Shown: positions 1 to 37,762 of the stretch, piece after piece
Layout: the number at the start of each line of letters is the position of its first letter
Numbering within the stretch: position 1 is the first letter of the stretch
Source: Myxococcales bacterium
GTDB taxonomy: Bacteria > Myxococcota > Myxococcia > Myxococcales > Anaeromyxobacteraceae
Assembly (NCBI GenBank): GCA_021779335.1
Contig: JAJYAW010000001.1
Span: 1 to 37,762, forward strand
Direction: 5' to 3'
Length of the DNA: 37,762 nt
Translations under genes and position numbers: made by a program
Notes under the pieces: model-generated
The model's database searches: none
Told to the model about the DNA's origin: nothing
Seen by the model: the letters and a program-made list of their open reading frames with translations, nothing else

Positions 1-276
1 CCGCCCTCCCTCCGGGCCCGGGTCCACGCCCGGGCGGCCGCCGCCCTGGCGCCCGGCGGGCTGCTCGTCCTCGAGGCCTTCACGCCCGCCCAGCTCGCCC
101 TCGCGAGCGGCGGGCCGCGGCAGCGGGAGCTGCTCTACGACTCGGGCCTGCTGCGCCAGGACTTCGCCGGGCTGGAGTGGGACCCGCTCGTCGAGGAGGA
201 GGTCGACCTCGACGAGGGGCCGCTCCACCGCGGCCGCGCCGCCGTCGTCCGTGGTATCGCTCGCCGCCCCCGCTGA
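1..276 (+). CDS. Class I SAM-dependent methyltransferase, C-terminal fragment (5' end outside window)
   Basis: Frame 1 is open from the window edge to TGA at 274-276. Translation ...GGLLVLEAFTPAQLALASGGPRQRELLYDSGLLRQDFAGLEWDPLVEEEVDLDEGPLHRGRAAVVRGIARRPR looks like the tail of small SAM methyltransferases. Third positions are G/C-rich. Absent from the ORF track because there is no in-window start. Confidence 0.55.
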   Translation, partial: PPSLRARVHARAAAALAPGGLLVLEAFTPAQLALASGGPRQRELLYDSGLLRQDFAGLEWDPLVEEEVDLDEGPLHRGRAAVVRGIARRPR

Positions 277-290
277 CCCCCGCTGACCCC
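271..290. repeat. Perfect 10-bp tandem duplication CGCTGACCCC x2 spanning the methyltransferase stop codon
   Basis: Read directly: 271-280 and 281-290 are identical. Each copy carries a TGA (274-276, 284-286). Confidence 0.9.
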
Positions 291-303
291 CGGGACCCCG
301 CCC

Positions 304-1311
304 ATGCCCTCCGCCACCCCTGCCGTGCCGCCGCCTCCTCCCGCCGCCGTCGATCTCGGCGTGGCCCTCCGCTGGCCGGGGCTCCTCGTCGTGGCCGGCG
401 GCGTGCTGGCCTGCCTCCCGGGCGTCCCCGCCGCGGCGGCCCTGGCCGTCGGCGCCGCCATCGCCCTCACCGTCGGCAACCCGCTGGCCCGGCGGACCGG
501 CCCCTTGGCCAAGAAGCTGCTGCCGGCGGCGGTCATCGGCCTGGGCGGCGCCATGGACCTGGAGCAGGTGGCCCGGGCCGGCGCCAGGGGCTTCGGCTAC
601 ACCGTGGTGAGCATCGGCGCGACGCTGGCGCTGGGCTGGCTGCTGGCGCGCTGGCTGGGGGTGGATCGCAAGACCGGGACGCTGGTCTCGGTCGGCACCG
701 CCATCTGCGGCGGCAGCGCCATCGCCGCGGCCGCCCCGGTCCTGGGCGCGGACGACCGCGAGCTGTCGGTGTCGCTCGGCACGGTCTTCCTCCTCAACTC
801 GGTGGCCCTCCTCGTCTTCCCCCCCATCGGCCACGCGCTGGGGATGGGCCAGAAGGCCTTCGGCCTGTGGGCGGCGCTCGCCATCCACGACACGAGCTCG
901 GTGGTCGGCGCGGCGCTCCAGTACGGGCCGGAGGCCACCACCGTCGCCACCACCGTGAAGCTGGCGCGCGCCCTCTGGATCGTCCCGGTCACCCTCGCCA
1001 TCGGCGTGCTGGAGCGGCGCCGCGGCGGCGCGACCGGCCACCGGGGCGGCCGCCCGCCCTGGTTCATCCTGGGCTTCCTGGCCGTGGCCGCGGCCGCCAC
1101 CTACCTGCCGACCCTCCGGCCCGCCGGCCTCCTCCTGGCGAAGGTGGCCGAGCGGGCCATGGTGGTCACGCTCTTCCTCATCGGCCTCGGGCTGTCGCGG
1201 GAGAGCCTGCGCGCGGTCGGCGCGCGGCCGCTCCTGCTCGGGGTCGGGCTCTGGGTGGTGGCCCTGACCGGGACGCTGACGGCGGTGCTGCTCAAGGTGG
1301 CCGCGATCTAG
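304..1311 (+). CDS. yeiH: YeiH/UPF0324 family putative sulfate-exporter membrane protein
   Basis: 335-aa polytopic hydrophobic protein. It has the GTAICGGSAIAA motif and WAALAIHDTSSVVGA block typical of the YeiH family. Confidence 0.85.
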   Translation: MPSATPAVPPPPPAAVDLGVALRWPGLLVVAGGVLACLPGVPAAAALAVGAAIALTVGNPLARRTGPLAKKLLPAAVIGLGGAMDLEQVARAGARGFGYTVVSIGATLALGWLLARWLGVDRKTGTLVSVGTAICGGSAIAAAAPVLGADDRELSVSLGTVFLLNSVALLVFPPIGHALGMGQKAFGLWAALAIHDTSSVVGAALQYGPEATTVATTVKLARALWIVPVTLAIGVLERRRGGATGHRGGRPPWFILGFLAVAAAATYLPTLRPAGLLLAKVAERAMVVTLFLIGLGLSRESLRAVGARPLLLGVGLWVVALTGTLTAVLLKVAAI

Positions 1312-1365
1312 CCTCCCCCGTTCAGGCCAGCCGCCCCCTTTCCCCGCCCGCCGGCTCCAACCGCC

Positions 1366-2532
1366 ATGGCCAAGACAGCGCTCATCCTCGGTGGCGGGTT
1401 CGCAGGGCTCGAGGCCGCCATCCACCTGCGTCAGGCGGGGCTCGACGTCACGCTGGTCTCCGACCGGCCCTTCCTCTTCATCTACCCGACGTCGATCTGG
1501 GTGGTGACCGGCGAGCGGGCCCTCGACCAGGTCACGCTCGACCTCGCCGACGCCGCCCAGCGCCACGGCTTCCGCTTCGTGGAGGGGGCCGTGGAGTCGA
1601 TCTCGGCGGCCCGCCGCTCGGCGGTGGTGGGCGGCCAGGAGCTGGCCGCCGACCACCTGGTGGTGGCCATGGGCGGCGACCGGCTCAAGCCCAAGGGAAA
1701 CGAGACGACCTTCACGCTCGGCGGCGCCCCCGAGAACGTCCAGCGGCTCCACGACGCGCTCGAGGCCCTCCTCGCCAAGGGCAGCGGGCGCATCGCCATG
1801 GGCTTCGGCGGCAACCCCAAGGACACCTCGACGGTGCGGGGCGGCCCGGTCTTCGAGGTCATGTTCAACGTCGACCACCTGCTGCGGCGCCGCGGCCTGC
1901 GCCAGGCCTTCGAGCTCACCTTCTTCGCCCCCATGCCGAGCCCCGGCGAGCGGATGGGCAAGCGGGCCGTCGGCGCCATCCAGGCGATGTTCGACCGGCT
2001 CGGGATCGGCCGGCGCTTCGGCAAGAAGATCGATCGGTTCGAGCCGGGCGGCGTGGTCTTCGAGGACCAGTCGCGGCTCGACGCCGACCTGGTGGTGTTC
2101 CTGCCGGCCGGCGAGGGCCACCCGGTCGTCAAGGGCTCGGACCTGCCGAGGAACGAGGCCGGCTTCGTCCAGGTCGACGCGGGGTGCGCCGTCCCGGGCT
2201 TCGCCGGCGTCTGGGCCATCGGCGACGCGGCGGCGCTGCAGGGGCCGGACTGGCGCGCCAAGCAGGGGCACGTGGCCGAGGTCATGGCCCGCGTGGTGGC
2301 GGCGAACGTGGCGGCGGAGGAGGCCGGCCGGCCGGAGCGGGAGAGCTACCTTCCCCACCTCGGCATCACCTGCCTCCTCGACATGGGGAACGGCGGCGCC
2401 TATATCCACCGCGACGACCGGAAGGAGCAGATGGTCCCGCTCCCGGTGGTGGGCCACTGGATGAAGAAGGCCTGGGGCGCCTACTACAAGGCCTCCAAGC
2501 GCAGGCAGGTCCCGCGCCTCCCCGGCATGTGA
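1366..2532 (+). CDS. FAD-dependent pyridine nucleotide-disulfide oxidoreductase, sulfide:quinone oxidoreductase (SQR)/NDH-2-like
   Basis: 388 aa. N-terminal dinucleotide fold ALILGGGFAGLEAA, C-terminal FAD motif GVWAIGDAA, and overall SQR-like length and pattern. Only two Cys are present, so the SQR subtype and activity are uncertain. Confidence 0.8.
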   Translation: MAKTALILGGGFAGLEAAIHLRQAGLDVTLVSDRPFLFIYPTSIWVVTGERALDQVTLDLADAAQRHGFRFVEGAVESISAARRSAVVGGQELAADHLVVAMGGDRLKPKGNETTFTLGGAPENVQRLHDALEALLAKGSGRIAMGFGGNPKDTSTVRGGPVFEVMFNVDHLLRRRGLRQAFELTFFAPMPSPGERMGKRAVGAIQAMFDRLGIGRRFGKKIDRFEPGGVVFEDQSRLDADLVVFLPAGEGHPVVKGSDLPRNEAGFVQVDAGCAVPGFAGVWAIGDAAALQGPDWRAKQGHVAEVMARVVAANVAAEEAGRPERESYLPHLGITCLLDMGNGGAYIHRDDRKEQMVPLPVVGHWMKKAWGAYYKASKRRQVPRLPGM

Positions 2533-2563
2533 GCGGCGCCGTCCGCGACCTGGAGACGCACCC

Positions 2564-3169
2564 ATGAAGCTGTGGCACGCCACCACCTGCCCCTACTGCC
2601 AGCGGGTCCGCATCGCCCTCGCCGAGAAGGGGCTCGCGGTGGAGGAGCGGCTCGTGGACCTGGCCGCCAAGCCCCCCGAGCTCCTGGCGCTCTACCCGGC
2701 CGGCGGCGTCCCCGTGCTGGAGGTGGACGGCGCGGCCATCCCCGAGTCGATCGTCATCCTCCAGTACCTGGAGGACCGCGCGCCGGCGCCGGCCATCCTC
2801 CCGCCGGATCCGCTCGGCCGCGCTCGGGCGCGGCTCCTCCACGACCGGATCACCGCGGCCCTCGGCCCGCACGTGCCGAAGCTCCTGCGGGGCGCCCCCG
2901 AGGAGCAGGAGCGCGCCCGCCAGGCCATCCTGGGGGCGCTCGGCGCGCTCGAGCGCGAGGCTCCCGAGGCGGGCTTCCTGGCCGGCCCCTTCTCCATCGC
3001 CGACATCGCCCTGGCCCCCTTCGTGGCCAAGCTGCCGGCGGCGCTCCGCCCGGCCGCCCTCGGCCTCCCCCGCCTGGCGCGCTGGGAGGCGCTGGTCCTG
3101 TCCCGCCCCAGCGTGGCCGCGGTGGTGGCGGCGGCGCCGCCCGCCGGCGCGAGCCCGCTCCCCCGATGA
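2564..3169 (+). CDS. Glutathione S-transferase family protein
   Basis: 201 aa. Thioredoxin-like GST N-domain (MKLWHATTCPYCQRVRIALAEKGL...GGVPVLEVDG..IPESIVILQYLEDR) followed by a helical C-domain. GGAG lies 8 nt upstream of the ATG. Confidence 0.85.
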   Translation: MKLWHATTCPYCQRVRIALAEKGLAVEERLVDLAAKPPELLALYPAGGVPVLEVDGAAIPESIVILQYLEDRAPAPAILPPDPLGRARARLLHDRITAALGPHVPKLLRGAPEEQERARQAILGALGALEREAPEAGFLAGPFSIADIALAPFVAKLPAALRPAALGLPRLARWEALVLSRPSVAAVVAAAPPAGASPLPR

Positions 3170-3176
3170 GGTCTCG

Positions 3177-3566
3177 ATGAGCAAGGTGCTGCTGGTCGTC
3201 GTGCTGCTGGTGGTCGGCCTGATGGTCGGGATGCAGCTGCTGGTCCGCTCCCGGGCCCGCGCCATGCGCGGCCAGCAGGTGCCGGAGCTCCCCGGGCCGC
3301 TCGGCCGGCAGCTCGCCGGCGCGCCCCGCTCGCTCCTCTACTTCTTCAGCCCCTCGTGCGGCGCGTGCAAGCCGCTCACCCCGCGCTTCACGGCGCTGCA
3401 GCGCGGCAACCCCGCCGTGCACCTGGTCGACGTGTCCCAGGACCTGGGCGTGGCCCGCAGCTTCAAGGTCATGGGGACGCCCAGCGTCGTGGAGATCGCC
3501 GACGGCCGGATCGTGGGGTACCACGTGGGCGGGGTGCCGCCCGACGTGCTGGCGCGCTTCGCCTGA
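3177..3566 (+). CDS. Membrane-anchored thioredoxin-fold thiol:disulfide oxidoreductase (CGAC active site)
   Basis: 129 aa. N-terminal signal-anchor MSKVLLVVVLLVVGLMVGMQLLV, active site FFSPSCGACKPL, and cis-Pro region GTPSVV. Starts 7 nt after the GST stop. Confidence 0.85.
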   Translation: MSKVLLVVVLLVVGLMVGMQLLVRSRARAMRGQQVPELPGPLGRQLAGAPRSLLYFFSPSCGACKPLTPRFTALQRGNPAVHLVDVSQDLGVARSFKVMGTPSVVEIADGRIVGYHVGGVPPDVLARFA

Positions 3567-3567
3567 G

Positions 3568-3588
3568 CCGCGGCGGGCCGCGCCGCGG
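3568..3588. terminator. GC-rich hairpin between convergent thioredoxin and LysR genes (possible bidirectional terminator)
   Basis: CCGCGGCG (3568-3575) pairs with CGCCGCGG (3581-3588) around a 5-nt loop. There is no U-tract. Confidence 0.3.
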
Positions 3589-3603
3589 GGCCCGGGCCGT
3601 CCC

Positions 3604-4533
3604 TCAGCCGCACGCCCGCTCTGCGAAGCCGGGCTCCGACGGCCGGAGCCGCGCCAGCACCTTCGCCACGAAGGCGGCGGCGGGGCTCCGCTCGACGAGC
3701 CCGGCGCCGACGACCAGCGTCCGCCGACGGGCGTGCGTGAACCCCGGGACGCGGAGCTCCACCAGCCGCCCCGCGGCGACGTGCTCCCGCACCAGATCGG
3801 TCGAGATGAAGGCGACGCCGTCGCCGCGCAGCACCGCCTCCACGATGATGTGGAGGTCGTCGAACACCACCACCCGGTTGAAGTCGTCGATCTGTCGCCT
3901 CACCTCGACGAGATTCTTCTGCAAGAGGGTGCGCGAGCAGCAGCCTTCGCTGCGGGTGTAGAGCGTGCCGGAGACGAGCCGGTCGAGCGCGACCTCGGGC
4001 CCGCCCAGGGCCAGCGCGGGTGAGGCGGCGAAGACCATCTCGTCCCCGAGGAGGCTGACCGTCTCGAACTCCGAGAGGTCGAAGCACTCGCAGTGCTCCA
4101 CCACCGCCAGCTCATAGCGACCACCCTTGAGCCCGGCCACGACCTCCTCCGGCGTCTCCAGCACGAACTTCAAGTCGCCGATCTCGGCCTGGGAGAGCAT
4201 GAACTCGCGCAGGATCTCGGGCAGGTGCACCACGCCGAAGGTCGGCGTGCAGACGAAGGAGAGGCCCCGCTTCCGGTCCATGAGGTGGAGCTTCGCCAGC
4301 AAATCCCGCTCGATCTCGAGGATCTTGTGGGCCTGCTCCAGCACCACGCTCCCGGCTGGGGTGAGCGTGAGGAGCGGGCCGGATCGATCGAGCAGCGGCT
4401 GGCCGTACTGATCCTCCATGAACTTGATGCGACGAGATGCCGCAGAGGCCGTGACCGCCAGCGCCTCGGATGCCTTGGTGATGTTGCCGGACCTCGCCAC
4501 CTCCACCAGCGTCTTCAGGTAAATGGACTCCAT
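3604..4533 (-). CDS. LysR family transcriptional regulator
   Basis: 309 aa. N-terminal wHTH (LKTLVEVARSGNITKASEALAVTASAASRRIKFMEDQYGQPLLDR) plus a LysR substrate-binding domain. Divergent from the rhodanese/cytochrome operon. Confidence 0.92.
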   Translation of the reverse strand: MESIYLKTLVEVARSGNITKASEALAVTASAASRRIKFMEDQYGQPLLDRSGPLLTLTPAGSVVLEQAHKILEIERDLLAKLHLMDRKRGLSFVCTPTFGVVHLPEILREFMLSQAEIGDLKFVLETPEEVVAGLKGGRYELAVVEHCECFDLSEFETVSLLGDEMVFAASPALALGGPEVALDRLVSGTLYTRSEGCCSRTLLQKNLVEVRRQIDDFNRVVVFDDLHIIVEAVLRGDGVAFISTDLVREHVAAGRLVELRVPGFTHARRRTLVVGAGLVERSPAAAFVAKVLARLRPSEPGFAERACG

Positions 4534-4553
4534 CCGGTCGGCCCCTGGCGCGC

Positions 4554-4568
4554 ATGCGGTGGCCGCAT
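4554..4568. promoter_or_regulatory. Perfect palindrome ATGCGG-TGG-CCGCAT containing a T-N11-A LysR-type box
   Basis: Read directly. It lies 21 bp upstream of the LysR start (4533) and 120 bp upstream of the operon start (4688). T4555 and A4567 frame 11 nt. Confidence 0.5.
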
Positions 4569-4687
4569 GACGGCGTGCAAATCACTCACTTCGTGTCTAC
4601 CCCGTCGGACTCTACCCTTCAACCACCTGAGTTGCGAACGGCGCCGCGCCGGTCTGGCGAGGCGCCACTCACGAGGAGGAGGGGTTC

Positions 4688-6583
4688 ATGTCTGGATTTG
4701 ATGTGCAGCCGCGGCGCGCCCTGGCGCTCGGCGTCCCTGTGGCGATGCTGCTCACCGGCCTCGTCTCGGCGGGCTGCTCCAAGAGCTACGAAGACCCGAG
4801 CGCCGAGCTCTATGCCGGCGACGCGACCGCGATCACGCTGGTCGAGCCGGCGGCGGTGCGGGCCTGGGTCGACGCGGGCGGCAAGACGGAGGCGGGCCAG
4901 CGGGTCGTCATCCTCGACTGCGTCCCCAACCCGGCCGGCGTCCTGCCCTACTCGGACACGGAGAGCTGGTTCGCCGGCGACAAGATCAAGATCCTGGCCA
5001 ACATGGACAAGATGTACGGGGGGAAGTTGAGTCCCCAGTACAAGGGCTTCTCCGGGATGGGGGACGCCATGTACGGCCACATCCCGGGCGCCATCCCGAA
5101 CGTCTCGCACGAGGGCTACGAGGTCACGCCCCGGAGCGAGGGGCCGATCCTGGCCGACCACGAGGTGGGCACGGGCGCGCTCATCGACCAGATGCTCCAG
5201 AAGCAGGGCATCACCAGGAGCGACGTCCTCGTCTTCACGACCTCCCGCTACGACTACCCGGGCTTCTGCCCCGCGCGCCTGTTCTGGACCATGCGCTACT
5301 GGGGCTTCCCTCGCGGCCAGCTCAAGGTCCTGAACGGCGGCAACAAGGCCTACGCCATGGCGGGCAACCCGCTGCAGAAGGGCATCACGCTGCCGCCGAT
5401 GAGCCGGTCCACCATGAGCGTCACCGACCTGCCCAAGAGGTTCCTCTCGGAGCGGATCGGCCTGGGGGAGCTCATCGCCCTCGTGGACGGCGGCCGCACC
5501 ACGCTGCCCGCCGGTGACGCCAACAAGGTGGTGGTCCTCGACACCCGCCAGCCGCCGGCCGCCTACTACTTCAAGGACGCCGACGCCGACCAGGTCCCCG
5601 ACATCTTCAAGGCCGCCGGCTACGCCTACGACCCCGCCACCAAGCTCTTCAACGGTGGGACGCTGACCCTCAGCGAGGTCCTCTTCGGCGCCGCCAACCT
5701 GGGCATCCCGTTCGACCCGGTCAACAATCCACCCATCAACCTGACCGCGACCCCGGCCAGCACCTACCTGGCCATGCACGCGCTGGCGGGCGCGCCGCTG
5801 GCCATCCCTCTCGGCGCCAAGGAGGCGGCCTTCGAGGGCATCGTCCGCGGCGCCAAGGTGACCAAGACGCCTGCCTGGAACATCACGGTGCCGGCGCTGT
5901 CGCGCGCCGACGGCGGCTACAAGACGAGGGAGGAGCTGCTCCCCATCTTCGCGGCCGCCGGCATCGACGGCACGAAGCCCGTGGTCGTCTACTGCAACTC
6001 GGGCGCCCTGGCGGCGATCTACTACTACGTCCTCAAGGAGATTTGCGGGATCCCGGACGTGCGCCTGTACGACGGCTCATGGCAGGAGTGGGGCAACCTG
6101 GCTGCCTACCAGCCTGTCGACACGACGTACGTGATGAACGACGACTACACGGTCTACCCGAAGTACCCCGCGTCTGCGCCGTCGGTGGTGTTCTTCGCCG
6201 GCCAGAACCACTACCTGACCTGGGACCCGGTGGGGCTGGCGTTCAAGGACAGCCAGACCGGCGCCCTGGTCGGGTCGGACAAGGTCGCAGCCGGTGGCTC
6301 GCTGGCCGGTAACGGCACCTGGGACACCGTCACCCGCTCGGAGTTCGTCATGTTCCGCCCCATGGCGTCGCTGCAGGGGGCCGCGCTGGACCTGAACGGC
6401 GCCGCCAACTACCGCAACAAGACCTACAACAGCGCGGTCGACTGGCCGGCCATCCAGACCACGCCCGGCTACCAGGGCCCCGCCACCAAGATCCACGACG
6501 AGGACGCCGCCTACGGCGGCTCCACCGCGAGCGCTCCAGCCGGAGCCCCCACGCCCTTCGTGCCGAAGGGCGGCGGCTGCTGA
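4688..6583 (+). CDS. Multi-domain rhodanese (sulfurtransferase) lipoprotein, ExtH-like, with C-terminal ...PKGGGC tail
   Basis: 631 aa. Signal peptide with lipobox-compatible LVSAGC. Rhodanese active-site loop VVVYCNSGALAA plus an upstream inactive-type rhodanese region. Low-complexity Ala/Pro/Gly linker ends in a terminal Cys (GGC TGC TGA at 6575-6583). Strong SD GAGGAGGAGGGG precedes the ATG. Confidence 0.88.
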   Translation: MSGFDVQPRRALALGVPVAMLLTGLVSAGCSKSYEDPSAELYAGDATAITLVEPAAVRAWVDAGGKTEAGQRVVILDCVPNPAGVLPYSDTESWFAGDKIKILANMDKMYGGKLSPQYKGFSGMGDAMYGHIPGAIPNVSHEGYEVTPRSEGPILADHEVGTGALIDQMLQKQGITRSDVLVFTTSRYDYPGFCPARLFWTMRYWGFPRGQLKVLNGGNKAYAMAGNPLQKGITLPPMSRSTMSVTDLPKRFLSERIGLGELIALVDGGRTTLPAGDANKVVVLDTRQPPAAYYFKDADADQVPDIFKAAGYAYDPATKLFNGGTLTLSEVLFGAANLGIPFDPVNNPPINLTATPASTYLAMHALAGAPLAIPLGAKEAAFEGIVRGAKVTKTPAWNITVPALSRADGGYKTREELLPIFAAAGIDGTKPVVVYCNSGALAAIYYYVLKEICGIPDVRLYDGSWQEWGNLAAYQPVDTTYVMNDDYTVYPKYPASAPSVVFFAGQNHYLTWDPVGLAFKDSQTGALVGSDKVAAGGSLAGNGTWDTVTRSEFVMFRPMASLQGAALDLNGAANYRNKTYNSAVDWPAIQTTPGYQGPATKIHDEDAAYGGSTASAPAGAPTPFVPKGGGC

Positions 6584-6647
6584 TCAGCGACATCGGCCAC
6601 GCGGCCGCCGCCAAGGGCCGGCCGCTCCCACGACCAAGGAGCTCCAC

Positions 6648-7823
6648 ATGACAGTCTTCAAGGCAGCCGTCGCCGCCCTCACGGGCATGTTCCTCTCCGC
6701 GGGGCCGGCCGTCGCCGGACCCGCCCTCGAGTTCGGGCCGGAGCAGCAGGGCACGCTCCAGCTCGACTACAAGGGCCAGTTCCAGCTGCGCCTGCGCAAC
6801 ACCGGCGCCGGGCCCGATGGGGCGGGCAGCGCCACGGAGTTCGGCTTCCGCCGCGACCGCGTCGACCTCATCGGAGCCTGGGGCGAGCACCTCGGGCTCT
6901 ACGTCCAGACCGAATTCCTCGAGGACAACAACGTCTCGCCGCTGTCCGTCGGCGACGGGGAGGCCTCCTCGTTCCAGCTGATCGACGCGGCCATGCGCTT
7001 CAAGCTGAACGACCAGCTCAACGTCTGGGTCGGCAAGTTCAAGTACGGCTTCACGCGCGAGAACCTGGAGGCGTGCGAGGCCCCGCTGACCCTGGATCGC
7101 TCGCTCTTCATCCGGGCGCCCTACGTCGCGACCCGCGACCAGGGTGTGTCGGTGTGGGGCAACGTCCTCGGCGGCCTCATCCAGTACCGGCTGGATGCCA
7201 TGAACGGGCGCAACGACGCGACGTCCTCTCCGCGGTCGCAGCTCCGCTACTCGGCGCGCGCCCACCTGTCGCTCCTCGAGCCGGAGAGCGGGTACGGCTA
7301 CAAGGGGACCTACCTCGGCCAGAAGCGGGTGCTGACGCTCGGCGCAGCCTATCAGTACGAGGCCGGGATCGCCTTCGCGGACACGGTCGGCAAGACCGGC
7401 AGCGTAGACTACGACGCGTGGACCGTGGATGCCTTCCTGGAGTACCCGGTCGCTGGCGTCGGCACGTTCACGGCCTCGGGCGCCTACGTGAGGTACGAGC
7501 TCGGCAAGGCGTACCAGGGGGCTGCGCCGGACGCCGGCACCATCGGCCTCAACGGCGAGAAGAACGGCTGGTACGCCAAGGCGGCCTACCTGCTGCCCGG
7601 CGTGCCGGTGCAGGTCTTCGGCCGTGCCGAGCAGTGGTCCTTCGCCCAGCTCGACGGCGTCTTCGACCAGCAGGTCGACTGGTACGGCGGCGGCTTCAAC
7701 TACTACGCCCGGGGGCAGGACCTGAAGCTCACCGCCGAGTATTCGGTGGCGTCCTTCGGCAAGGCGGGCGCCTCCACCAAGGATGTCGACACCCTCATCG
7801 TCCAGCTGCAGCTGGTCTTCTGA
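6648..7823 (+). CDS. Outer-membrane beta-barrel porin (phosphate-selective porin O/P-like; ExtI-like position)
   Basis: 391 aa. Signal peptide MTVFKAAVAALTGMFLSAGPAVA. Amphipathic beta-strand pattern throughout, with C-terminal ...LIVQLQLVF ending in an aromatic residue. AAGGAG SD is present. Confidence 0.85.
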   Translation: MTVFKAAVAALTGMFLSAGPAVAGPALEFGPEQQGTLQLDYKGQFQLRLRNTGAGPDGAGSATEFGFRRDRVDLIGAWGEHLGLYVQTEFLEDNNVSPLSVGDGEASSFQLIDAAMRFKLNDQLNVWVGKFKYGFTRENLEACEAPLTLDRSLFIRAPYVATRDQGVSVWGNVLGGLIQYRLDAMNGRNDATSSPRSQLRYSARAHLSLLEPESGYGYKGTYLGQKRVLTLGAAYQYEAGIAFADTVGKTGSVDYDAWTVDAFLEYPVAGVGTFTASGAYVRYELGKAYQGAAPDAGTIGLNGEKNGWYAKAAYLLPGVPVQVFGRAEQWSFAQLDGVFDQQVDWYGGGFNYYARGQDLKLTAEYSVASFGKAGASTKDVDTLIVQLQLVF

Positions 7824-7849
7824 GCCACGAACCCAAGGGAGAACATGCC

Positions 7850-8080
7850 ATGACGCTCAAGCTACTCGCCGCCGCCACGCTGTTGTCACTCTCGAGCCTG
7901 GCCTCCGCGCAGGACGCCGCGGTCGAGGGGAAGGTCACCGCGGTCGAAGGCAACAAGGTCACCGTGGAGGTGGCGCCCGGAGACGCAGCCAAGCTCAAGA
8001 TCGGGGACGAGATCACCGTCAAGGCGAAGGCGCCGAAGCAGGCGCCGAAGAAGAACAGCGCCGCGTTGCAGGGCTGCTGA
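7850..8080 (+). CDS. Small secreted periplasmic protein (76 aa) ending ...ALQGC; ExtJ-like position
   Basis: ATG at 7850 is preceded by AAGGGAGAA. Signal peptide MTLKLLAAATLLSLSSLASA, then a short beta-rich core (EGKVTAVEGNKVTVEVAPGD..IGDEITVKA), a Lys-rich tail and a terminal Gly-Cys. In the track it is hidden inside the 7073..8080 ORF. G/C-rich third positions. Confidence 0.7.
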   Translation: MTLKLLAAATLLSLSSLASAQDAAVEGKVTAVEGNKVTVEVAPGDAAKLKIGDEITVKAKAPKQAPKKNSAALQGC

Positions 8081-8140
8081 CCCAGGCGCTGCGGCAGGGC
8101 GGCCTGCGCCGCCCTGCCGCTCCCCTCCTCTGGATCCCCC

Positions 8141-9118
8141 ATGACTGACCCACGAGCTCCCCTGCCACTCGCCCTCCTCTCGCTCGCCGTGGCCTGTGTC
8201 GCGACCACGGCGCTGGCCGCGCCGGCCGGCATCGGCCGGGACGGGATGATCGCCTCCCGAAAGGGCAAGGCCCGCAGCATCGCAGAGCTGGCCGCGATGT
8301 ACGACTCCAGCTCGTGCGTGGAGTGCCACCAGGAGGCCCACGACCAGTGGGCGGCCTCGCCTCACGCCAGGCCTATCTTCGGCACCGGGCGAACCGCGGC
8401 GACCTTCCGAACGGCCGTGCTGAACGGCCTCATGTCGTGGCCGTACTCGGGGGTGAAGAGTCCCAAGGACGTCAAGGTCGAGCACCTCATGGGGTGCGCC
8501 AAGTGCCACCTGCCACAGCTTGCGGACGCCACCGACGCCGTGGCCGCCGAGGTGGCCCAGAGCATCTTCAGCTGGGCGGATGCCGTGCAGGGCGGCGACG
8601 AGAGGAGGCGGGCCACCGAGGAGAAGAAGCTGCTCAGCCTTGGAATCACCTGCCTGGTCTGCCACAACCGGAACGCCATCGTGCACAAGTGGACCGACGG
8701 CTACCCGCAGGCCGGCGTCGTGTACGGCTCCAAGGCAGGCGCCCACGATGCGCCGGGCTTCCCGAAGATGGCGGTGAGCCCGATCATGCAGGAGTCCATC
8801 CTCTGCGGCCAGTGCCACGGCCTCGGACCCAACCTCGAGCTGGACAACCCGACGCAGTGCGGCACGGGGTACGGCAGCTATCTGTGGGCCTACCGCGCCG
8901 AAGGCGGCCGTGAGACCTGCCAGGATTGCCACATGCGGAAGAGCGGCCTGGGGCACAAGATCCTCAGCTACAGCGACCCGGCCATGATCAAGGCGGCGGT
9001 CGACTTCGAGGCCGACGCGCAGGGGATGTACTGGCGAGACGGCACGCGCGTCAGCGCACGCGCCGTGGTGCGGGTGGCGATGACCAACCGCTCCGGCCAC
9101 AGCATCCCCGATGGTTGA
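8141..9118 (+). CDS. Periplasmic pentaheme c-type cytochrome (ExtK-like), as conventionally terminated at TGA 9116-9118
   Basis: Signal peptide plus five CxxCH motifs: CVECH, CAKCH, CLVCH, CGQCH, CQDCH. The ORF stops inside a conserved-looking block ...NRSGHSIPDG*. See the next two features for the read-through hypothesis. Confidence 0.9.
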   Translation: MTDPRAPLPLALLSLAVACVATTALAAPAGIGRDGMIASRKGKARSIAELAAMYDSSSCVECHQEAHDQWAASPHARPIFGTGRTAATFRTAVLNGLMSWPYSGVKSPKDVKVEHLMGCAKCHLPQLADATDAVAAEVAQSIFSWADAVQGGDERRRATEEKKLLSLGITCLVCHNRNAIVHKWTDGYPQAGVVYGSKAGAHDAPGFPKMAVSPIMQESILCGQCHGLGPNLELDNPTQCGTGYGSYLWAYRAEGGRETCQDCHMRKSGLGHKILSYSDPAMIKAAVDFEADAQGMYWRDGTRVSARAVVRVAMTNRSGHSIPDG

Positions 9119-9169
9119 CCCACCCCCAACCGACTGGTCCTGTCGGTAAGCGCAAAGACGAAGGGTGGG
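9116..9169 (+). other. In-frame UGA followed by a SECIS-like stem-loop (candidate selenocysteine recoding signal)
   Basis: Upper stem ACCGAC (9129-9134) pairs with GTCGGT (9142-9147). The 7-nt apical loop TGGTCCT (9135-9141) begins 16 nt after the UGA. Lower stem CCCACCC (9119-9125) pairs with GGGTGGG (9163-9169) and starts right after the UGA. Confidence 0.45.
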
Positions 9170-9484
9170 AAGGAGCTGTACAACACCGAGAAGATCTACA
9201 TGCCGGTGCCGCAGCAGTTCGCGCGCGGGGATCGAATGGGGAGGGGCCCCTACGAGAAGAGCGGTATCATCGAGGACAACGGACTGCCGCCGAACCGGCG
9301 CGTCGAGGAGCGGTTCGAGATCCCGTTCCCCATGGAGGAGGTGGAGGGGACGCGCCGCCCGACCGAGTACGACATGGACGTCGACGTGAAGCTCTGGTAC
9401 CTGCCCTTCGGGACGATGGAGTCCTCCCCGTTCCTCTGGCGTGAGTTCAAGAGGACGGTCAGCGTGAGCCGGGGCGGAAAGTAG
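9119..9484 (+). CDS. Heme-less C-terminal continuation of the pentaheme cytochrome, same frame as 8141..9118 (full product 8141..9484 if the TGA is decoded)
   Basis: Same frame as the upstream ORF. G/C-rich third positions start immediately after the TGA (PTPNRLVLSVSAKTKGGKELYNTEKIYMPV...). No SD or plausible start occurs before the track's ATG at 9200, and that ATG also lacks an SD. Ends at TAG 9482-9484. Confidence 0.6.
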   Translation, partial: PTPNRLVLSVSAKTKGGKELYNTEKIYMPVPQQFARGDRMGRGPYEKSGIIEDNGLPPNRRVEERFEIPFPMEEVEGTRRPTEYDMDVDVKLWYLPFGTMESSPFLWREFKRTVSVSRGGK

Positions 9485-9593
9485 GGCTGGGCGGGGCAAG
9501 TCCACCGCCTCGGGCTGGATCGGCCGTCGGGCCTGTGGGGCCGCCGGCCGACCGGTCCACCCCCAACGCGGCGGGGATGGGAGGGAGGTCCAC

Positions 9594-11441
9594 ATGTGGT
9601 GTGCTGGACTCCCGCCCGCCCGCCCTGGCCCGGGGCTGCTGCTCGCCGCCGCGTTGCTGGCGGGCTGCGGAACCGCGCCGGCCGGGCTGACGTGCCGCGG
9701 CTGCCACGCCGGGCTGGAGCCGGCCTCCGCCACGCACGGCGACTGTCTCTCCTGCCATGGTGGCGACGGCCGGGCTCGCCAGAAGGACCGGTCGCACCGC
9801 GGCATGTTCGGCGGCAGGAACCCCTCGGCGCCGGCCGCCTGGGAGAAGACCTGCGGCGCCTGCCACCCGCTCCAGCTGCAGCGGCTGCGCGGCGCGCTCA
9901 TGACCACCAACGCCGGCATGATCCGGAACATCCAGGCGACCTGGGACGGCGAGGACGGACGGGCCTACGCGGCCCAGCCGGCCGCGACCTTCGATGCCAG
10001 CGGGAGGCCGTGGGCGCTGGCGGGCGCCACCGAGCTGCCGGGCCTATCCGGTGAGCTGTACCGGAAGTACTGTTCGCTCTGCCATGTCGGGCTGTCCTCC
10101 GACGAGGTGTACGCGGGGAGCCACGCCGCCGGGTGCGCGGCCTGTCACTTTCCGTTCAACGACACCGCCACCTATCAGGGCGGCGACGCGGCCGTCCGAG
10201 GCCGCTGGCCGCTCTCGGCCTCGCACGCCATGGCCCGCCTCCCCGACAACCGGGCGTGTCTGGCGTGTCACAACCGCAGCGGCCGGATCGCACTCTCTTA
10301 CCAGGGGCGCTACGACGGCAACAACGGGCTGGTGCCCACCCGCGACGGCGAGCCAGGGCCCAGGATCATCTCGGGCGCCCGCGACGCGACCGCCATCGCG
10401 CCGGACATCCACTTCGAGAAGGGGATGGACTGCATCGACTGCCACACCTCCCGTGACGTCATGGGCGACGGCTACGCATACCAGAACCTCGATCGGCAGG
10501 TGGAGGTGGCGTGCGAGGACTGCCACGGGAGCCCCACGCGGCGGCCGAGGACGGCGGCCATCACTCGCGAGAACGACGAGGCGGTGCGCGAGTCGGCCAG
10601 CTACCCCACGCCGGCGAGATCAGGCCTGGAGATGGTCCTCACCTCCAAGGGGCGGAAGTACTCGAACGCTTGGATGGAGTCCGGGACGGTAGTCGTCCAG
10701 TCGAAGCGCACCGGCCAGCGGCACGAGAGCAAGGTCATCACCGGGACCCCGGAGCACGCCGTCGCCGGCCACGAGCGGATGGAGTGCCACGCCTGCCACT
10801 CGCGCACCGTGGTCCAGTGTTATGGCTGCCACACGACCTACGACCGCTCCAGGGTGAGCCGCGACTTCATCCGGGGCGCCGACACGCCGGGCGAGTTCAG
10901 CGAGACCGAGGACTACCGGACCCTTTACCCATTCCCCCTGGCGCTCAACCAGCGCGGGCGCATCTCGGCCGTGACCCCCGGCTGCCAGACCTTCCTCACC
11001 GAGCTCGGCGCCGACGGGAGGCCGGTGCGAGAGGAGGAAGTCGCCACCTTCAAGGGCAAGCGCCAGCTTCGCTTCGCGCCCTTCTTCTCGCACAACACCG
11101 GGCGCAGGGCGATCGGCTGCAGCGAGTGTCACGCCAACCCGGCCTTTCTGGGCTTCGGGCAGCACGTGGTCGAGGGAGACAGCCTCGCGCCTACCCTGCT
11201 GTGCGAGAAGTCGGCCGGGAAGCCGCTGGACGGCTTCCTCACACTGGACCACGGCCGGGTCCGCGCTTTCTCGGCCATCACGCGGCAAGGCTCTCGGCCG
11301 CTGGAGGCCGGCGAGATCAAGCGGGTCTGGGCGGTCAACCAGTGCCTGGGCTGCCACGACGACGCCAAGGACCCCATCTTCAGGAAGAAGCTCGACTACG
11401 GGCGCCTGGCGCGTTGCCTGGGAGCGACCCGTGCGCCCTGA
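9594..11441 (+). CDS. Dodecaheme c-type cytochrome lipoprotein
   Basis: 615 aa with canonical lipobox LLAGC. Twelve CxxCH motifs: CRGCH, CLSCH, CGACH, CSLCH, CAACH, CLACH, CIDCH, CEDCH, CHACH, CYGCH, CSECH, CLGCH. SD GGGAGGGAGG is present. Confidence 0.92.
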   Translation: MWCAGLPPARPGPGLLLAAALLAGCGTAPAGLTCRGCHAGLEPASATHGDCLSCHGGDGRARQKDRSHRGMFGGRNPSAPAAWEKTCGACHPLQLQRLRGALMTTNAGMIRNIQATWDGEDGRAYAAQPAATFDASGRPWALAGATELPGLSGELYRKYCSLCHVGLSSDEVYAGSHAAGCAACHFPFNDTATYQGGDAAVRGRWPLSASHAMARLPDNRACLACHNRSGRIALSYQGRYDGNNGLVPTRDGEPGPRIISGARDATAIAPDIHFEKGMDCIDCHTSRDVMGDGYAYQNLDRQVEVACEDCHGSPTRRPRTAAITRENDEAVRESASYPTPARSGLEMVLTSKGRKYSNAWMESGTVVVQSKRTGQRHESKVITGTPEHAVAGHERMECHACHSRTVVQCYGCHTTYDRSRVSRDFIRGADTPGEFSETEDYRTLYPFPLALNQRGRISAVTPGCQTFLTELGADGRPVREEEVATFKGKRQLRFAPFFSHNTGRRAIGCSECHANPAFLGFGQHVVEGDSLAPTLLCEKSAGKPLDGFLTLDHGRVRAFSAITRQGSRPLEAGEIKRVWAVNQCLGCHDDAKDPIFRKKLDYGRLARCLGATRAP

Positions 11442-12711
11442 CTCGGCCGGCGCGGGCGGCTCACGAAGCGGCGGGCGGCTCCTCGCCTGGCTCGTGTCGA
11501 TGGGCCTCGCCCTGCTCCCGCCGCGGGCGGACGCGGCCGGGGCGTGCACCACCTGCCACGCGAGGCAGGTGCGAGGTGCACACGCCACCATCGACTGCGG
11601 GGCGTGCCACCGCGGCCCCCGTGATCTCGGTCAGGTCTCGGCGGCCCCCGCCGCCCGGGGCTGCACCGGGTGCCACCCCGGCGCCGCCGCCATCTTCCTG
11701 GGACCCATGGCGCACCGCACGCCCGAGCGCGCCTTCGCCGACGCCGCCTTCGCGCACCGTGACAGTCGCTTCTTCGAGAAGAGCTGCACTGGCTGTCACG
11801 TGAAGGACTGCTTCGACTGCCACGGCCCGGACGGCCACGCCATCGAACGCCCGGGGAGCGAGGGCTGCCACACCTGCCACCGCGGTTACTTCGTCGGCGC
11901 CGACTACCTTGGCCGAGCCCCCCGAGAAGACAACCTGCGCTACCAGCGCGGGCCGTCCAGGGACGGAGAGCGCTACTTGAAGATGCGCCCGGACGTCCAC
12001 GCCGAGGCCGGCCTGGCGTGCGGCGCGTGCCACTCCATGGCCAGCCTGGCGGCTGGACGGCGCACCGCCAAGACCTGCACCGACTGCCATCGGCCGAGCC
12101 CAGCGGTGCTGGAGCACCGCATCGGCGGCCACCTCGAGGCGCTGGAGTGCTGGGCGTGCCACTCGGCCTGGGCTGCCCAGGAGTATGGGACCTTCTTCGT
12201 CCGCGTTGGAGGCAGCCCGGTAGCCGAACACTTCACCGTGAAGCGGGAGCCCGGCGCCGAGTACCTCCGCAGCGCCTACCTGCGGCGGCAGGACGCGCCG
12301 CCGCTCGGCCGCGACGTGGCCGGCAAGGTGAGCCCCGTCCGGCCACAGTTCATCGCCTACACGAGCGACCTTCGCAGGTCCGGCGGCGAGGAGAACGTGC
12401 TCCTCGTCGCGCAGTGGAAGGCCTTCTTCCCCCACACCGTCCGACGTGGCACGGTGCCGTGCGAAGGTTGTCACGAGGCCCCGCGCCGCTTCCTGGTCGA
12501 GCCCGAGGGGGCTCGCATCTACCTGCCCGCAGAGGACGGCCTGGGGCTGCCGTCCTTCTGGAGCCAGCGGGGGCAGACGCTGATCAATGGGCGCTTCCTC
12601 GCGCCGGAGGAGGTGGCGCGCCTCGGAGCGAAGAGCCCGGCCTACCGCAGGGGTACCATCGAGAAATGGCAGAAGCTCGTCCGGTCCGTCGAAGACTCCT
12701 CCAGGCGCTGA
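11431..12711 (+). CDS. Decaheme c-type cytochrome (secreted)
   Basis: 426 aa. GTG start with GGAG 6 nt upstream, overlapping the previous gene by 11 nt. Ten CxxCH motifs: CTTCH, CGACH, CTGCH x2, CFDCH, CHTCH, CGACH, CTDCH, CWACH, CEGCH. Confidence 0.9.
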   Translation: MRPDSAGAGGSRSGGRLLAWLVSMGLALLPPRADAAGACTTCHARQVRGAHATIDCGACHRGPRDLGQVSAAPAARGCTGCHPGAAAIFLGPMAHRTPERAFADAAFAHRDSRFFEKSCTGCHVKDCFDCHGPDGHAIERPGSEGCHTCHRGYFVGADYLGRAPREDNLRYQRGPSRDGERYLKMRPDVHAEAGLACGACHSMASLAAGRRTAKTCTDCHRPSPAVLEHRIGGHLEALECWACHSAWAAQEYGTFFVRVGGSPVAEHFTVKREPGAEYLRSAYLRRQDAPPLGRDVAGKVSPVRPQFIAYTSDLRRSGGEENVLLVAQWKAFFPHTVRRGTVPCEGCHEAPRRFLVEPEGARIYLPAEDGLGLPSFWSQRGQTLINGRFLAPEEVARLGAKSPAYRRGTIEKWQKLVRSVEDSSRR

Positions 12712-13055
12712 CCCTGGCCGCCGTGGCGGTGCCGCTCTGGCGCTACCTGGCGCCGGGACGGTCCCGGGCCCGCAGGGTCCTGCGCGTGCCCCGGGCGGAG
12801 ATCCCTCCGGAGGGGGCGCTCGTCTTCCGCGAGGCGCGCGTGGCGGTCATGCGCCGCGACGGCGCTGTCTTCGCCCTGGACCTCGCCTGCACGCACCTCG
12901 GGTGCACCGTCAACGTGACCTCGCGGCAGCTCGTCTGCCCGTGCCACGGGAGCACCTTCGCCCTCGACGGCACGCCGCTGACCGGCCCGGCCACGCGGCC
13001 GCTGGGGCGGCTCGAGGTGAGGGACGCGGACGCACACGTGGAGGTCCTGCTGTGA
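12666..13055 (+). CDS. Rieske [2Fe-2S] protein with twin-arginine signal
   Basis: 129 aa taken from the ATG at 12666 inside track ORF 12018..13055. N-terminus MAEARPVRRRLLQALTLAAVAV is Tat-like. Cluster-binding boxes CTHLGC and CPCHGS are present. Start position is less certain than the call. Confidence 0.85.
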   Translation: MAEARPVRRRLLQALTLAAVAVPLWRYLAPGRSRARRVLRVPRAEIPPEGALVFREARVAVMRRDGAVFALDLACTHLGCTVNVTSRQLVCPCHGSTFALDGTPLTGPATRPLGRLEVRDADAHVEVLL

Positions 13056-13696
13056 GTCAGCCAAACGACTCCGGCATGGTCCGCGGCTTCCTCGGCCACC
13101 TCTTCCCGCGCGTGGTCCTCGCCAGCAACCTCCGGCTCACCTACACGTTCTGCCTGGGCGGCCTGGCGTTCACGGCCTTCGTCCTGCTGCTCGGCTCGGG
13201 CATGCTGCTCCTCTTCGACTATCGCCCCTCGCCCGAGGGCGCCTACGCCTCGATCCTCTTCCTGGAGGGTAGCGTGCCGGGAGGGGCGTACCTGCGCCGG
13301 CTCCACCGGCTGTCCTCGCACGCCCTGCTGGCCTTCACCTTCCTGCACACGCTGCGGGTGGTGTTCACCGGCGCATTCCGCCCCCCCCGGGAGCTCAACT
13401 GGGTGATCGGGTTCGGTCTGCTCTGCATGGGCGTCTTCGGGGCGTACACTGGATACCTCCTCCCGATGGACCAGCTCGCCCTCTGGGCCACCCGGACCGG
13501 TACGGAGTTGCTGGCCACGGTGCCGGGCGGTGATCTGCTCCGGCAGGTGCTGGTCCCGGACGAGGTCGGCGGTCCGAGATCGCTGCAGCGGTTCTACGCC
13601 CTCCACATCGCGGTCGCCCCGCTCTCCATCCTGGTGCTGTCCATGCTCCACTTCTTCCGGATCCGCCGCGACAAGGGGGCGCTGCCGTACCTATGA
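13052..13696 (+). CDS. Cytochrome b6-type cytochrome b, N-terminal four-helix subunit
   Basis: GTG at 13052 overlaps the Rieske stop (GTGA); an alternative ATG lies at 13076. Aligns block by block with my memory of cytochrome b6: TFCLGG, DYRP, RRLHRLSSHALLAFTFLHTLRVVFTGAFRPPRELNW, GYLLPMDQLALWA, RFYALHIAVAPLSILVLSMLHFFRIRRDKG. His pairs are spaced 14 and 15 residues apart. Confidence 0.9.
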   Translation: MSQPNDSGMVRGFLGHLFPRVVLASNLRLTYTFCLGGLAFTAFVLLLGSGMLLLFDYRPSPEGAYASILFLEGSVPGGAYLRRLHRLSSHALLAFTFLHTLRVVFTGAFRPPRELNWVIGFGLLCMGVFGAYTGYLLPMDQLALWATRTGTELLATVPGGDLLRQVLVPDEVGGPRSLQRFYALHIAVAPLSILVLSMLHFFRIRRDKGALPYL

Positions 13697-14133
13697 GCAC
13701 GCCGGACCGTGGCGGCGACGACCTGGCGGGGCGGGTGCCGAGTGCGCCACGCTTCTTCGGCCTCATCAAGCGGACCTTCGCGGCGGGGGCCGCCACCTTG
13801 CTGCTGCTGGCCTTCGTGGTGCCGGCGCCGCTGCAGGGCCCGGCCGATCCGGGCCGGGTCCCCAACCCGGTGACGGCGGCCTGGTTCCTCCTCTGGACCC
13901 AGGAGCTCATGAGCTACTCGAAGGAGCTCATCTACCTCCTGCTGCTGCTCGCCGCCGCCCTCCTCTTCCTGCCCTGGCTGCCCGGGACCCGGCCGGCCGA
14001 CCGCGCCAGGTGGTTCCCCCGCGGTCAGCGTCCGGCCACCCTGCTGACGCTCGCCGCCTTCCTCGGCGTCGTCGGGCTCACCATCGTCGCGGGGTTCTTC
14101 CGGGGGCAGAATTGGGCCTTCTTCGCTCCCTGA
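13693..14133 (+). CDS. Cytochrome b C-terminal subunit (subunit IV/PetD-like)
   Basis: 146 aa. ATGA overlap with the cytochrome b stop. Three hydrophobic helices. NPVTAAWFLLW lies where PetD has the PEWY region. Confidence 0.8.
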   Translation: MSTPDRGGDDLAGRVPSAPRFFGLIKRTFAAGAATLLLLAFVVPAPLQGPADPGRVPNPVTAAWFLLWTQELMSYSKELIYLLLLLAAALLFLPWLPGTRPADRARWFPRGQRPATLLTLAAFLGVVGLTIVAGFFRGQNWAFFAP

Positions 14134-14909
14134 CCGCGCTCCTGGCGCTGCTGTCTCCGCTCCGGGCCCTGCCCGGCGGCGCCTGCATGGAGTGCCACCC
14201 CGTTCACCACGAGGCGTCCGCAGCCTGCACCGGATGCCACCGCGGCGATCCACGCACCCGGCGGCTGGAGCTCGCGCATCGCGACCTGATCGCTGGGCGC
14301 TTCGCGCACTTCGCGTTGCCGGGCAGCCTGGTGGTGGCCCGGGGCCAGCAGGTCCTCGAGCGGGCGGGCTGCCGCCGGTGTCACGTGACCGGCGGGCGCG
14401 GGAATGGCTTGGCGACCGACCTCGACCAGCTGCTTCAAGGCGCCACGCCGGCCGAGACGATGGGCGCCCTCCAGCAGCCTGCGCTCTTCATGCCCCGGTT
14501 CGCCCTGACGGAGCCGGCCACCGTCGAGCTGGTGAACGCGCTCTACGCGGGGTCGGCCGGGGCTCCGAGGAGGACGGGAGAGACGCCCGTGGTGGTCCAC
14601 TTCGAGCAGGCCGCCCCGCCCGAGAGCGCCTTCGAGACGCACTGCGGCGGCTGCCACCGGATGCTCTCCAGGATGCAGGGCGGCCTGGGCCGCGGCGCCA
14701 CCGGCCCCAATCTCACCGGGCTCCTGGGCGAGTTCTACCCGGGCACCTACAAGGACAGGGAGCGCTGGACGCCGGCCAGCTTGAGGAGGTGGGTGATGAA
14801 CCCCCGAGACACCCGGCCCCTGGCGACGATGCCTCCCCGGTCGCTGCCGGACCAGGAGCTGGAGCGGATCCTGGCGGCGTTCGAGGCCGGAGGAGGCACG
14901 GCCAGGTGA
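14112..14909 (+). CDS. Tetraheme c-type cytochrome of the Rieske/cyt b module
   Basis: C-terminal part of track ORF 13530..14909. Four CxxCH motifs: CMECH, CTGCH, CRRCH, CGGCH. The last two sit in class-I-like domains with distal Met-Pro. A TTG start at 14112 (GGGGG 6 nt upstream) gives signal peptide MGLLRSLTALLALLSPLRA. The start is uncertain. Confidence 0.75.
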   Translation: MGLLRSLTALLALLSPLRALPGGACMECHPVHHEASAACTGCHRGDPRTRRLELAHRDLIAGRFAHFALPGSLVVARGQQVLERAGCRRCHVTGGRGNGLATDLDQLLQGATPAETMGALQQPALFMPRFALTEPATVELVNALYAGSAGAPRRTGETPVVVHFEQAAPPESAFETHCGGCHRMLSRMQGGLGRGATGPNLTGLLGEFYPGTYKDRERWTPASLRRWVMNPRDTRPLATMPPRSLPDQELERILAAFEAGGGTAR

Positions 14910-14932
14910 CCCGCCGAGGTCGGTCCTCGCGG

Positions 14933-15442
14933 CTACGGTGCGGTCGGGAAGGACCCCGTCGTCCCCTCGGCGATCGCCCTGAGCGCCGCCGCCGTGGCGG
15001 GCACGGTGCGCCACCCCATCATCCCCCACTTCATGCTGAAGGCTGGGTAGTCGAGGATTCGGAGCAAGCTCAGTGCCTTGGTCGATTCGTGCCCGGAGTT
15101 GCAGTAGAGAATGATCTCCCTTTCCCTGGAGAGCTTCGCCAGGCTCCGCGGTTCGGCGATCTCCCGTACCGGGATGCTGATGGCCCCCGGGAGGTGCCAG
15201 AGTTCGAACTCCTTCTCGGAGCGGACGTCGACCAGGACGAAGTCACTCTTGCCGGACTGGAGGCGGCCCCGGACCTCGGTCGGTGCCAGCAGGAAGTTGT
15301 TCTCCGGGGTGCTGTCCAGGAAGTGGGCCGCGGCCCGCTGGATGACCTCGGCCTCCCCCGGCGAGAGGGCGCTGGCCTGGCCAGCGGGGGCCAGGAGGGC
15401 CAGGAAGGTCAGCGTGAGGACCGCGGCTCTGCCGTGGGGCAT
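14933..15442 (-). CDS. Secreted single-domain rhodanese (sulfurtransferase)
   Basis: 169 aa from the ATG at 15442, with AAGGAG SD; the track ORF extends further to 15589. Signal peptide MPHGRAAVLTLTFLALLAPAGQASA. Active-site loop ILYCNSGHES. Confidence 0.85.
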   Translation of the reverse strand: MPHGRAAVLTLTFLALLAPAGQASALSPGEAEVIQRAAAHFLDSTPENNFLLAPTEVRGRLQSGKSDFVLVDVRSEKEFELWHLPGAISIPVREIAEPRSLAKLSREREIILYCNSGHESTKALSLLRILDYPAFSMKWGMMGWRTVPATAAALRAIAEGTTGSFPTAP

Positions 15443-15515
15443 GTGGGCTGCTCCTTGGGATGCTGGGGAGGGCGATTCGCGCCTGCGCCACCAGCCTCCG
15501 CGATGCGCCCCCGGA

Positions 15516-15549
15516 AGCCATTGACCGCTCGCAACGGGGAGCCGATTGC
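15516..15549 (+). repeat. Copy A of a ~34-nt intergenic element (AGCC ATTGACCGCTCGCAACG GGGAGCCG ATTGC)
   Basis: Read directly and aligned by eye to five other copies. The ATTGA core begins 77 nt upstream of the rhodanese start (15442, minus strand). Confidence 0.65.
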
Positions 15550-15598
15550 GTCGGACCACCGCGCGACCGAGCCGCCGACGGAGCAGCACCTGGCGGGA

Positions 15599-15618
15599 CC
15601 GAAGACCTGGATCTTCGG
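15599..15618 (-). terminator. Hairpin 20 nt downstream of arsC (possible terminator)
   Basis: CCGAAGA (15599-15605) pairs with TCTTCGG (15612-15618) around a 6-nt loop. No U-tract. Confidence 0.35.
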
Positions 15619-15637
15619 CATGGTGCCCTCCGTGGCC

Positions 15638-16090
15638 TCAGCGCCCGAAGACGACCGCCAGCCGCCGCCTGAGCTCGTCGCGCACCTCCCGGAACGACTG
15701 GAGCTGCGCCACCTCGTCGGCGCCGCGGCCGGCCGGATCCGGCAGCCCCCAGTGGAGGCGCCGGGCCCGGCCCAGGAACACCGGGCACTCCTCCTCGGCG
15801 CACAGGGTGATGACCACGTCCACGCCCTCGGGTGAAATGGTCTCCACGCCCTTGGAGGAGTGCCCGCGGAGGTCGATGCCGAGCTCGTCGAGCGCCTGGA
15901 TGGCAAGCGGGCTGACCCTGGAGGGCCTCGAGCCCGCCGAGGAGACGGTCACGCCGGCGGGCGCCAGCGCCCGGGCGAGCCCCTCGGCCATCTGGCTGCG
16001 CGCCGAGTTGGCGACGCAGAGGAAGAGGAGGTGCCTGGGCGCCAGCCGCCTGAGCTCCTCGGCCTCGGACCGCCAGGGCTCCCCGCTCAC
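15638..16090 (-). CDS. arsC: Arsenate reductase, LMW-PTPase (thioredoxin-coupled) family
   Basis: 150 aa with P-loop [16 protein letters not shown] (CX5R-S). GTG start overlaps the acr3 stop (GTGA). Sits in an ars operon context. Confidence 0.88.
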
Positions 16091-17208
16091 GGCTTCGCCC
16101 CGTTGGCGGCGGGGAAGTCCCCGGCGCAGCTCGCCAGGGCCTCCAGCCGGGCGGTCTCGCCGGGGAACCAGCGGTCGCGCAGCCGCAGGGCCACGTTGAC
16201 CAGGCCGATGAGGACCGGGACCTCCACCAGCGGCCCGATGACCGCCGCGAAGGCCGCGCCGTGCTGCATGGTGAAGGTGGCCACCGCCACCGCGATGGCG
16301 AGCTCGAAGTTGTTCGACGCGGCGGTGAAGGAGAGGGTGACCGTCTGGCCGTAGCTGGCGCCCAGCCGGCGGCTCATGAAGAAGGAGACGAAGAACATCA
16401 CGACGAAGTAGATGAGCAGCGGGATGGCGATGCGCACCACGTCGAACGGCCGCGCCACGATGGCCTTCCCCTGGATGGAGAACATCACCACGATGGTGAA
16501 GAGCAGGGCGAAGAGCGTGATGGGCGAGATGCGCGGGATGAAGACCTTGCGGTACCAGTCCTCACCCCTCCACGCCCGCAGGCCGAAGCGGCTGGCCAGG
16601 CCCGCGGCGAACGGGATCCCCAGATAGACGAGGACGCTCCGGGCGATCTCCCCGATGGTGACGTCCACCTCGGCCCCGGGCAGCCCGAGCCAGCGCGGCA
16701 GCACGGTGATGAAGACCCAGGCATAGACCGAGAAGAAGAGCACCTGGAAGACCGAGTTGAAGGCCACCAGGCCGGCGCAGTACTCGGTGTCGCCGCCGGC
16801 GAGATCGTTCCAGACGATGACCATGGCGATGCAGCGGGCCAGGCCGATCATGATGAGCCCGATCATGTACTCCGGCCGGTCGCGCAGGAAGACCACCGCC
16901 AGCACGAACATGAGGATGGGCCCGATGATCCAGTTCTGCACCAGGGAGAGCGAGAGGATGCGCACGTCCTTGAGGACCCGCGGCAGCTCCTCGTAGCGGA
17001 CCTTGGCGAGCGGCGGGTACATCATGAGGATGAGCCCGATGGCGATGGGGAGCGAGGTGGTGCCGACCTGGAGCCGGTCCACCACCTGCCGAACGCCCGG
17101 CGCCAGGAAGCCGAGCGCGACGCCGGCCCCCATGGCGGCGAAGATCCAGAGCGTCAGGTAGCGGTCGAGGAAGGAGAGGCGGCGGGCGACGCCGGCGGTC
17201 GTGGTCAC
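16087..17208 (-). CDS. acr3: ACR3 family arsenite efflux transporter
   Basis: 373 aa, about 10 TM helices. N-terminus [25 protein letters not shown] and the overall pattern are typical of Acr3/ArsB(ACR3). Lies between arsR and arsC. Confidence 0.92.
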
Positions 17209-17217
17209 GGTGGGCTC

Positions 17218-17577
17218 CTACAGGCTCGCCACGAGCGCCCTCAGGCGGCGCAGGGCGTGCGGTTCGACGCAGTAGCAGACGCGCGGCCCATCGATGTCGC
17301 CGCGGATGAGGCCGGCCTCCTTGAGCACCTTCAGGTGCTGGGAGACGGTGGACTGGGCCAGCGGCAGCTCGTCGACGATGTCGCCGCAGACGCAGGCCTC
17401 GCGGCGGACGAGCAGCCGCAGGATCTGGACCCGGGCGGGGTGGCCCACGGCCTTGGTGAGCGCGGCCAGCTCCTCGTCCGCGGCGGGCCCCTCGACCGGG
17501 CGCAGGTCGGGGCCGGCGTGGCTGGGGTCGGTGGGCTGGCAGGTGGCCTTCCTGACGGACCTGAGGGCGCTCGGCAT
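17218..17577 (-). CDS. arsR: ArsR/SmtB family metalloregulator
   Basis: 119 aa. HTH region [45 protein letters not shown] carries the CVC metalloid-binding motif. Confidence 0.92.
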
Positions 17578-17594
17578 ATCGTCTGTCTACGATA
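17577..17594. promoter_or_regulatory. Inverted repeat TATCGT-N6-ACGATA abutting/overlapping the arsR start codon
   Basis: Read directly: 17577-17582 and 17589-17594. No SD can fit between it and the ATG (17577-17575). Confidence 0.3.
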
Positions 17595-17700
17595 GGCACG
17601 CCGTTCCATGCAAGCGGAAGCGCCGCCAGCCGAGAGCTGTCACCAGGAATTCACCGGACGGTGCGCCGCTGCCCGTGAGGCGGAGGCGCATGACCCGACC

Positions 17701-17734
17701 GGGATCGGCCATCGGTTGCCCGCAATCAATGGCT
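17701..17734 (-). repeat. Copy E (inverted, more diverged) of the ~34-nt intergenic element
   Basis: The reverse complement reads AGCC ATTGATTGCGGGCAACC GATGGCCG ATCCC. It lies in the arsR/tauE divergent region, with its core 94 nt upstream of the tauE start (17827). Confidence 0.5.
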
Positions 17735-17826
17735 TGCGCCCCACCGCGCCCGAGACTGCCGCCGATGCATCGCCCCTGCACAGGCCTGCGGACGGCTCAA
17801 CGCCCTGCCCGCGGAGCGAAGATCGG

Positions 17827-18582
17827 ATGAGCCCGGCCACCCTCCTCGTCTGCGCGCTCCTCGTCCTCGCCTTCTCGGGCCTCATGGCCATGGCGGGCCT
17901 CGGCGCGGCCTTCCTCTTCGTGCCGCTCTTCTATTATCTGGGCGTGCCGCTGGCGGAAGCCACGCCCGCCGCGCTCCTCCTCAACGCGGTGAGCCTCTCG
18001 CTCGCCAGCGTCAACTACTGGCGAGGCGGCCTCGTCGACTGGCGCGTCGGCCTGCCGCTCCTGGTGACCGCGGTGGCGTTCGCGCCGCTCGGCGCCCACC
18101 TGACGCCGCAGGTGGACCGGAGGATCCTGCTCGGGCTCTTCGCCGCCTTCCTCGCCTTCGCCGGGTTCATGATGCTGCGGCGGCGCGCCGGGGTCCGAGG
18201 GCAGGCGCTCGGAAGGGTGGGCACGGCGGCGGCCGGCCTGGGGGTCGGGGGCGCGGCGGGGTTCCTGGGCGGGCTGCTCGGCGTCGGAGGCGGGAACTTC
18301 ATCCTGCCCGTGCTCACCTGGGTGGGGCTCGACGCAAAGGTGGCCGCGGGGACCACGGCCGTCGTCGTGCTCTTCTCCTCCCTCTCGGGGTTCCTCGGCC
18401 ACGCCACCCTGGGCCGACTGGACCCCGTCTTCCTGGGCGTCACCGGGCTCATGGCGGCGGCGGGCTCCGCCGTCGGCTCGCAGCTCATGAAGACCAGGGT
18501 GTCGAGCGTCCAGCTCAAGAAGGTCATCGGCGGCGTGCTCTGGCTCATCGCCGTCAAGATGGCCTTCGATGCCATGAAGTGA
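17827..18582 (+). CDS. TauE/SafE family sulfite-exporter-like permease
   Basis: 251 aa from the ATG at 17827; the upstream part of track ORF 17608.. is not protein-like. Gly-rich TM helices (GLGAAFLFVPLFYYLGVPL ... GGLLGVGGGNFILPVL) are typical of the family. Confidence 0.85.
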   Translation: MSPATLLVCALLVLAFSGLMAMAGLGAAFLFVPLFYYLGVPLAEATPAALLLNAVSLSLASVNYWRGGLVDWRVGLPLLVTAVAFAPLGAHLTPQVDRRILLGLFAAFLAFAGFMMLRRRAGVRGQALGRVGTAAAGLGVGGAAGFLGGLLGVGGGNFILPVLTWVGLDAKVAAGTTAVVVLFSSLSGFLGHATLGRLDPVFLGVTGLMAAAGSAVGSQLMKTRVSSVQLKKVIGGVLWLIAVKMAFDAMK

Positions 18583-18596
18583 AAGGAGACGAGACC

Positions 18597-19217
18597 ATGA
18601 CGACGCCGCACGTCCCGCCCGAATGGGCCTTCGAGTTCCACGCGCACGAGTGCCCGTTCATGCCAATCGGGTACCGCATGGGCAAGCTGGCGCTCGAGCA
18701 CCTCGGCGTGGGGAAGGAGCCCGACCACGGCTTCTTCGTCTTCCCGGAGCTTGGCGAGGGCCACCCGCAGACCTGCATGATGGACGGGATGCAGGTCGCC
18801 ACGGGCGCCACCTACGGGAAGGTCATGATGGCCAAGACCTTCTACGGGAAGCTGGCCGCCACGTTCTTCCACCCGACCAGGGGCGCGGTGCGCTACTCGC
18901 TCCTGCCGGACTTCGTCGACGCCATGGGCGGCTTCGAGTTCTTCGCCTTCCGCAAGCGCGGCGTCGAGCCCTCCCAGATCCCGCTGGCGGTCCGGCGCGA
19001 GGTGATCCAGTGGGTCCACGAGCAGCCCGACGAGGCCCTCTTCAAGGTGGAGGCGCGGCGCGGCTTCACCTACGCGCCGGTCAAGGGGTCCTTCGCCAAG
19101 ACGAGGTGCGCCACCTGCGGCGAATACGTCTTCGACCGCTACTTGCGCTCGAAGGACGGCCGCCCCGCCTGCATCCCCTGCGCGGGCTACGAGAAGACCG
19201 TGGCGGTCGAGCGCTGA
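18597..19217 (+). CDS. FmdE-domain protein with C-terminal CxxC...CxxC zinc ribbon
   Basis: ATG at 18597 with AAGGAG 8 nt upstream; the track start at 18579 is a GTG. FHAHECPFMPIGYRMG and QTCMMDGMQVATGATYGK are typical of FmdE (PF02663-type). Ribbon CATCGEY...CIPC is present. Confidence 0.82.
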   Translation: MTTPHVPPEWAFEFHAHECPFMPIGYRMGKLALEHLGVGKEPDHGFFVFPELGEGHPQTCMMDGMQVATGATYGKVMMAKTFYGKLAATFFHPTRGAVRYSLLPDFVDAMGGFEFFAFRKRGVEPSQIPLAVRREVIQWVHEQPDEALFKVEARRGFTYAPVKGSFAKTRCATCGEYVFDRYLRSKDGRPACIPCAGYEKTVAVER

Positions 19218-19220
19218 CCA

Positions 19221-19247
19221 CCCGGCCGGCGCTCGGCCGCAGCCGGG
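19221..19247. terminator. Hairpin filling the gap between convergent fmdE and CDF genes (possible bidirectional terminator)
   Basis: CCCGGCCGGC pairs with GCCG..GCCGGG (10 bp with a 2-nt bulge) within 19221-19247. Confidence 0.4.
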
Positions 19248-20165
19248 TCACCGCACCGACGCCAGCCGTGGATCCGCCACCACGCCGCTGGCGTCGCAGG
19301 CCACCGCCTCGAGCTGCAGCGTGGCGTGGGCGATGTCGTGCGCGTGGTGCAGCCGCTCCTGGGCGAGCTCGACCAGGCCGGCCGCCTCCGACAAGGGCGC
19401 GTCCGGGATGACCAGATGGGCGCTGGCGGCGCGCAGCCTGGACGAGACGCTCCAGACGTGGACGTGGTGGACGTCGAGGACCCCCGGCACCTGGCGCAGG
19501 CTGGCCGCCACCTGGTCCGCCGAGGCGCCGGCCGGGGCGCCCTCGGAGAGCAGGTGGGCCGCGTCCCGGGTCACGCCGAAGGCGGCCCAGGCCGAGACGA
19601 GGCCGATGGCGATGGAGAGGACGGGATCGACGTGCGGGACGCCGGCCCACATGAGGGCGCCGCCGACGATGACCGCCGCCGAGGCCGCCGCGTCGGCCAG
19701 GAGGTGGAGCAGGGCGCTCCGGGTCCCGAGGTCGTCGTCGGCGTGGGGCCGGAGCAGCAGCGCCGAGCCGGCGTTGGCGGCCAGGGCCACGACGCCGAGG
19801 GCCATGACCATGCCGCCCGGCGGCGAGGCGTCGCTGCCGAGGCGCTGCACGCCCGCCCAGACCAGCGACCCCGCCAGCGGCAGGAGCAGCAGCCCGTTCA
19901 CGAACGCCACCATGGGCTCGGCGCGCAGCAGCCCGAAGGTGCGCGTCGCCGTCGCCGCCCGGAGCGCCAGGCGGGCCCCGACCCAGGCGAGCACCAGGCT
20001 CCCCACGTCGCTCAGGTTGTGGAGGGCGTCGGCCAGCAACGCCAGGCTGCCAGCGTGGAAGCCGACGCCAGCCTCGGCCACCGTGATGACGACGTTGAGG
20101 AGGATGGCTCCGCCGAGGGCCTTGGCGCCCGCCCCCGCGGCGTGGTCGTGCCCGTCGCCGCTCAC
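19248..20165 (-). CDS. Cation diffusion facilitator (CDF) family divalent-metal efflux transporter
   Basis: 305 aa. LNVVITVAEAGVGFHAGSLALLADALHNLSDV is the CDF signature with HxxxD/HxxxD metal sites. A cytoplasmic C-terminal domain is present. Confidence 0.9.
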   Translation of the reverse strand: MSGDGHDHAAGAGAKALGGAILLNVVITVAEAGVGFHAGSLALLADALHNLSDVGSLVLAWVGARLALRAATATRTFGLLRAEPMVAFVNGLLLLPLAGSLVWAGVQRLGSDASPPGGMVMALGVVALAANAGSALLLRPHADDDLGTRSALLHLLADAAASAAVIVGGALMWAGVPHVDPVLSIAIGLVSAWAAFGVTRDAAHLLSEGAPAGASADQVAASLRQVPGVLDVHHVHVWSVSSRLRAASAHLVIPDAPLSEAAGLVELAQERLHHAHDIAHATLQLEAVACDASGVVADPRLASVR

Positions 20166-20806
20166 GCGGCGCCCTGGGCGCTCTTCGCCGGCGCGCCCTG
20201 CCCCGGCCGCTCCAGGCAGGGGATGCAGACCATCCGCTCCCCGTCGACGCGCAGGTAGCGCTCGATGACCAGGTCGCCGCAGACCTCGCAGACGTCGGTG
20301 GCGAAGGTCTCGGCCCGCGGCGCCACCTCGACCCGGAACTCGGGGCCGACGGAGAGGATGCGCTCCTGCGGCGCGCTCAGGACCCCGTCGATGACCGGAT
20401 CCACCACCTCGTCAGGCACCCTGGAGGCGGGGATTCCCCGGGAGCGGTACTCCTTGAAGTACGGCGTGCGGCGCCCGGCCAGCTGGGCCTCCGCGAGCGG
20501 CACCACCCGCACGGACCGGCCGGTGGCCTGCTCCGTGAGCGTCACGCCGAACTTGCCGTGACCCGCCTTGCGAATGTTGCCCTTGCCGAAGGTGCAGCCG
20601 GTGATCATCTGCACCCCGTCGGCGAAGCAGTGGGCGCAGTGATCGTCGCCGAGCTCCAGCACGACGGACAGCTCCTTGTCCTTGGCCCGGGCCACCGCCA
20701 GCGCGTTCATGGCGGCCGCGCCGGCGCGCAGGCCGAGCGGCATGGCGGGGCACTTGTGGCCGTGCAGCTGCTGGCCGGCCTTCAGGAACTCCCTGGCATC
20801 GATCAT
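20162..20806 (-). CDS. FmdE-domain protein with C-terminal zinc ribbon (paralog of 18597..19217)
   Basis: 214 aa. LHGHKCPAMPLGLRAG, HCAHCFADGVQMITGCTFGKGN, ribbon CEVCGD...CIPC. GAGGAG SD is present. Its stop overlaps the CDF start by 4 nt. Confidence 0.85.
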   Translation of the reverse strand: MIDAREFLKAGQQLHGHKCPAMPLGLRAGAAAMNALAVARAKDKELSVVLELGDDHCAHCFADGVQMITGCTFGKGNIRKAGHGKFGVTLTEQATGRSVRVVPLAEAQLAGRRTPYFKEYRSRGIPASRVPDEVVDPVIDGVLSAPQERILSVGPEFRVEVAPRAETFATDVCEVCGDLVIERYLRVDGERMVCIPCLERPGQGAPAKSAQGAA

Positions 20807-20821
20807 CGGTCCACTCCTCGT

Positions 20822-20850
20822 GAGGCCGGGCGCGGGGGTGCGCCGGCCTC
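20822..20850 (-). terminator. Strong GC hairpin between czcA stop and the fmdE RBS (terminator/attenuator candidate)
   Basis: GAGGCCGG(G)CGC pairs with GCGCCGGCCTC (11 bp, one bulge, 5-nt loop). It lies immediately upstream of the fmdE SD. Confidence 0.4.
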
Positions 20851-20876
20851 GTCAAGGTAGTGAGCCCAACGGCGGG

Positions 20877-20910
20877 ATCCATTGAGCGCAGGCAACGGCG
20901 GGCGCATTGC
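20877..20910 (+). repeat. Copy B of the ~34-nt intergenic element (ATCC ATTGAGCGCAGGCAACG GCGGGCGC ATTGC)
   Basis: Read directly. The core begins 74 nt upstream of the fmdE start (20806, minus strand), and the element ends 12 nt from the czcA stop. Confidence 0.65.
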
Positions 20911-20922
20911 CGGCCGCCCTCC

Positions 20923-23900
20923 TCACGACGTGCCCCGGACGGCGTCCTCCTGCGCCATCCCGCCCGGCCCCGCCCGCGCGCCGGCCAGGGCCAGGTAGAC
21001 GGCCGGCAGCACCAGGAGCGTCAGGAGCGTCGACGTCACCAGGCCCCCCATCACGACCACCGCCAGCGGCCTCTGGATGTCGGCGCCGGAGCCCTGGGCG
21101 AAGAGCATGGGCAGGTGCCCGATGAAGCTGGTGAGCGCCGTCATGAGCAGGGGCCGGAACCGGAGGTTGCACCCCTCCCGCACGGCCTCGGCCACGGTGC
21201 GGCCCTCGTCCCGGAGCTGGCGCAGGAAGGCCACCAGCACCACGCCGTTCTGGACCGCGACCCCGAGCAGCACGATGAAGGCGACCGCCGCCGAGACCGA
21301 GACCGGCATGCGGAACACCACCACCGCGACCACGCCGCCCACCAGGGCAAAGGGCAGGTTGAGCAGCACCAGCAGGGCGTCGCCGAAGGAGCCGAGGGCG
21401 AGGTACAGGAGCAGCAGGATGAGGACGAGGGCGATGGGCACCACCACCGCCAAGGTCCGCATGGCCCGCTGCTGGTTCTCGAACTGGCCGCCGAGCTCCA
21501 GGAAGGTCCCCGGCGGCAGCTCCTTCTCGAACGGCTTCAGCTTCTCCTGGAGCTCGGCCACGAAGCCGCCCAGGTCGCGCCCGCGGATGTTGGCCTCGAC
21601 CACCACCCGCCGGATGCCGTTCTCCCGCGACACCTGGGCCGGCGCCTCGACCAGCTCGATGCGGGCCAGCTGCGAGAGCGGCACCCGCTCCCCGCCCGGC
21701 GCGGCCACCAGGAGGCGCCCGATCCGGCCGATGTCGTCGCGGGACCCGGGCGGGAATCGGACCACCACCGCGAAGCGGCGCTGCTCCTCGATGAGGGTGG
21801 TGGCGGCCTTCCCGGCGATGGCCGACTCGATGGTGTCGTTGACGTCCCCCACCGAGATGCCGTGGCGCGCCGCCGCCTCCCGGTCGATGACCACGTCGTA
21901 CTGGGAGAGGCCCGAGACCTGCTCGACCTTGACGTCGCTGGCGCCGCGGACGCCGCCCATGGCCACCGCGATCCGGTCGGCGTACCCCTTGAGGAGCGCC
22001 AGGTCGGTGCCGAAGACCTTGACGGCCACGTCGCTCTTCACGCCGGAGATGAGCTCGTTCACCCGGAGCGCGATGGGCTGCGAGAAGGAGAAGCGCAGCC
22101 CGGGCAGCCGCGACAGGTCGCGCTGCATGACCTCCGCCAGCTCGGCGCGGGAGCGGTCGCGGCCGAAGGACCGGCGCGGCTTCAGCATGACGAAGACGTC
22201 GGTCTGCTCCGGCCCCATGGGGTCCTCGGAGATCTCGGCGCGCCCCGTCTTGGAGACGACGGTCTCCACCTCCGGGTAGGCCTTGAGCTGCCTCTCGAGG
22301 TAGCGGGCCACCTCCACCGATCCCTGCAGGGAGGCGTTGGGGAGCCGGACCACGTTGATGGCGATGGCCCCCTCGTCGAGCGCCGGCATGAACTCGGTGC
22401 CGACGAGCGGGACCAGCGCGCCCGCACCCACCAGGACCGCCAGCGAGAGCCCGATGGTCCGGCGCGGGTGCGACACCGCCTTGTCGAGGAGCGAGAGGTA
22501 GCCGGCGTGGAACCGGCGCACGAAGGCGAACTCCCTCTCCGGCGCCTGCGCGAGCGCGATCTCGGAGAGCACCGGGATGACCAGCAGCGCCACCGCCAGG
22601 GAGACCAGCAGGGCAATGAGCATCGTCGAGGCCAGGGGGGCGAACATCTTCCCCTCGATGCCCTGGAGCGCGTAGAGCGGCACCAGGATCACCGCGATGA
22701 CCAGCACCGAGAAGGCCACCGGCCTGGCCACCTCGTTCACCGCCTCGGCCACGATGCGCCGCCTGGGTGCGTCGGTCCGGTGGGCCAGGTGGCGCCGCAC
22801 GTTCTCGACCACCACGATGGAGGCGTCCACCACCATGCCGACCGAGAAGGCCAGCCCGCCCAGGGACATGAGGTTGGAGGTGAGCCCCACCCGCCCCATG
22901 ACGATGAAGGCGACCAGGAAGGTGAGCGGGAGCGACACCAGCACCACCAGCGCCGTGCGGAGCTCGGCCACGAAGAGGAGGAGGACCACCACCACGAGCA
23001 GGCCGCCCTCGAGGAGGGCGTCCATGACCGTCTTGATGCACGCCTCGATGAGCGAGGTCCGGTCGTAGAAGACGTTGATGCGGGCGCCGGGCGGCAGGGT
23101 GGTGCGCGCCTTGTCGATGGCGGCCTTGACGCGCTCGACCACGTCCTTGGCGTTCTCACCCTTGAGCATGATGACCATGCCCGCGACGGCCTCGCCCTTG
23201 CCGTCCCGCGTCACGGCGCCCTGGCGCGGCTCGGCGCCGATGACCACGTCGGCCACGTCGCGCAGGTAGATGGGCGTGCCGTCGTGGGCCTTCAGGACCA
23301 CGCGCTCGATGTCGGGGATGTCGCGCATCAGCCCGACCCCGCGCAGGTAGGTCTGCTCCCAGCCCTCCACCACCACGCCGCCGCCGGCGTTGCCGTTGGA
23401 GCGCTCCAGCGCCTCGGCCACCTCGCGCACGGTCAGCCCGTACTCGACGAGCCGCTCTGGCCGGACGACCACCTGGTACTGCTTGACGAACCCGCCGAAG
23501 CTGTTCACCTCGTTGACGCCCGGGACCGGCTTCAGCAGCGGCGCCACGATCCAGTCCTGGATGGTCCGCAGGTCCATCGGCGAGAGGCCGTCGCCCTCCA
23601 GCGTGTACTGGAAGATCTCCCCCAGGCCGGTGGAGATGGGGCCGAGCTCGGGGTCCACGCCTCGCGGCAAGCCCTCTTTCACCGCGGCCAGCCGCTCGAA
23701 GACGATCTGGCGAGTCCAGTAGGTGTCCACCCCGTCCTCGAAGACCACCACCACCTGCGACAGCTCGGCCTTGGAGAGGGAGCGGACCGACTTCACCCGC
23801 GGCAGGCCGCGCAGGTGCTGCTCGATGGGGAAGCTGACGCGGGTCTCGACGTCCACGGCGGCGAGGCCGGGGGCCTTGGTGAGGACCATGACCTGCGTAT

Positions 23901-24024
23901 TGGTGACGTCCGGGAAGGCGTCGATGGGGAGGTGCGTCCAGGCCACGCCGCCCAGGACGGCGAGCGCGGCGGCGACGGCGAGGACGAGGAAGCGGTGACC
24001 GAGGACCCACTGGATGGCGCGCAT
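20923..24024 (-). CDS. czcA: CzcA/CusA family heavy-metal efflux RND permease (CzcA-like)
   Basis: 1033 aa. N-terminus LPIDAFPDVTNTQVMVLTKAPGLAAVDVE and PIALRVNELISGVKSDVAVKVFGTDL blocks resemble divalent-cation HME pumps. 12-TM RND architecture. Confidence 0.92.
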   Translation of the reverse strand: MRAIQWVLGHRFLVLAVAAALAVLGGVAWTHLPIDAFPDVTNTQVMVLTKAPGLAAVDVETRVSFPIEQHLRGLPRVKSVRSLSKAELSQVVVVFEDGVDTYWTRQIVFERLAAVKEGLPRGVDPELGPISTGLGEIFQYTLEGDGLSPMDLRTIQDWIVAPLLKPVPGVNEVNSFGGFVKQYQVVVRPERLVEYGLTVREVAEALERSNGNAGGGVVVEGWEQTYLRGVGLMRDIPDIERVVLKAHDGTPIYLRDVADVVIGAEPRQGAVTRDGKGEAVAGMVIMLKGENAKDVVERVKAAIDKARTTLPPGARINVFYDRTSLIEACIKTVMDALLEGGLLVVVVLLLFVAELRTALVVLVSLPLTFLVAFIVMGRVGLTSNLMSLGGLAFSVGMVVDASIVVVENVRRHLAHRTDAPRRRIVAEAVNEVARPVAFSVLVIAVILVPLYALQGIEGKMFAPLASTMLIALLVSLAVALLVIPVLSEIALAQAPEREFAFVRRFHAGYLSLLDKAVSHPRRTIGLSLAVLVGAGALVPLVGTEFMPALDEGAIAINVVRLPNASLQGSVEVARYLERQLKAYPEVETVVSKTGRAEISEDPMGPEQTDVFVMLKPRRSFGRDRSRAELAEVMQRDLSRLPGLRFSFSQPIALRVNELISGVKSDVAVKVFGTDLALLKGYADRIAVAMGGVRGASDVKVEQVSGLSQYDVVIDREAAARHGISVGDVNDTIESAIAGKAATTLIEEQRRFAVVVRFPPGSRDDIGRIGRLLVAAPGGERVPLSQLARIELVEAPAQVSRENGIRRVVVEANIRGRDLGGFVAELQEKLKPFEKELPPGTFLELGGQFENQQRAMRTLAVVVPIALVLILLLLYLALGSFGDALLVLLNLPFALVGGVVAVVVFRMPVSVSAAVAFIVLLGVAVQNGVVLVAFLRQLRDEGRTVAEAVREGCNLRFRPLLMTALTSFIGHLPMLFAQGSGADIQRPLAVVVMGGLVTSTLLTLLVLPAVYLALAGARAGPGGMAQEDAVRGTS

Positions 24025-24033
24025 AAGGGGGGC

Positions 24034-25329
24034 CTAGTCCGCGCAGCCTGCGCCCATCTTGGAGCGCAGCACGTCGGACTTGAGGAGGAAGGCGCCGTCC
24101 GAGACCACGGTCTCGCCGCCGGCGAGCCCCGAGGTCACCTCGATCCAGTCGAGGCTGGCGCGCCCGGTCCGGACGGGTCGCCTCATGTAGTACTCGCCCT
24201 GGCGGTGGACGAACACGAAGGAGCGCCCCTCGTCGGTCAGGACGGCGGCGCGCGGCAGCGCCAGCGCCTCCTCCTCGCCCGGCAGGTAGAGCTGCACCGC
24301 GGCGAACATCCCCGAGCGGAGCTTCCCGGCCGGGTTCTTCACCGCGATGCGCACCTTCACCGTGCGGGTCTTCTCGTCCATGGTCGGTCCGACGAGGTCG
24401 ACGGTCCCCGGGAAGACCTCCCCAGGGAACGCCTTCACGGTCACGCCGGCGCGCAGGCCCCCCTGCTCGCTCGCCACCACCCGGGCGAGCTGGTCCTCGT
24501 AGAGATCCGCCCAGAGCCAGAGCTCCGAGAGGTCGCCCACCGTCAGGATCGACCGGTCGGGCCGGACCAGCTCGCCCGGGACCGCGTGCATCTCGAGGAC
24601 GACGCCGGCCGACGGCGCGCGCAGCACGAGCGCCCCGCGCCCGGCGGTGCCGCCGCGCCCGGGGATCGCGTCCACCTCGGCCGTCGAGAGACCGAGCCGG
24701 ATGAGCTTCTCCCGGGCCGCCCGGGTCCGGATCTCCGCCGCCTCGTCATCCGACCTGGCCTGGAGCCACTCCTTCTCCGACGCGATCTTCTCCTGCCGCA
24801 AGGCCTCGGCCCGCTCGGCGGTGCGCCGCGCCAGCTCCAGGGCCCCGCGCGCCTCCAGGTACTGGCTCTGCGCCTCGCCGAGCGCCACGCTCTCCAGCTC
24901 CACCAGCGCCGCGCCGGCCCGCACGCGCTGGCCCAGGCTCACCCGGACGGCCCGGACCATGGCCTCGGTGCTCGGCGCGAGGTGCGTCACCCGCCGCTCG
25001 TCGAACCGGATCTCCCCGGTGAGCGGGAGCGGCGCCTCCAGCTTGCGGCGCGCCGCCACGGCGGTCTTCACCAGGCCGTCGTCGAGCATGGCCCTGGGGA
25101 CGCGGGCCACGCCGACCTGGTAGCGGCACTCGTCGCACTCGAAGGTCTTCTTGCCGTGCTCGCAGGACTGGCCGAGCAAGACCTCCGCGGGCTGGTCGAG
25201 GTCGGAGACCTTCGCCTCGGCGGCCGCTGGCGGGGCCGCGGGAGCGGGAGCGGGAGCGGGGGCCGTGGCCCCCTGGCAGCCGAGGGCGAAGGTGAGGAGG
25301 GCGAGCAGCGTCGGGATGGTGCGGTTCAT
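24034..25329 (-). CDS. czcB: Efflux RND periplasmic adaptor (CzcB/CusB-like) lipoprotein
   Basis: 431 aa with lipobox FALGC. HlyD/MFP coiled-coil and beta-barrel regions. The N-terminal segment has a Cys/His cluster CEHGKKTFECDECRY. Confidence 0.9.
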   Translation of the reverse strand: MNRTIPTLLALLTFALGCQGATAPAPAPAPAAPPAAAEAKVSDLDQPAEVLLGQSCEHGKKTFECDECRYQVGVARVPRAMLDDGLVKTAVAARRKLEAPLPLTGEIRFDERRVTHLAPSTEAMVRAVRVSLGQRVRAGAALVELESVALGEAQSQYLEARGALELARRTAERAEALRQEKIASEKEWLQARSDDEAAEIRTRAAREKLIRLGLSTAEVDAIPGRGGTAGRGALVLRAPSAGVVLEMHAVPGELVRPDRSILTVGDLSELWLWADLYEDQLARVVASEQGGLRAGVTVKAFPGEVFPGTVDLVGPTMDEKTRTVKVRIAVKNPAGKLRSGMFAAVQLYLPGEEEALALPRAAVLTDEGRSFVFVHRQGEYYMRRPVRTGRASLDWIEVTSGLAGGETVVSDGAFLLKSDVLRSKMGAGCAD

Positions 25330-26564
25330 GGCAGCTCCAGTCCGGCCAGCGCGGCGAGATCACCGCAGGCGTTCTGCATGTCGAGGAGGAGGTCGAGGTA
25401 CTCGCGGCGGGTGTCGACGAGGACGCGGCGGGCGTCGATGACGTCGAGGAGGCCGGTCTCCCCGAGCTCGAAGGCGCGACCGAGGGTGCGCACCGAGCCC
25501 TCTGCGCGCGGCAGGATCTCCTCCCGGAAGCGGCGCGTCGACGCCTGGCCGGCGGCGCAGCCGCTCCAGGCGTCCGAGAGGCCAGCCGTCAGCTCGCGGG
25601 AGGTGGCGTCGAGCCGGGCCCGCTCGCCCGCCTCGGCGGCCTCGGCCTGCCGGATCCTCCCCTGGTTCCAGTTCCAGAGCGGGAGGGTGACGGTGGCCGT
25701 GACGGTGCTGGCCGTCCGGTCGAGCTCCTCGACGCGCGCCGCCCCGAGGGAGAGCCTGGGCAGGCGCTCCCACCGCTCGGCGCTGACCTCCTCGGCGGCC
25801 GCCTGGAGGCGGGCCCTGGCGGCCTGGACGACCGGGCTCGACGCCAGCACGCGCTCCTCGAGCTCCGCGAGCGGGGGGAGCGGGAGCGGCGCCGCCAGAT
25901 CGGCCTCGACGCGTCCGACCGGCGCAGCCAGCCAGGTCGAGAGGCGCCGCCGCCGGGCGTCGGCGGCCGCGCGCGCACCCTCCACCGAGCTTCGCAGCCG
26001 CTCCAGCTCGATCTCGACCCGGGGCACCTCGGTGGGCCGCCCCTCCCCGCGCTCGGCCCGCCGCCGGACGAGCGCGGCGAGCTGGGCGGCCTGGCCGGCG
26101 AGCTCCTCTCCCGCCTCCACCACGGCCTGATCGTGGACCGCCGCCACGAAGGTCCGGCGCAGCTCCCGGACGACCTGGGCGCGCACCGCCCTGGCGTCCT
26201 GGTGGGCGCCCTCCTGCGCGGCCCGCGCGGCCGCCACGCGGGAGCCGCGGGTCGCCAGGAACTCGAGCGGCAGCTCGATCGAGGAGCCCCGCTCCCCGCG
26301 GGCGGCGCCCCCGTCGCGCGGTCGCCCCACGCCGGCTGCGACGCCGAAGACCGGGTTCGGGATCGCCCCGGCCGTGGAGACGGCGCCCGCGGCGCCCCGC
26401 TCGCGAGCGGCGGCCTCCAGCAGGAGGGGGTGGCGGTCCACAGCAGCGGCCACGTCTGGCCAGCGGAGGACCGGGACTGGGTCGGAATCGGCGGCCGCAC
26501 CGGCGGCCGGCAGGGCCAGGGCGAAGACGAGCAGGCAACGCCTGCTCCTGCGAGAGGTGTTCAC
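25326..26564 (-). CDS. czcC: TolC-family outer-membrane efflux protein (CzcC-like)
   Basis: 412 aa from the GTG at 26564 (GAGG 5 nt upstream); the rest of the 782-aa track ORF is not protein-like. Signal peptide RRCLLVFALALPAAGAAA. Coiled-coil-rich TolC repeats. Its stop overlaps the adaptor start by 4 nt. Confidence 0.85.
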   Translation of the reverse strand: MNTSRRSRRCLLVFALALPAAGAAADSDPVPVLRWPDVAAAVDRHPLLLEAAARERGAAGAVSTAGAIPNPVFGVAAGVGRPRDGGAARGERGSSIELPLEFLATRGSRVAAARAAQEGAHQDARAVRAQVVRELRRTFVAAVHDQAVVEAGEELAGQAAQLAALVRRRAERGEGRPTEVPRVEIELERLRSSVEGARAAADARRRRLSTWLAAPVGRVEADLAAPLPLPPLAELEERVLASSPVVQAARARLQAAAEEVSAERWERLPRLSLGAARVEELDRTASTVTATVTLPLWNWNQGRIRQAEAAEAGERARLDATSRELTAGLSDAWSGCAAGQASTRRFREEILPRAEGSVRTLGRAFELGETGLLDVIDARRVLVDTRREYLDLLLDMQNACGDLAALAGLELP

Positions 26565-26682
26565 GTGAACCTCGTGGCGAGCGTGCGGCGCGACGCCAGC
26601 GCGGCCTGAAGGCCGTGCTGGGTGCGCGGGGCGCAGGATGAGCGGGAGCCGCGCCCGTTCGACGCGGCGGCGACGTGCTCTG

Positions 26683-27009
26683 CTACGAGTGGATGGGCGG
26701 CCGGTGCGGCGGCGTCGGCTCGTGGAGCGACGCGAGCGCGTCCGGCGCGGCGGGGAGGCCTGCCGCGACCACCGAGCTGGCGGGCGCCGCTCCGGCGCGT
26801 CCCAGCGCCACGGCCTGCGAGGCGCAGCAGTTGCAGTGGTGCTGGGTGGCGCCGCAGCCGTGCTCGTCCCCCTGGTCGCCCAGGTCGCCGTGGTCGGCGT
26901 CCGAGTGGGCCAGGTGGCCCGACGTCGCGAGGTGGACCGCGGTCTCGACGACCTCGCCGAGCCCCGGGGCCGCCCCGACCGCCAACCACATGACCAGCAG
27001 GAGCCGCAT
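26683..27009 (-). CDS. Small secreted His/Cys-rich protein heading the czc operon
   Basis: 108 aa from the ATG at 27009 inside track ORF 26683..27138. Signal-like MRLLLVMWLAVGAAPGLG, then HLATSGHLAHSDADHGDLGDQGDEHGCGATQHHCNCC. Third positions are almost all G/C. No clear SD. Confidence 0.55.
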   Translation of the reverse strand: MRLLLVMWLAVGAAPGLGEVVETAVHLATSGHLAHSDADHGDLGDQGDEHGCGATQHHCNCCASQAVALGRAGAAPASSVVAAGLPAAPDALASLHEPTPPHRPPIHS

Positions 27010-27165
27010 CGAGCGCGCACGATACCGATTCGGCCCGGGGCGCGCAAAGGAGGACGCCGGCCTGGCGCGCCCCGGTCGCGGCGCGGGCCAGGGGCCGGTG
27101 GTCCCTCGACGACGGCGACCTGATGATGGCTCCCGCATGGCTCCCTCTCCAGGACGAGGTGCTCC

Positions 27166-28602
27166 TCAGCGTTCTGCGGCCTCTCCCCACCCGCCGCCCA
27201 GCGCCTTGACCAGGGCCACGGCCGCTGCCGCCCGCTGGCCTCGCGATCGGACCACGGCGCGGTCGCGCTCCAGCGCCACCGCCTCCGCCACCACCACCGG
27301 CAGGTAGCTGACGAGCCCGTGCTCGTACCGGCTGCGCGCCATGCTCGCCTGGGCGCGAGCGGCGGCCGCGGCCGCCTGGAGCCGCAGGTGCTCCTCGGCG
27401 AGCCAGGTCTGGGCGGCCAGGCCGTCCTCCACCTCGGCGAGCGCCGAAAGCACGACCTCCCGGTAGCGCGCCACCGCCTCGTCCCAGCCGGCCCGTGCGC
27501 CGCGCTCGTTGGCGTGCAGCAGGCCGCCCTGGAAGAGCGGCAGCGTGAGCGAGCCGCCCAGCGCCCAGAAGAGGCTCGGCGCGGTGAAGAGGCTGGCCAC
27601 CTCGACGCCCTGGGTCCCTCCGCCGGCCCCGAGGCGGAGCGAGGGGTAGAAGGCCGCCTCGGCCAGCCCGACACCGGCGTTGGCGGCCGCCATGCGCCGC
27701 TCGGCCGCGCCCACGTCGGGGCGCCGCTCCAGGAGCTGCGAGGGGAGCCCCGGCGGCAGCGGCGGCGGCTCCGGCGGCGGCGGCCCCTCGGCCAGGCGGA
27801 AGACCGGGGCCGGCTGGCCGGTCAGGACGGCCAGGGCGTGCTCGAAGCGGGCGCGCGCCAGGGCGTTGGGCGGGAGGAGGGCCTCGGCGGACCGGAGCGA
27901 CGTGTCGGCCTGCGCCACGTCGAGGTCGGAGACGATCCCCGCGTCCCGCCTGGCCTTGACCACCTCGAGCGCCCCCCGGTACCCGTCCACGGTCGCGGTG
28001 AGGAGGCGCCGCTCGTCGTCCAGCGCCCGCAGCGCGAAGTAGTCGGCCGCCACCTCGGCCGCGAGCGCCAGCCGGACCGACTCCAGGTCGGCGGCCTCTG
28101 CCTCCTCCCGTGCCTGGGCCGACTCCACCTGGCGCCGCACCCGGCCCCAGAGGTCCAGCTCCCAGCCCAGGTCGAACGGGACGGTGAAGGCGTCGTAGGT
28201 GAAGCTCCTGCCCGCGGCCACGCCCGTCGTCGAGAGGGGGCGCTCCGCCGAGTCGTGCTGGCGCGTGGTCGACGCCGCGACGCCGATGCGCGGGAACAGC
28301 CCCGAGCGGGCCACGTCACCCGCCGCGCGCGCCTGGCTGAACCGGGCGGCGGCGGCCTTGAGCCGCTGGCTCCCGTCGACGGCCAGCCGCTCGAGCCGGT
28401 CGAGCTCGGGGTCCCCGAAGACCAGCCACCACTCGCCGCGGGGCTGTCGATCCCCGGGCGCCGCCACCTTCCAGGCGCCGCCCCCCGCGAACGCTTCGGG
28501 CATCCGGTCGACGGCGTCCGGCCGCACGTACTCCGGACCCACCGTGCAGGCGGCCAGGAGCGCGCCCGCCAGCAGGGAGGTGGCCAGCGCCGGGGAGCTC
28601 AT
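27166..28602 (-). CDS. RND efflux outer-membrane factor lipoprotein (NodT family)
   Basis: 478 aa from the ATG at 28602 (ATGA overlap with the adaptor stop). Lipobox LLAAC followed by TVGPEYVRP, the hallmark NodT N-terminus. C-terminus ...KALGGGW is also typical. Confidence 0.9.
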   Translation of the reverse strand: MSSPALATSLLAGALLAACTVGPEYVRPDAVDRMPEAFAGGGAWKVAAPGDRQPRGEWWLVFGDPELDRLERLAVDGSQRLKAAAARFSQARAAGDVARSGLFPRIGVAASTTRQHDSAERPLSTTGVAAGRSFTYDAFTVPFDLGWELDLWGRVRRQVESAQAREEAEAADLESVRLALAAEVAADYFALRALDDERRLLTATVDGYRGALEVVKARRDAGIVSDLDVAQADTSLRSAEALLPPNALARARFEHALAVLTGQPAPVFRLAEGPPPPEPPPLPPGLPSQLLERRPDVGAAERRMAAANAGVGLAEAAFYPSLRLGAGGGTQGVEVASLFTAPSLFWALGGSLTLPLFQGGLLHANERGARAGWDEAVARYREVVLSALAEVEDGLAAQTWLAEEHLRLQAAAAAARAQASMARSRYEHGLVSYLPVVVAEAVALERDRAVVRSRGQRAAAAVALVKALGGGWGEAAER

Positions 28603-29783
28603 CGCCCGCCCTCCGCGGCCGGCTCCGCGGCGATCCGCACCACCGCGCCGGCAGCCAGGGCGTCCGAGGGGTTGAGGATCACTGCGTCCCCCGCGGAGAC
28701 TCCCGAGAGGAGCTCGACGGTTCGCCCGAAGTCGCGCCCGAGCCGGACGGACCGAAGCTCGACGCGGCCGTCCTTCCCGACCACCCCGACGCGTGGCCCC
28801 TCCTCGCGGAAGAGCAGCGTGTTGGCGGGAAGGGTGAGCGGCGCAGGTCGCCGCCCGCCGAGGAGCCTCGCCTCGGCGTAGCCACCGGGGAGGATGTCGC
28901 CGAGAGCATTGGCGAGCTCGAGCTCCACCAGCAGCGTCCGAGACTCCGGGGAGAGGGCCCCGGCGCTGCGCGCCACCACCGCCGGGAGGGCCTTCCCGCC
29001 CAGCTCGGGCAGCAGCACCTCGGCCGGCTGGCCTGCGGCGACGCCCGCCGCCCAAGCCTGGGGCACCCGAAGGGAGACGCGCAGCGTGCCGGCCTGGACG
29101 ACCCGGAAGAGCTCCCGCCCGCCCCCGCCGGTCACCAGATCCCCCACGTCGACGCGCCGGGACGTGACGATCCCCGCGAAGGGCGAACGGATGAGGGTGA
29201 ACGCCCTGAGCTGCTCGAGCCTCCTCACGTTGGCCAGGGCGGCGTCGCGCGCCGCCGTCTTGACCGCCAGGTCCCCTCCGCGCTCCGCCACCTCCTGATC
29301 GCTGACGCTCGGGGTGCCGGCCAGCCCCTGGTAGCGGCCCGCCGTGTTGGCCGCGAGCGCCAGGGCGGCCTCGGCCTGGGCGGCCTCCTGGCGACCCCGG
29401 GCGAGCTCCTGGTCCAGCTCCGGACTCTCGAGCTCGGCGAGCAGGCTCCCTGCGGCGACGTGCCCCCCGATGTCCGTGGTCCACCGCCTCACGTAGCCGC
29501 TCGCCCTCGCCACGATGGAGGCCTCGAGGAGCGGCTTGATCTCCGCCGGGAAGGCGGGTGGCGTGGCCGGCTTGCCGGGCTTGGGCGAGACCACCCGGAC
29601 GACTGCGACCGCGAGCTCGCGGCGCTCGGCCGTCAGCGCGACCCGCGCGCGCCACCGCGGGAAGGCGCCGGCCAGGGCGCCGGCGACCACGGCCACGGCC
29701 ACGGCCACGACGAGGACGGCACGGCGACCGCCGGGCGTGGCGGGTGGCGTCGGAGCTGGCTCGACGGAAGGGGGGCGGAGCAT
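28599..29783 (-). CDS. Efflux RND periplasmic adaptor subunit (MFP)
   Basis: 394 aa. N-terminal TM anchor and HlyD-type lipoyl/hairpin/beta-barrel pattern (IVARASGYVRRWTTDIGGHVAAGSLLAELESPEL). Confidence 0.88.
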   Translation of the reverse strand: MLRPPSVEPAPTPPATPGGRRAVLVVAVAVAVVAGALAGAFPRWRARVALTAERRELAVAVVRVVSPKPGKPATPPAFPAEIKPLLEASIVARASGYVRRWTTDIGGHVAAGSLLAELESPELDQELARGRQEAAQAEAALALAANTAGRYQGLAGTPSVSDQEVAERGGDLAVKTAARDAALANVRRLEQLRAFTLIRSPFAGIVTSRRVDVGDLVTGGGGRELFRVVQAGTLRVSLRVPQAWAAGVAAGQPAEVLLPELGGKALPAVVARSAGALSPESRTLLVELELANALGDILPGGYAEARLLGGRRPAPLTLPANTLLFREEGPRVGVVGKDGRVELRSVRLGRDFGRTVELLSGVSAGDAVILNPSDALAAGAVVRIAAEPAAEGGR

Positions 29784-29791
29784 GGCGGGCC

Positions 29792-32700
29792 TCAGGCTTC
29801 GGCAGGGGGATTGCTGACGGTGCGGGGGGTGGCGGCGCTGCGGTGGAGCGCCGCGAAGACGGCCGGGACGAGGTAGAGCGTCGCCACGGTGGCGACGGCG
29901 AGCCCCCCGATGACGGCGCGCCCGAGCGGAGCGTTCTGCTCACCCCCATCACCGGTCCCCAGCGCGATGGGCACCATCCCGACGATCATCGCCAGGGCCG
30001 TCATGAGGACCGGGCGCAGGCGGCCCGTGCCGGCCTCCCACGCCGAGGCGACCGGATCCAGCCCTCGCCGGAGGTTGGCGCGTGCGAAGGTCACCACCAG
30101 GACCGAGTTGGCGGTGGCCACCCCCAGGCTCATGATGGCGCCCAGCAGCGCGGGCACGCTGAGCGGGGTGAGGGTGAGATAGAGACCCCAGGCCACCTCG
30201 GCCAGCGCGGCCGGGAGCGCCGAGACGATGATCAGCGGATCGGTCCAGCTCTGGAAGTTGATGACGAGCAGGAGGTAGGCCAGGACCACTGCGGCGGCCA
30301 ACCCGAACCCCAGGCCAGAGAAGCTGGAGCGCATGGTCTCGGCCTGGCCGCGCACGGTCAGGTACGATCCCGGAGGAAGCGCCTGCCTGGCTTGCGCGAG
30401 GAGCGGCGCCATGTCGTCGAGCACGCCGCCCAGGTCGCGGCCTGCCACGCCGCCGTAGACGTCGATGACGGGCTGGATGTCCCGGTGGGAGAAGACTGGC
30501 GGGACGGAGGTCCTCCCGATGGTGGCGACGCCGCCGAGCAGCGGGACGTCGGCCTCCCCGGCCCGGCTCACCCCAACGGGGAACGCCTGGAGCGCCTCGA
30601 TCGAGTCCACCTCGACCTGGGGCACGTGCGTGTTGACGAGGTACTGGACCCCGTTGCGCGGATTGAGCCAGTAGGCCGGCTGGGCCTGGCTGCTCCCGCT
30701 GAGGCCGAGGAGGAGCGAGCTGGCGACGTCCCGCGCGGTCAGCCCCATGCCGGACGCCTTGAGCCGGTCCACCGCGACCCGGAGCCTCGGGAGGTCGGCC
30801 GGCTGCTGGACGCGCACGTCCACCGCCCCATCCACCTCGCGGAGCCGCTCGACGAGCCGCTGGGCCACCGCCCGGCTCCTCGCCTGGTCCCGCCCCACGA
30901 TCTGGACATCGAACGGCGCGGGCAGCCCGAAGTTGAGCGTCTGGCTCACGATGTCGGCCGGGAGGAAGTAGAAGGTGGTCCCCGGGAAGGCCCCGAGGAG
31001 CCGGGAGCGGAGCCGCCGTGCGTACCCCTCGGTGGATCGGTGGCCCGGCCGGAGGGAGACCAGCACGTCCGCGTCGCCGGTGCCGACGAGCCCGTTGTCG
31101 ATGTAGGTGAGCGGTATTCCCCCCGATGGGATCCCGATGTTGTCGAGGATGCCGGCCACCTCGCCGGGGGGCAGCTCCTCCCGGATCACCCGCTCGACCT
31201 CATCGGTGAGGCGCGCTGTCTCCTCGATCCGCGTGCCGGTGGGGGCGCGCAGGTGGAGCCGGAGCTGTCCGGTGTCGACCGACGGGAAGAAGTCCCGGCC
31301 GAGCCAGGGCACCAGCAGGGCCGTTGCCGCGAGGAAGGCGAGGGCGCTCCCCAGGGCCAGCCGGCGGTGGCGCAGCACCGCGGAGAGCGAGCGAGCGTGG
31401 CCGTCGCGCAGCCGGGCGAAGCCGCGCTCGAAGGCGGCCTGGGCGGCCACCAGGGGCCGCAGCCACGGCCGCAGCGGCGCGGCGGCCCCGGCGGGCTGGC
31501 CGTGGCCGGCACCCCGGTAGAACCACGCCACCAGCGTCGGGACGAGCGTCCGCGAGAGCGCGTAGCTGGCCAGCACCGCGAAGATCACCGCCTCCGCCAG
31601 CGGGACGAAGAGGTACCGCGCGGTTCCGGTCAGGAAGAACATCGGCACGAACACGACGGCGATGCAGAGGGTGCCGACGAAGGTGGGCAGCGCGATCTCC
31701 TGGGCCCCGTCCAGGATGGCCTGGACGGTCCCCTTCCCCTGGTCGAGGTGGCGGTGGACGTTCTCGATGGTGACGGTGGCGTCGTCGACCAGGATGCCCA
31801 CCGCCAGGGCCAGCCCGCCCAGCGTCATGAGGTTGATGGTCTCGCCGAGCGCGTGGAGGGTGAGGATGGAGGCCAGCACCGAGAGGGGGATCGAGAGGGC
31901 GATGATGAAGGTGCTGCGCCAGGAGCCGAGGAAGAGGAGCACCATGGCCGCGGTGAGGAGGGCGGCGATCAGCCCCTCCACGACGACGCTGCGGATGGCG
32001 GCGCGGACGAAGACCGACTGGTCTGCGAACTCCCGCACCTCGAGCCCCGGCGGGAGCCCGGCCAGGATGCGGGGCATGGCGGCCTTGACCCCGCCGACCA
32101 CGTCGAGCGTGGAGGCGGCGCCGCTCTTCAGGATGGTGAGCAGCACGCCGCGGACCCCATCGAGCCTGACCACGTTCTGCTGCGGCTCGGCCCCGTCGTG
32201 GACGTGGGCCACGTCCCGCACCAGGATGGTCGCCCCGTCCACCGTGCGGACGGGGAGCTCGTTCATGGCGTCCAGGACCTCCGGGCTGCTGTTGAAGGCG
32301 ACGTCGTACTCGGTCGGGCCGATCTTGGCGGTGCCGCTGGGCAGGATGAAGCTCTGGGCGTTGACGGCGTTGACCACGTCGAGCGGCGTGAGGCGCCTGG
32401 ACTTCAGCGCCGCCAGGTCCAGGTCGACGGTCACGTTGCGGGCCTTCCCGCCGTACGGGTACGGGACGGAGGCGCCCTTGACGTTGGCCAGCCCGATGCG
32501 GACCTGGTTGAAGGCCAGGTCCTGCAGCTCCTGCTCGGAGAGCTTCCTGCTGGCGAGGCTGTACTGGAGGATGGGGACCGTCGAGGCGCTGTAGCGGATG
32601 ATGATGGGAGGCGCCTGGCCGGGCGGGAGGCGGCGCAGGATGGCCTGGCCGCTCGCGGTGACCTGGGCCACGCCCGCGTCCACCGAGCCGCCGGGCTGGA

Positions 32701-32986
32701 GGAAGACCTTGATGACCCCGGCGCCGCCGTAGGAGGTCGACTCGGTGTGCTCCACGCCGTCCACGGTCGAGCTGATCATCCGCTCGTGGTTGTAGACGAT
32801 GCGCTGCTCGATCTCCTGGGCGCTCAGGCCGTTGTAGAGCCAGATGACGCTGACCACCGGGATGTCGACGCTCGGGAAGATGTCCGTCGGCATGCGCAGC
32901 AGGACGACCGGGGCCGAGAGCAACAGGAGCAAGGCGCCCACCACGAAGGTGTAGGGCCTGCTCAGCGCGAGGCGGACGATCCACAT
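29792..32986 (-). CDS. Efflux RND permease (AcrB/HAE-type)
   Basis: 1064 aa from the ATG at 32986 (MWIVRLALSRPYTFVVGALLLLL...DIFPSVDIPVVSV); the track ORF runs on to 33406. 12-TM RND pattern. Confidence 0.9.
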   Translation of the reverse strand: MWIVRLALSRPYTFVVGALLLLLSAPVVLLRMPTDIFPSVDIPVVSVIWLYNGLSAQEIEQRIVYNHERMISSTVDGVEHTESTSYGGAGVIKVFLQPGGSVDAGVAQVTASGQAILRRLPPGQAPPIIIRYSASTVPILQYSLASRKLSEQELQDLAFNQVRIGLANVKGASVPYPYGGKARNVTVDLDLAALKSRRLTPLDVVNAVNAQSFILPSGTAKIGPTEYDVAFNSSPEVLDAMNELPVRTVDGATILVRDVAHVHDGAEPQQNVVRLDGVRGVLLTILKSGAASTLDVVGGVKAAMPRILAGLPPGLEVREFADQSVFVRAAIRSVVVEGLIAALLTAAMVLLFLGSWRSTFIIALSIPLSVLASILTLHALGETINLMTLGGLALAVGILVDDATVTIENVHRHLDQGKGTVQAILDGAQEIALPTFVGTLCIAVVFVPMFFLTGTARYLFVPLAEAVIFAVLASYALSRTLVPTLVAWFYRGAGHGQPAGAAAPLRPWLRPLVAAQAAFERGFARLRDGHARSLSAVLRHRRLALGSALAFLAATALLVPWLGRDFFPSVDTGQLRLHLRAPTGTRIEETARLTDEVERVIREELPPGEVAGILDNIGIPSGGIPLTYIDNGLVGTGDADVLVSLRPGHRSTEGYARRLRSRLLGAFPGTTFYFLPADIVSQTLNFGLPAPFDVQIVGRDQARSRAVAQRLVERLREVDGAVDVRVQQPADLPRLRVAVDRLKASGMGLTARDVASSLLLGLSGSSQAQPAYWLNPRNGVQYLVNTHVPQVEVDSIEALQAFPVGVSRAGEADVPLLGGVATIGRTSVPPVFSHRDIQPVIDVYGGVAGRDLGGVLDDMAPLLAQARQALPPGSYLTVRGQAETMRSSFSGLGFGLAAAVVLAYLLLVINFQSWTDPLIIVSALPAALAEVAWGLYLTLTPLSVPALLGAIMSLGVATANSVLVVTFARANLRRGLDPVASAWEAGTGRLRPVLMTALAMIVGMVPIALGTGDGGEQNAPLGRAVIGGLAVATVATLYLVPAVFAALHRSAATPRTVSNPPAEA

Positions 32987-33018
32987 GGTGAACCCAACCT
33001 GCGCCTCGGCGCCATGGA

Positions 33019-33051
33019 CTCCATTGACCCCAGGCAACCGGCGTCGATTCT
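33019..33051 (+). repeat. Copy F of the ~34-nt intergenic element (CTCC ATTGACCCCAGGCAACC GGCGTCG ATTCT)
   Basis: Read directly, with a spacer one nt shorter. It lies in the divergent region between the RND permease (start 32986) and the ferredoxin-like gene (start 33143). Confidence 0.6.
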
Positions 33052-33142
33052 CGCCGCCGAGCGTCCTCCGCTGGAGTCTACTGGTGCCCTGCCCAGGGCC
33101 GCGGCCTCCCGCCGCACCCCGGCCGGCAGCGAGGAGCACGCC

Positions 33143-33775
33143 ATGAGCGCCACCCAGCAGTCCTGGCACGGCATCCCCCGCGAGGAGATCCCTTGGTTCC
33201 CCACGGTCGACGCAGAGGCGTGCATCGGTTGCCAGCTCTGCTTCGTCACCTGCGGCCGCGGGGTCTACGAGATGGACGCCCGCGTGGCCAATGTCGCGAA
33301 GGGGCTCTCCTGCATGGTCGGCTGCAGCACCTGCGCCGCGGTCTGCCCCACCCAGGCCATCTCGTTCCCCGAGCGCGAGCTCGTGTGGCGGGTGGAGCGG
33401 GAGCACAAGATCTTCCGCGAGGTGAGGCGCGAGGCAGCGGACAAGCAGGCCAAGCTCGACTCGGCCAAGGCGCGCGCCGCCGCCGGGGCGCGGGTCGCCG
33501 CCCTGCCCACCCGGGCCCGGCTGGAGGTCGCCGGCGTGTTCGGCCAGAGGGCCTTCGTCGCCAGGCTGGAGCAGCTGCTGGAGGGGAGGCCCTTCGACGT
33601 GGTCAAGCTCAAGCTCGAGATCCCGACCGTCAAGGGCGCCGCCGAGAGGACACCCGGCTTCATGTCCTTCGAGGTGACGTCGACCGACCAGGCGGACGTG
33701 ACGCCCTTCCTCGAGGAGCTCCGGCAGCTCGTCCGCGACAGCGAGCTGGTGCTCGTCGACGAGGCCCGGCTGTAA
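33143..33775 (+). CDS. 4Fe-4S ferredoxin-domain protein with an uncharacterised ~110-aa C-terminal extension
   Basis: 210 aa from the ATG at 33143 (GAGGAG 6 nt upstream); it is the tail of track ORF 29558..33775. Cluster motifs CIGCQLCFVTCG and CMVGCSTCAAVCP are present. Confidence 0.8.
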   Translation: MSATQQSWHGIPREEIPWFPTVDAEACIGCQLCFVTCGRGVYEMDARVANVAKGLSCMVGCSTCAAVCPTQAISFPERELVWRVEREHKIFREVRREAADKQAKLDSAKARAAAGARVAALPTRARLEVAGVFGQRAFVARLEQLLEGRPFDVVKLKLEIPTVKGAAERTPGFMSFEVTSTDQADVTPFLEELRQLVRDSELVLVDEARL

Positions 33776-33799
33776 GCCCAGGCGCCTCGCGCTCCGCGG

Positions 33800-36139
33800 C
33801 TAGAACGAGCCCTGCACCCCCAGCGAAGGCGCGAGCGCCCAGCGCGCGCGCTGCCCGGTCCGGATCGCCGGATAGGACTCCAGGAGGAGCTGGAGGCGGA
33901 GGAAGTCGAGGACCGAGAGGGCGAGCCCGGCCTCGACGACCGGCCGAGTGCACGAGGCGGGATCGCGCGAGGCGAGGTCGCAGCGGTCGCGCCCGAGCCG
34001 ATCGGCCGGCGCCAGCACCCAGCCGCCCCGCAGGATCACGGAAGGCTGCAGGAGGGTGGACGAGCGCCGGCGTGGGCGGAGCTCGAGCCCGGCCAGGATC
34101 GCCGGCGCGAACGGCGCCTGGTCGGAGGAGAGGGCGGCGAAGGCACCGTGGAGCTCGAGCGCCGCGTGCAGCCGGACCATGGCGTCGCGCCGGTCGGTGA
34201 GCGCCCGGCTCACGCCCAGCTCGACGTCCCGCCCCAGCGAGAGCCAGCCGAGGCCGGCAGGCGGCTGGTAGGCGAGGTCGTCGGCCGCGAGCTCGCCGAT
34301 GGTCCCGACCAGGAACCGCTCGTGCGGGGTCGGCTGCGCGGCAGCCAACGCCTGGACCACCTCCCCGATCCGCTCGCGGAGCCGGGCCAGGGCCTCCCGC
34401 CCGTCCGCCGGAGCGAGGCCGGTGTCGCGCCACCAGAAGTGCAGGGCGGCCAGGAGGCGCGTCACGTGGGCCATCTCGTCCTCATCTGGCCGACGGCGCC
34501 ACTCGACCCGGTCCGCCCCCTCGACGCCGGGCAGCAGCACCGGCGGCTGGCCGCGCCATGCCGCCAGGCAGCGGGCATCGACCGGCGGCCGCGCGCCGGG
34601 CAGGCTCGTGGGCGGCGGCGCGCAGTCGTCCCAGAGGCGGAAGAGCGAGGACTGTGCCAGGATCCGGAGCCCGTCGAAGTGCTGGCCAGCGCAGCTCCCC
34701 GCCGGGTCCGGCCCCTCGCCGAGGAGGCCCCTCAGGCAGGCCAGGTCGCCCCACCCCGGCGCGCCCGCCTCGTCGGGGAGGGCGAGCCACGCCACCGGAT
34801 CGGTCCGGCGCATGGAGGGGAGGACCGACTCCTCCACCATGCGGCGGACGTGATACATGCCCAGGTTGAAGTCATAGCGCCGGAACGCCTCCTCGAAGAA
34901 GCCGAGGAAGGCGAATAGCGGCGCGCCCGCCGCCGGCTCGCGGCGCAGCGGCAGGACGATCCGCTCCGCGATGAGCGGGTACTCCTCGAGGATGGCGCTC
35001 AGGTTCTTGGCGCGGGCGGTGGCGAGGACGCCGTCCAGCAGCTCGCGCAGCAGGCCTGGGATCGAGCCGGCCGCCCGCCCCGACGAGCGCTCCTCCGGCC
35101 GCGGATAGGAGGCGGCATCCGGCGACACGTAGACGAAGAGGAGCCGGGGCGGCGCCGCCCAGCCGCCGAGCCGTGGGGCGTCGAGCCAGCGGAGCCCGCC
35201 CGCCCCGTCGTCGCGCAGCCCTCCGGCGGCCAGCCTGGCCGCGAGCCGGAGCGGCGTGTTGTCGAGGATCCCGCCGTCCACGAAGAGCGCCTCCTCGGCG
35301 GCGGCCGGCGGGCAGCGCGGTGCCGCCCCGCCGCCCCCGGCGAAGACGCAGTGACGGAGCGGCTGGGGGGCGTAGGCCACCGGAAAGGCGGTGGAGGCGA
35401 AGAGGAGGTCGCGGAGCGACTCGTACGGGATCTCTCCGTCCGGCCCCTCGGGCAGGAGCACCTTCTCGAACGGCCAGTCGGGATCGACGTAGTTCACCAG
35501 GCTGGGTGGCCGGCCCGGTCCGCGGCCGCGGATGCGCAGCGTGAACTTCTCGTCCACGTGGGGGATGGCGAGGCCGCCCGCCGGCCGCGGCGCCGACCGC
35601 GGGGTCACCCGCGTCACGGACACCCCGAGCACGACGTCGCAGCGGGCGTCGAGCCCCGCGTCCCACCGCGCCCGGAGCCGGTCGGCGACGCCGCGCAGCC
35701 AGCTTCTGTCGAAGGCGCCGCTCGGGCCCCCGGGGTGCCGCCGGCTCCAGAGCTTGTCGAAGCCGAGCGGAATCCAGGTGTTCCAAAAGATCCCCTCCTC
35801 GGGTGCGACGGGCCTGCCGTCCAGGGCGCAGGCGGACAGGATGGCGATGAACCCGTTGACCGAGCCCGCCGAGGCGCCGGTGACGAGGCGCGGCTCGCGC
35901 AGGCCTGGGTTGGCCTTCATGAGCTCCACCATGTAGTGGAGCATCCCGGCCTCGTAGGCGCCGAGGGAGACGCCCCCGGCGACCGTGAAGGCGATCGGCA
36001 CCGGGCGCCGGGGCTGGCCCGTCGCGTCCCCGGCCGGTCCGGTCCCGGGACCTGGTCCCGCCCCTCGGACCGGCGCCGGCGCCAACGCGGCCAGGGCGGC
36101 TGCGAGCACCGCGGCGAGGCGAGACCGCGACGCTGGCAT
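33800..36139 (-). CDS. Secreted patatin-like phospholipase family protein (large, ~779 aa)
   Basis: ATG at 36139 gives signal peptide MPASRSRLAAVLAAALAALAPAPVRGA. Oxyanion GGVSLGAY, nucleophile elbow GASAGS (GxSxG) and catalytic FVDGGILDN (DGG) are present. There is a long C-terminal region of unknown function. Confidence 0.85.
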   Translation of the reverse strand: MPASRSRLAAVLAAALAALAPAPVRGAGPGPGTGPAGDATGQPRRPVPIAFTVAGGVSLGAYEAGMLHYMVELMKANPGLREPRLVTGASAGSVNGFIAILSACALDGRPVAPEEGIFWNTWIPLGFDKLWSRRHPGGPSGAFDRSWLRGVADRLRARWDAGLDARCDVVLGVSVTRVTPRSAPRPAGGLAIPHVDEKFTLRIRGRGPGRPPSLVNYVDPDWPFEKVLLPEGPDGEIPYESLRDLLFASTAFPVAYAPQPLRHCVFAGGGGAAPRCPPAAAEEALFVDGGILDNTPLRLAARLAAGGLRDDGAGGLRWLDAPRLGGWAAPPRLLFVYVSPDAASYPRPEERSSGRAAGSIPGLLRELLDGVLATARAKNLSAILEEYPLIAERIVLPLRREPAAGAPLFAFLGFFEEAFRRYDFNLGMYHVRRMVEESVLPSMRRTDPVAWLALPDEAGAPGWGDLACLRGLLGEGPDPAGSCAGQHFDGLRILAQSSLFRLWDDCAPPPTSLPGARPPVDARCLAAWRGQPPVLLPGVEGADRVEWRRRPDEDEMAHVTRLLAALHFWWRDTGLAPADGREALARLRERIGEVVQALAAAQPTPHERFLVGTIGELAADDLAYQPPAGLGWLSLGRDVELGVSRALTDRRDAMVRLHAALELHGAFAALSSDQAPFAPAILAGLELRPRRRSSTLLQPSVILRGGWVLAPADRLGRDRCDLASRDPASCTRPVVEAGLALSVLDFLRLQLLLESYPAIRTGQRARWALAPSLGVQGSF

Positions 36140-36204
36140 GGACCCCTCGGGGCACTTCGACGGGACCCCTACTTCACGCGGCGGCGCCACGAGGCAGCCA
36201 CGCC

Positions 36205-36666
36205 TCAGGGCGCGCGGCGCCACCCAGCCCAGCGGGGCACGCCCATCGCGTCACGCAACTGGAGCACCTGGTCGCCCTTCCGGATCGAGGCAGCCAGGAG
36301 CACCTGCTTCCCGTCCACCGCGACGCGCGAGCCCTCGACCTCGACGCCGTCGCCCTTGGCGAAGCTGAGCTCCTGGTTCTCGAGGAACCACACCGGAGCA
36401 AGGTGGACGGCCACCTGGGCGGTCGTGGTCCTGACCACCAGCTCGACGCCGGGGGACATCCCGCGCAGCGGGGTGGTCTTGCGGATCTCGAGGATCTCAC
36501 CAGCCACCCTCTCGACCTTCGCCGGGTCGTAGAGGCGGGCGTAGGCGCCGCCCGGTCCCCAGCCCTGGGCCCCGCGCCAGCGGAACCCCTGCGCAGCGCT
36601 GTTCGTGGGGACGACCGAGAACAGGACCACAGCGGTCGACAGCGACAGCATCACGTGTGGCTTCAT
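36205..36666 (-). CDS. Small secreted beta-rich protein (153 aa), family not confidently recognised
   Basis: ATG at 36666 with strong SD GGGAGGAG. Signal peptide MKPHVMLSLSTAVVLFSVVPTNSAAQ. G/C-rich third positions. Lies 65 bp upstream of the patatin gene on the same strand. Confidence 0.7.
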   Translation of the reverse strand: MKPHVMLSLSTAVVLFSVVPTNSAAQGFRWRGAQGWGPGGAYARLYDPAKVERVAGEILEIRKTTPLRGMSPGVELVVRTTTAQVAVHLAPVWFLENQELSFAKGDGVEVEGSRVAVDGKQVLLAASIRKGDQVLQLRDAMGVPRWAGWRRAP

Positions 36667-36828
36667 TTGACTCCTCCCTGCTTCCATCAAATCCGTCCCG
36701 GAGGCACCGGAGTACGTCATCGCGGGGTGACACCGAGGCGTGCGACCGCCTGGATCCCGAGGAGATCCTCCTGGGCTTGCGGCCAGATGGCGGCTTCCCG
36801 CGCCGCGCGGGTGCGGGTCGAAAGCGGC

Positions 36829-36862
36829 GCCCGTTGACCGCAGGCAACGCCCGGCCGGCCAG
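36829..36862 (+). repeat. Copy C of the ~34-nt intergenic element (GCCC GTTGACCGCAGGCAACG ...; third block not conserved)
   Basis: Read directly. 17-nt core at 36833-36849, with perfect 5-bp arms CGTTG/CAACG. Confidence 0.6.
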
Positions 36863-36892
36863 CCGTTCGCGGGCGCTGGACCGGGGCGCCGC

Positions 36893-36926
36893 GGCCATTG
36901 ACCGCACTCAACGCGCGGTGGATCGC
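36893..36926 (+). repeat. Copy D of the ~34-nt intergenic element (GGCC ATTGACCGCACTCAACG CGCGGTGG ATCGC)
   Basis: Read directly, 64 bp after copy C. Both lie in the 352-bp divergent region between 36666 (minus) and 37019 (plus). Confidence 0.65.
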
Positions 36927-37018
36927 CGATGCGTTCCGGCGCGCGCCGGCTCAGATCGTGGGACAGCTCTGGCGCAGCTCCGGGATGTCCAGTCCATCGC
37001 CGCGCAGGAAGGGAACCC

Positions 37019-37762
37019 ATGCCGCAGATCACGAAGCGCCTCGACCGCCACCGGGCGCCCGGCCTCGCCCTCCGCCTCGCCCTCGCGGCCGGCGTCGCGG
37101 CCGCGGCGGGGCCGGCCAGGGGCGAGCCGCTCACCCTCGACCAGGCGGTGACCCGCGCGCTCGCCGCCAACCCCTCGGTCCGCGCGGCCCGGCTCGACGC
37201 CCTGGGCGCCCGCGCCCGCACCGGCCAGGCCTACGCGCGCCACCTCGGCGACCTCGACCTGGTGGGGAGCGCCAGCCGCTTCGAGGGGGCCCGGCTCGTC
37301 AAGCCCATCACCGGGCCGCTCAACCCGGCCGCCATCGGCGGGCTGCCCTTCGACCGCGACCAGCTCCACTACGGCGTCGCCTGGCAGCTCCCGCTCTTCG
37401 CCGGCGGGGCGCTGGTCCAGGGGGACCGCTCGGCGCGCGCCGCGGAGCGGGCGGCCGACCACCAGGCCGCGCGGGCGCGCCAGGAGACCTGGTTCGCGGT
37501 CCGCTCCACCTACCGCGCCGCGCTCGGGCTCGGCCACGCGCTGGCGGCGGCGGAGGCCTACCAGCAGGCCCTGACCCAGGACGAGGCCTCGGCCCGGCTC
37601 AAGGTCGAGACCGAGGCCTGGTCCAGCGCCGACGGCGCCAAGGTGGAGTTCGCCCTCGCCAGCGCGCGGGCCAGGCGCGCGGCCCTGGCCGCCCAGCGGC
37701 GGGCCGTGCTGGGCCAGCTGGCGGCGCTCCTGGGCGACGACCCCGGCGCGGCCGCCTACGAG
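37019..37762 (+). CDS. TolC-family outer-membrane efflux protein, 3' end outside window
   Basis: ATG at 37019 after AGGAAGGGA. MPQITKRLDRHRAPGLALRLALAAGVAAAAGPARGEPLTLDQAVTRALAANPSVRAARLD... has a typical TolC/OMF N-terminus and coiled-coil repeats. The frame is open to the window end. Absent from the track because there is no stop. Confidence 0.8.
   Translation, partial: MPQITKRLDRHRAPGLALRLALAAGVAAAAGPARGEPLTLDQAVTRALAANPSVRAARLDALGARARTGQAYARHLGDLDLVGSASRFEGARLVKPITGPLNPAAIGGLPFDRDQLHYGVAWQLPLFAGGALVQGDRSARAAERAADHQAARARQETWFAVRSTYRAALGLGHALAAAEAYQQALTQDEASARLKVETEAWSSADGAKVEFALASARARRAALAAQRRAVLGQLAALLGDDPGAAAYE

Follow-up and report, generated by a model that had tools for sequence, protein, structure and literature searches.

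The closest described relative of the locus considered here is found in Geobacter sulfurreducens, namely the cluster extHIJKLMNOPQS (GSU2940-GSU2930) published by Jahan et al. (2018, PMC5877670). This cluster already holds, beyond ExtHIJKL, cytochromes with 12 (ExtM), 10 (ExtN) and four hemes (ExtS), a Rieske protein (ExtO), a cytochrome b (ExtP) and ExtQ, and its distal half is known in the electron-transfer literature as Cbc6 or CbcMNOPQR (PMC13591261). The ExtKL product of Geobacter, MccSep, is a pentaheme selenoenzyme forming a soluble periplasmic homotetramer of 200 kDa, and its crystal structure has been solved (PDB 9wt8; Mihara et al., 2026, PMC13510729). Western blotting, measurement of its selenium content and mass spectrometry have proven that its UGA codon is read through. 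The protein fractionates to the periplasm, and its selenocysteine (Sec) and Cys-ligated heme 2, which lie in a buried site, cleave polysulfide, yielding sulfide, and act with lower efficiency on selenite, which they also reduce (PMC13510729). Since MccSep is periplasmic and itself reduces the substrate, the terminal reductase is located in the periplasm.

In the window, the whole stretch of 37,762 nucleotides of Myxococcales DNA that was analysed, ORF listing and translation place ten genes on the forward strand between 4688 and 14909. Gene order (H-I-J-KL-M-N-O-P-Q-S) and protein types are those of the Geobacter cluster, as are the heme numbers (5, 12, 10 and 4), the separation of ExtK from ExtL by a Sec codon, the Rieske protein with a split cytochrome b and a small membrane subunit, the lipoprotein nature of ExtH and the divergent LysR regulator. 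The window differs in its long ExtH (631 aa as against about 430-480 aa, with three insertions), which is only about 30% identical and falls under the NCBIfam cut-off, in the GC content of the host genome (~72%) and in its other flanking genes. NCBIfam provides gene-named models for the ext operon, under the operon name 'selenite/tellurite reduction', and eight of the ten window proteins score above their cut-offs; ExtI, ExtJ, ExtKL, ExtM, ExtN, ExtQ and ExtS exceed the equivalog cut-offs while ExtH (NF040901; 159 against 200 bits) and ExtP (219 against 290 bits) lie under them. An earlier, sequence-only reading of the window had recognised genes 1-4 as homologues of ExtH, ExtI, ExtJ and ExtK and had assigned rhodanese, porin, multiheme cytochrome, Rieske and cytochrome b types to the products; HMM searches (the porin being Porin_O_P) agree on both points. 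That reading had also regarded a Rieske/cytochrome b complex within an Ext-type unit as new, but the cluster published in 2018 contains both (PMC5877670). As the window cluster matches the published operon gene for gene, the ten-gene arrangement is real and already described, and is not novel.

The genes are tightly packed, with gaps of 64, 26, 60 and 109 nt between the first five and overlaps of 11, 46, 4, 4 and 22 nt at 11431, 12666, 13052, 13693 and 14112. These overlaps, the total of 31 CxxCH motifs (5+12+10+4 by count in the translations) and the joining of genes 1-4 to a Rieske/cytochrome b6-type complex and 22 further hemes had all been proposed previously and are upheld. The proposed gaps of 26-109 nt also match in value, but that of 109 nt holds only if gene 4 ends at 9484 and not, as had been supposed, at 9118. 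No terminator-like sites were found on the forward strand within the operon which, together with the overlaps and close spacing, fits a single transcript. Among the called frames, those of genes 1, 2, 4, 5, 6 and 9 passed the filter; their GC at the third codon position is 0.89-0.96 and supports these genes as truly coding.

The reading frame of gene 4 (ExtKL, 8141-9484) continues past the TGA at 9116-9118 to give a protein of 447 aa with Sec at position 326, so that the earlier end at 9118 had missed 121 C-terminal residues. Of 82 loci, 80 have TGA at the corresponding position and two have TGC (Cys); once the window's own copies are removed, 79 of the remaining 80 have TGA and one has TGC. 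In Geobacter, where readthrough is established, mass spectrometry detected a Sec peptide with exactly the sequence that surrounds the codon in the window, GHSIPDG-U-PTPNR (PMC13510729). Were the TGA a true stop, the locus would encode a truncated pentaheme ExtK of 325 aa and a separate ExtL of 94 aa. This is how the public annotation has it, and no tRNA genes and no selA, selB, selC or selD, which Sec decoding requires, were found within the window. A SECIS-like hairpin (9129-9147; 6-bp stem, loop UGGUCCU) begins 13 nt past the UGA, and about 40 loci show the sequence AACCGACTGGTYCTGTCGG almost unchanged; its folding is statistically unexceptional, at -9.1 kcal/mol (z = -1.2) when the hairpin is folded by itself and -21.5 kcal/mol (z = -2.0) for 55 nt, and taken alone it is weak evidence for Sec decoding. 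A true stop is nevertheless highly improbable, given the conservation of the codon and of the local peptide: the frame stays open from the TGA to the first ATG of the 94-aa ORF, the 27 codons of this interval (9119-9199) are conserved (PTPNRLVLSVSAKTKGG...) and align with the Ig-like domain of MccSep, and third-position GC stays at 0.94 downstream of the TGA. On these comparative grounds the TGA at 9116-9118 encodes selenocysteine.

The full-length product matches NF040886 over its whole length (588 bits) and MccSep (PDB 9wt8/9wt9) over residues 7-447 (E about 1e-209), with 68% identity across 440 aligned residues; in the GTDB species representatives, the nearest ExtKL shares 72% identity with it. 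Every catalytic residue of MccSep is retained in window ExtKL, with R84, H123, C240, U326, K373 and five CxxCH motifs conserved. The two proteins share the five heme sites, the His and Cys that ligate heme 2, the Sec and the active-site Arg and Lys, although a non-conserved Cys240 of the Geobacter protein is Gly here. These matches support the assignment of window ExtKL as a predicted MccSep-type periplasmic terminal polysulfide/selenite reductase, whose activity, oligomeric state and selenium content would be those of the Geobacter enzyme.

Upstream of this enzyme, ExtH (4688-6583) carries a lipobox (SAGC) and a Pfam Rhodanese match at residues 420-469, where tandem thiosulfate sulfurtransferases in the PDB also align (398-473), with a catalytic loop YCNSGALA (Cys436) and a Gly-rich C-terminal tail, GGGC. 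Geobacter-type ExtH aligns with it end to end apart from the three insertions, and the ExtH of another locus (L014; 647 aa as a stop-to-stop ORF) is 61% identical. Rhodaneses of less than 40% identity in place of ExtH have been reported previously (PMC6148476). ExtI (6648-7823; 391 aa, C-terminus QLQLVF) scores 603.5 bits against NF040900 (porin_ExtI; cut-off 150) and matches Pfam Porin_O_P over its full length. ExtJ (7850-8080) is a small exported protein of 76 aa ending in LQGC that scores 65.2 bits against NF040942 (cut-off 52.5). In 49 of 78 loci the ExtKL gene is directly preceded by a small Cys-ending ORF, nearly always for an ExtJ-like protein ending in GC; the Gly-Cys at the extreme C-terminus of both ExtH and ExtJ is invariant.

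Downstream, the lipoprotein cytochrome ExtM (9594-11441; 615 aa, lipobox LAGC, 12 CxxCH) and ExtN (11431-12711; 10 CxxCH) score 1008.8 bits against NF040943 (cut-off 800) and 592.9 bits against NF040967 (cut-off 200) respectively. ExtO (12666-13055), which has an RRR (Tat-like) signal, matches Pfam Rieske (45.5 bits), contains CTHLGC and CPCH motifs and is 43-60% identical to syntenic ExtO proteins, its top PDB matches being b6f-type Rieske proteins. ExtP (13052-13696; 214 aa) matches Pfam Cytochrome_B (109.6 bits) with cytochrome b6 as its top PDB match, falls under its own model NF040969, and is 57-76% identical to syntenic ExtP. ExtQ (13693-14133) scores 179.9 bits against NF040970 (cut-off 150); its earlier assignment as subunit IV is in keeping with its position and three predicted helices, but no Pfam match was found, and in the PDB b6f subunit 4 is matched only once, at E = 0.46. 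ExtS (14112-14909; 4 CxxCH) scores 312.5 bits against NF040971 (cut-off 100; residues 7-255 on profile positions 10-260). Start-codon analysis favours the TTG start at 14112 proposed earlier, as this alone keeps the signal peptide and the first CxxCH, which is lost in the public annotation that begins at Met26.

Rieske/cytochrome b complexes of b6f type with multiheme cytochrome c partners are known from 'Deltaproteobacteria' and anammox bacteria. ExtOPQS resembles them in its split cytochrome b, in heme ligand spacing (H-x13-H and H-x14-H, with His85/99 and His185/200 in ExtP), in a Cys at the heme ci position (Cys34, within TFCLGG), in its Rieske boxes (CTHLGC/CPCHGS) and in the replacement of cytochrome f/c1 by a multiheme protein. 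It differs in its very short Rieske protein (129 aa), which has Phe in place of a Tyr that raises the cluster potential, in the lack of significant similarity between ExtQ and subunit IV, and in the partner acceptor, which would be a chalcogen reductase where theirs is plastocyanin or an oxidase.

About 25 Geobacterales/Desulfuromonadales loci and one locus of Vicinamibacteria have the same order from H to S, and one locus of Gemmatimonadota has that from KL to S. In a distant Thermodesulfobacterium locus lacking ExtM and ExtN, Rieske and cytochrome b genes lie immediately 3' of the MccSep gene, and in a Nitrospirota locus they adjoin porin, ExtJ and MccSep genes; these two arrangements support a link between MccSep and the Rieske/cytochrome b complex. 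In other clades many MccSep genes are solitary and in unrelated neighbourhoods, so the complex is not strictly needed by MccSep. On the opposite strand upstream of the operon lies a LysR-family regulator (3604-4533; Pfam HTH_1 and LysR_substrate), 34-51% identical to its counterparts in about 20 syntenic loci, and a divergent LysR gene upstream of ext clusters has been described in Desulfuromonadales (PMC6148476). The sequence-only reading had seen a chalcogen/metalloid theme in the flanks. The genes are indeed there, YeiH-like, SQR-like flavoprotein, GST and thioredoxin genes preceding the LysR gene upstream and a convergent rhodanese/ArsC/ACR3/ArsR set with TauE lying downstream, but the theme is mostly not conserved: LysR is the only conserved flank gene, ars genes adjoin the cluster in two other loci, and the YeiH, SQR-like, GST and thioredoxin genes were found beside none of the other ext clusters compared. 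The flanks of the operon also encode a CDF transporter and two RND systems for heavy metals.

It had been proposed that the operon forms a chain which leads from quinol to the outer membrane and ends distally in a sulfurtransferase, electrons passing through Rieske/cytochrome b, multiheme cytochromes and ExtI to a surface rhodanese or to Fe(III)/Mn(IV). A G. sulfurreducens strain retaining only extHIJKL reduced Fe(III) oxide to 52% and Mn(IV) oxide to 76% of wild type, as against 0-2% for a strain lacking all five clusters (PMC6148476 Table 1), and ExtHIJKL is still classed among porin-cytochrome complexes (PMC13591261). The window shares with MtrCAB/Pcc conduits an outer-membrane barrel gene adjoining multiheme cytochromes and a lipoprotein, and both ExtH and ExtM are predicted lipoproteins. 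Even so such an outward route is improbable, and the proposal did not survive comparison with MccSep, by homology to which the pentaheme protein beside the barrel is a soluble periplasmic enzyme with its own substrate. MtrB-type sheaths are about twice the size of the 391-aa ExtI, a phosphate-porin-type barrel. No extracellular cytochrome is encoded, and the lipoprotein partner is a rhodanese in which motif and Pfam searches found no redox cofactor motif. Selenite uptake by ExtI has moreover been reported (BBRC 2019, as cited elsewhere), and ExtI is most likely a route of substrate entry rather than of electron exit. The metal-oxide phenotype, which a purely periplasmic sulfur role does not directly explain, could be indirect, by way of sulfide/polysulfide shuttling.

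A main role in selenite/tellurite detoxification or selenium acquisition, and not in energy-conserving sulfur respiration, is somewhat less improbable than that route but still unlikely. The NCBIfam operon name and the ars, TauE, CDF and RND genes of the window point to it, as do the impaired selenite and tellurite reduction of a Geobacter extI mutant (PMC5877670) and the reduction of selenite by MccSep (Vmax 59 umol/min/mg, K0.5 about 1 mM; PMC13510729). Against this, MccSep prefers polysulfide (K0.5 fivefold lower, Vmax/K0.5 sevenfold higher), S0 induces it, and elemental-sulfur respiration depends on it, its deletion abolishing growth on S0 (PMC13510729). An operon of 31 hemes with its own quinol oxidase would also be a large investment for detoxification, and the resistance genes are mostly unconserved beside other ext clusters. 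Rieske centres of menaquinol-oxidising complexes lie near +100 to +160 mV, polysulfide/HS- near -260 mV and the selenite couple at about +200 mV. Forward exit through the Rieske centre to polysulfide would therefore be strongly uphill, while selenite is thermodynamically suited.

Polysulfide respiration in Wolinella succinogenes depends on the Psr molybdoenzyme and the periplasmic rhodanese-like Sud, to which ExtH shows a weak match (1qxn, E = 0.0015). Both systems would combine a periplasmic rhodanese-type sulfur binder with a quinol-dependent polysulfide reductase, although the catalyst in the window is a heme/selenocysteine enzyme instead of a molybdopterin one and the quinol oxidase a Rieske/cytochrome b complex instead of PsrC. 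In the favoured periplasmic scheme, with the divergent LysR regulator controlling the operon, ExtI as an anion-type porin would admit polysulfide or selenite, and ExtH and ExtJ would bind and transfer the chalcogen, possibly via their invariant C-terminal Cys. Electrons from the menaquinol pool would enter at the ExtO-ExtP-ExtQ complex and tetraheme ExtS, which we infer to supply MccSep, and may pass through ExtN and ExtM to its solvent-exposed heme 1. The window cluster is thus very probably, as judged by its sequence, an orthologue of G. sulfurreducens extHIJKLMNOPQS and would serve this myxobacterium as a periplasmic respiratory module reducing chalcogens.

Ten genes lie on the forward strand between positions 4688 and 14909, and ORF listing and translation placed all of them where the sequence-only reading had put them. 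The first encodes a rhodanese lipoprotein of 631 aa (ExtH, 4688-6583) and is followed by genes for a 391-aa barrel with the C-terminus QLQLVF (ExtI, 6648-7823), an exported protein of 76 aa (ExtJ, 7850-8080) and, if translation is carried through a TGA codon, a 447-aa pentaheme cytochrome (ExtKL, or MccSep, 8141-9484). The distal part consists of a 12-heme lipoprotein (ExtM, 9594-11441), a 10-heme cytochrome (ExtN, 11431-12711), a 129-aa Rieske protein (ExtO, 12666-13055), a 214-aa cytochrome b (ExtP, 13052-13696), a 146-aa membrane protein (ExtQ, 13693-14133) and a tetraheme cytochrome (ExtS, 14112-14909). The proposed overlaps of 11, 46, 4, 4 and 22 nt were recovered from the coordinates, translation reproduced the count of 31 CxxCH motifs, and the profile search suggested as a check found the Pfam families Rhodanese (ExtH), Porin_O_P (ExtI), Rieske (ExtO) and Cytochrome_B (ExtP) among the window proteins. 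GC at the third codon position is 0.89-0.96 in genes 1, 2, 4, 5, 6 and 9, these being the called frames retained by the filter, in a genome of approximately 72% GC, which argues that the genes are truly coding. Long ORFs on the opposite strand or off frame (for example 7783-8148 and 12587-13696) were rejected as artefacts of high GC, the off-frame forward ones giving Arg/Pro-rich nonsense. A promoter and terminator scan of 3500-15700 returned no promoter-like sites and two terminator-like sites, fewer than in shuffled sequence, and is uninformative at 72% GC. Neither Rfam matches at gathering thresholds nor rRNA or tRNA genes were detected in the window. A divergent LysR regulator (3604-4533, reverse strand) lies upstream of ExtH and is conserved in that position at other loci, as was reported earlier by Jimenez Otero et al. 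(2018; PMC6148476).

This operon is already known: it has been published, curated as HMMs and in part solved structurally. The Geobacter sulfurreducens cluster extHIJKLMNOPQS (GSU2940-GSU2930) was described as encoding a rhodanese (ExtH), a porin (ExtI), a small protein (ExtJ), a 5-heme putative selenoprotein (ExtKL), 12-heme and 10-heme cytochromes (ExtM and ExtN), a Rieske protein (ExtO), a cytochrome b (ExtP), a membrane protein (ExtQ) and a 4-heme lipoprotein (ExtS) (Jahan et al., 2018; PMC5877670), and its gene order and heme counts are exactly those of the window. The order H-I-J-KL-M-N-O-P-Q-S on one strand agrees both with the published cluster and with about 25 syntenic loci. In the electron-transfer field these genes are treated as two sets, ExtHIJKL and Cbc6/CbcMNOPQR (PMC13591261). 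The sequence-only reading had recognised the first four genes as ExtHIJK-like, which is upheld, but had regarded the presence of a Rieske/cytochrome b complex in the same unit as unprecedented; the G. sulfurreducens cluster itself contains ExtO and ExtP (PMC5877670), and the arrangement is therefore the model organism's own.

The identity of the individual proteins was assessed with the NCBIfam equivalog models named "selenite/tellurite reduction operon", at their curated cut-offs. Those for ExtI (603.5 bits, cut-off 150), ExtJ (65.2, cut-off 52.5), ExtM (1008.8, cut-off 800), ExtN (592.9, cut-off 200), ExtQ (179.9, cut-off 150) and ExtS (312.5, cut-off 100) were all passed, and ExtKL scored 588.4 bits against a "multiheme c-type cytochrome (seleno)protein" model (cut-off 250), over its full length if the TGA is read through. 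ExtH reached 159.2 bits against NF040901, in three stretches and under the cut-off of 200, although its homology extends over the whole length: the lipobox, RYWGFP, YDGSWxQW, NQxE and terminal GC motifs are shared, and three insertions set it apart. ExtP scored 219.4 bits against NF040969, under the cut-off of 290; it passes Pfam Cytochrome_B and is 57-76% identical to the cytochrome b in the same position at syntenic loci. The model NF040968 (FeS_ExtO, "iron-sulfur cluster-binding subunit", 416 positions) matched the 10-heme ExtN at 599 bits and gave no match to the 129-aa Rieske protein. The assignment of its name thus looks wrong, which leaves the real ExtO with no valid specific model; ExtO passes Pfam Rieske, contains the cluster motifs and is 43-60% identical to syntenic ExtO proteins.

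The sequence-only reading had ended the pentaheme gene at 9118. The same frame stays open past the TGA at 9116-9118, up to 9484, and the truncated model coincides with the split in the public annotation of this contig (GCA_027351025.1), where the selenoprotein is cut into products of 325 and 94 aa (11494-12837 in that copy) and ExtS is started at Met26, so that the signal peptide is lost together with the Cys that opens the first CxxCH (17540-18262). The readthrough product aligns over its residues 7-447 with the MccSep structures 9wt8 and 9wt9 (E of approximately 1e-209, 68% identity). It carries CxxCH motifs at residues 59, 119, 171, 222 and 260, and the UGA is codon 326, within a GHxxPDG-U/C-PT site. 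MccSep of Geobacter was shown to be a homotetramer located in the periplasm, each subunit of which holds five hemes and one Sec; H122 and C239 are ligands of heme 2, and U325, R83 and K372 lie at the active site (Mihara et al., 2026; PMC13510729). Aligned to 9wt9, window ExtKL retains the equivalent residues H123, C240, U326, R84 and K373, and a Gly takes the place of the non-conserved Cys240 of Geobacter. Mass spectrometry of the Geobacter protein had detected a Sec peptide (PMC13510729), and the window sequence at this site, GHSIPDG-U-PTPNR, matches it in every residue. Of the 82 loci compared (80 from elsewhere and two copies of the window contig), 80 have TGA at this codon and two have TGC (Cys), the classic pattern of Sec/Cys alternation. 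A hairpin whose loop contains GGU lies 13 nt past the UGA (9129-9147), although its z of -1.2 to -2.0 is unremarkable alone, and a consensus SECIS fold gave no common structure among 13 diverse loci, one of them mis-registered; short SECIS stems appear to differ between clades. That the TGA at 9116 is a true stop is very unlikely. Selenium incorporation and polysulfide reductase activity have been demonstrated for the G. sulfurreducens orthologue only, in a study that covers 637 MccSep homologues (PMC13510729).

ExtO and ExtP have the features expected of a Rieske/cytochrome b complex. ExtO contains the Rieske boxes CTHLGC and CPCH, and ExtP, a split cytochrome b of 214 aa, has the four b-heme histidines (His85/99 and His185/200). 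Its best PDB matches are to cytochrome b6, and Cys34 (TFCLGG) corresponds to Cys35 of that protein, which binds heme ci. ExtQ gave no Pfam match and a best match to b6f subunit 4 of E = 0.46, and it agrees with that subunit only in its position and hydrophobic segments. Box II of ExtO reads CPCHGSTF, in which the Ser is kept and the Tyr position is occupied by Phe; that Tyr raises the potential of Rieske clusters. The exit from a Rieske protein lies at about +100 mV or above and polysulfide at about -260 mV, so that Rieske-fed polysulfide reduction would be energetically hard and a complex of this kind serving sulfur respiration energetically unusual, polysulfide having so low a potential; selenite would suit such an exit. 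The authors of the MccSep work name no electron donor (PMC13510729).

The neighbourhood survey proposed by the sequence-only reading was carried out with the ExtK portion as query against GTDB species representatives and yielded 240 relatives; the best 80 loci were kept and the ten window proteins mapped onto them. Among these 80, a Vicinamibacteria MAG (L038) and about 25 Geobacterales/Desulfuromonadales loci have the full H-I-(J)-KL-M-N-O-P-Q-S order, and a Gemmatimonadota MAG (L046) has the KL-to-S order. Within the same set, Desulfuromonas-type loci have ExtJ and MccSep only, and Desulfobulbales, Thermodesulfovibrionia and Caldimicrobium mostly a lone MccSep amid unrelated genes. In a Thermodesulfobacterium MAG (L066, 290-2597) Rieske and cytochrome b genes stand directly downstream of MccSep and ExtM and ExtN are absent, and in a Nitrospirota MAG (L037, 320-7467) porin, ExtJ-like and MccSep genes adjoin a divergent Rieske/cytochrome b/8-heme set. 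In both, MccSep seems to have become linked to a bc-type complex independently, and the recurrence of the pairing in such distant genomes argues for a functional link. Such an association of MccSep with a Rieske protein and a cytochrome b, now seen in several distant lineages, is not described in the cited ext and MccSep papers. A Geobacter MAG (sp. UBA9964) has two ext copies, one with a long-form ExtH and ExtI, ExtJ and ExtKL but no ExtM-S within 10 kb (L014), the other running on its contig from ExtI through ExtS (L077).

ExtH of the window has a single catalytic rhodanese domain, with Cys436 in YCNSGALA, and belongs to a long-form subtype, being 61% identical to that of L014 and approximately 30% identical to the Geobacter type. 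ExtH is often exchanged for rhodaneses of less than 40% identity (Jimenez Otero et al., 2018; PMC6148476), and the window protein fits this pattern of replacement. A Gly/Ser-rich tail with a terminal Gly-Cys is present in ExtH at all 32 other loci that have it and in the window copies (6569-6583). ExtJ likewise ends in an exposed Gly-Cys, as [L/M][Q/V/E]GC, in nearly every locus where it was found (8066-8080 in the window; loci L001-L044 for both proteins), and its gene immediately precedes that of MccSep even in those Desulfuromonas loci from which ExtH, ExtI and ExtM-S are absent. A search for ExtJ homologues returned two proteins only, because ExtJ is short and of low complexity. A second Sec codon hidden after the GC of either protein was rejected, as in other loci the stop at that point is often TAA or TAG; since the following stops vary (TAA, TAG and TGA), both proteins end in true C-terminal cysteines. 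The cited ext and MccSep papers make no mention of these tails. SoxY carries sulfur on its tail, and by analogy the ExtH and ExtJ tails suggest swinging-arm chalcogen carriers, or a relay of carrier proteins. In a Desulfobulbus MAG (L051, 8645-9532) a 117-aa ORF that likewise ends in LGC and a weakly DsrE-like one (E = 4e-4) come before MccSep, which may be another sulfur-carrier pairing.

In Geobacter, ExtI is an outer-membrane protein required in selenite and tellurite reduction (PMC5877670), and MccSep is a periplasmic terminal reductase that reduces polysulfide (K0.5 0.19 mM) and, with lower efficiency, selenite, and is essential to S0 respiration (PMC13510729). From the anatomy of the proteins, substrate would enter through ExtI, acting as an anion channel of the phosphate-porin type, and would be captured or shuttled by the ExtH lipoprotein and ExtJ. 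The heme histidines, Cys34 and the cytochrome b6 matches suggest that ExtO/P/Q are a b6-type quinol oxidase, in which the tetraheme ExtS could stand in place of cytochrome f/c1, with ExtN and ExtM passing electrons on to MccSep. Neither ExtM nor ExtI gave a match in sequence searches of the PDB. A more specific version, in which the C-terminal cysteines of ExtH and ExtJ deliver polysulfide or selenotrisulfide to the Sec/Cys-heme site of MccSep and a b6-type Rieske/cytochrome b complex reserved for sulfur respiration supplies the electrons, is put forward as a tentative and rather doubtful proposal.

The sequence-only reading had seen instead a quinol-to-outer-membrane chain, and an outward electron conduit gains some support from a Geobacter extHIJKL+ strain that still reduces Fe(III) oxide at 52% and Mn(IV) oxide at 76% of the wild-type level (PMC6148476), a phenotype that could also arise through sulfide shuttling. 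Against it, MccSep is periplasmic and enzymatic, the porin is small and a surface cytochrome is absent. An Mtr/Pcc conduit consists of a large barrel around a periplasmic multiheme cytochrome together with an extracellular multiheme lipoprotein, whereas the window has a 391-aa Porin_O_P barrel, an adjoining lipoprotein that is a rhodanese with no heme motifs, and an adjacent pentaheme protein that in Geobacter is a periplasmic enzyme. A role in detoxification or in acquisition of selenium is possible, but is made less likely by the substrate preference, the induction by S0 and the S0 growth defect. Sulfur and selenite reduction by MccSep in the periplasm is the reading preferred here.

The flanks had been taken as chalcogen-themed. 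The genes concerned are real, but elsewhere, apart from occasional ars genes, they are not kept beside ext clusters. Convergent genes for a periplasmic rhodanese, an LMW-phosphatase-type ArsC, ACR3 and ArsR abut the operon (14933-17577, reverse strand); ACR3 (67% identical) or ArsC also occurs within about 3 kb of the cluster end in locus L007 (at about 18.3-19.9 kb) and approximately 7 kb downstream of ExtKL in L014 (at about 17.4 kb). Further on, 18579-33406 holds a CDF cation-efflux gene between two FmdE-domain proteins and then two heavy-metal-type RND efflux systems with AcrB-family pumps of 1033 and 1204 aa, HlyD_D23 adaptors and OEP proteins. GC is lower in the ext operon (0.68-0.74 over 4001-15000) than in the flanks (0.74-0.79 over 1-4000 and 25000-30000), and the nearest ExtKL among GTDB species representatives, 72% identical, is from Desulfuromonadales; both are compatible with horizontal acquisition of the operon.

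The locus in itself adds little beyond a further uncultured high-GC bacterium that carries a characterised sulfur- and selenite-reducing operon. Its value for annotation lies in the split selenoenzyme (325 + 94 aa) and truncated ExtS of the public gene calls, because of which a functional polysulfide-respiration module would be missed in this MAG. The comparison also sharpens the questions of what donates electrons to MccSep, for which the co-encoded Rieske/cytochrome b complex is a candidate, and of whether ExtH and ExtJ are carriers of sulfur or selenium; it is the Gly-Cys tails of these two proteins and the role of that complex that remain of interest.

Follow-up and report, generated by a model that had tools for sequence, protein, structure and literature searches.

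The closest described system is MccSep, or ExtKL, of Geobacter sulfurreducens PCA (GSU2937-GSU2936; PDB 9WT8, 9WT9, 9WTA-C; Mihara et al., Sci Adv 2026, PMC13510729), which was first predicted to be a selenoprotein in 2007 (PMC1914089). The protein is a five-heme periplasmic selenoenzyme that reduces polysulfide and, less efficiently, selenite, and it forms a homotetramer containing 0.96 Se per subunit (PMC13510729). The selenocysteine (Sec) was found by mass spectrometry in the peptide ...GHSIPDGUPTPNR, and the crystal structure demonstrated that the Sec loop belongs to an Ig-like C-terminal domain, which brings it into the active site at heme 2. Exchange of this residue leaves the enzyme nearly inactive in the U325A variant and severely reduces the activity of U325C (PMC13510729). 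Myxococcota are unnamed among the main MccSep hosts (PMC13510729). A member of that phylum, Anaeromyxobacter dehalogenans, has 11 selenoproteins including SelD (PMC1794560). The window analysed here, a stretch of 37,762 nucleotides from an organism of the Anaeromyxobacteraceae, very probably contains in positions 8141-9484 one single gene encoding a Sec-type MccSep (ExtKL) ortholog, whose UGA would be read as Sec by means of a SECIS hairpin.

A pentaheme cytochrome gene with an in-frame UGA

The open reading frame at 8141-9118 begins with ATG 8141 and encodes five CxxCH motifs; it is closed by TGA 9116-9118, whose surroundings read ...NRSGHSIPDG[TGA]PTPNRLVLSVSAKTKGGKELY. Beyond this codon the same frame continues for 121 sense codons until TAG 9482-9484. 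The preliminary description of this DNA had pointed out the open frame, the lack of an in-frame start before 9200, the G/C-rich third positions after the TGA and the absence of heme motifs from the downstream part, and all of these observations hold: in the ORF listing the earliest in-frame ATG, GTG or TTG after the TGA lies at 9200, and GC3 is 0.91 both upstream and downstream of the TGA. It had also mentioned a RefSeq protein name containing ExtKL. The name is real and belongs to NCBIfam model NF040886, 'multiheme c-type cytochrome (seleno)protein ExtKL', which has a curated equivalog cut-off of 250 bits. The read-through product reaches 588.4 bits with this model, its residues 17-442 covering profile positions 6-422 of 423. 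Alignment with the G. sulfurreducens protein (PDB 9WT8) gave 700 bits, with residues 7-447 on 7-450 and Sec placed on Sec. Identity to the Geobacter loci is about 66% in the tblastn matches and, among the matches listed in the tblastn search of genome contigs, no relative was more than 70% identical to the gene of the window.

The published catalytic residues are retained as R84, H123, C240, U326 and K373, and the five heme motifs are invariant in the protein alignment of 29 homologs on which all statements about invariant columns are based. By analogy with the G. sulfurreducens enzyme, heme 2 would be ligated by H123 and C240. The N-terminus is hydrophobic, contains an ...ALA-AP site and aligns with the cleaved signal peptide of G. 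sulfurreducens MccSep; cleavage probably takes place after ...TTALA, since the window has APAGIGR where the mature G. sulfurreducens protein begins with EKAGIGW (residue 26). The features of the gene are as follows.

8141-9484, + strand: full mccsep/extKL coding region, 447 residues including the predicted Sec326 (NF040886 and PDB 9WT8 alignments)
8141-8218, + strand: probable Sec-type signal peptide, about residues 1-26 (alignment to G. sulfurreducens MccSep)
8315-8329, + strand: heme 1 motif CVECH, C59-H63 (invariant columns)
8390-8392, + strand: R84, anion and substrate site, matching R83 in G. sulfurreducens MccSep (alignment)
8495-8509, + strand: heme 2 motif CAKCH, C119-H123, heme of the active site; H123 takes the place of the proximal ligand H122 (alignment)
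8651-8665, + strand: heme 3 motif CLVCH, C171 (invariant columns)
8804-8818, + strand: heme 4 motif CGQCH, C222 (invariant columns)
8858-8860, + strand: C240, matching C239 in G. sulfurreducens MccSep, where it is the distal Cys ligand of heme 2 (invariant column)
8918-8932, + strand: heme 5 motif CQDCH, C260 (invariant columns)
9116-9118, + strand: UGA, predicted to specify selenocysteine U326, which matches U325 in G. sulfurreducens MccSep (TGA column, Cys homologs, 9WT8 alignment)
9119-9481, + strand: C-terminal domain, which is Ig-like in the structure of the G. sulfurreducens protein (alignment; purifying selection by dN/dS)
9257-9259, + strand: K373, equivalent to K372 of G. sulfurreducens MccSep, within the C-terminal domain (alignment)

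The hairpin downstream of the UGA

A two-tier, SECIS-like structure had been proposed to follow the UGA. The minimum free energy (MFE) structure of 9116-9175 is exactly this fold, at -21.5 kcal/mol, and the GGU of its loop occupies nt 21-23 when the U of the UGA is counted as 1, as had been stated. The two tiers are distinguished below.

9129-9147, + strand: putative SECIS core hairpin, with the stem ACCGAC/GUCGGU (9129-9134 with 9142-9147) and the 7-nt loop UGGUCCU (9135-9141) (MFE fold, pairing, synonymous-site constraint, bSECIS criteria)
9119-9169, + strand: window-specific lower stem, CCCACCC 9119-9125 with GGGUGGG 9163-9169, outside the conserved element

Comparison with other genomes upheld the upper tier of the proposal and rejected the lower one as a conserved element. 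The upper stem is paired in 36 of 36 sequences, in all of which the loop nucleotides G21, G22 and U23 are also invariant. The lower stem shows 41.7% of cells paired and is missing from the three nearest relatives, which have GAGGGG, GACGGC or GACGGA at the place of GGGUGGG, and codons +16 to +18, which lie in this stem, display no synonymous constraint.

The energy of the fold does not go beyond chance, either in 60 nt (z = -1.9, with 9 of 200 shuffles as good) or in 101 nt (z = -0.04), and Rfam returned no SECIS or other relevant family, using gathering thresholds for the whole window and E<=10 for 9000-9300. The case for the hairpin rests on the comparison with other genomes. Third-position entropy falls to 0-0.69 bit in codons +4 to +10, compared with 1.2-1.9 at the majority of variable codons elsewhere. 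The Arg codon of the hairpin is CGA in 36 of 38 sequences, whereas at another Arg column CGA is found in only 2 of the 38; the Val codon of the hairpin is GTA in 33 of 38. These synonymous sites are kept in the window against its GC3 of 0.91. The stem is nearly invariant within the clade that shares this hairpin type (type A), so that the support comes from the conservation of synonymous sites and not from compensatory change.

The consensus behind bSECISearch, published by Zhang and Gladyshev (2005) and summarised in PMC13188914, describes a loop of 3-9 nt, an upper stem of 4-16 bp, an MFE of -7.5 kcal/mol or below, a G within the first two loop positions that is usually followed by G or U, and a spacing of 16-37 nt between UGA and loop. 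The hairpin of the window has a loop of 7 nt, U-G-G-U-C-C-U, with G at position 2 and another G after it, a stem of 6 bp and, taken alone, an energy of -8.4 kcal/mol, while its spacing of 16 nt (9119-9134) coincides with the lower limit. The upper hairpin is thus supported as a conserved core that fits the published bSECIS model.

A different hairpin, in which nt 3-8 pair with 27-32 and nt 13-16 with 21-24, competes for the same region. It is 97.5% paired across the sequences and represents the MFE structure in many Geobacter-like sequences, with a consensus energy of -10.8 versus -8.4 kcal/mol; the window's version reaches just -3.6 kcal/mol. Variation in it is confined to positions 6 and 24, which disrupt this competing hairpin, and none disrupts the 14-19/27-32 hairpin. 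The competing structure is regarded as the less likely functional fold, though still a candidate for the family.

Decoding of the UGA codon

TGA is present at the U326 column in all 80 sequences in which the motif was found, namely the window and 79 GTDB loci from Desulfuromonadales, Nitrospirota, Acidobacteriota, Gemmatimonadota and others. In each of the 79 loci PTPNR directly follows the TGA, and the homologous loci have 110-135 in-frame codons downstream of it, except for one that ran off its contig. Some full-length homologs have Cys in place of Sec (DGCPT). Inspection of this column, which the preliminary description had recommended, detected Trp in no homolog of the protein alignment: the DG[U/C]PT motif contains either TGA or Cys.

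If the UGA at 9116 were a genuine stop, only a pentaheme cytochrome of 325 residues would be made, and the 94-aa ORF would be either untranslated or produced from ATG 9200, a situation conceivable in a lineage that lacks or has lost the Sec machinery. Public gene calls do divide 8141-9484 in this manner, into a 325-aa 'ExtK' and a 94-aa 'ExtL'. TGA is the usual stop codon in the window, where it ends 20 of the 25 other gene calls checked, extJ among them, which also argues against a reassignment of the code. Further, selA, selB, selC and selD were absent from the ORFs of the 37.8-kb window in a profile search, as was tRNA-Sec from the window in a tRNA scan. However, the 27 codons that separate the TGA from ATG 9200 contain no start and are nevertheless conserved in protein and in frame. 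The part downstream of the TGA is under purifying selection similar to that of the upstream part (dN/dS 0.19-0.44, and 0.21-0.33 among the closest relatives), and the synonymous sites of the hairpin are retained despite the strong GC3 bias. An enzyme without the C-terminal domain would lose both Sec and K373, and the U325A and U325C variants of the G. sulfurreducens enzyme are nearly inactive (PMC13510729). Anaeromyxobacter is, moreover, a Sec-using genus (PMC1794560). Termination, which had initially been kept as an alternative, is very unlikely in the light of these data.

Even less probable is read-through with a standard amino acid, in which near-cognate decoding by Trp, Cys or Arg would generate a full-length protein free of selenium. 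The continuity of the gene alone is silent on the residue that is inserted, but the conserved SECIS-type hairpin at the canonical distance and the Sec/Cys pairing in homologs, which is a selenoprotein signature, speak for Sec. The ortholog has been shown to contain selenium and the Sec peptide, and its Cys variant loses most of its activity (PMC13510729). A pseudogene (TGA derived from TGG or TGC) or an error of sequencing or assembly, also raised at the outset and the default account of an isolated in-frame stop, is refuted to near certainty by the TGA that 79 independent genomes besides the window have in this column, the identical gene sequence in three independent assemblies (ENA, NCBI, Logan), the intact downstream frame with its high GC3 and low dN/dS, and the column free of Trp. 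The gene is also carried by contig DAIBOO010000147.1 of assembly GCA_027417255.1.

The selenocysteine reading of the preliminary description is therefore supported by the TGA/Cys column, the match to NF040886 and the Sec peptide of the ortholog (PMC13510729), from which Sec insertion in the organism of the window can be inferred by analogy. According to standard bacterial Sec decoding, UGA 9116-9118 would be read as selenocysteine in translation: the hairpin at 9129-9147, located 10 nt 3' of the UGA and with GG close to the beginning of the 7-nt loop, would act as a bacterial SECIS and recruit SelB-GTP-Sec-tRNA(Sec) to the ribosome. The 447-residue precursor would then be exported and loaded with five hemes of the c type, and its C-terminal domain would set Sec326 beside heme 2 (ligands His123 and Cys240). 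Attack of the substrate by Sec would give rise to a Sec-Se-(S/Se)-S-Cys intermediate, to be resolved by electrons of the heme chain. These electrons would presumably be supplied by other Ext cytochromes and by the Rieske/cytochrome b module of the ext cluster.

By analogy with the G. sulfurreducens enzyme, the protein would probably reduce polysulfide and, less efficiently, selenite, and the original guess at sulfur/selenium chemistry fits these published activities (PMC13510729). Reduction of polysulfide or elemental sulfur, and probably of selenite, is thereby suggested as a capacity of this Anaeromyxobacteraceae-like organism. Standard gene callers split the recoded gene, and its recognition restores a selenoenzyme of 447 residues. 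The same happens elsewhere: most close homologs in the public protein collection are fragments of roughly 320-330 aa, and on the contigs examined the remainder is annotated as an ORF of its own, 82-94 aa long.

The ext cluster and comparison with known systems

The MccSep gene is located within a complete extHIJKLMNOPQS cluster, whose other members are listed here.

4688-6583, + strand: ExtH-like rhodanese lipoprotein, 631 aa, C-terminus PKGGGC (Pfam Rhodanese; NF040901, 159 bits, below the cut-off of 200)
6648-7823, + strand: ExtI porin (NF040900, 603 bits, above its cut-off)
7850-8080, + strand: ExtJ, secreted protein of 76 aa ending in ...LQGC (NF040942, 65 bits, above its cut-off)
9594-14909, + strand: rest of the cluster, ExtM to ExtS (NCBIfam/Pfam profiles), comprising the next six
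9594-11441, + strand: ExtM (1009 bits, above cut-off)
11431-12711, + strand: ExtN (593 bits, above cut-off)
12666-13055, + strand: Rieske protein, ExtO (Pfam only)
13052-13696, + strand: cytochrome b ExtP (219 bits, below the cut-off of 290)
13693-14133, + strand: ExtQ (180 bits, above cut-off)
14187-14909, + strand: ExtS (301 bits, above cut-off)

The other genes in the window are ars, TauE, FmdE, CDF, CzcCBA-type RND systems and a patatin. A neighbouring CzcA gene is Anaeromyxobacteraceae-like and places the cluster probably in a metagenome-assembled genome of that family. A second recoding site was considered at LMWPc (15638-16090, - strand), which has a rhodanese ORF in frame downstream, and was rejected: the linker of 65 codons does not resemble coding sequence, and the rhodanese possesses a start and a signal peptide of its own.

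A more speculative, rather doubtful reading is that the Anaeromyxobacteraceae acquired laterally a complete MccSep/ext sulfur-respiration module, in which ExtJ (conserved C-terminal ...GC) and ExtH (...GGGC) would be the missing periplasmic carriers. Their C-terminal Cys might then serve as a SoxY-like 'swinging arm' from which the Sec/heme-2 site would receive selenium or the sulfur of polysulfide or persulfide.

As to MccSep itself, the family is already known and the member in the window is an ordinary MccSep/ExtKL. Nothing in it is biologically new with respect to the prediction of 2007, the curated NCBIfam model and the biochemistry, structure and genetics of 2026. The protein is collinear with G. 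sulfurreducens MccSep over its full length and shares the five CxxCH motifs, the Cys ligand of heme 2, the active-site R and K and an identical Sec context, GHSIPDGUPTPNR. The type-A hairpin ACCGAC-UGGUYCU-GUCGGU is common to the window and the Geobacter, Geomonas and Citrifermentans loci examined, and the extHIJKLMNOPQS neighbourhood is the same as in G. sulfurreducens. The differences concern the host, which belongs to the Anaeromyxobacteraceae (Myxococcota, 73% G+C) and not to the Desulfobacterota; loop position 5, which is C instead of U; codon +1, where CCC replaces CCG, a change that removes the competing hairpin of Geobacter-like sequences; and ExtH, which is longer than in the G. sulfurreducens cluster.

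In the SECIS of E. coli fdhF, the GGU is found at nt 22-24 and the loop is AGGUC. The hairpin of the window resembles fdhF-type bacterial elements in its position directly 3' of the UGA, inside the coding sequence, and in its small apical loop, in which the G at position 2 precedes G/U (UGGUC). It differs from them in a stem of only 6 bp that has no bulged U and in that no conserved lower helix was found. Finally, TsdA and SoxAX, like MccSep, use a His/Cys-ligated heme for sulfur-sulfur chemistry (PMC13510729), but they are unrelated to it in sequence, contain no Sec and work physiologically in the oxidative direction.

Reading frame and conservation of the in-frame TGA

ExtKL is encoded by one continuous gene, in which the UGA, a SECIS-type hairpin, the catalytic residues and the operon context are conserved. 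The gene is located in a complete ext cluster (4688-14909), whose gene order is that of the Geobacter arrangement (PMC5877670).

Genes of the ext cluster
4688-6583, ExtH-like rhodanese lipoprotein
6648-7823, ExtI porin
7850-8080, ExtJ
8141-9484 (+), ExtKL
9594-11441, ExtM
11431-12711, ExtN
12666-13055, Rieske protein
13052-13696, cytochrome b ExtP
13693-14133, ExtQ
14187-14909, ExtS

The open reading frame starting at ATG 8141 codes for 325 residues, includes five CxxCH motifs and ends at TGA 9116-9118, in the context ...NRSGHSIPDG[TGA]PTPNRLVLSVSAKTKGGKELY. As the preliminary description had observed, the frame remains open beyond this TGA, for 121 codons up to TAG 9482-9484, and third positions stay G/C-rich (0.91 both upstream and downstream). 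It had also seen no start before 9200, which is indeed the earliest in-frame ATG, GTG or TTG in the ORF listing, so that the 27 codons just 3′ of the TGA are unreachable by independent initiation. Of 25 other gene calls examined in the window, 20 end in TGA, among them that of the adjacent upstream gene extJ, which indicates that the genetic code is standard and the recoding local.

Genuine termination at UGA 9116-9118 is very unlikely, because the downstream part is under selection. Its dN/dS against the two closest usable relatives is 0.21 and 0.33 (0.13 and 0.21 upstream of the TGA), which implies that the part 3′ of the TGA is translated in this lineage. Read-through with a standard amino acid is less probable still, given the conservation of the SECIS-type hairpin and the presence of TGA or Cys at the Sec column in DG-x-PT homologs. 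Among 1216 protein homologs, the close ones were mostly pieces of ~320-330 aa ending in ...IPDG, accompanied by full-length forms of ~450 aa. Inspection of the column for Cys or Sec versus Trp, as had been proposed, revealed Cys (DGCPT) in the full-length homologs P0086, P0087 and P0103, and G, A, T, V, I or L in more distant GS-x-S / DS-x-S homologs; Trp was never found among the aligned homologs.

When one genome per species was scanned, at least 80 loci were identified, and the motif was located in 79 of those listed. Among these matches, all 79 motif-bearing loci carry TGA at exactly the Sec column, followed by PTPNR and an in-frame stretch of 110-135 codons (one locus ran off its contig). 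The TGA-bearing loci among the matches listed belong to Desulfuromonadales, Nitrospirota, Vicinamibacteria, Gemmatimonadota, Krumholzibacteriia and Thermodesulfobacteriota, and the TGA is also present in the nearest relatives, with 91%, 84% and 76% protein identity. The gene is identical in three independent assemblies (ENA ERZ27236866, NCBI GCA_027417255.1 and Logan SRR17201898) that differ by a few bases elsewhere. The other option raised initially, a Trp codon turned into TGA in a pseudogene or by sequencing error, can be set aside for practical purposes, since the column is uniformly TGA in these loci, never Trp, and the assemblies agree. Judged from these comparisons, UGA 9116-9118 is conserved and is no error.

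A sister group of full-length ExtKL-like proteins (~450 aa; P0011-P0085 in alignment A1) has one of the residues G, A, T, V, I and L at the Sec column (GS-x-S / DS-x-S), and it retains the five heme motifs as well as the Cys that ligates heme. One Gemmatimonadota genome (locus L044, 2511 and 3913) holds an Ile-type copy, likewise named ExtKL by NCBI, directly upstream of a Sec-type copy.

The hairpin downstream of the UGA

In bacterial selenocysteine decoding, SelB-GTP-Sec-tRNA(Sec) is bound to the apical loop of a hairpin as the ribosome arrives at the UGA. At UGA 9116-9118, Sec would thus be inserted and termination averted. The two-tier structure that had been described here is the exact minimum-free-energy fold of 9116-9175 (-21.5 kcal/mol). 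The fold energy around the TGA is unremarkable (z-score of -1.9 over 60 nt, -0.04 over 101 nt) and no Rfam family matched the window sequence or the TGA region, so the significance of these facts rests on cross-genome comparison.

This comparison upheld the upper part of the structure and not the lower. In a gap-free alignment of 36 type A sequences, the clade of the window's ExtKL (Desulfuromonadales-like, Vicinamibacteria and others), the upper stem (nt 14-19 with 27-32 from the U of UGA; 9129-9134 with 9142-9147) is paired in 36/36, with five invariant pairs and one A-U replaced by G-U in two sequences. Because variation in the hairpin is so low, synonymous sites were analysed in a set of 38 sequences. 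At codons +4 to +10 after the UGA (AAC CGA CUG GUY CUG UCG GUA) the third positions have an entropy of 0-0.69 bit, compared with 1.2-1.9 bit at most of the variable codons elsewhere. Arg +5 is CGA in 36/38 sequences, whereas Arg +36 uses six codons and is CGA in only 2/38; Val +10 is GTA in 33/38. The window retains both CGA (+5) and GUA (+10) despite its third-position G+C. This pattern indicates RNA-level constraint exactly over the hairpin. With its UGGUCCU loop of 7 nt, a stem of 6 bp, a spacing of 16 nt and -8.4 kcal/mol, the hairpin agrees with the bSECIS consensus quoted in PMC13188914 (loop 3-9 nt, stem 4-16 bp, spacing 16-37 nt, G within the first two positions of the loop and G/U after it, and MFE of -7.5 kcal/mol or lower). 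The lower stem (CCCACCC 9119-9125 with GGGUGGG 9163-9169) is paired in 41.7% of cells, lacks synonymous constraint and is absent from the three closest relatives, where GAGGGG, GACGGC or GACGGA replaces GGGUGGG; it was rejected as part of the conserved element, being a local accident of Gly-Gly codons.

In many Geobacter-like sequences the MFE structure is a competing fold, in which nt 3-8 pair with 27-32 and nt 13-16 with 21-24. It arises because ACCGAC is present twice there (nt 3-8 and 14-19) and GUCGGU (nt 27-32) can pair with either copy, generating two mutually exclusive hairpins (window 9118-9147; alignment A2, columns 3-32). The only variable positions inside this fold, 6 and 24, disrupt it, whereas none disrupts the hairpin formed by nt 14-19 and 27-32. 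The competing fold reaches -3.6 kcal/mol in the window, against -8.4 kcal/mol for the upper hairpin, and codon +1 of the window is CCC instead of CCG, as in five other sequences, which disables the longer hairpin. The upper hairpin (9129-9147) is therefore favoured as the probable functional SECIS core. Nitrospirota, Desulfobulbales and Thermodesulfobacteria have a different hairpin, shifted downstream by a few nt and based on GGUC...GACC, whose loop contains GG.

Neighbouring genes and origin of the cluster

The relative with 84% protein identity (loci L085 and L086, 9736-20972) has extJ-extKL first, then a divergent LysR gene and extH-extI-extM-N-O-P-Q-S, unlike the order LysR-extH-I-J-KL-M... 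of the window. ExtJ is a secreted protein of 76 aa ending in ...LQGC, and in 31 related loci the ORF immediately preceding extKL terminates in Cys, nearly always as ...GC (homologous loci L084, L085 and L087 and about 31 GTDB loci). ExtH ends in ...PKGGGC in this lineage. A C-terminal cysteine on a flexible tail is also found in the sulfur carrier SoxY, and by this analogy ExtJ and ExtH could be candidate periplasmic sulfur or selenium carriers of the MccSep (ExtKL) system, which were left unidentified in PMC13510729. The ExtH-like protein is a longer, divergent form (631 aa against a 430-position profile; 159 bits, under the cut-off of 200) with one clear rhodanese domain by Pfam. The NCBIfam models ExtN (NF040967) and ExtO (NF040968, 'iron-sulfur cluster-binding subunit') match the same 426-aa multiheme protein at ~595 bits and neither matches the Rieske protein; the name or content of the ExtO model looks at odds with the Geobacter literature.

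Sulfur and redox genes lie on both flanks of the cluster. The upstream side (304-4533) encodes thioredoxin, a GST/glutaredoxin-like protein and a divergent LysR regulator, together with a putative sulfate exporter of the YeiH type and an SQR-like flavoprotein, which weakly matches 'N-terminal to SelD' models and those for the selenoprotein subtype of SQR. Directly after the cluster, an operon at 14933-17577 (-) encodes ArsR, Acr3 (SBF), an LMWPc arsenate-reductase-like protein and a secreted rhodanese; the last two share a frame, separated by TGA and 65 codons, and were rejected as a second recoding site, as the stretch between them appears non-coding and the rhodanese carries a signal peptide of its own. 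Further downstream (17827-20806), genes for TauE, two proteins with an FmdE domain and a CDF transporter precede two RND systems of the CzcCBA type.

ORF profile searches and a tRNA scan found no sel genes or tRNA-Sec within the 37.8-kb window. Sec competence of the host is plausible by analogy with A. dehalogenans, for which 11 selenoproteins, SelD among them, were reported (PMC1794560). The window has a G+C of 73%, and its CzcA-type gene (20923-24024, -) shows 85-88% identity to Anaeromyxobacteraceae genome proteins and ~78% to Anaeromyxobacter species, so that the host probably belongs to Anaeromyxobacteraceae. In species-representative genomes the closest ExtKL among the matches listed has only 66-70% identity, and the nearest named relatives listed are Desulfuromonadales and Geobacteraceae, which hints at lateral acquisition.

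Comparison with MccSep of Geobacter sulfurreducens

The 447-residue read-through product, with Cys at the TGA in family scans and X in homolog and PDB searches, matched NCBIfam NF040886 with 588 bits (cut-off 250; profile positions 6-422 of 423); the name given in the preliminary description, 'multiheme c-type cytochrome (seleno)protein ExtKL', is that of this model. It aligned end-to-end with PDB 9WT8, 'Multiheme cytochrome c selenoprotein (MccSep)' of G. sulfurreducens (700 bits; residues 7-447 on 7-450), whose Sec falls on the window TGA, and the original interpretation as a selenocysteine multiheme cytochrome was essentially right. H123, C240, U326, R84 and K373 are retained at the aligned positions, and GHSIPDG-U-PTPNR is identical in both proteins. 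Polysulfide or selenite would be attacked by the Sec of ExtKL, forming a bridge Se-(S/Se)-S to Cys240 that heme-derived electrons would resolve.

That the family consists of selenoproteins was first proposed in 2007 (PMC1914089), and a 2026 review on the selenoproteomes of prokaryotes lists it (PMC13188914). G. sulfurreducens MccSep (GSU2937-2936) was characterised by Mihara et al. (Sci Adv 2026; PMC13510729) as a homotetrameric periplasmic protein that carries five hemes and contains 0.96 Se per subunit, and in which mass spectrometry of the tryptic peptide VEMTNHAGHSIPDGUPTPNR verified Sec. H122 and C239 are the heme 2 ligands, and activity needs U325, R83 and K372. The enzyme is a polysulfide reductase that reduces selenite less well, and S0 respiration requires it (PMC13510729). 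The window ExtKL is thus a textbook member of an already known family, curated in NCBIfam and experimentally characterised since August 2026; only its host, probably a member of Myxococcota, and the cysteines conserved at the C-termini of ExtJ and ExtH add mildly new angles.

Follow-up and report, generated by a model that had tools for sequence, protein, structure and literature searches.

An FNR-type dyad repeated upstream of metal- and arsenic-related genes in an Anaeromyxobacteraceae genome: predicted sites of a lineage-specific CRP/FNR-family regulator

The window, by which we mean the whole 37,762-nt stretch of DNA analysed here, was preliminarily described as carrying six copies of a ~34-nt tripartite element in intergenic DNA, and all six were found at the positions and on the strands that had been reported. 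Copy A (15516-15549, + strand) lies between the arsC stop at 15638 and the start of a rhodanese-domain gene at 15442; its 20-nt box, CCATTGACCGCTCGCAACGG, spans 15518-15537, with a dyad core TTGA-N7-CAA at 15521-15534 and a third element, GATTGC, at 15544-15549. Copy B (20877-20910, +; box 20879-20898; third element CATTGC at 20905-20910) occupies the gap between the czcA stop at 20923 and the fmdE start at 20806. Copy E, the only one on the - strand (17701-17734; box 17713-17732; third element GATCCC at 17701-17706), lies in the divergent gap between the arsR ATG at 17577 and the tauE ATG at 17827. Copy F (33019-33052, +; box 33021-33040; third element ATTCTC at 33047-33052) likewise sits in a divergent gap, between the ATG of an RND permease operon at 32986 and that of a ferredoxin-like gene at 33143. 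Copies C (36829-36862, +; box 36831-36850) and D (36893-36926, +; box 36895-36914) are 64 bp apart, and the third element is absent from C.

All six copies were confirmed to be non-coding. The window has 15 gaps of ≥40 bp, of which five contain the copies and the other ten have no box, and no further copies were found in the left 15 kb. The non-coding share of the window, determined from public gene calls with start codon checks, is 5.9%, and the chance of all sites falling within it is ~7e-7 when they are counted as five independent regions. A loose IUPAC pattern by itself showed only a modest excess over chance, with 6 matches against 2.2 expected in the window and 3 of 100 shuffles reaching 6. 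Matrix scanning, which had been proposed for the whole genome and was run here on the window, separated the six sites cleanly. In a leave-one-out test every omitted copy ranked in the window's top six at ≥19.6 bits, the next best match scoring ≤16.4 bits, and in a scan with the six-site matrix the next best matches were the reverse strands of those same six sites. A matrix built solely from 19 copies in other genomes gave exactly six matches of ≥20 bits in the window, and at the same threshold only 2 of 200 Markov-1 random windows contained any match. The six repeats are a genuine sequence family.

The consensus of the box is yCATTGAC-yGCA-GGCAACG, and its core is an FNR-type dyad, TTGA-N7-CAA. 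Both TTGA and CAA, 7 nt apart, were invariant in all 25 sites examined. The box has the format of FNR-type sites, with two 5-bp half-sites and a 4-bp spacer making up 14 bp of the type TTGAT-N4-ATCAA, and the spacing of TTGA and CAA equals that in the FNR consensus TTGATnnnnATCAA (PMC3688515). A perfect palindrome, GTTGACTGCAGTCAAC, was found in a cultured Anaeromyxobacter (locus L269). GGCAA takes the place of GTCAA in most right half-sites, making the majority of sites asymmetric, which is a point against a CRP/FNR reading. The designation of the element as tripartite was borne out, the third element being a sharply placed W-T-Y at +17.5 to +19.5 from the box centre, with T at +18.5 in 21 of the 25 sites across genomes. 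This element also speaks against a CRP/FNR reading, as +18.5 is beyond the expected reach of a CRP-type dimer. Inspection of the 25 sites revealed no recognisable second full box overlapping the third element. A reading of the element as an RNA or hairpin was rejected, as it folded no better than shuffled sequences and the Rfam covariance models gave no match in the window at the gathering threshold.

We examined the genes that flank each copy together with the geometry of their predicted promoters, and the distances to downstream start codons given in the preliminary description were correct within ~3 nt. The predicted target of copy A is the rhodanese-domain gene (14933-15442, - strand), with 85.5 nt between box centre and ATG and a candidate -10 hexamer, GAGGCT (15493-15498, -), 30-35 nt from the box centre. 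Copy E is predicted to control an operon of tauE (17827-18582, +) and an fmdE/zinc-ribbon gene (18597-19217, +), for which GAGACT (17752-17757, +) is the candidate -10; an identical hexamer at equal distance from the box is present in the tauE promoters of two other loci, L180 and L257. The predicted target operon of copy B comprises fmdE (20162-20806, -) and a cation diffusion facilitator (CDF) gene (19248-20165, -), with TACCTT (20854-20859, -) as candidate -10. This hexamer is kept as TA(C/G)nnT at equal distance in four of five other genomes, L261 being 1 nt off. Copy F is predicted to serve genes for an RND permease (29792-32986, -), a membrane fusion protein (28599-29783, -) and an outer membrane factor (27166-28602, -), with the candidate -10 CAGGTT at 32996-33001 (-). 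The centre of box F is 44.5 nt from the RND ATG, and the transcript is therefore predicted to be leaderless or nearly so. In the other direction, a 4Fe-4S ferredoxin-like gene (33143-33775, +) is a possible second target of F, and in locus L258 box F together with its downstream stretch GGAGTCTACTGGTGCCCT is also found upstream of a Fer4 gene.

At the right end of the window, boxes D and C probably serve a TolC-like outer membrane efflux gene with an OEP domain (37019-37762, +) that continues past the last base; its ATG at 37019 lies 114.5 nt from the centre of box D. A box matching D, followed by the same downstream stretch, GCGCCGGCTCAsATCGTG, was found upstream of the first gene of L258. 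That gene is partial (349 aa) with no domain on record and was taken as TolC-like. Divergent from tolC is a gene for a small secreted protein (36205-36666, -) with a signal peptide and no Pfam match, a possible target of C and D at 163 and 227 nt. Copy C has no -10-like hexamer at class II distance in either direction, and the position of C and D outside the -41.5 geometry is a further point against a CRP/FNR reading.

On the CCATTGA side, nAnnnT was present 30-35 nt from the box centre at five of six fmdE sites (TACCTT, TAGCTT, TAGGTT, TACGGT), with the L261 hexamer 1 nt off, and at all tauE sites (GAGACT three times, CAGGAT), as well as at the rhodanese and RND promoters (GAGGCT and CAGGTT). 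Across all 25 sites the expected A occurred in 17 and the expected T in 13, against a background of ~14% each. With start sites placed from the -10-like hexamers, this implies that the box would be centred at about -41.5 at the rhodanese, fmdE-CDF, tauE-fmdE and RND promoters. Most FNR-activated promoters have their site at -41.5 (PMC3688515). The boxes of the crp promoters, those of the regulator genes considered below, would lie at about -53, and those of tolC and the ferredoxin gene at about -58 to -61. The proposed rule that a gene lies downstream of the CCATTGA end of every copy stood for A, B, E and F, where class II promoter geometry would explain it.

The box was present in eight other related contig sets, from Anaeromyxobacter and relatives, and kept a constant spacing to the fmdE and tauE orthologues that it precedes. 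In upstream alignments of fmdE (six genomes) and tauE (four genomes), the conserved blocks were the box and the -10; phylogenetic footprinting, suggested at the outset as a check, thus showed that the box is kept at orthologous promoters where the flanks have diverged. In ~130 kb of related DNA sampled, every box found was close to a tauE, fmdE, crp, efflux or thioredoxin gene, and 40 kb of other Anaeromyxobacter loci contained none. Among 80 metagenomic tauE loci, mostly from unrelated lineages (GC 44-70%), 79 lacked the box and only L180 carried it, indicating that the box is lineage-specific and tauE widely shared. Pattern scans of genome contigs and of viral contigs returned at least 117 and at least 39 matches, respectively; the former were all singletons in unrelated taxa, the latter were also singletons, and both sets appeared chance-like. 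One observation counts against a CRP/FNR reading: a box in L241 is found at the 3' terminus of a called ORF, in the opposite orientation. Separately, a megablast comparison of 12 kb of the window with plasmids yielded distant ACR3 matches only.

In four loci (L257, L260, L262 and L261, the last from an A. oryzisoli isolate), a gene with cNMP_binding and HTH_Crp_2 domains is located directly upstream of fmdE, and in each of them one box precedes this regulator gene and another lies between it and fmdE. The window organism's own regulator, P0243, is encoded outside the window on another contig of the same MAG (ENA ERZ27236866 k141_2706655; GCA_027417255.1 DAIBOO010000299.1), from the same sample and MAG as the window island, and its promoter contains the box TCATTGACCGGGGGCAACGA, centred 55.5 nt upstream of the ATG. 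A tblastn search with P0243 against the window and the loci gathered to that point detected the gene in the regulator loci only. Six distinct contexts of the regulator gene were found, five with a box immediately upstream and the sixth with two boxes within 2.3 kb; the lack of a box directly upstream of the regulator gene in L269/L270 is a point against a CRP/FNR reading. At the crp promoters the third element coincides with a -35-like TTTGGG located 16-17 nt upstream of TACACT/TAGAGT.

The regulator is a protein of ~230-240 residues with the Pfam domains PF00027 and PF13545, and its matches in the PDB were Crp/Dnr-type regulators (best E = 5e-22). The recognition helix reads VAPESLSRA in all six orthologues seen; it aligns with IQPETFSRI of Dnr, and its PESLSR is identical to PESLSR in 3h3z/3fx3. 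An E-x-x-S-R recognition helix is the FNR pattern, with residues assigned to bases from FNR and CRP, and the helix found here is of this type, with no Arg at the CRP R180 position. An FNR-type N-terminal cysteine cluster for [4Fe-4S] is absent: P0243, its A. oryzisoli orthologue P0265 and the proteins of L260, L262 and L257 contain no cysteines, and P0288 contains one, at residue 20. The phosphate-binding cassette reads FGFMPFLDGRPYPA, and on inspection it departs from the CRP signature FGE...R[ST]A. The NCBIfam CRP model scored 38 bits against a cut-off of 266, and the regulator fell far below the cut-offs of the named NCBIfam equivalogs FtrB, FixK, CRP, NtcA and FNR. In full-text literature searches, no CRP/FNR regulator of arsenic or metal genes was found described in Anaeromyxobacter, nor was an fmdE-tauE-CDF regulon.

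Several other readings of the element were considered. It had been suggested that TTGACC-N17-GATnnC forms the -35 and -10 of a sigma-70 promoter, or that the element is read by an alternative or ECF sigma factor. TTGAC does resemble a -35, ECF sigma genes occur in the neighbourhood in L002, L261 and L262, and at the crp promoters the third element does coincide with the -35-like TTTGGG; at those same promoters, however, where transcription runs in the other direction, it lies at the -35 and not the -10, TTGAC is half of a dyad, and GATnnC lacks the -7 T of a -10. Promoters at A and B would direct antisense transcription of arsC and czcA, the spacer is conserved as strongly as the supposed hexamers, and a dyad core that is perfect in L269 suits a dimeric factor, not a sigma factor. 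By eye, neither sigma-54 (GG-N10-GC), ECF (AAC-N16/17-CGT) nor SigR-type (GGAAT-N18-GTT) arrangements fit the six copies in either orientation, and these candidates were rejected. We consider a sigma-factor promoter improbable. The REP-like repeat family that had also been raised initially, taken here more broadly as any REP/BIME- or MITE-like intergenic sequence that does nothing specific to a gene, would account for a short, imperfectly palindromic and strictly intergenic sequence, two copies of which (A and B) closely follow arsC and czcA. It would not account for the lack of a stable or shared hairpin (DNA folding z-scores -1.1 to +0.3, with a structure that varies per copy), for three of the five regions being divergent promoter gaps, for distances to the fmdE and tauE start codons that are kept across genomes with diverged flanks, or for the absence of copies from the ten unoccupied gaps and the 40 kb of other Anaeromyxobacter DNA. 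Such a repeat is very improbable.

The metal- and arsenic-related character of the island and the location of copy E in the arsR upstream region would be explained if the ArsR/SmtB repressor encoded at 17218-17577 used the box as its operator, repressing its own gene and the neighbouring metal genes, and some ArsR-family operators have a dyad geometry resembling the 4-N8-4 arrangement seen here. Orthologous arsR genes (76-96% identity among the matches listed) nevertheless lack the box in L241-245, L246-250, L251-256, L258 and L260, whereas on those same contigs the box stays with tauE, fmdE and crp, and in L180, where arsR is missing from the vicinity, the box precedes tauE. ArsR was therefore rejected as the binder, leaving this reading a very slight chance. 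The LysR protein encoded in the window (3604-4533) was also rejected, its own divergent gap having no box. Somewhat less improbable, though still unlikely, is that another dimeric regulator binds the box and that the CRP/FNR gene is a target and not the binder, since linkage alone cannot separate a regulator from a regulated gene and CRP/FNR sites do not usually show such a third element or such asymmetric half-sites. Against this, the E-x-x-S-R recognition helix suits a site of the TTGA-N6-TCAA format, the box in the regulator's own promoter is a usual sign of autoregulation, and no other regulator gene consistently co-occurs with the box, LysR and ArsR not tracking it.

The reading that we favour, with a probability of roughly 0.78, is that the boxes are predicted sites of one uncharacterised, lineage-specific CRP/FNR-family factor, with P0243 assigned as the binder by linkage and family logic. 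This agrees with the initial proposal of a shared operator for one regulator and places the probable regulator, a CRP/FNR-family protein, elsewhere in the same MAG. We demonstrated a motif family that lies in promoter-linked non-coding DNA, is conserved at orthologous promoters and is physically linked to the regulator gene in six distinct contexts; the family is of a kind already familiar in gene control, and the regulon itself is predicted. In the proposed mechanism, a dimer of the factor would dock on the FNR-type dyad TTGA-N6-(G/T)CAA and, as a class II activator, would recruit RNA polymerase at the rhodanese, fmdE-CDF, tauE-fmdE and RND promoters. Class II activation is most likely because the box lies near -41.5, a -10-like nAnnnT is present and a -35-like hexamer is absent, and we thus infer activation rather than repression. 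At the regulator's own gene, the box near -53 would stand beside the -35-like TTTGGG and the TACACT/TAGAGT -10, and the transcript would apparently be leaderless; at tolC and the ferredoxin gene the box, being further upstream, may occupy a class-I-like position. Judging by the target genes, the factor probably responds to metal(loid), thiol or sulfur stress.

More tentatively, and with clearly less confidence, the Cys-less, Anaeromyxobacter-restricted branch may be a metal(loid)/thiol/sulfur stress sensor that acts at class II promoters to co-activate arsenic-linked, CDF, RND/TolC, TauE/FmdE, rhodanese and thioredoxin/DsbD/ArsP genes. It would make one more DNA contact, 18.5 bp away from the box centre, and this contact would mark a set arrangement of protein and RNA polymerase that works in either direction. 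We know of no characterised family member with such a signal and regulon. Anaeromyxobacter is important in the metal and arsenic cycling of paddy soil and sediment, and since resistance to metals and arsenic is usually ascribed to regulators of the ArsR, MerR or two-component type, a CRP/FNR-type activator would be a further level of regulation. What had been an anonymous repeat becomes a predicted regulon open to testing, one that would join arsenic-linked, zinc/cobalt (CDF), heavy-metal RND/TolC, TauE/FmdE and rhodanese genes and would offer a handle on the function of the widespread tauE-fmdE-CDF gene group. Cultured strains, namely A. oryzisoli and relatives, have both the box and the regulator, which makes the prediction directly testable.

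Compared with known systems, the box resembles REP/BIME elements in being a short imperfect palindrome restricted to intergenic DNA, but it differs from them in forming no stable hairpin and in its few copies in the DNA sampled, fixed start-codon distance and location in divergent promoter gaps. Like ArsR/SmtB operators, it is a short dyad in metal and arsenic resistance promoters, one copy being upstream of arsR; unlike them, it follows tauE, fmdE and the CRP/FNR gene in related genomes, not arsR. E. coli CRP shares with the candidate protein the family and fold class and, as predicted for the latter, the binding of a dimer to a dyad and the class I/II promoter logic. It differs in its half-site, TGTGA, which CRP reads with the Arg that opens its recognition helix, whereas Pro and TTGA are found here, and in its cassette, FGE and R(S/T)A in CRP and, on inspection, FGF and RPY in the candidate; these replacements make cAMP an unlikely ligand. 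The closest likeness is to FNR, FixK and Dnr, whose boxes (TTGAT-N4-ATCAA) are also 14-bp dyads that place TTGA and CAA 7 nt from each other, and whose proteins likewise combine a cNMP-binding-like domain with an HTH_Crp domain and an E-x-x-S-R helix. As in those systems, the regulator gene here has a box of its own, and at promoters that lack a -35 the box would be centred ~41.5 bp from the predicted start. The sensor domain here, in contrast to that of FNR, is without cysteines and would thus hold no FNR-type iron-sulfur cluster, and the distal half-site is usually GGCAA, accompanied by the conserved W-T-Y at +17.5 to +19.5. Finally, the targets of FNR, FixK and Dnr are genes of respiration and denitrification, whereas the predicted targets here are genes of metal(loid) and sulfur efflux and handling.

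The preliminary description had placed a ~34-nt element at six positions in the window, namely copies A (15516, +), B (20877, +), C (36829, +), D (36893, +), E (17701-17734, −) and F (33019, +). All six were confirmed, and the start-codon distances reported for them were correct to within about 3 nt. Their non-coding placement also held: by public gene calls for the identical contig, Pfam checks and our own start-codon checks, the window (72% G+C) is densely coding with a non-coding share of 5.9%, and the six sites fall in 5 of its 15 gaps of at least 40 bp (chance, about 7e-7). The original loose core pattern, with three mismatches allowed, gave 6 matches versus 2.2 expected in the window, modestly above chance. 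In leave-one-out matrix scoring, each omitted copy ranked in the window's top six (at least 19.6 bits), and the next best scores were at most 16.4 bits. When the window was scanned with the six-site matrix, the next best matches were the opposite strands of the same six sites, which first pointed to a dyad. The strongest test used a matrix built from 19 copies of other genomes alone, which hit exactly six places in the window at ≥20 bits; 2 of 200 Markov-1 random windows contained even one such hit. These results show that the six sites form a clean family.

ENA metagenome contig ERZ27236866:k141_498913 matches the window, as do contigs of two NCBI MAGs, GCA_027351025.1 and GCA_027417255.1. 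Among named homologues, those closest to its ArsR, FmdE and CRP-like proteins come from Anaeromyxobacter or Anaeromyxobacteraceae, so the host is an uncultured Anaeromyxobacter-like member of Myxococcota. From left to right, the right half carries a rhodanese gene (−), copy A, arsC, ACR3 and arsR (all −), copy E, tauE and fmdE (both +), CDF and fmdE genes (both −), copy B, a run on the − strand of czcA, czcB, an outer membrane factor gene (OEP), a 108-aa gene, a second OEP, MFP and RND permease genes, copy F, a ferredoxin gene (+), patatin and small secreted protein genes (both −), copies C and D, and tolC (+). Copies C and D stand in tandem (36831-36914), 64 bp or about six helical turns apart from centre to centre, and copy C is almost equidistant (about 175 and 178.5 nt) from two divergent start codons. 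A 70-aa ORF called publicly across copy A (15409-15621, −) has no Pfam hit and extends over the rhodanese start; at 72% G+C it is probably an artefact of gene calling.

Elsewhere, the left half contains a large extracellular-electron-transfer-like module (4688-14909) comprising a 631-aa rhodanese-like protein, a Porin_O_P porin, an MtrC-like cytochrome, two multihaem cytochromes (615 and 426 aa), Rieske, cytochrome b and cytochrome c, with zero copies of the box, the 20-nt core of the element. There was also no copy in the sulfur/arsenic-flavoured neighbourhood formed by 1-7845 of contig L002 and 1-3566 of the window; upstream of the window the contig codes for thioredoxin, thioredoxin reductase and an ECF sigma factor with a fused zf-HC2 anti-sigma domain, and it also has a radical-SAM/DUF5714/methyltransferase trio, after which come YeiH-like, SQR-like, GST and thioredoxin genes.

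Nine genomes or contig sets yielded 25 sites in total. TTGA and CAA, 7 nt apart, were invariant in all 25, and the consensus was yC(A/G)TTGAC-yGCA-GGCAACG. The box thus shares the format of FNR-type boxes, TTGATnnnnATCAA (PMC3688515), and a site from cultured Anaeromyxobacter is the perfect palindrome GTTGACTGCAGTCAAC. TTGAC is therefore one arm of a dyad rather than a −35 hexamer. The third element of the preliminary description was borne out: in 21 of the 25 sites (1.9 bits) the GCAAC side has a T at +18.5, counted from the box centre, with W before it at +17.5 and Y after it at +19.5; the mirror image on the opposite side was only faint. L269/L270 (cultured Anaeromyxobacter, GCA_022690695.1 and GCA_022808855.1) carry fully palindromic boxes at 11879-11898 and 12995-13014, at a distance of 1.2-2.3 kb from the regulator gene. 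Their neighbours are a thioredoxin gene and, downstream, a DUF4395 gene, and an IS66 fragment is close by.

Decisive evidence came from contigs with FmdE homologues. In L257, L260, L261 (an A. oryzisoli isolate) and L262, fmdE is immediately preceded by a CRP/FNR-family gene, and two boxes flank this gene, one ahead of it and one in the interval up to fmdE. Three boxes occur in L258: one precedes fmdE, one the ferredoxin gene, and the last a partial first gene with no domain on record, whose upstream stretch matches that before the window tolC. Among 80 loci of many lineages fetched from metagenomes by TauE, the box occurred only in the high-GC contig L180, upstream of tauE, oriented as copy E and centred 121.5 nt from the ATG. 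It does not track arsR in contigs with close ArsR homologues: in L241-244 it precedes tauE and a 108-aa/czcCBA operon and is absent upstream of arsR, and two further Anaeromyxobacter arsR loci (40 kb) had no box. The conserved 108-aa gene preceding OEP-czcB-czcA (26683-27009, −, and L241 3666-3992) has no Pfam hits; a box lies 50 nt upstream in L241 and none in its window gap (27010-27165). The linkage of tauE with fmdE-type, CDF transporter and thioredoxin-like genes (window 17827-20806; the 80 loci, L161-L240) recurs in contigs of 44% to 70% G+C, a widely shared gene group without assigned function. Its FmdE-type proteins carry a C-terminal CxxC zinc ribbon ending ...CIPCSGYDR, and three FmdE-domain genes lie in or beside the group in the window.

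The candidate regulator is a protein of about 230-240 residues with PF00027 and PF13545 domains, the sensor motif FGFMPFLDGRPYPA and the recognition helix VAPESLSRA; its orthologues lack cysteine, except for a single one in P0288. It scored far below every cut-off of the named NCBIfam equivalogs. Its best PDB relatives were Crp/Dnr-type regulators (E = 5e-22), and the helix aligns with PETFSR of Dnr and is identical to PESLSR of 3h3z/3fx3. An E-x-x-S-R helix without an equivalent of CRP Arg180 goes with TTGA half-sites, as known from work on FNR and CRP. A homologue search returned about 300 relatives, of which those named were Anaeromyxobacter only. The gene of the orthologue P0243 was found in the ENA sample of the window island (ERZ27236866, k141_2706655; L263 4757-5476) and in its MAG, on a contig different from the window (GCA_027417255.1, DAIBOO010000299.1; L266). 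A phosphodiesterase-thioredoxin-DsbD-ArsP_1-thioredoxin_3 operon is transcribed divergently from this gene and another RND pump convergently with it; the box TCATTGACCGGGGGCAACGA precedes the gene, centred 55.5 nt upstream of its ATG. By tblastn of P0243 against the window and all loci collected before this comparison, the gene occurred only in these contexts. P0243 is the probable regulator of the six sites.

We examined promoter placement on the CCATTGA side of the box by reading the hexamer that lies 30-35 nt from its centre. The fmdE promoters had TACCTT, TAGCTT, TACCTT, TAGGTT, TAGCTT (L261, 1 nt further from the centre) and TACGGT, the tauE promoters GAGACT three times and CAGGAT, the rhodanese promoter GAGGCT and the RND promoter CAGGTT. 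All match nAnnnT, with background A and T each about 14%; the expected A was present in 17 of 25 sites and the expected T in 13 of 25. Phylogenetic footprinting, proposed in the preliminary description, bore this out, as multi-genome alignments keep the box and the −10-like hexamer as conserved blocks. If the hexamer is the −10, the box would be centred at −41.5, where most FNR-activated (class II) promoters have their site (PMC3688515). The expected −35 region reads AATGGn, which fits promoters that need an activator. Leader lengths of about 35-40 nt are predicted for fmdE and close to zero for the RND operon, whose predicted start is about 3 nt before the ATG (32986). The regulator genes are transcribed in the opposite direction, with TACACT or TAGAGT at +40.5 to +45.5 and the ATG near +54.5, which would imply leaderless transcripts with the box near −53; in this arrangement the third element and a −35-like TTTGGG occupy the same place. 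At the crp (regulator) genes the predicted −10 hexamers stop 7-8 nt short of the ATG (L260 3173, L261 9209, L263 4757). Together, the crp genes and the RND operon suggest leaderless transcripts in this lineage. At tolC (copy D) and the ferredoxin gene (copy F), each taken with its matching site in L258, conserved TCAGAT, TCACAT or TCTACT at +46.5 to +51.5 tentatively suggests a class-I-like position. Copy C fits none of these schemes. The alpha C-terminal domain docks near −60 at CRP class II promoters. Hypothetically, the +18.5 element, which falls near −60 in class II geometry, may mark this docking place.

Other readings of the element were considered. An ArsR operator was rejected because arsR orthologues in related contigs are not accompanied by the box. 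A sigma-70, ECF or sigma-54 promoter fails on its spacings and on the −10 rule, and the dyad favours a dimeric factor instead. The alternative of a REP-like repeat, or of a structured RNA, was not sustained: folding was no better than that of shuffles and differed between copies, an Rfam search of the window gave no match, and the location is promoter-linked and conserved. A dimeric factor could be a different regulator from the CRP/FNR-family protein, which we consider improbable; the idea of a shared operator stands on the 25-site dyad, the linked CRP/FNR gene and the conserved promoter placement. On the features tested, the element qualifies as a predicted CRP/FNR-family operator.

A search of full-text literature found no description of this CRP/FNR regulator or its regulon. 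Three features are new: the uncharacterised CRP/FNR branch of the candidate regulator, its predicted regulon of metal(loid), sulfur and efflux genes, and the extra +18.5 element. In its mode of action the candidate element would resemble an FNR/FixK/Dnr-type box at a class II promoter. Strictly, it is no FNR site, since the regulator lacks the Fe-S cysteine cluster that FNR proper has; nor is it a CRP site, given that its half-site does not match that of CRP and the cAMP cassette is degenerate.
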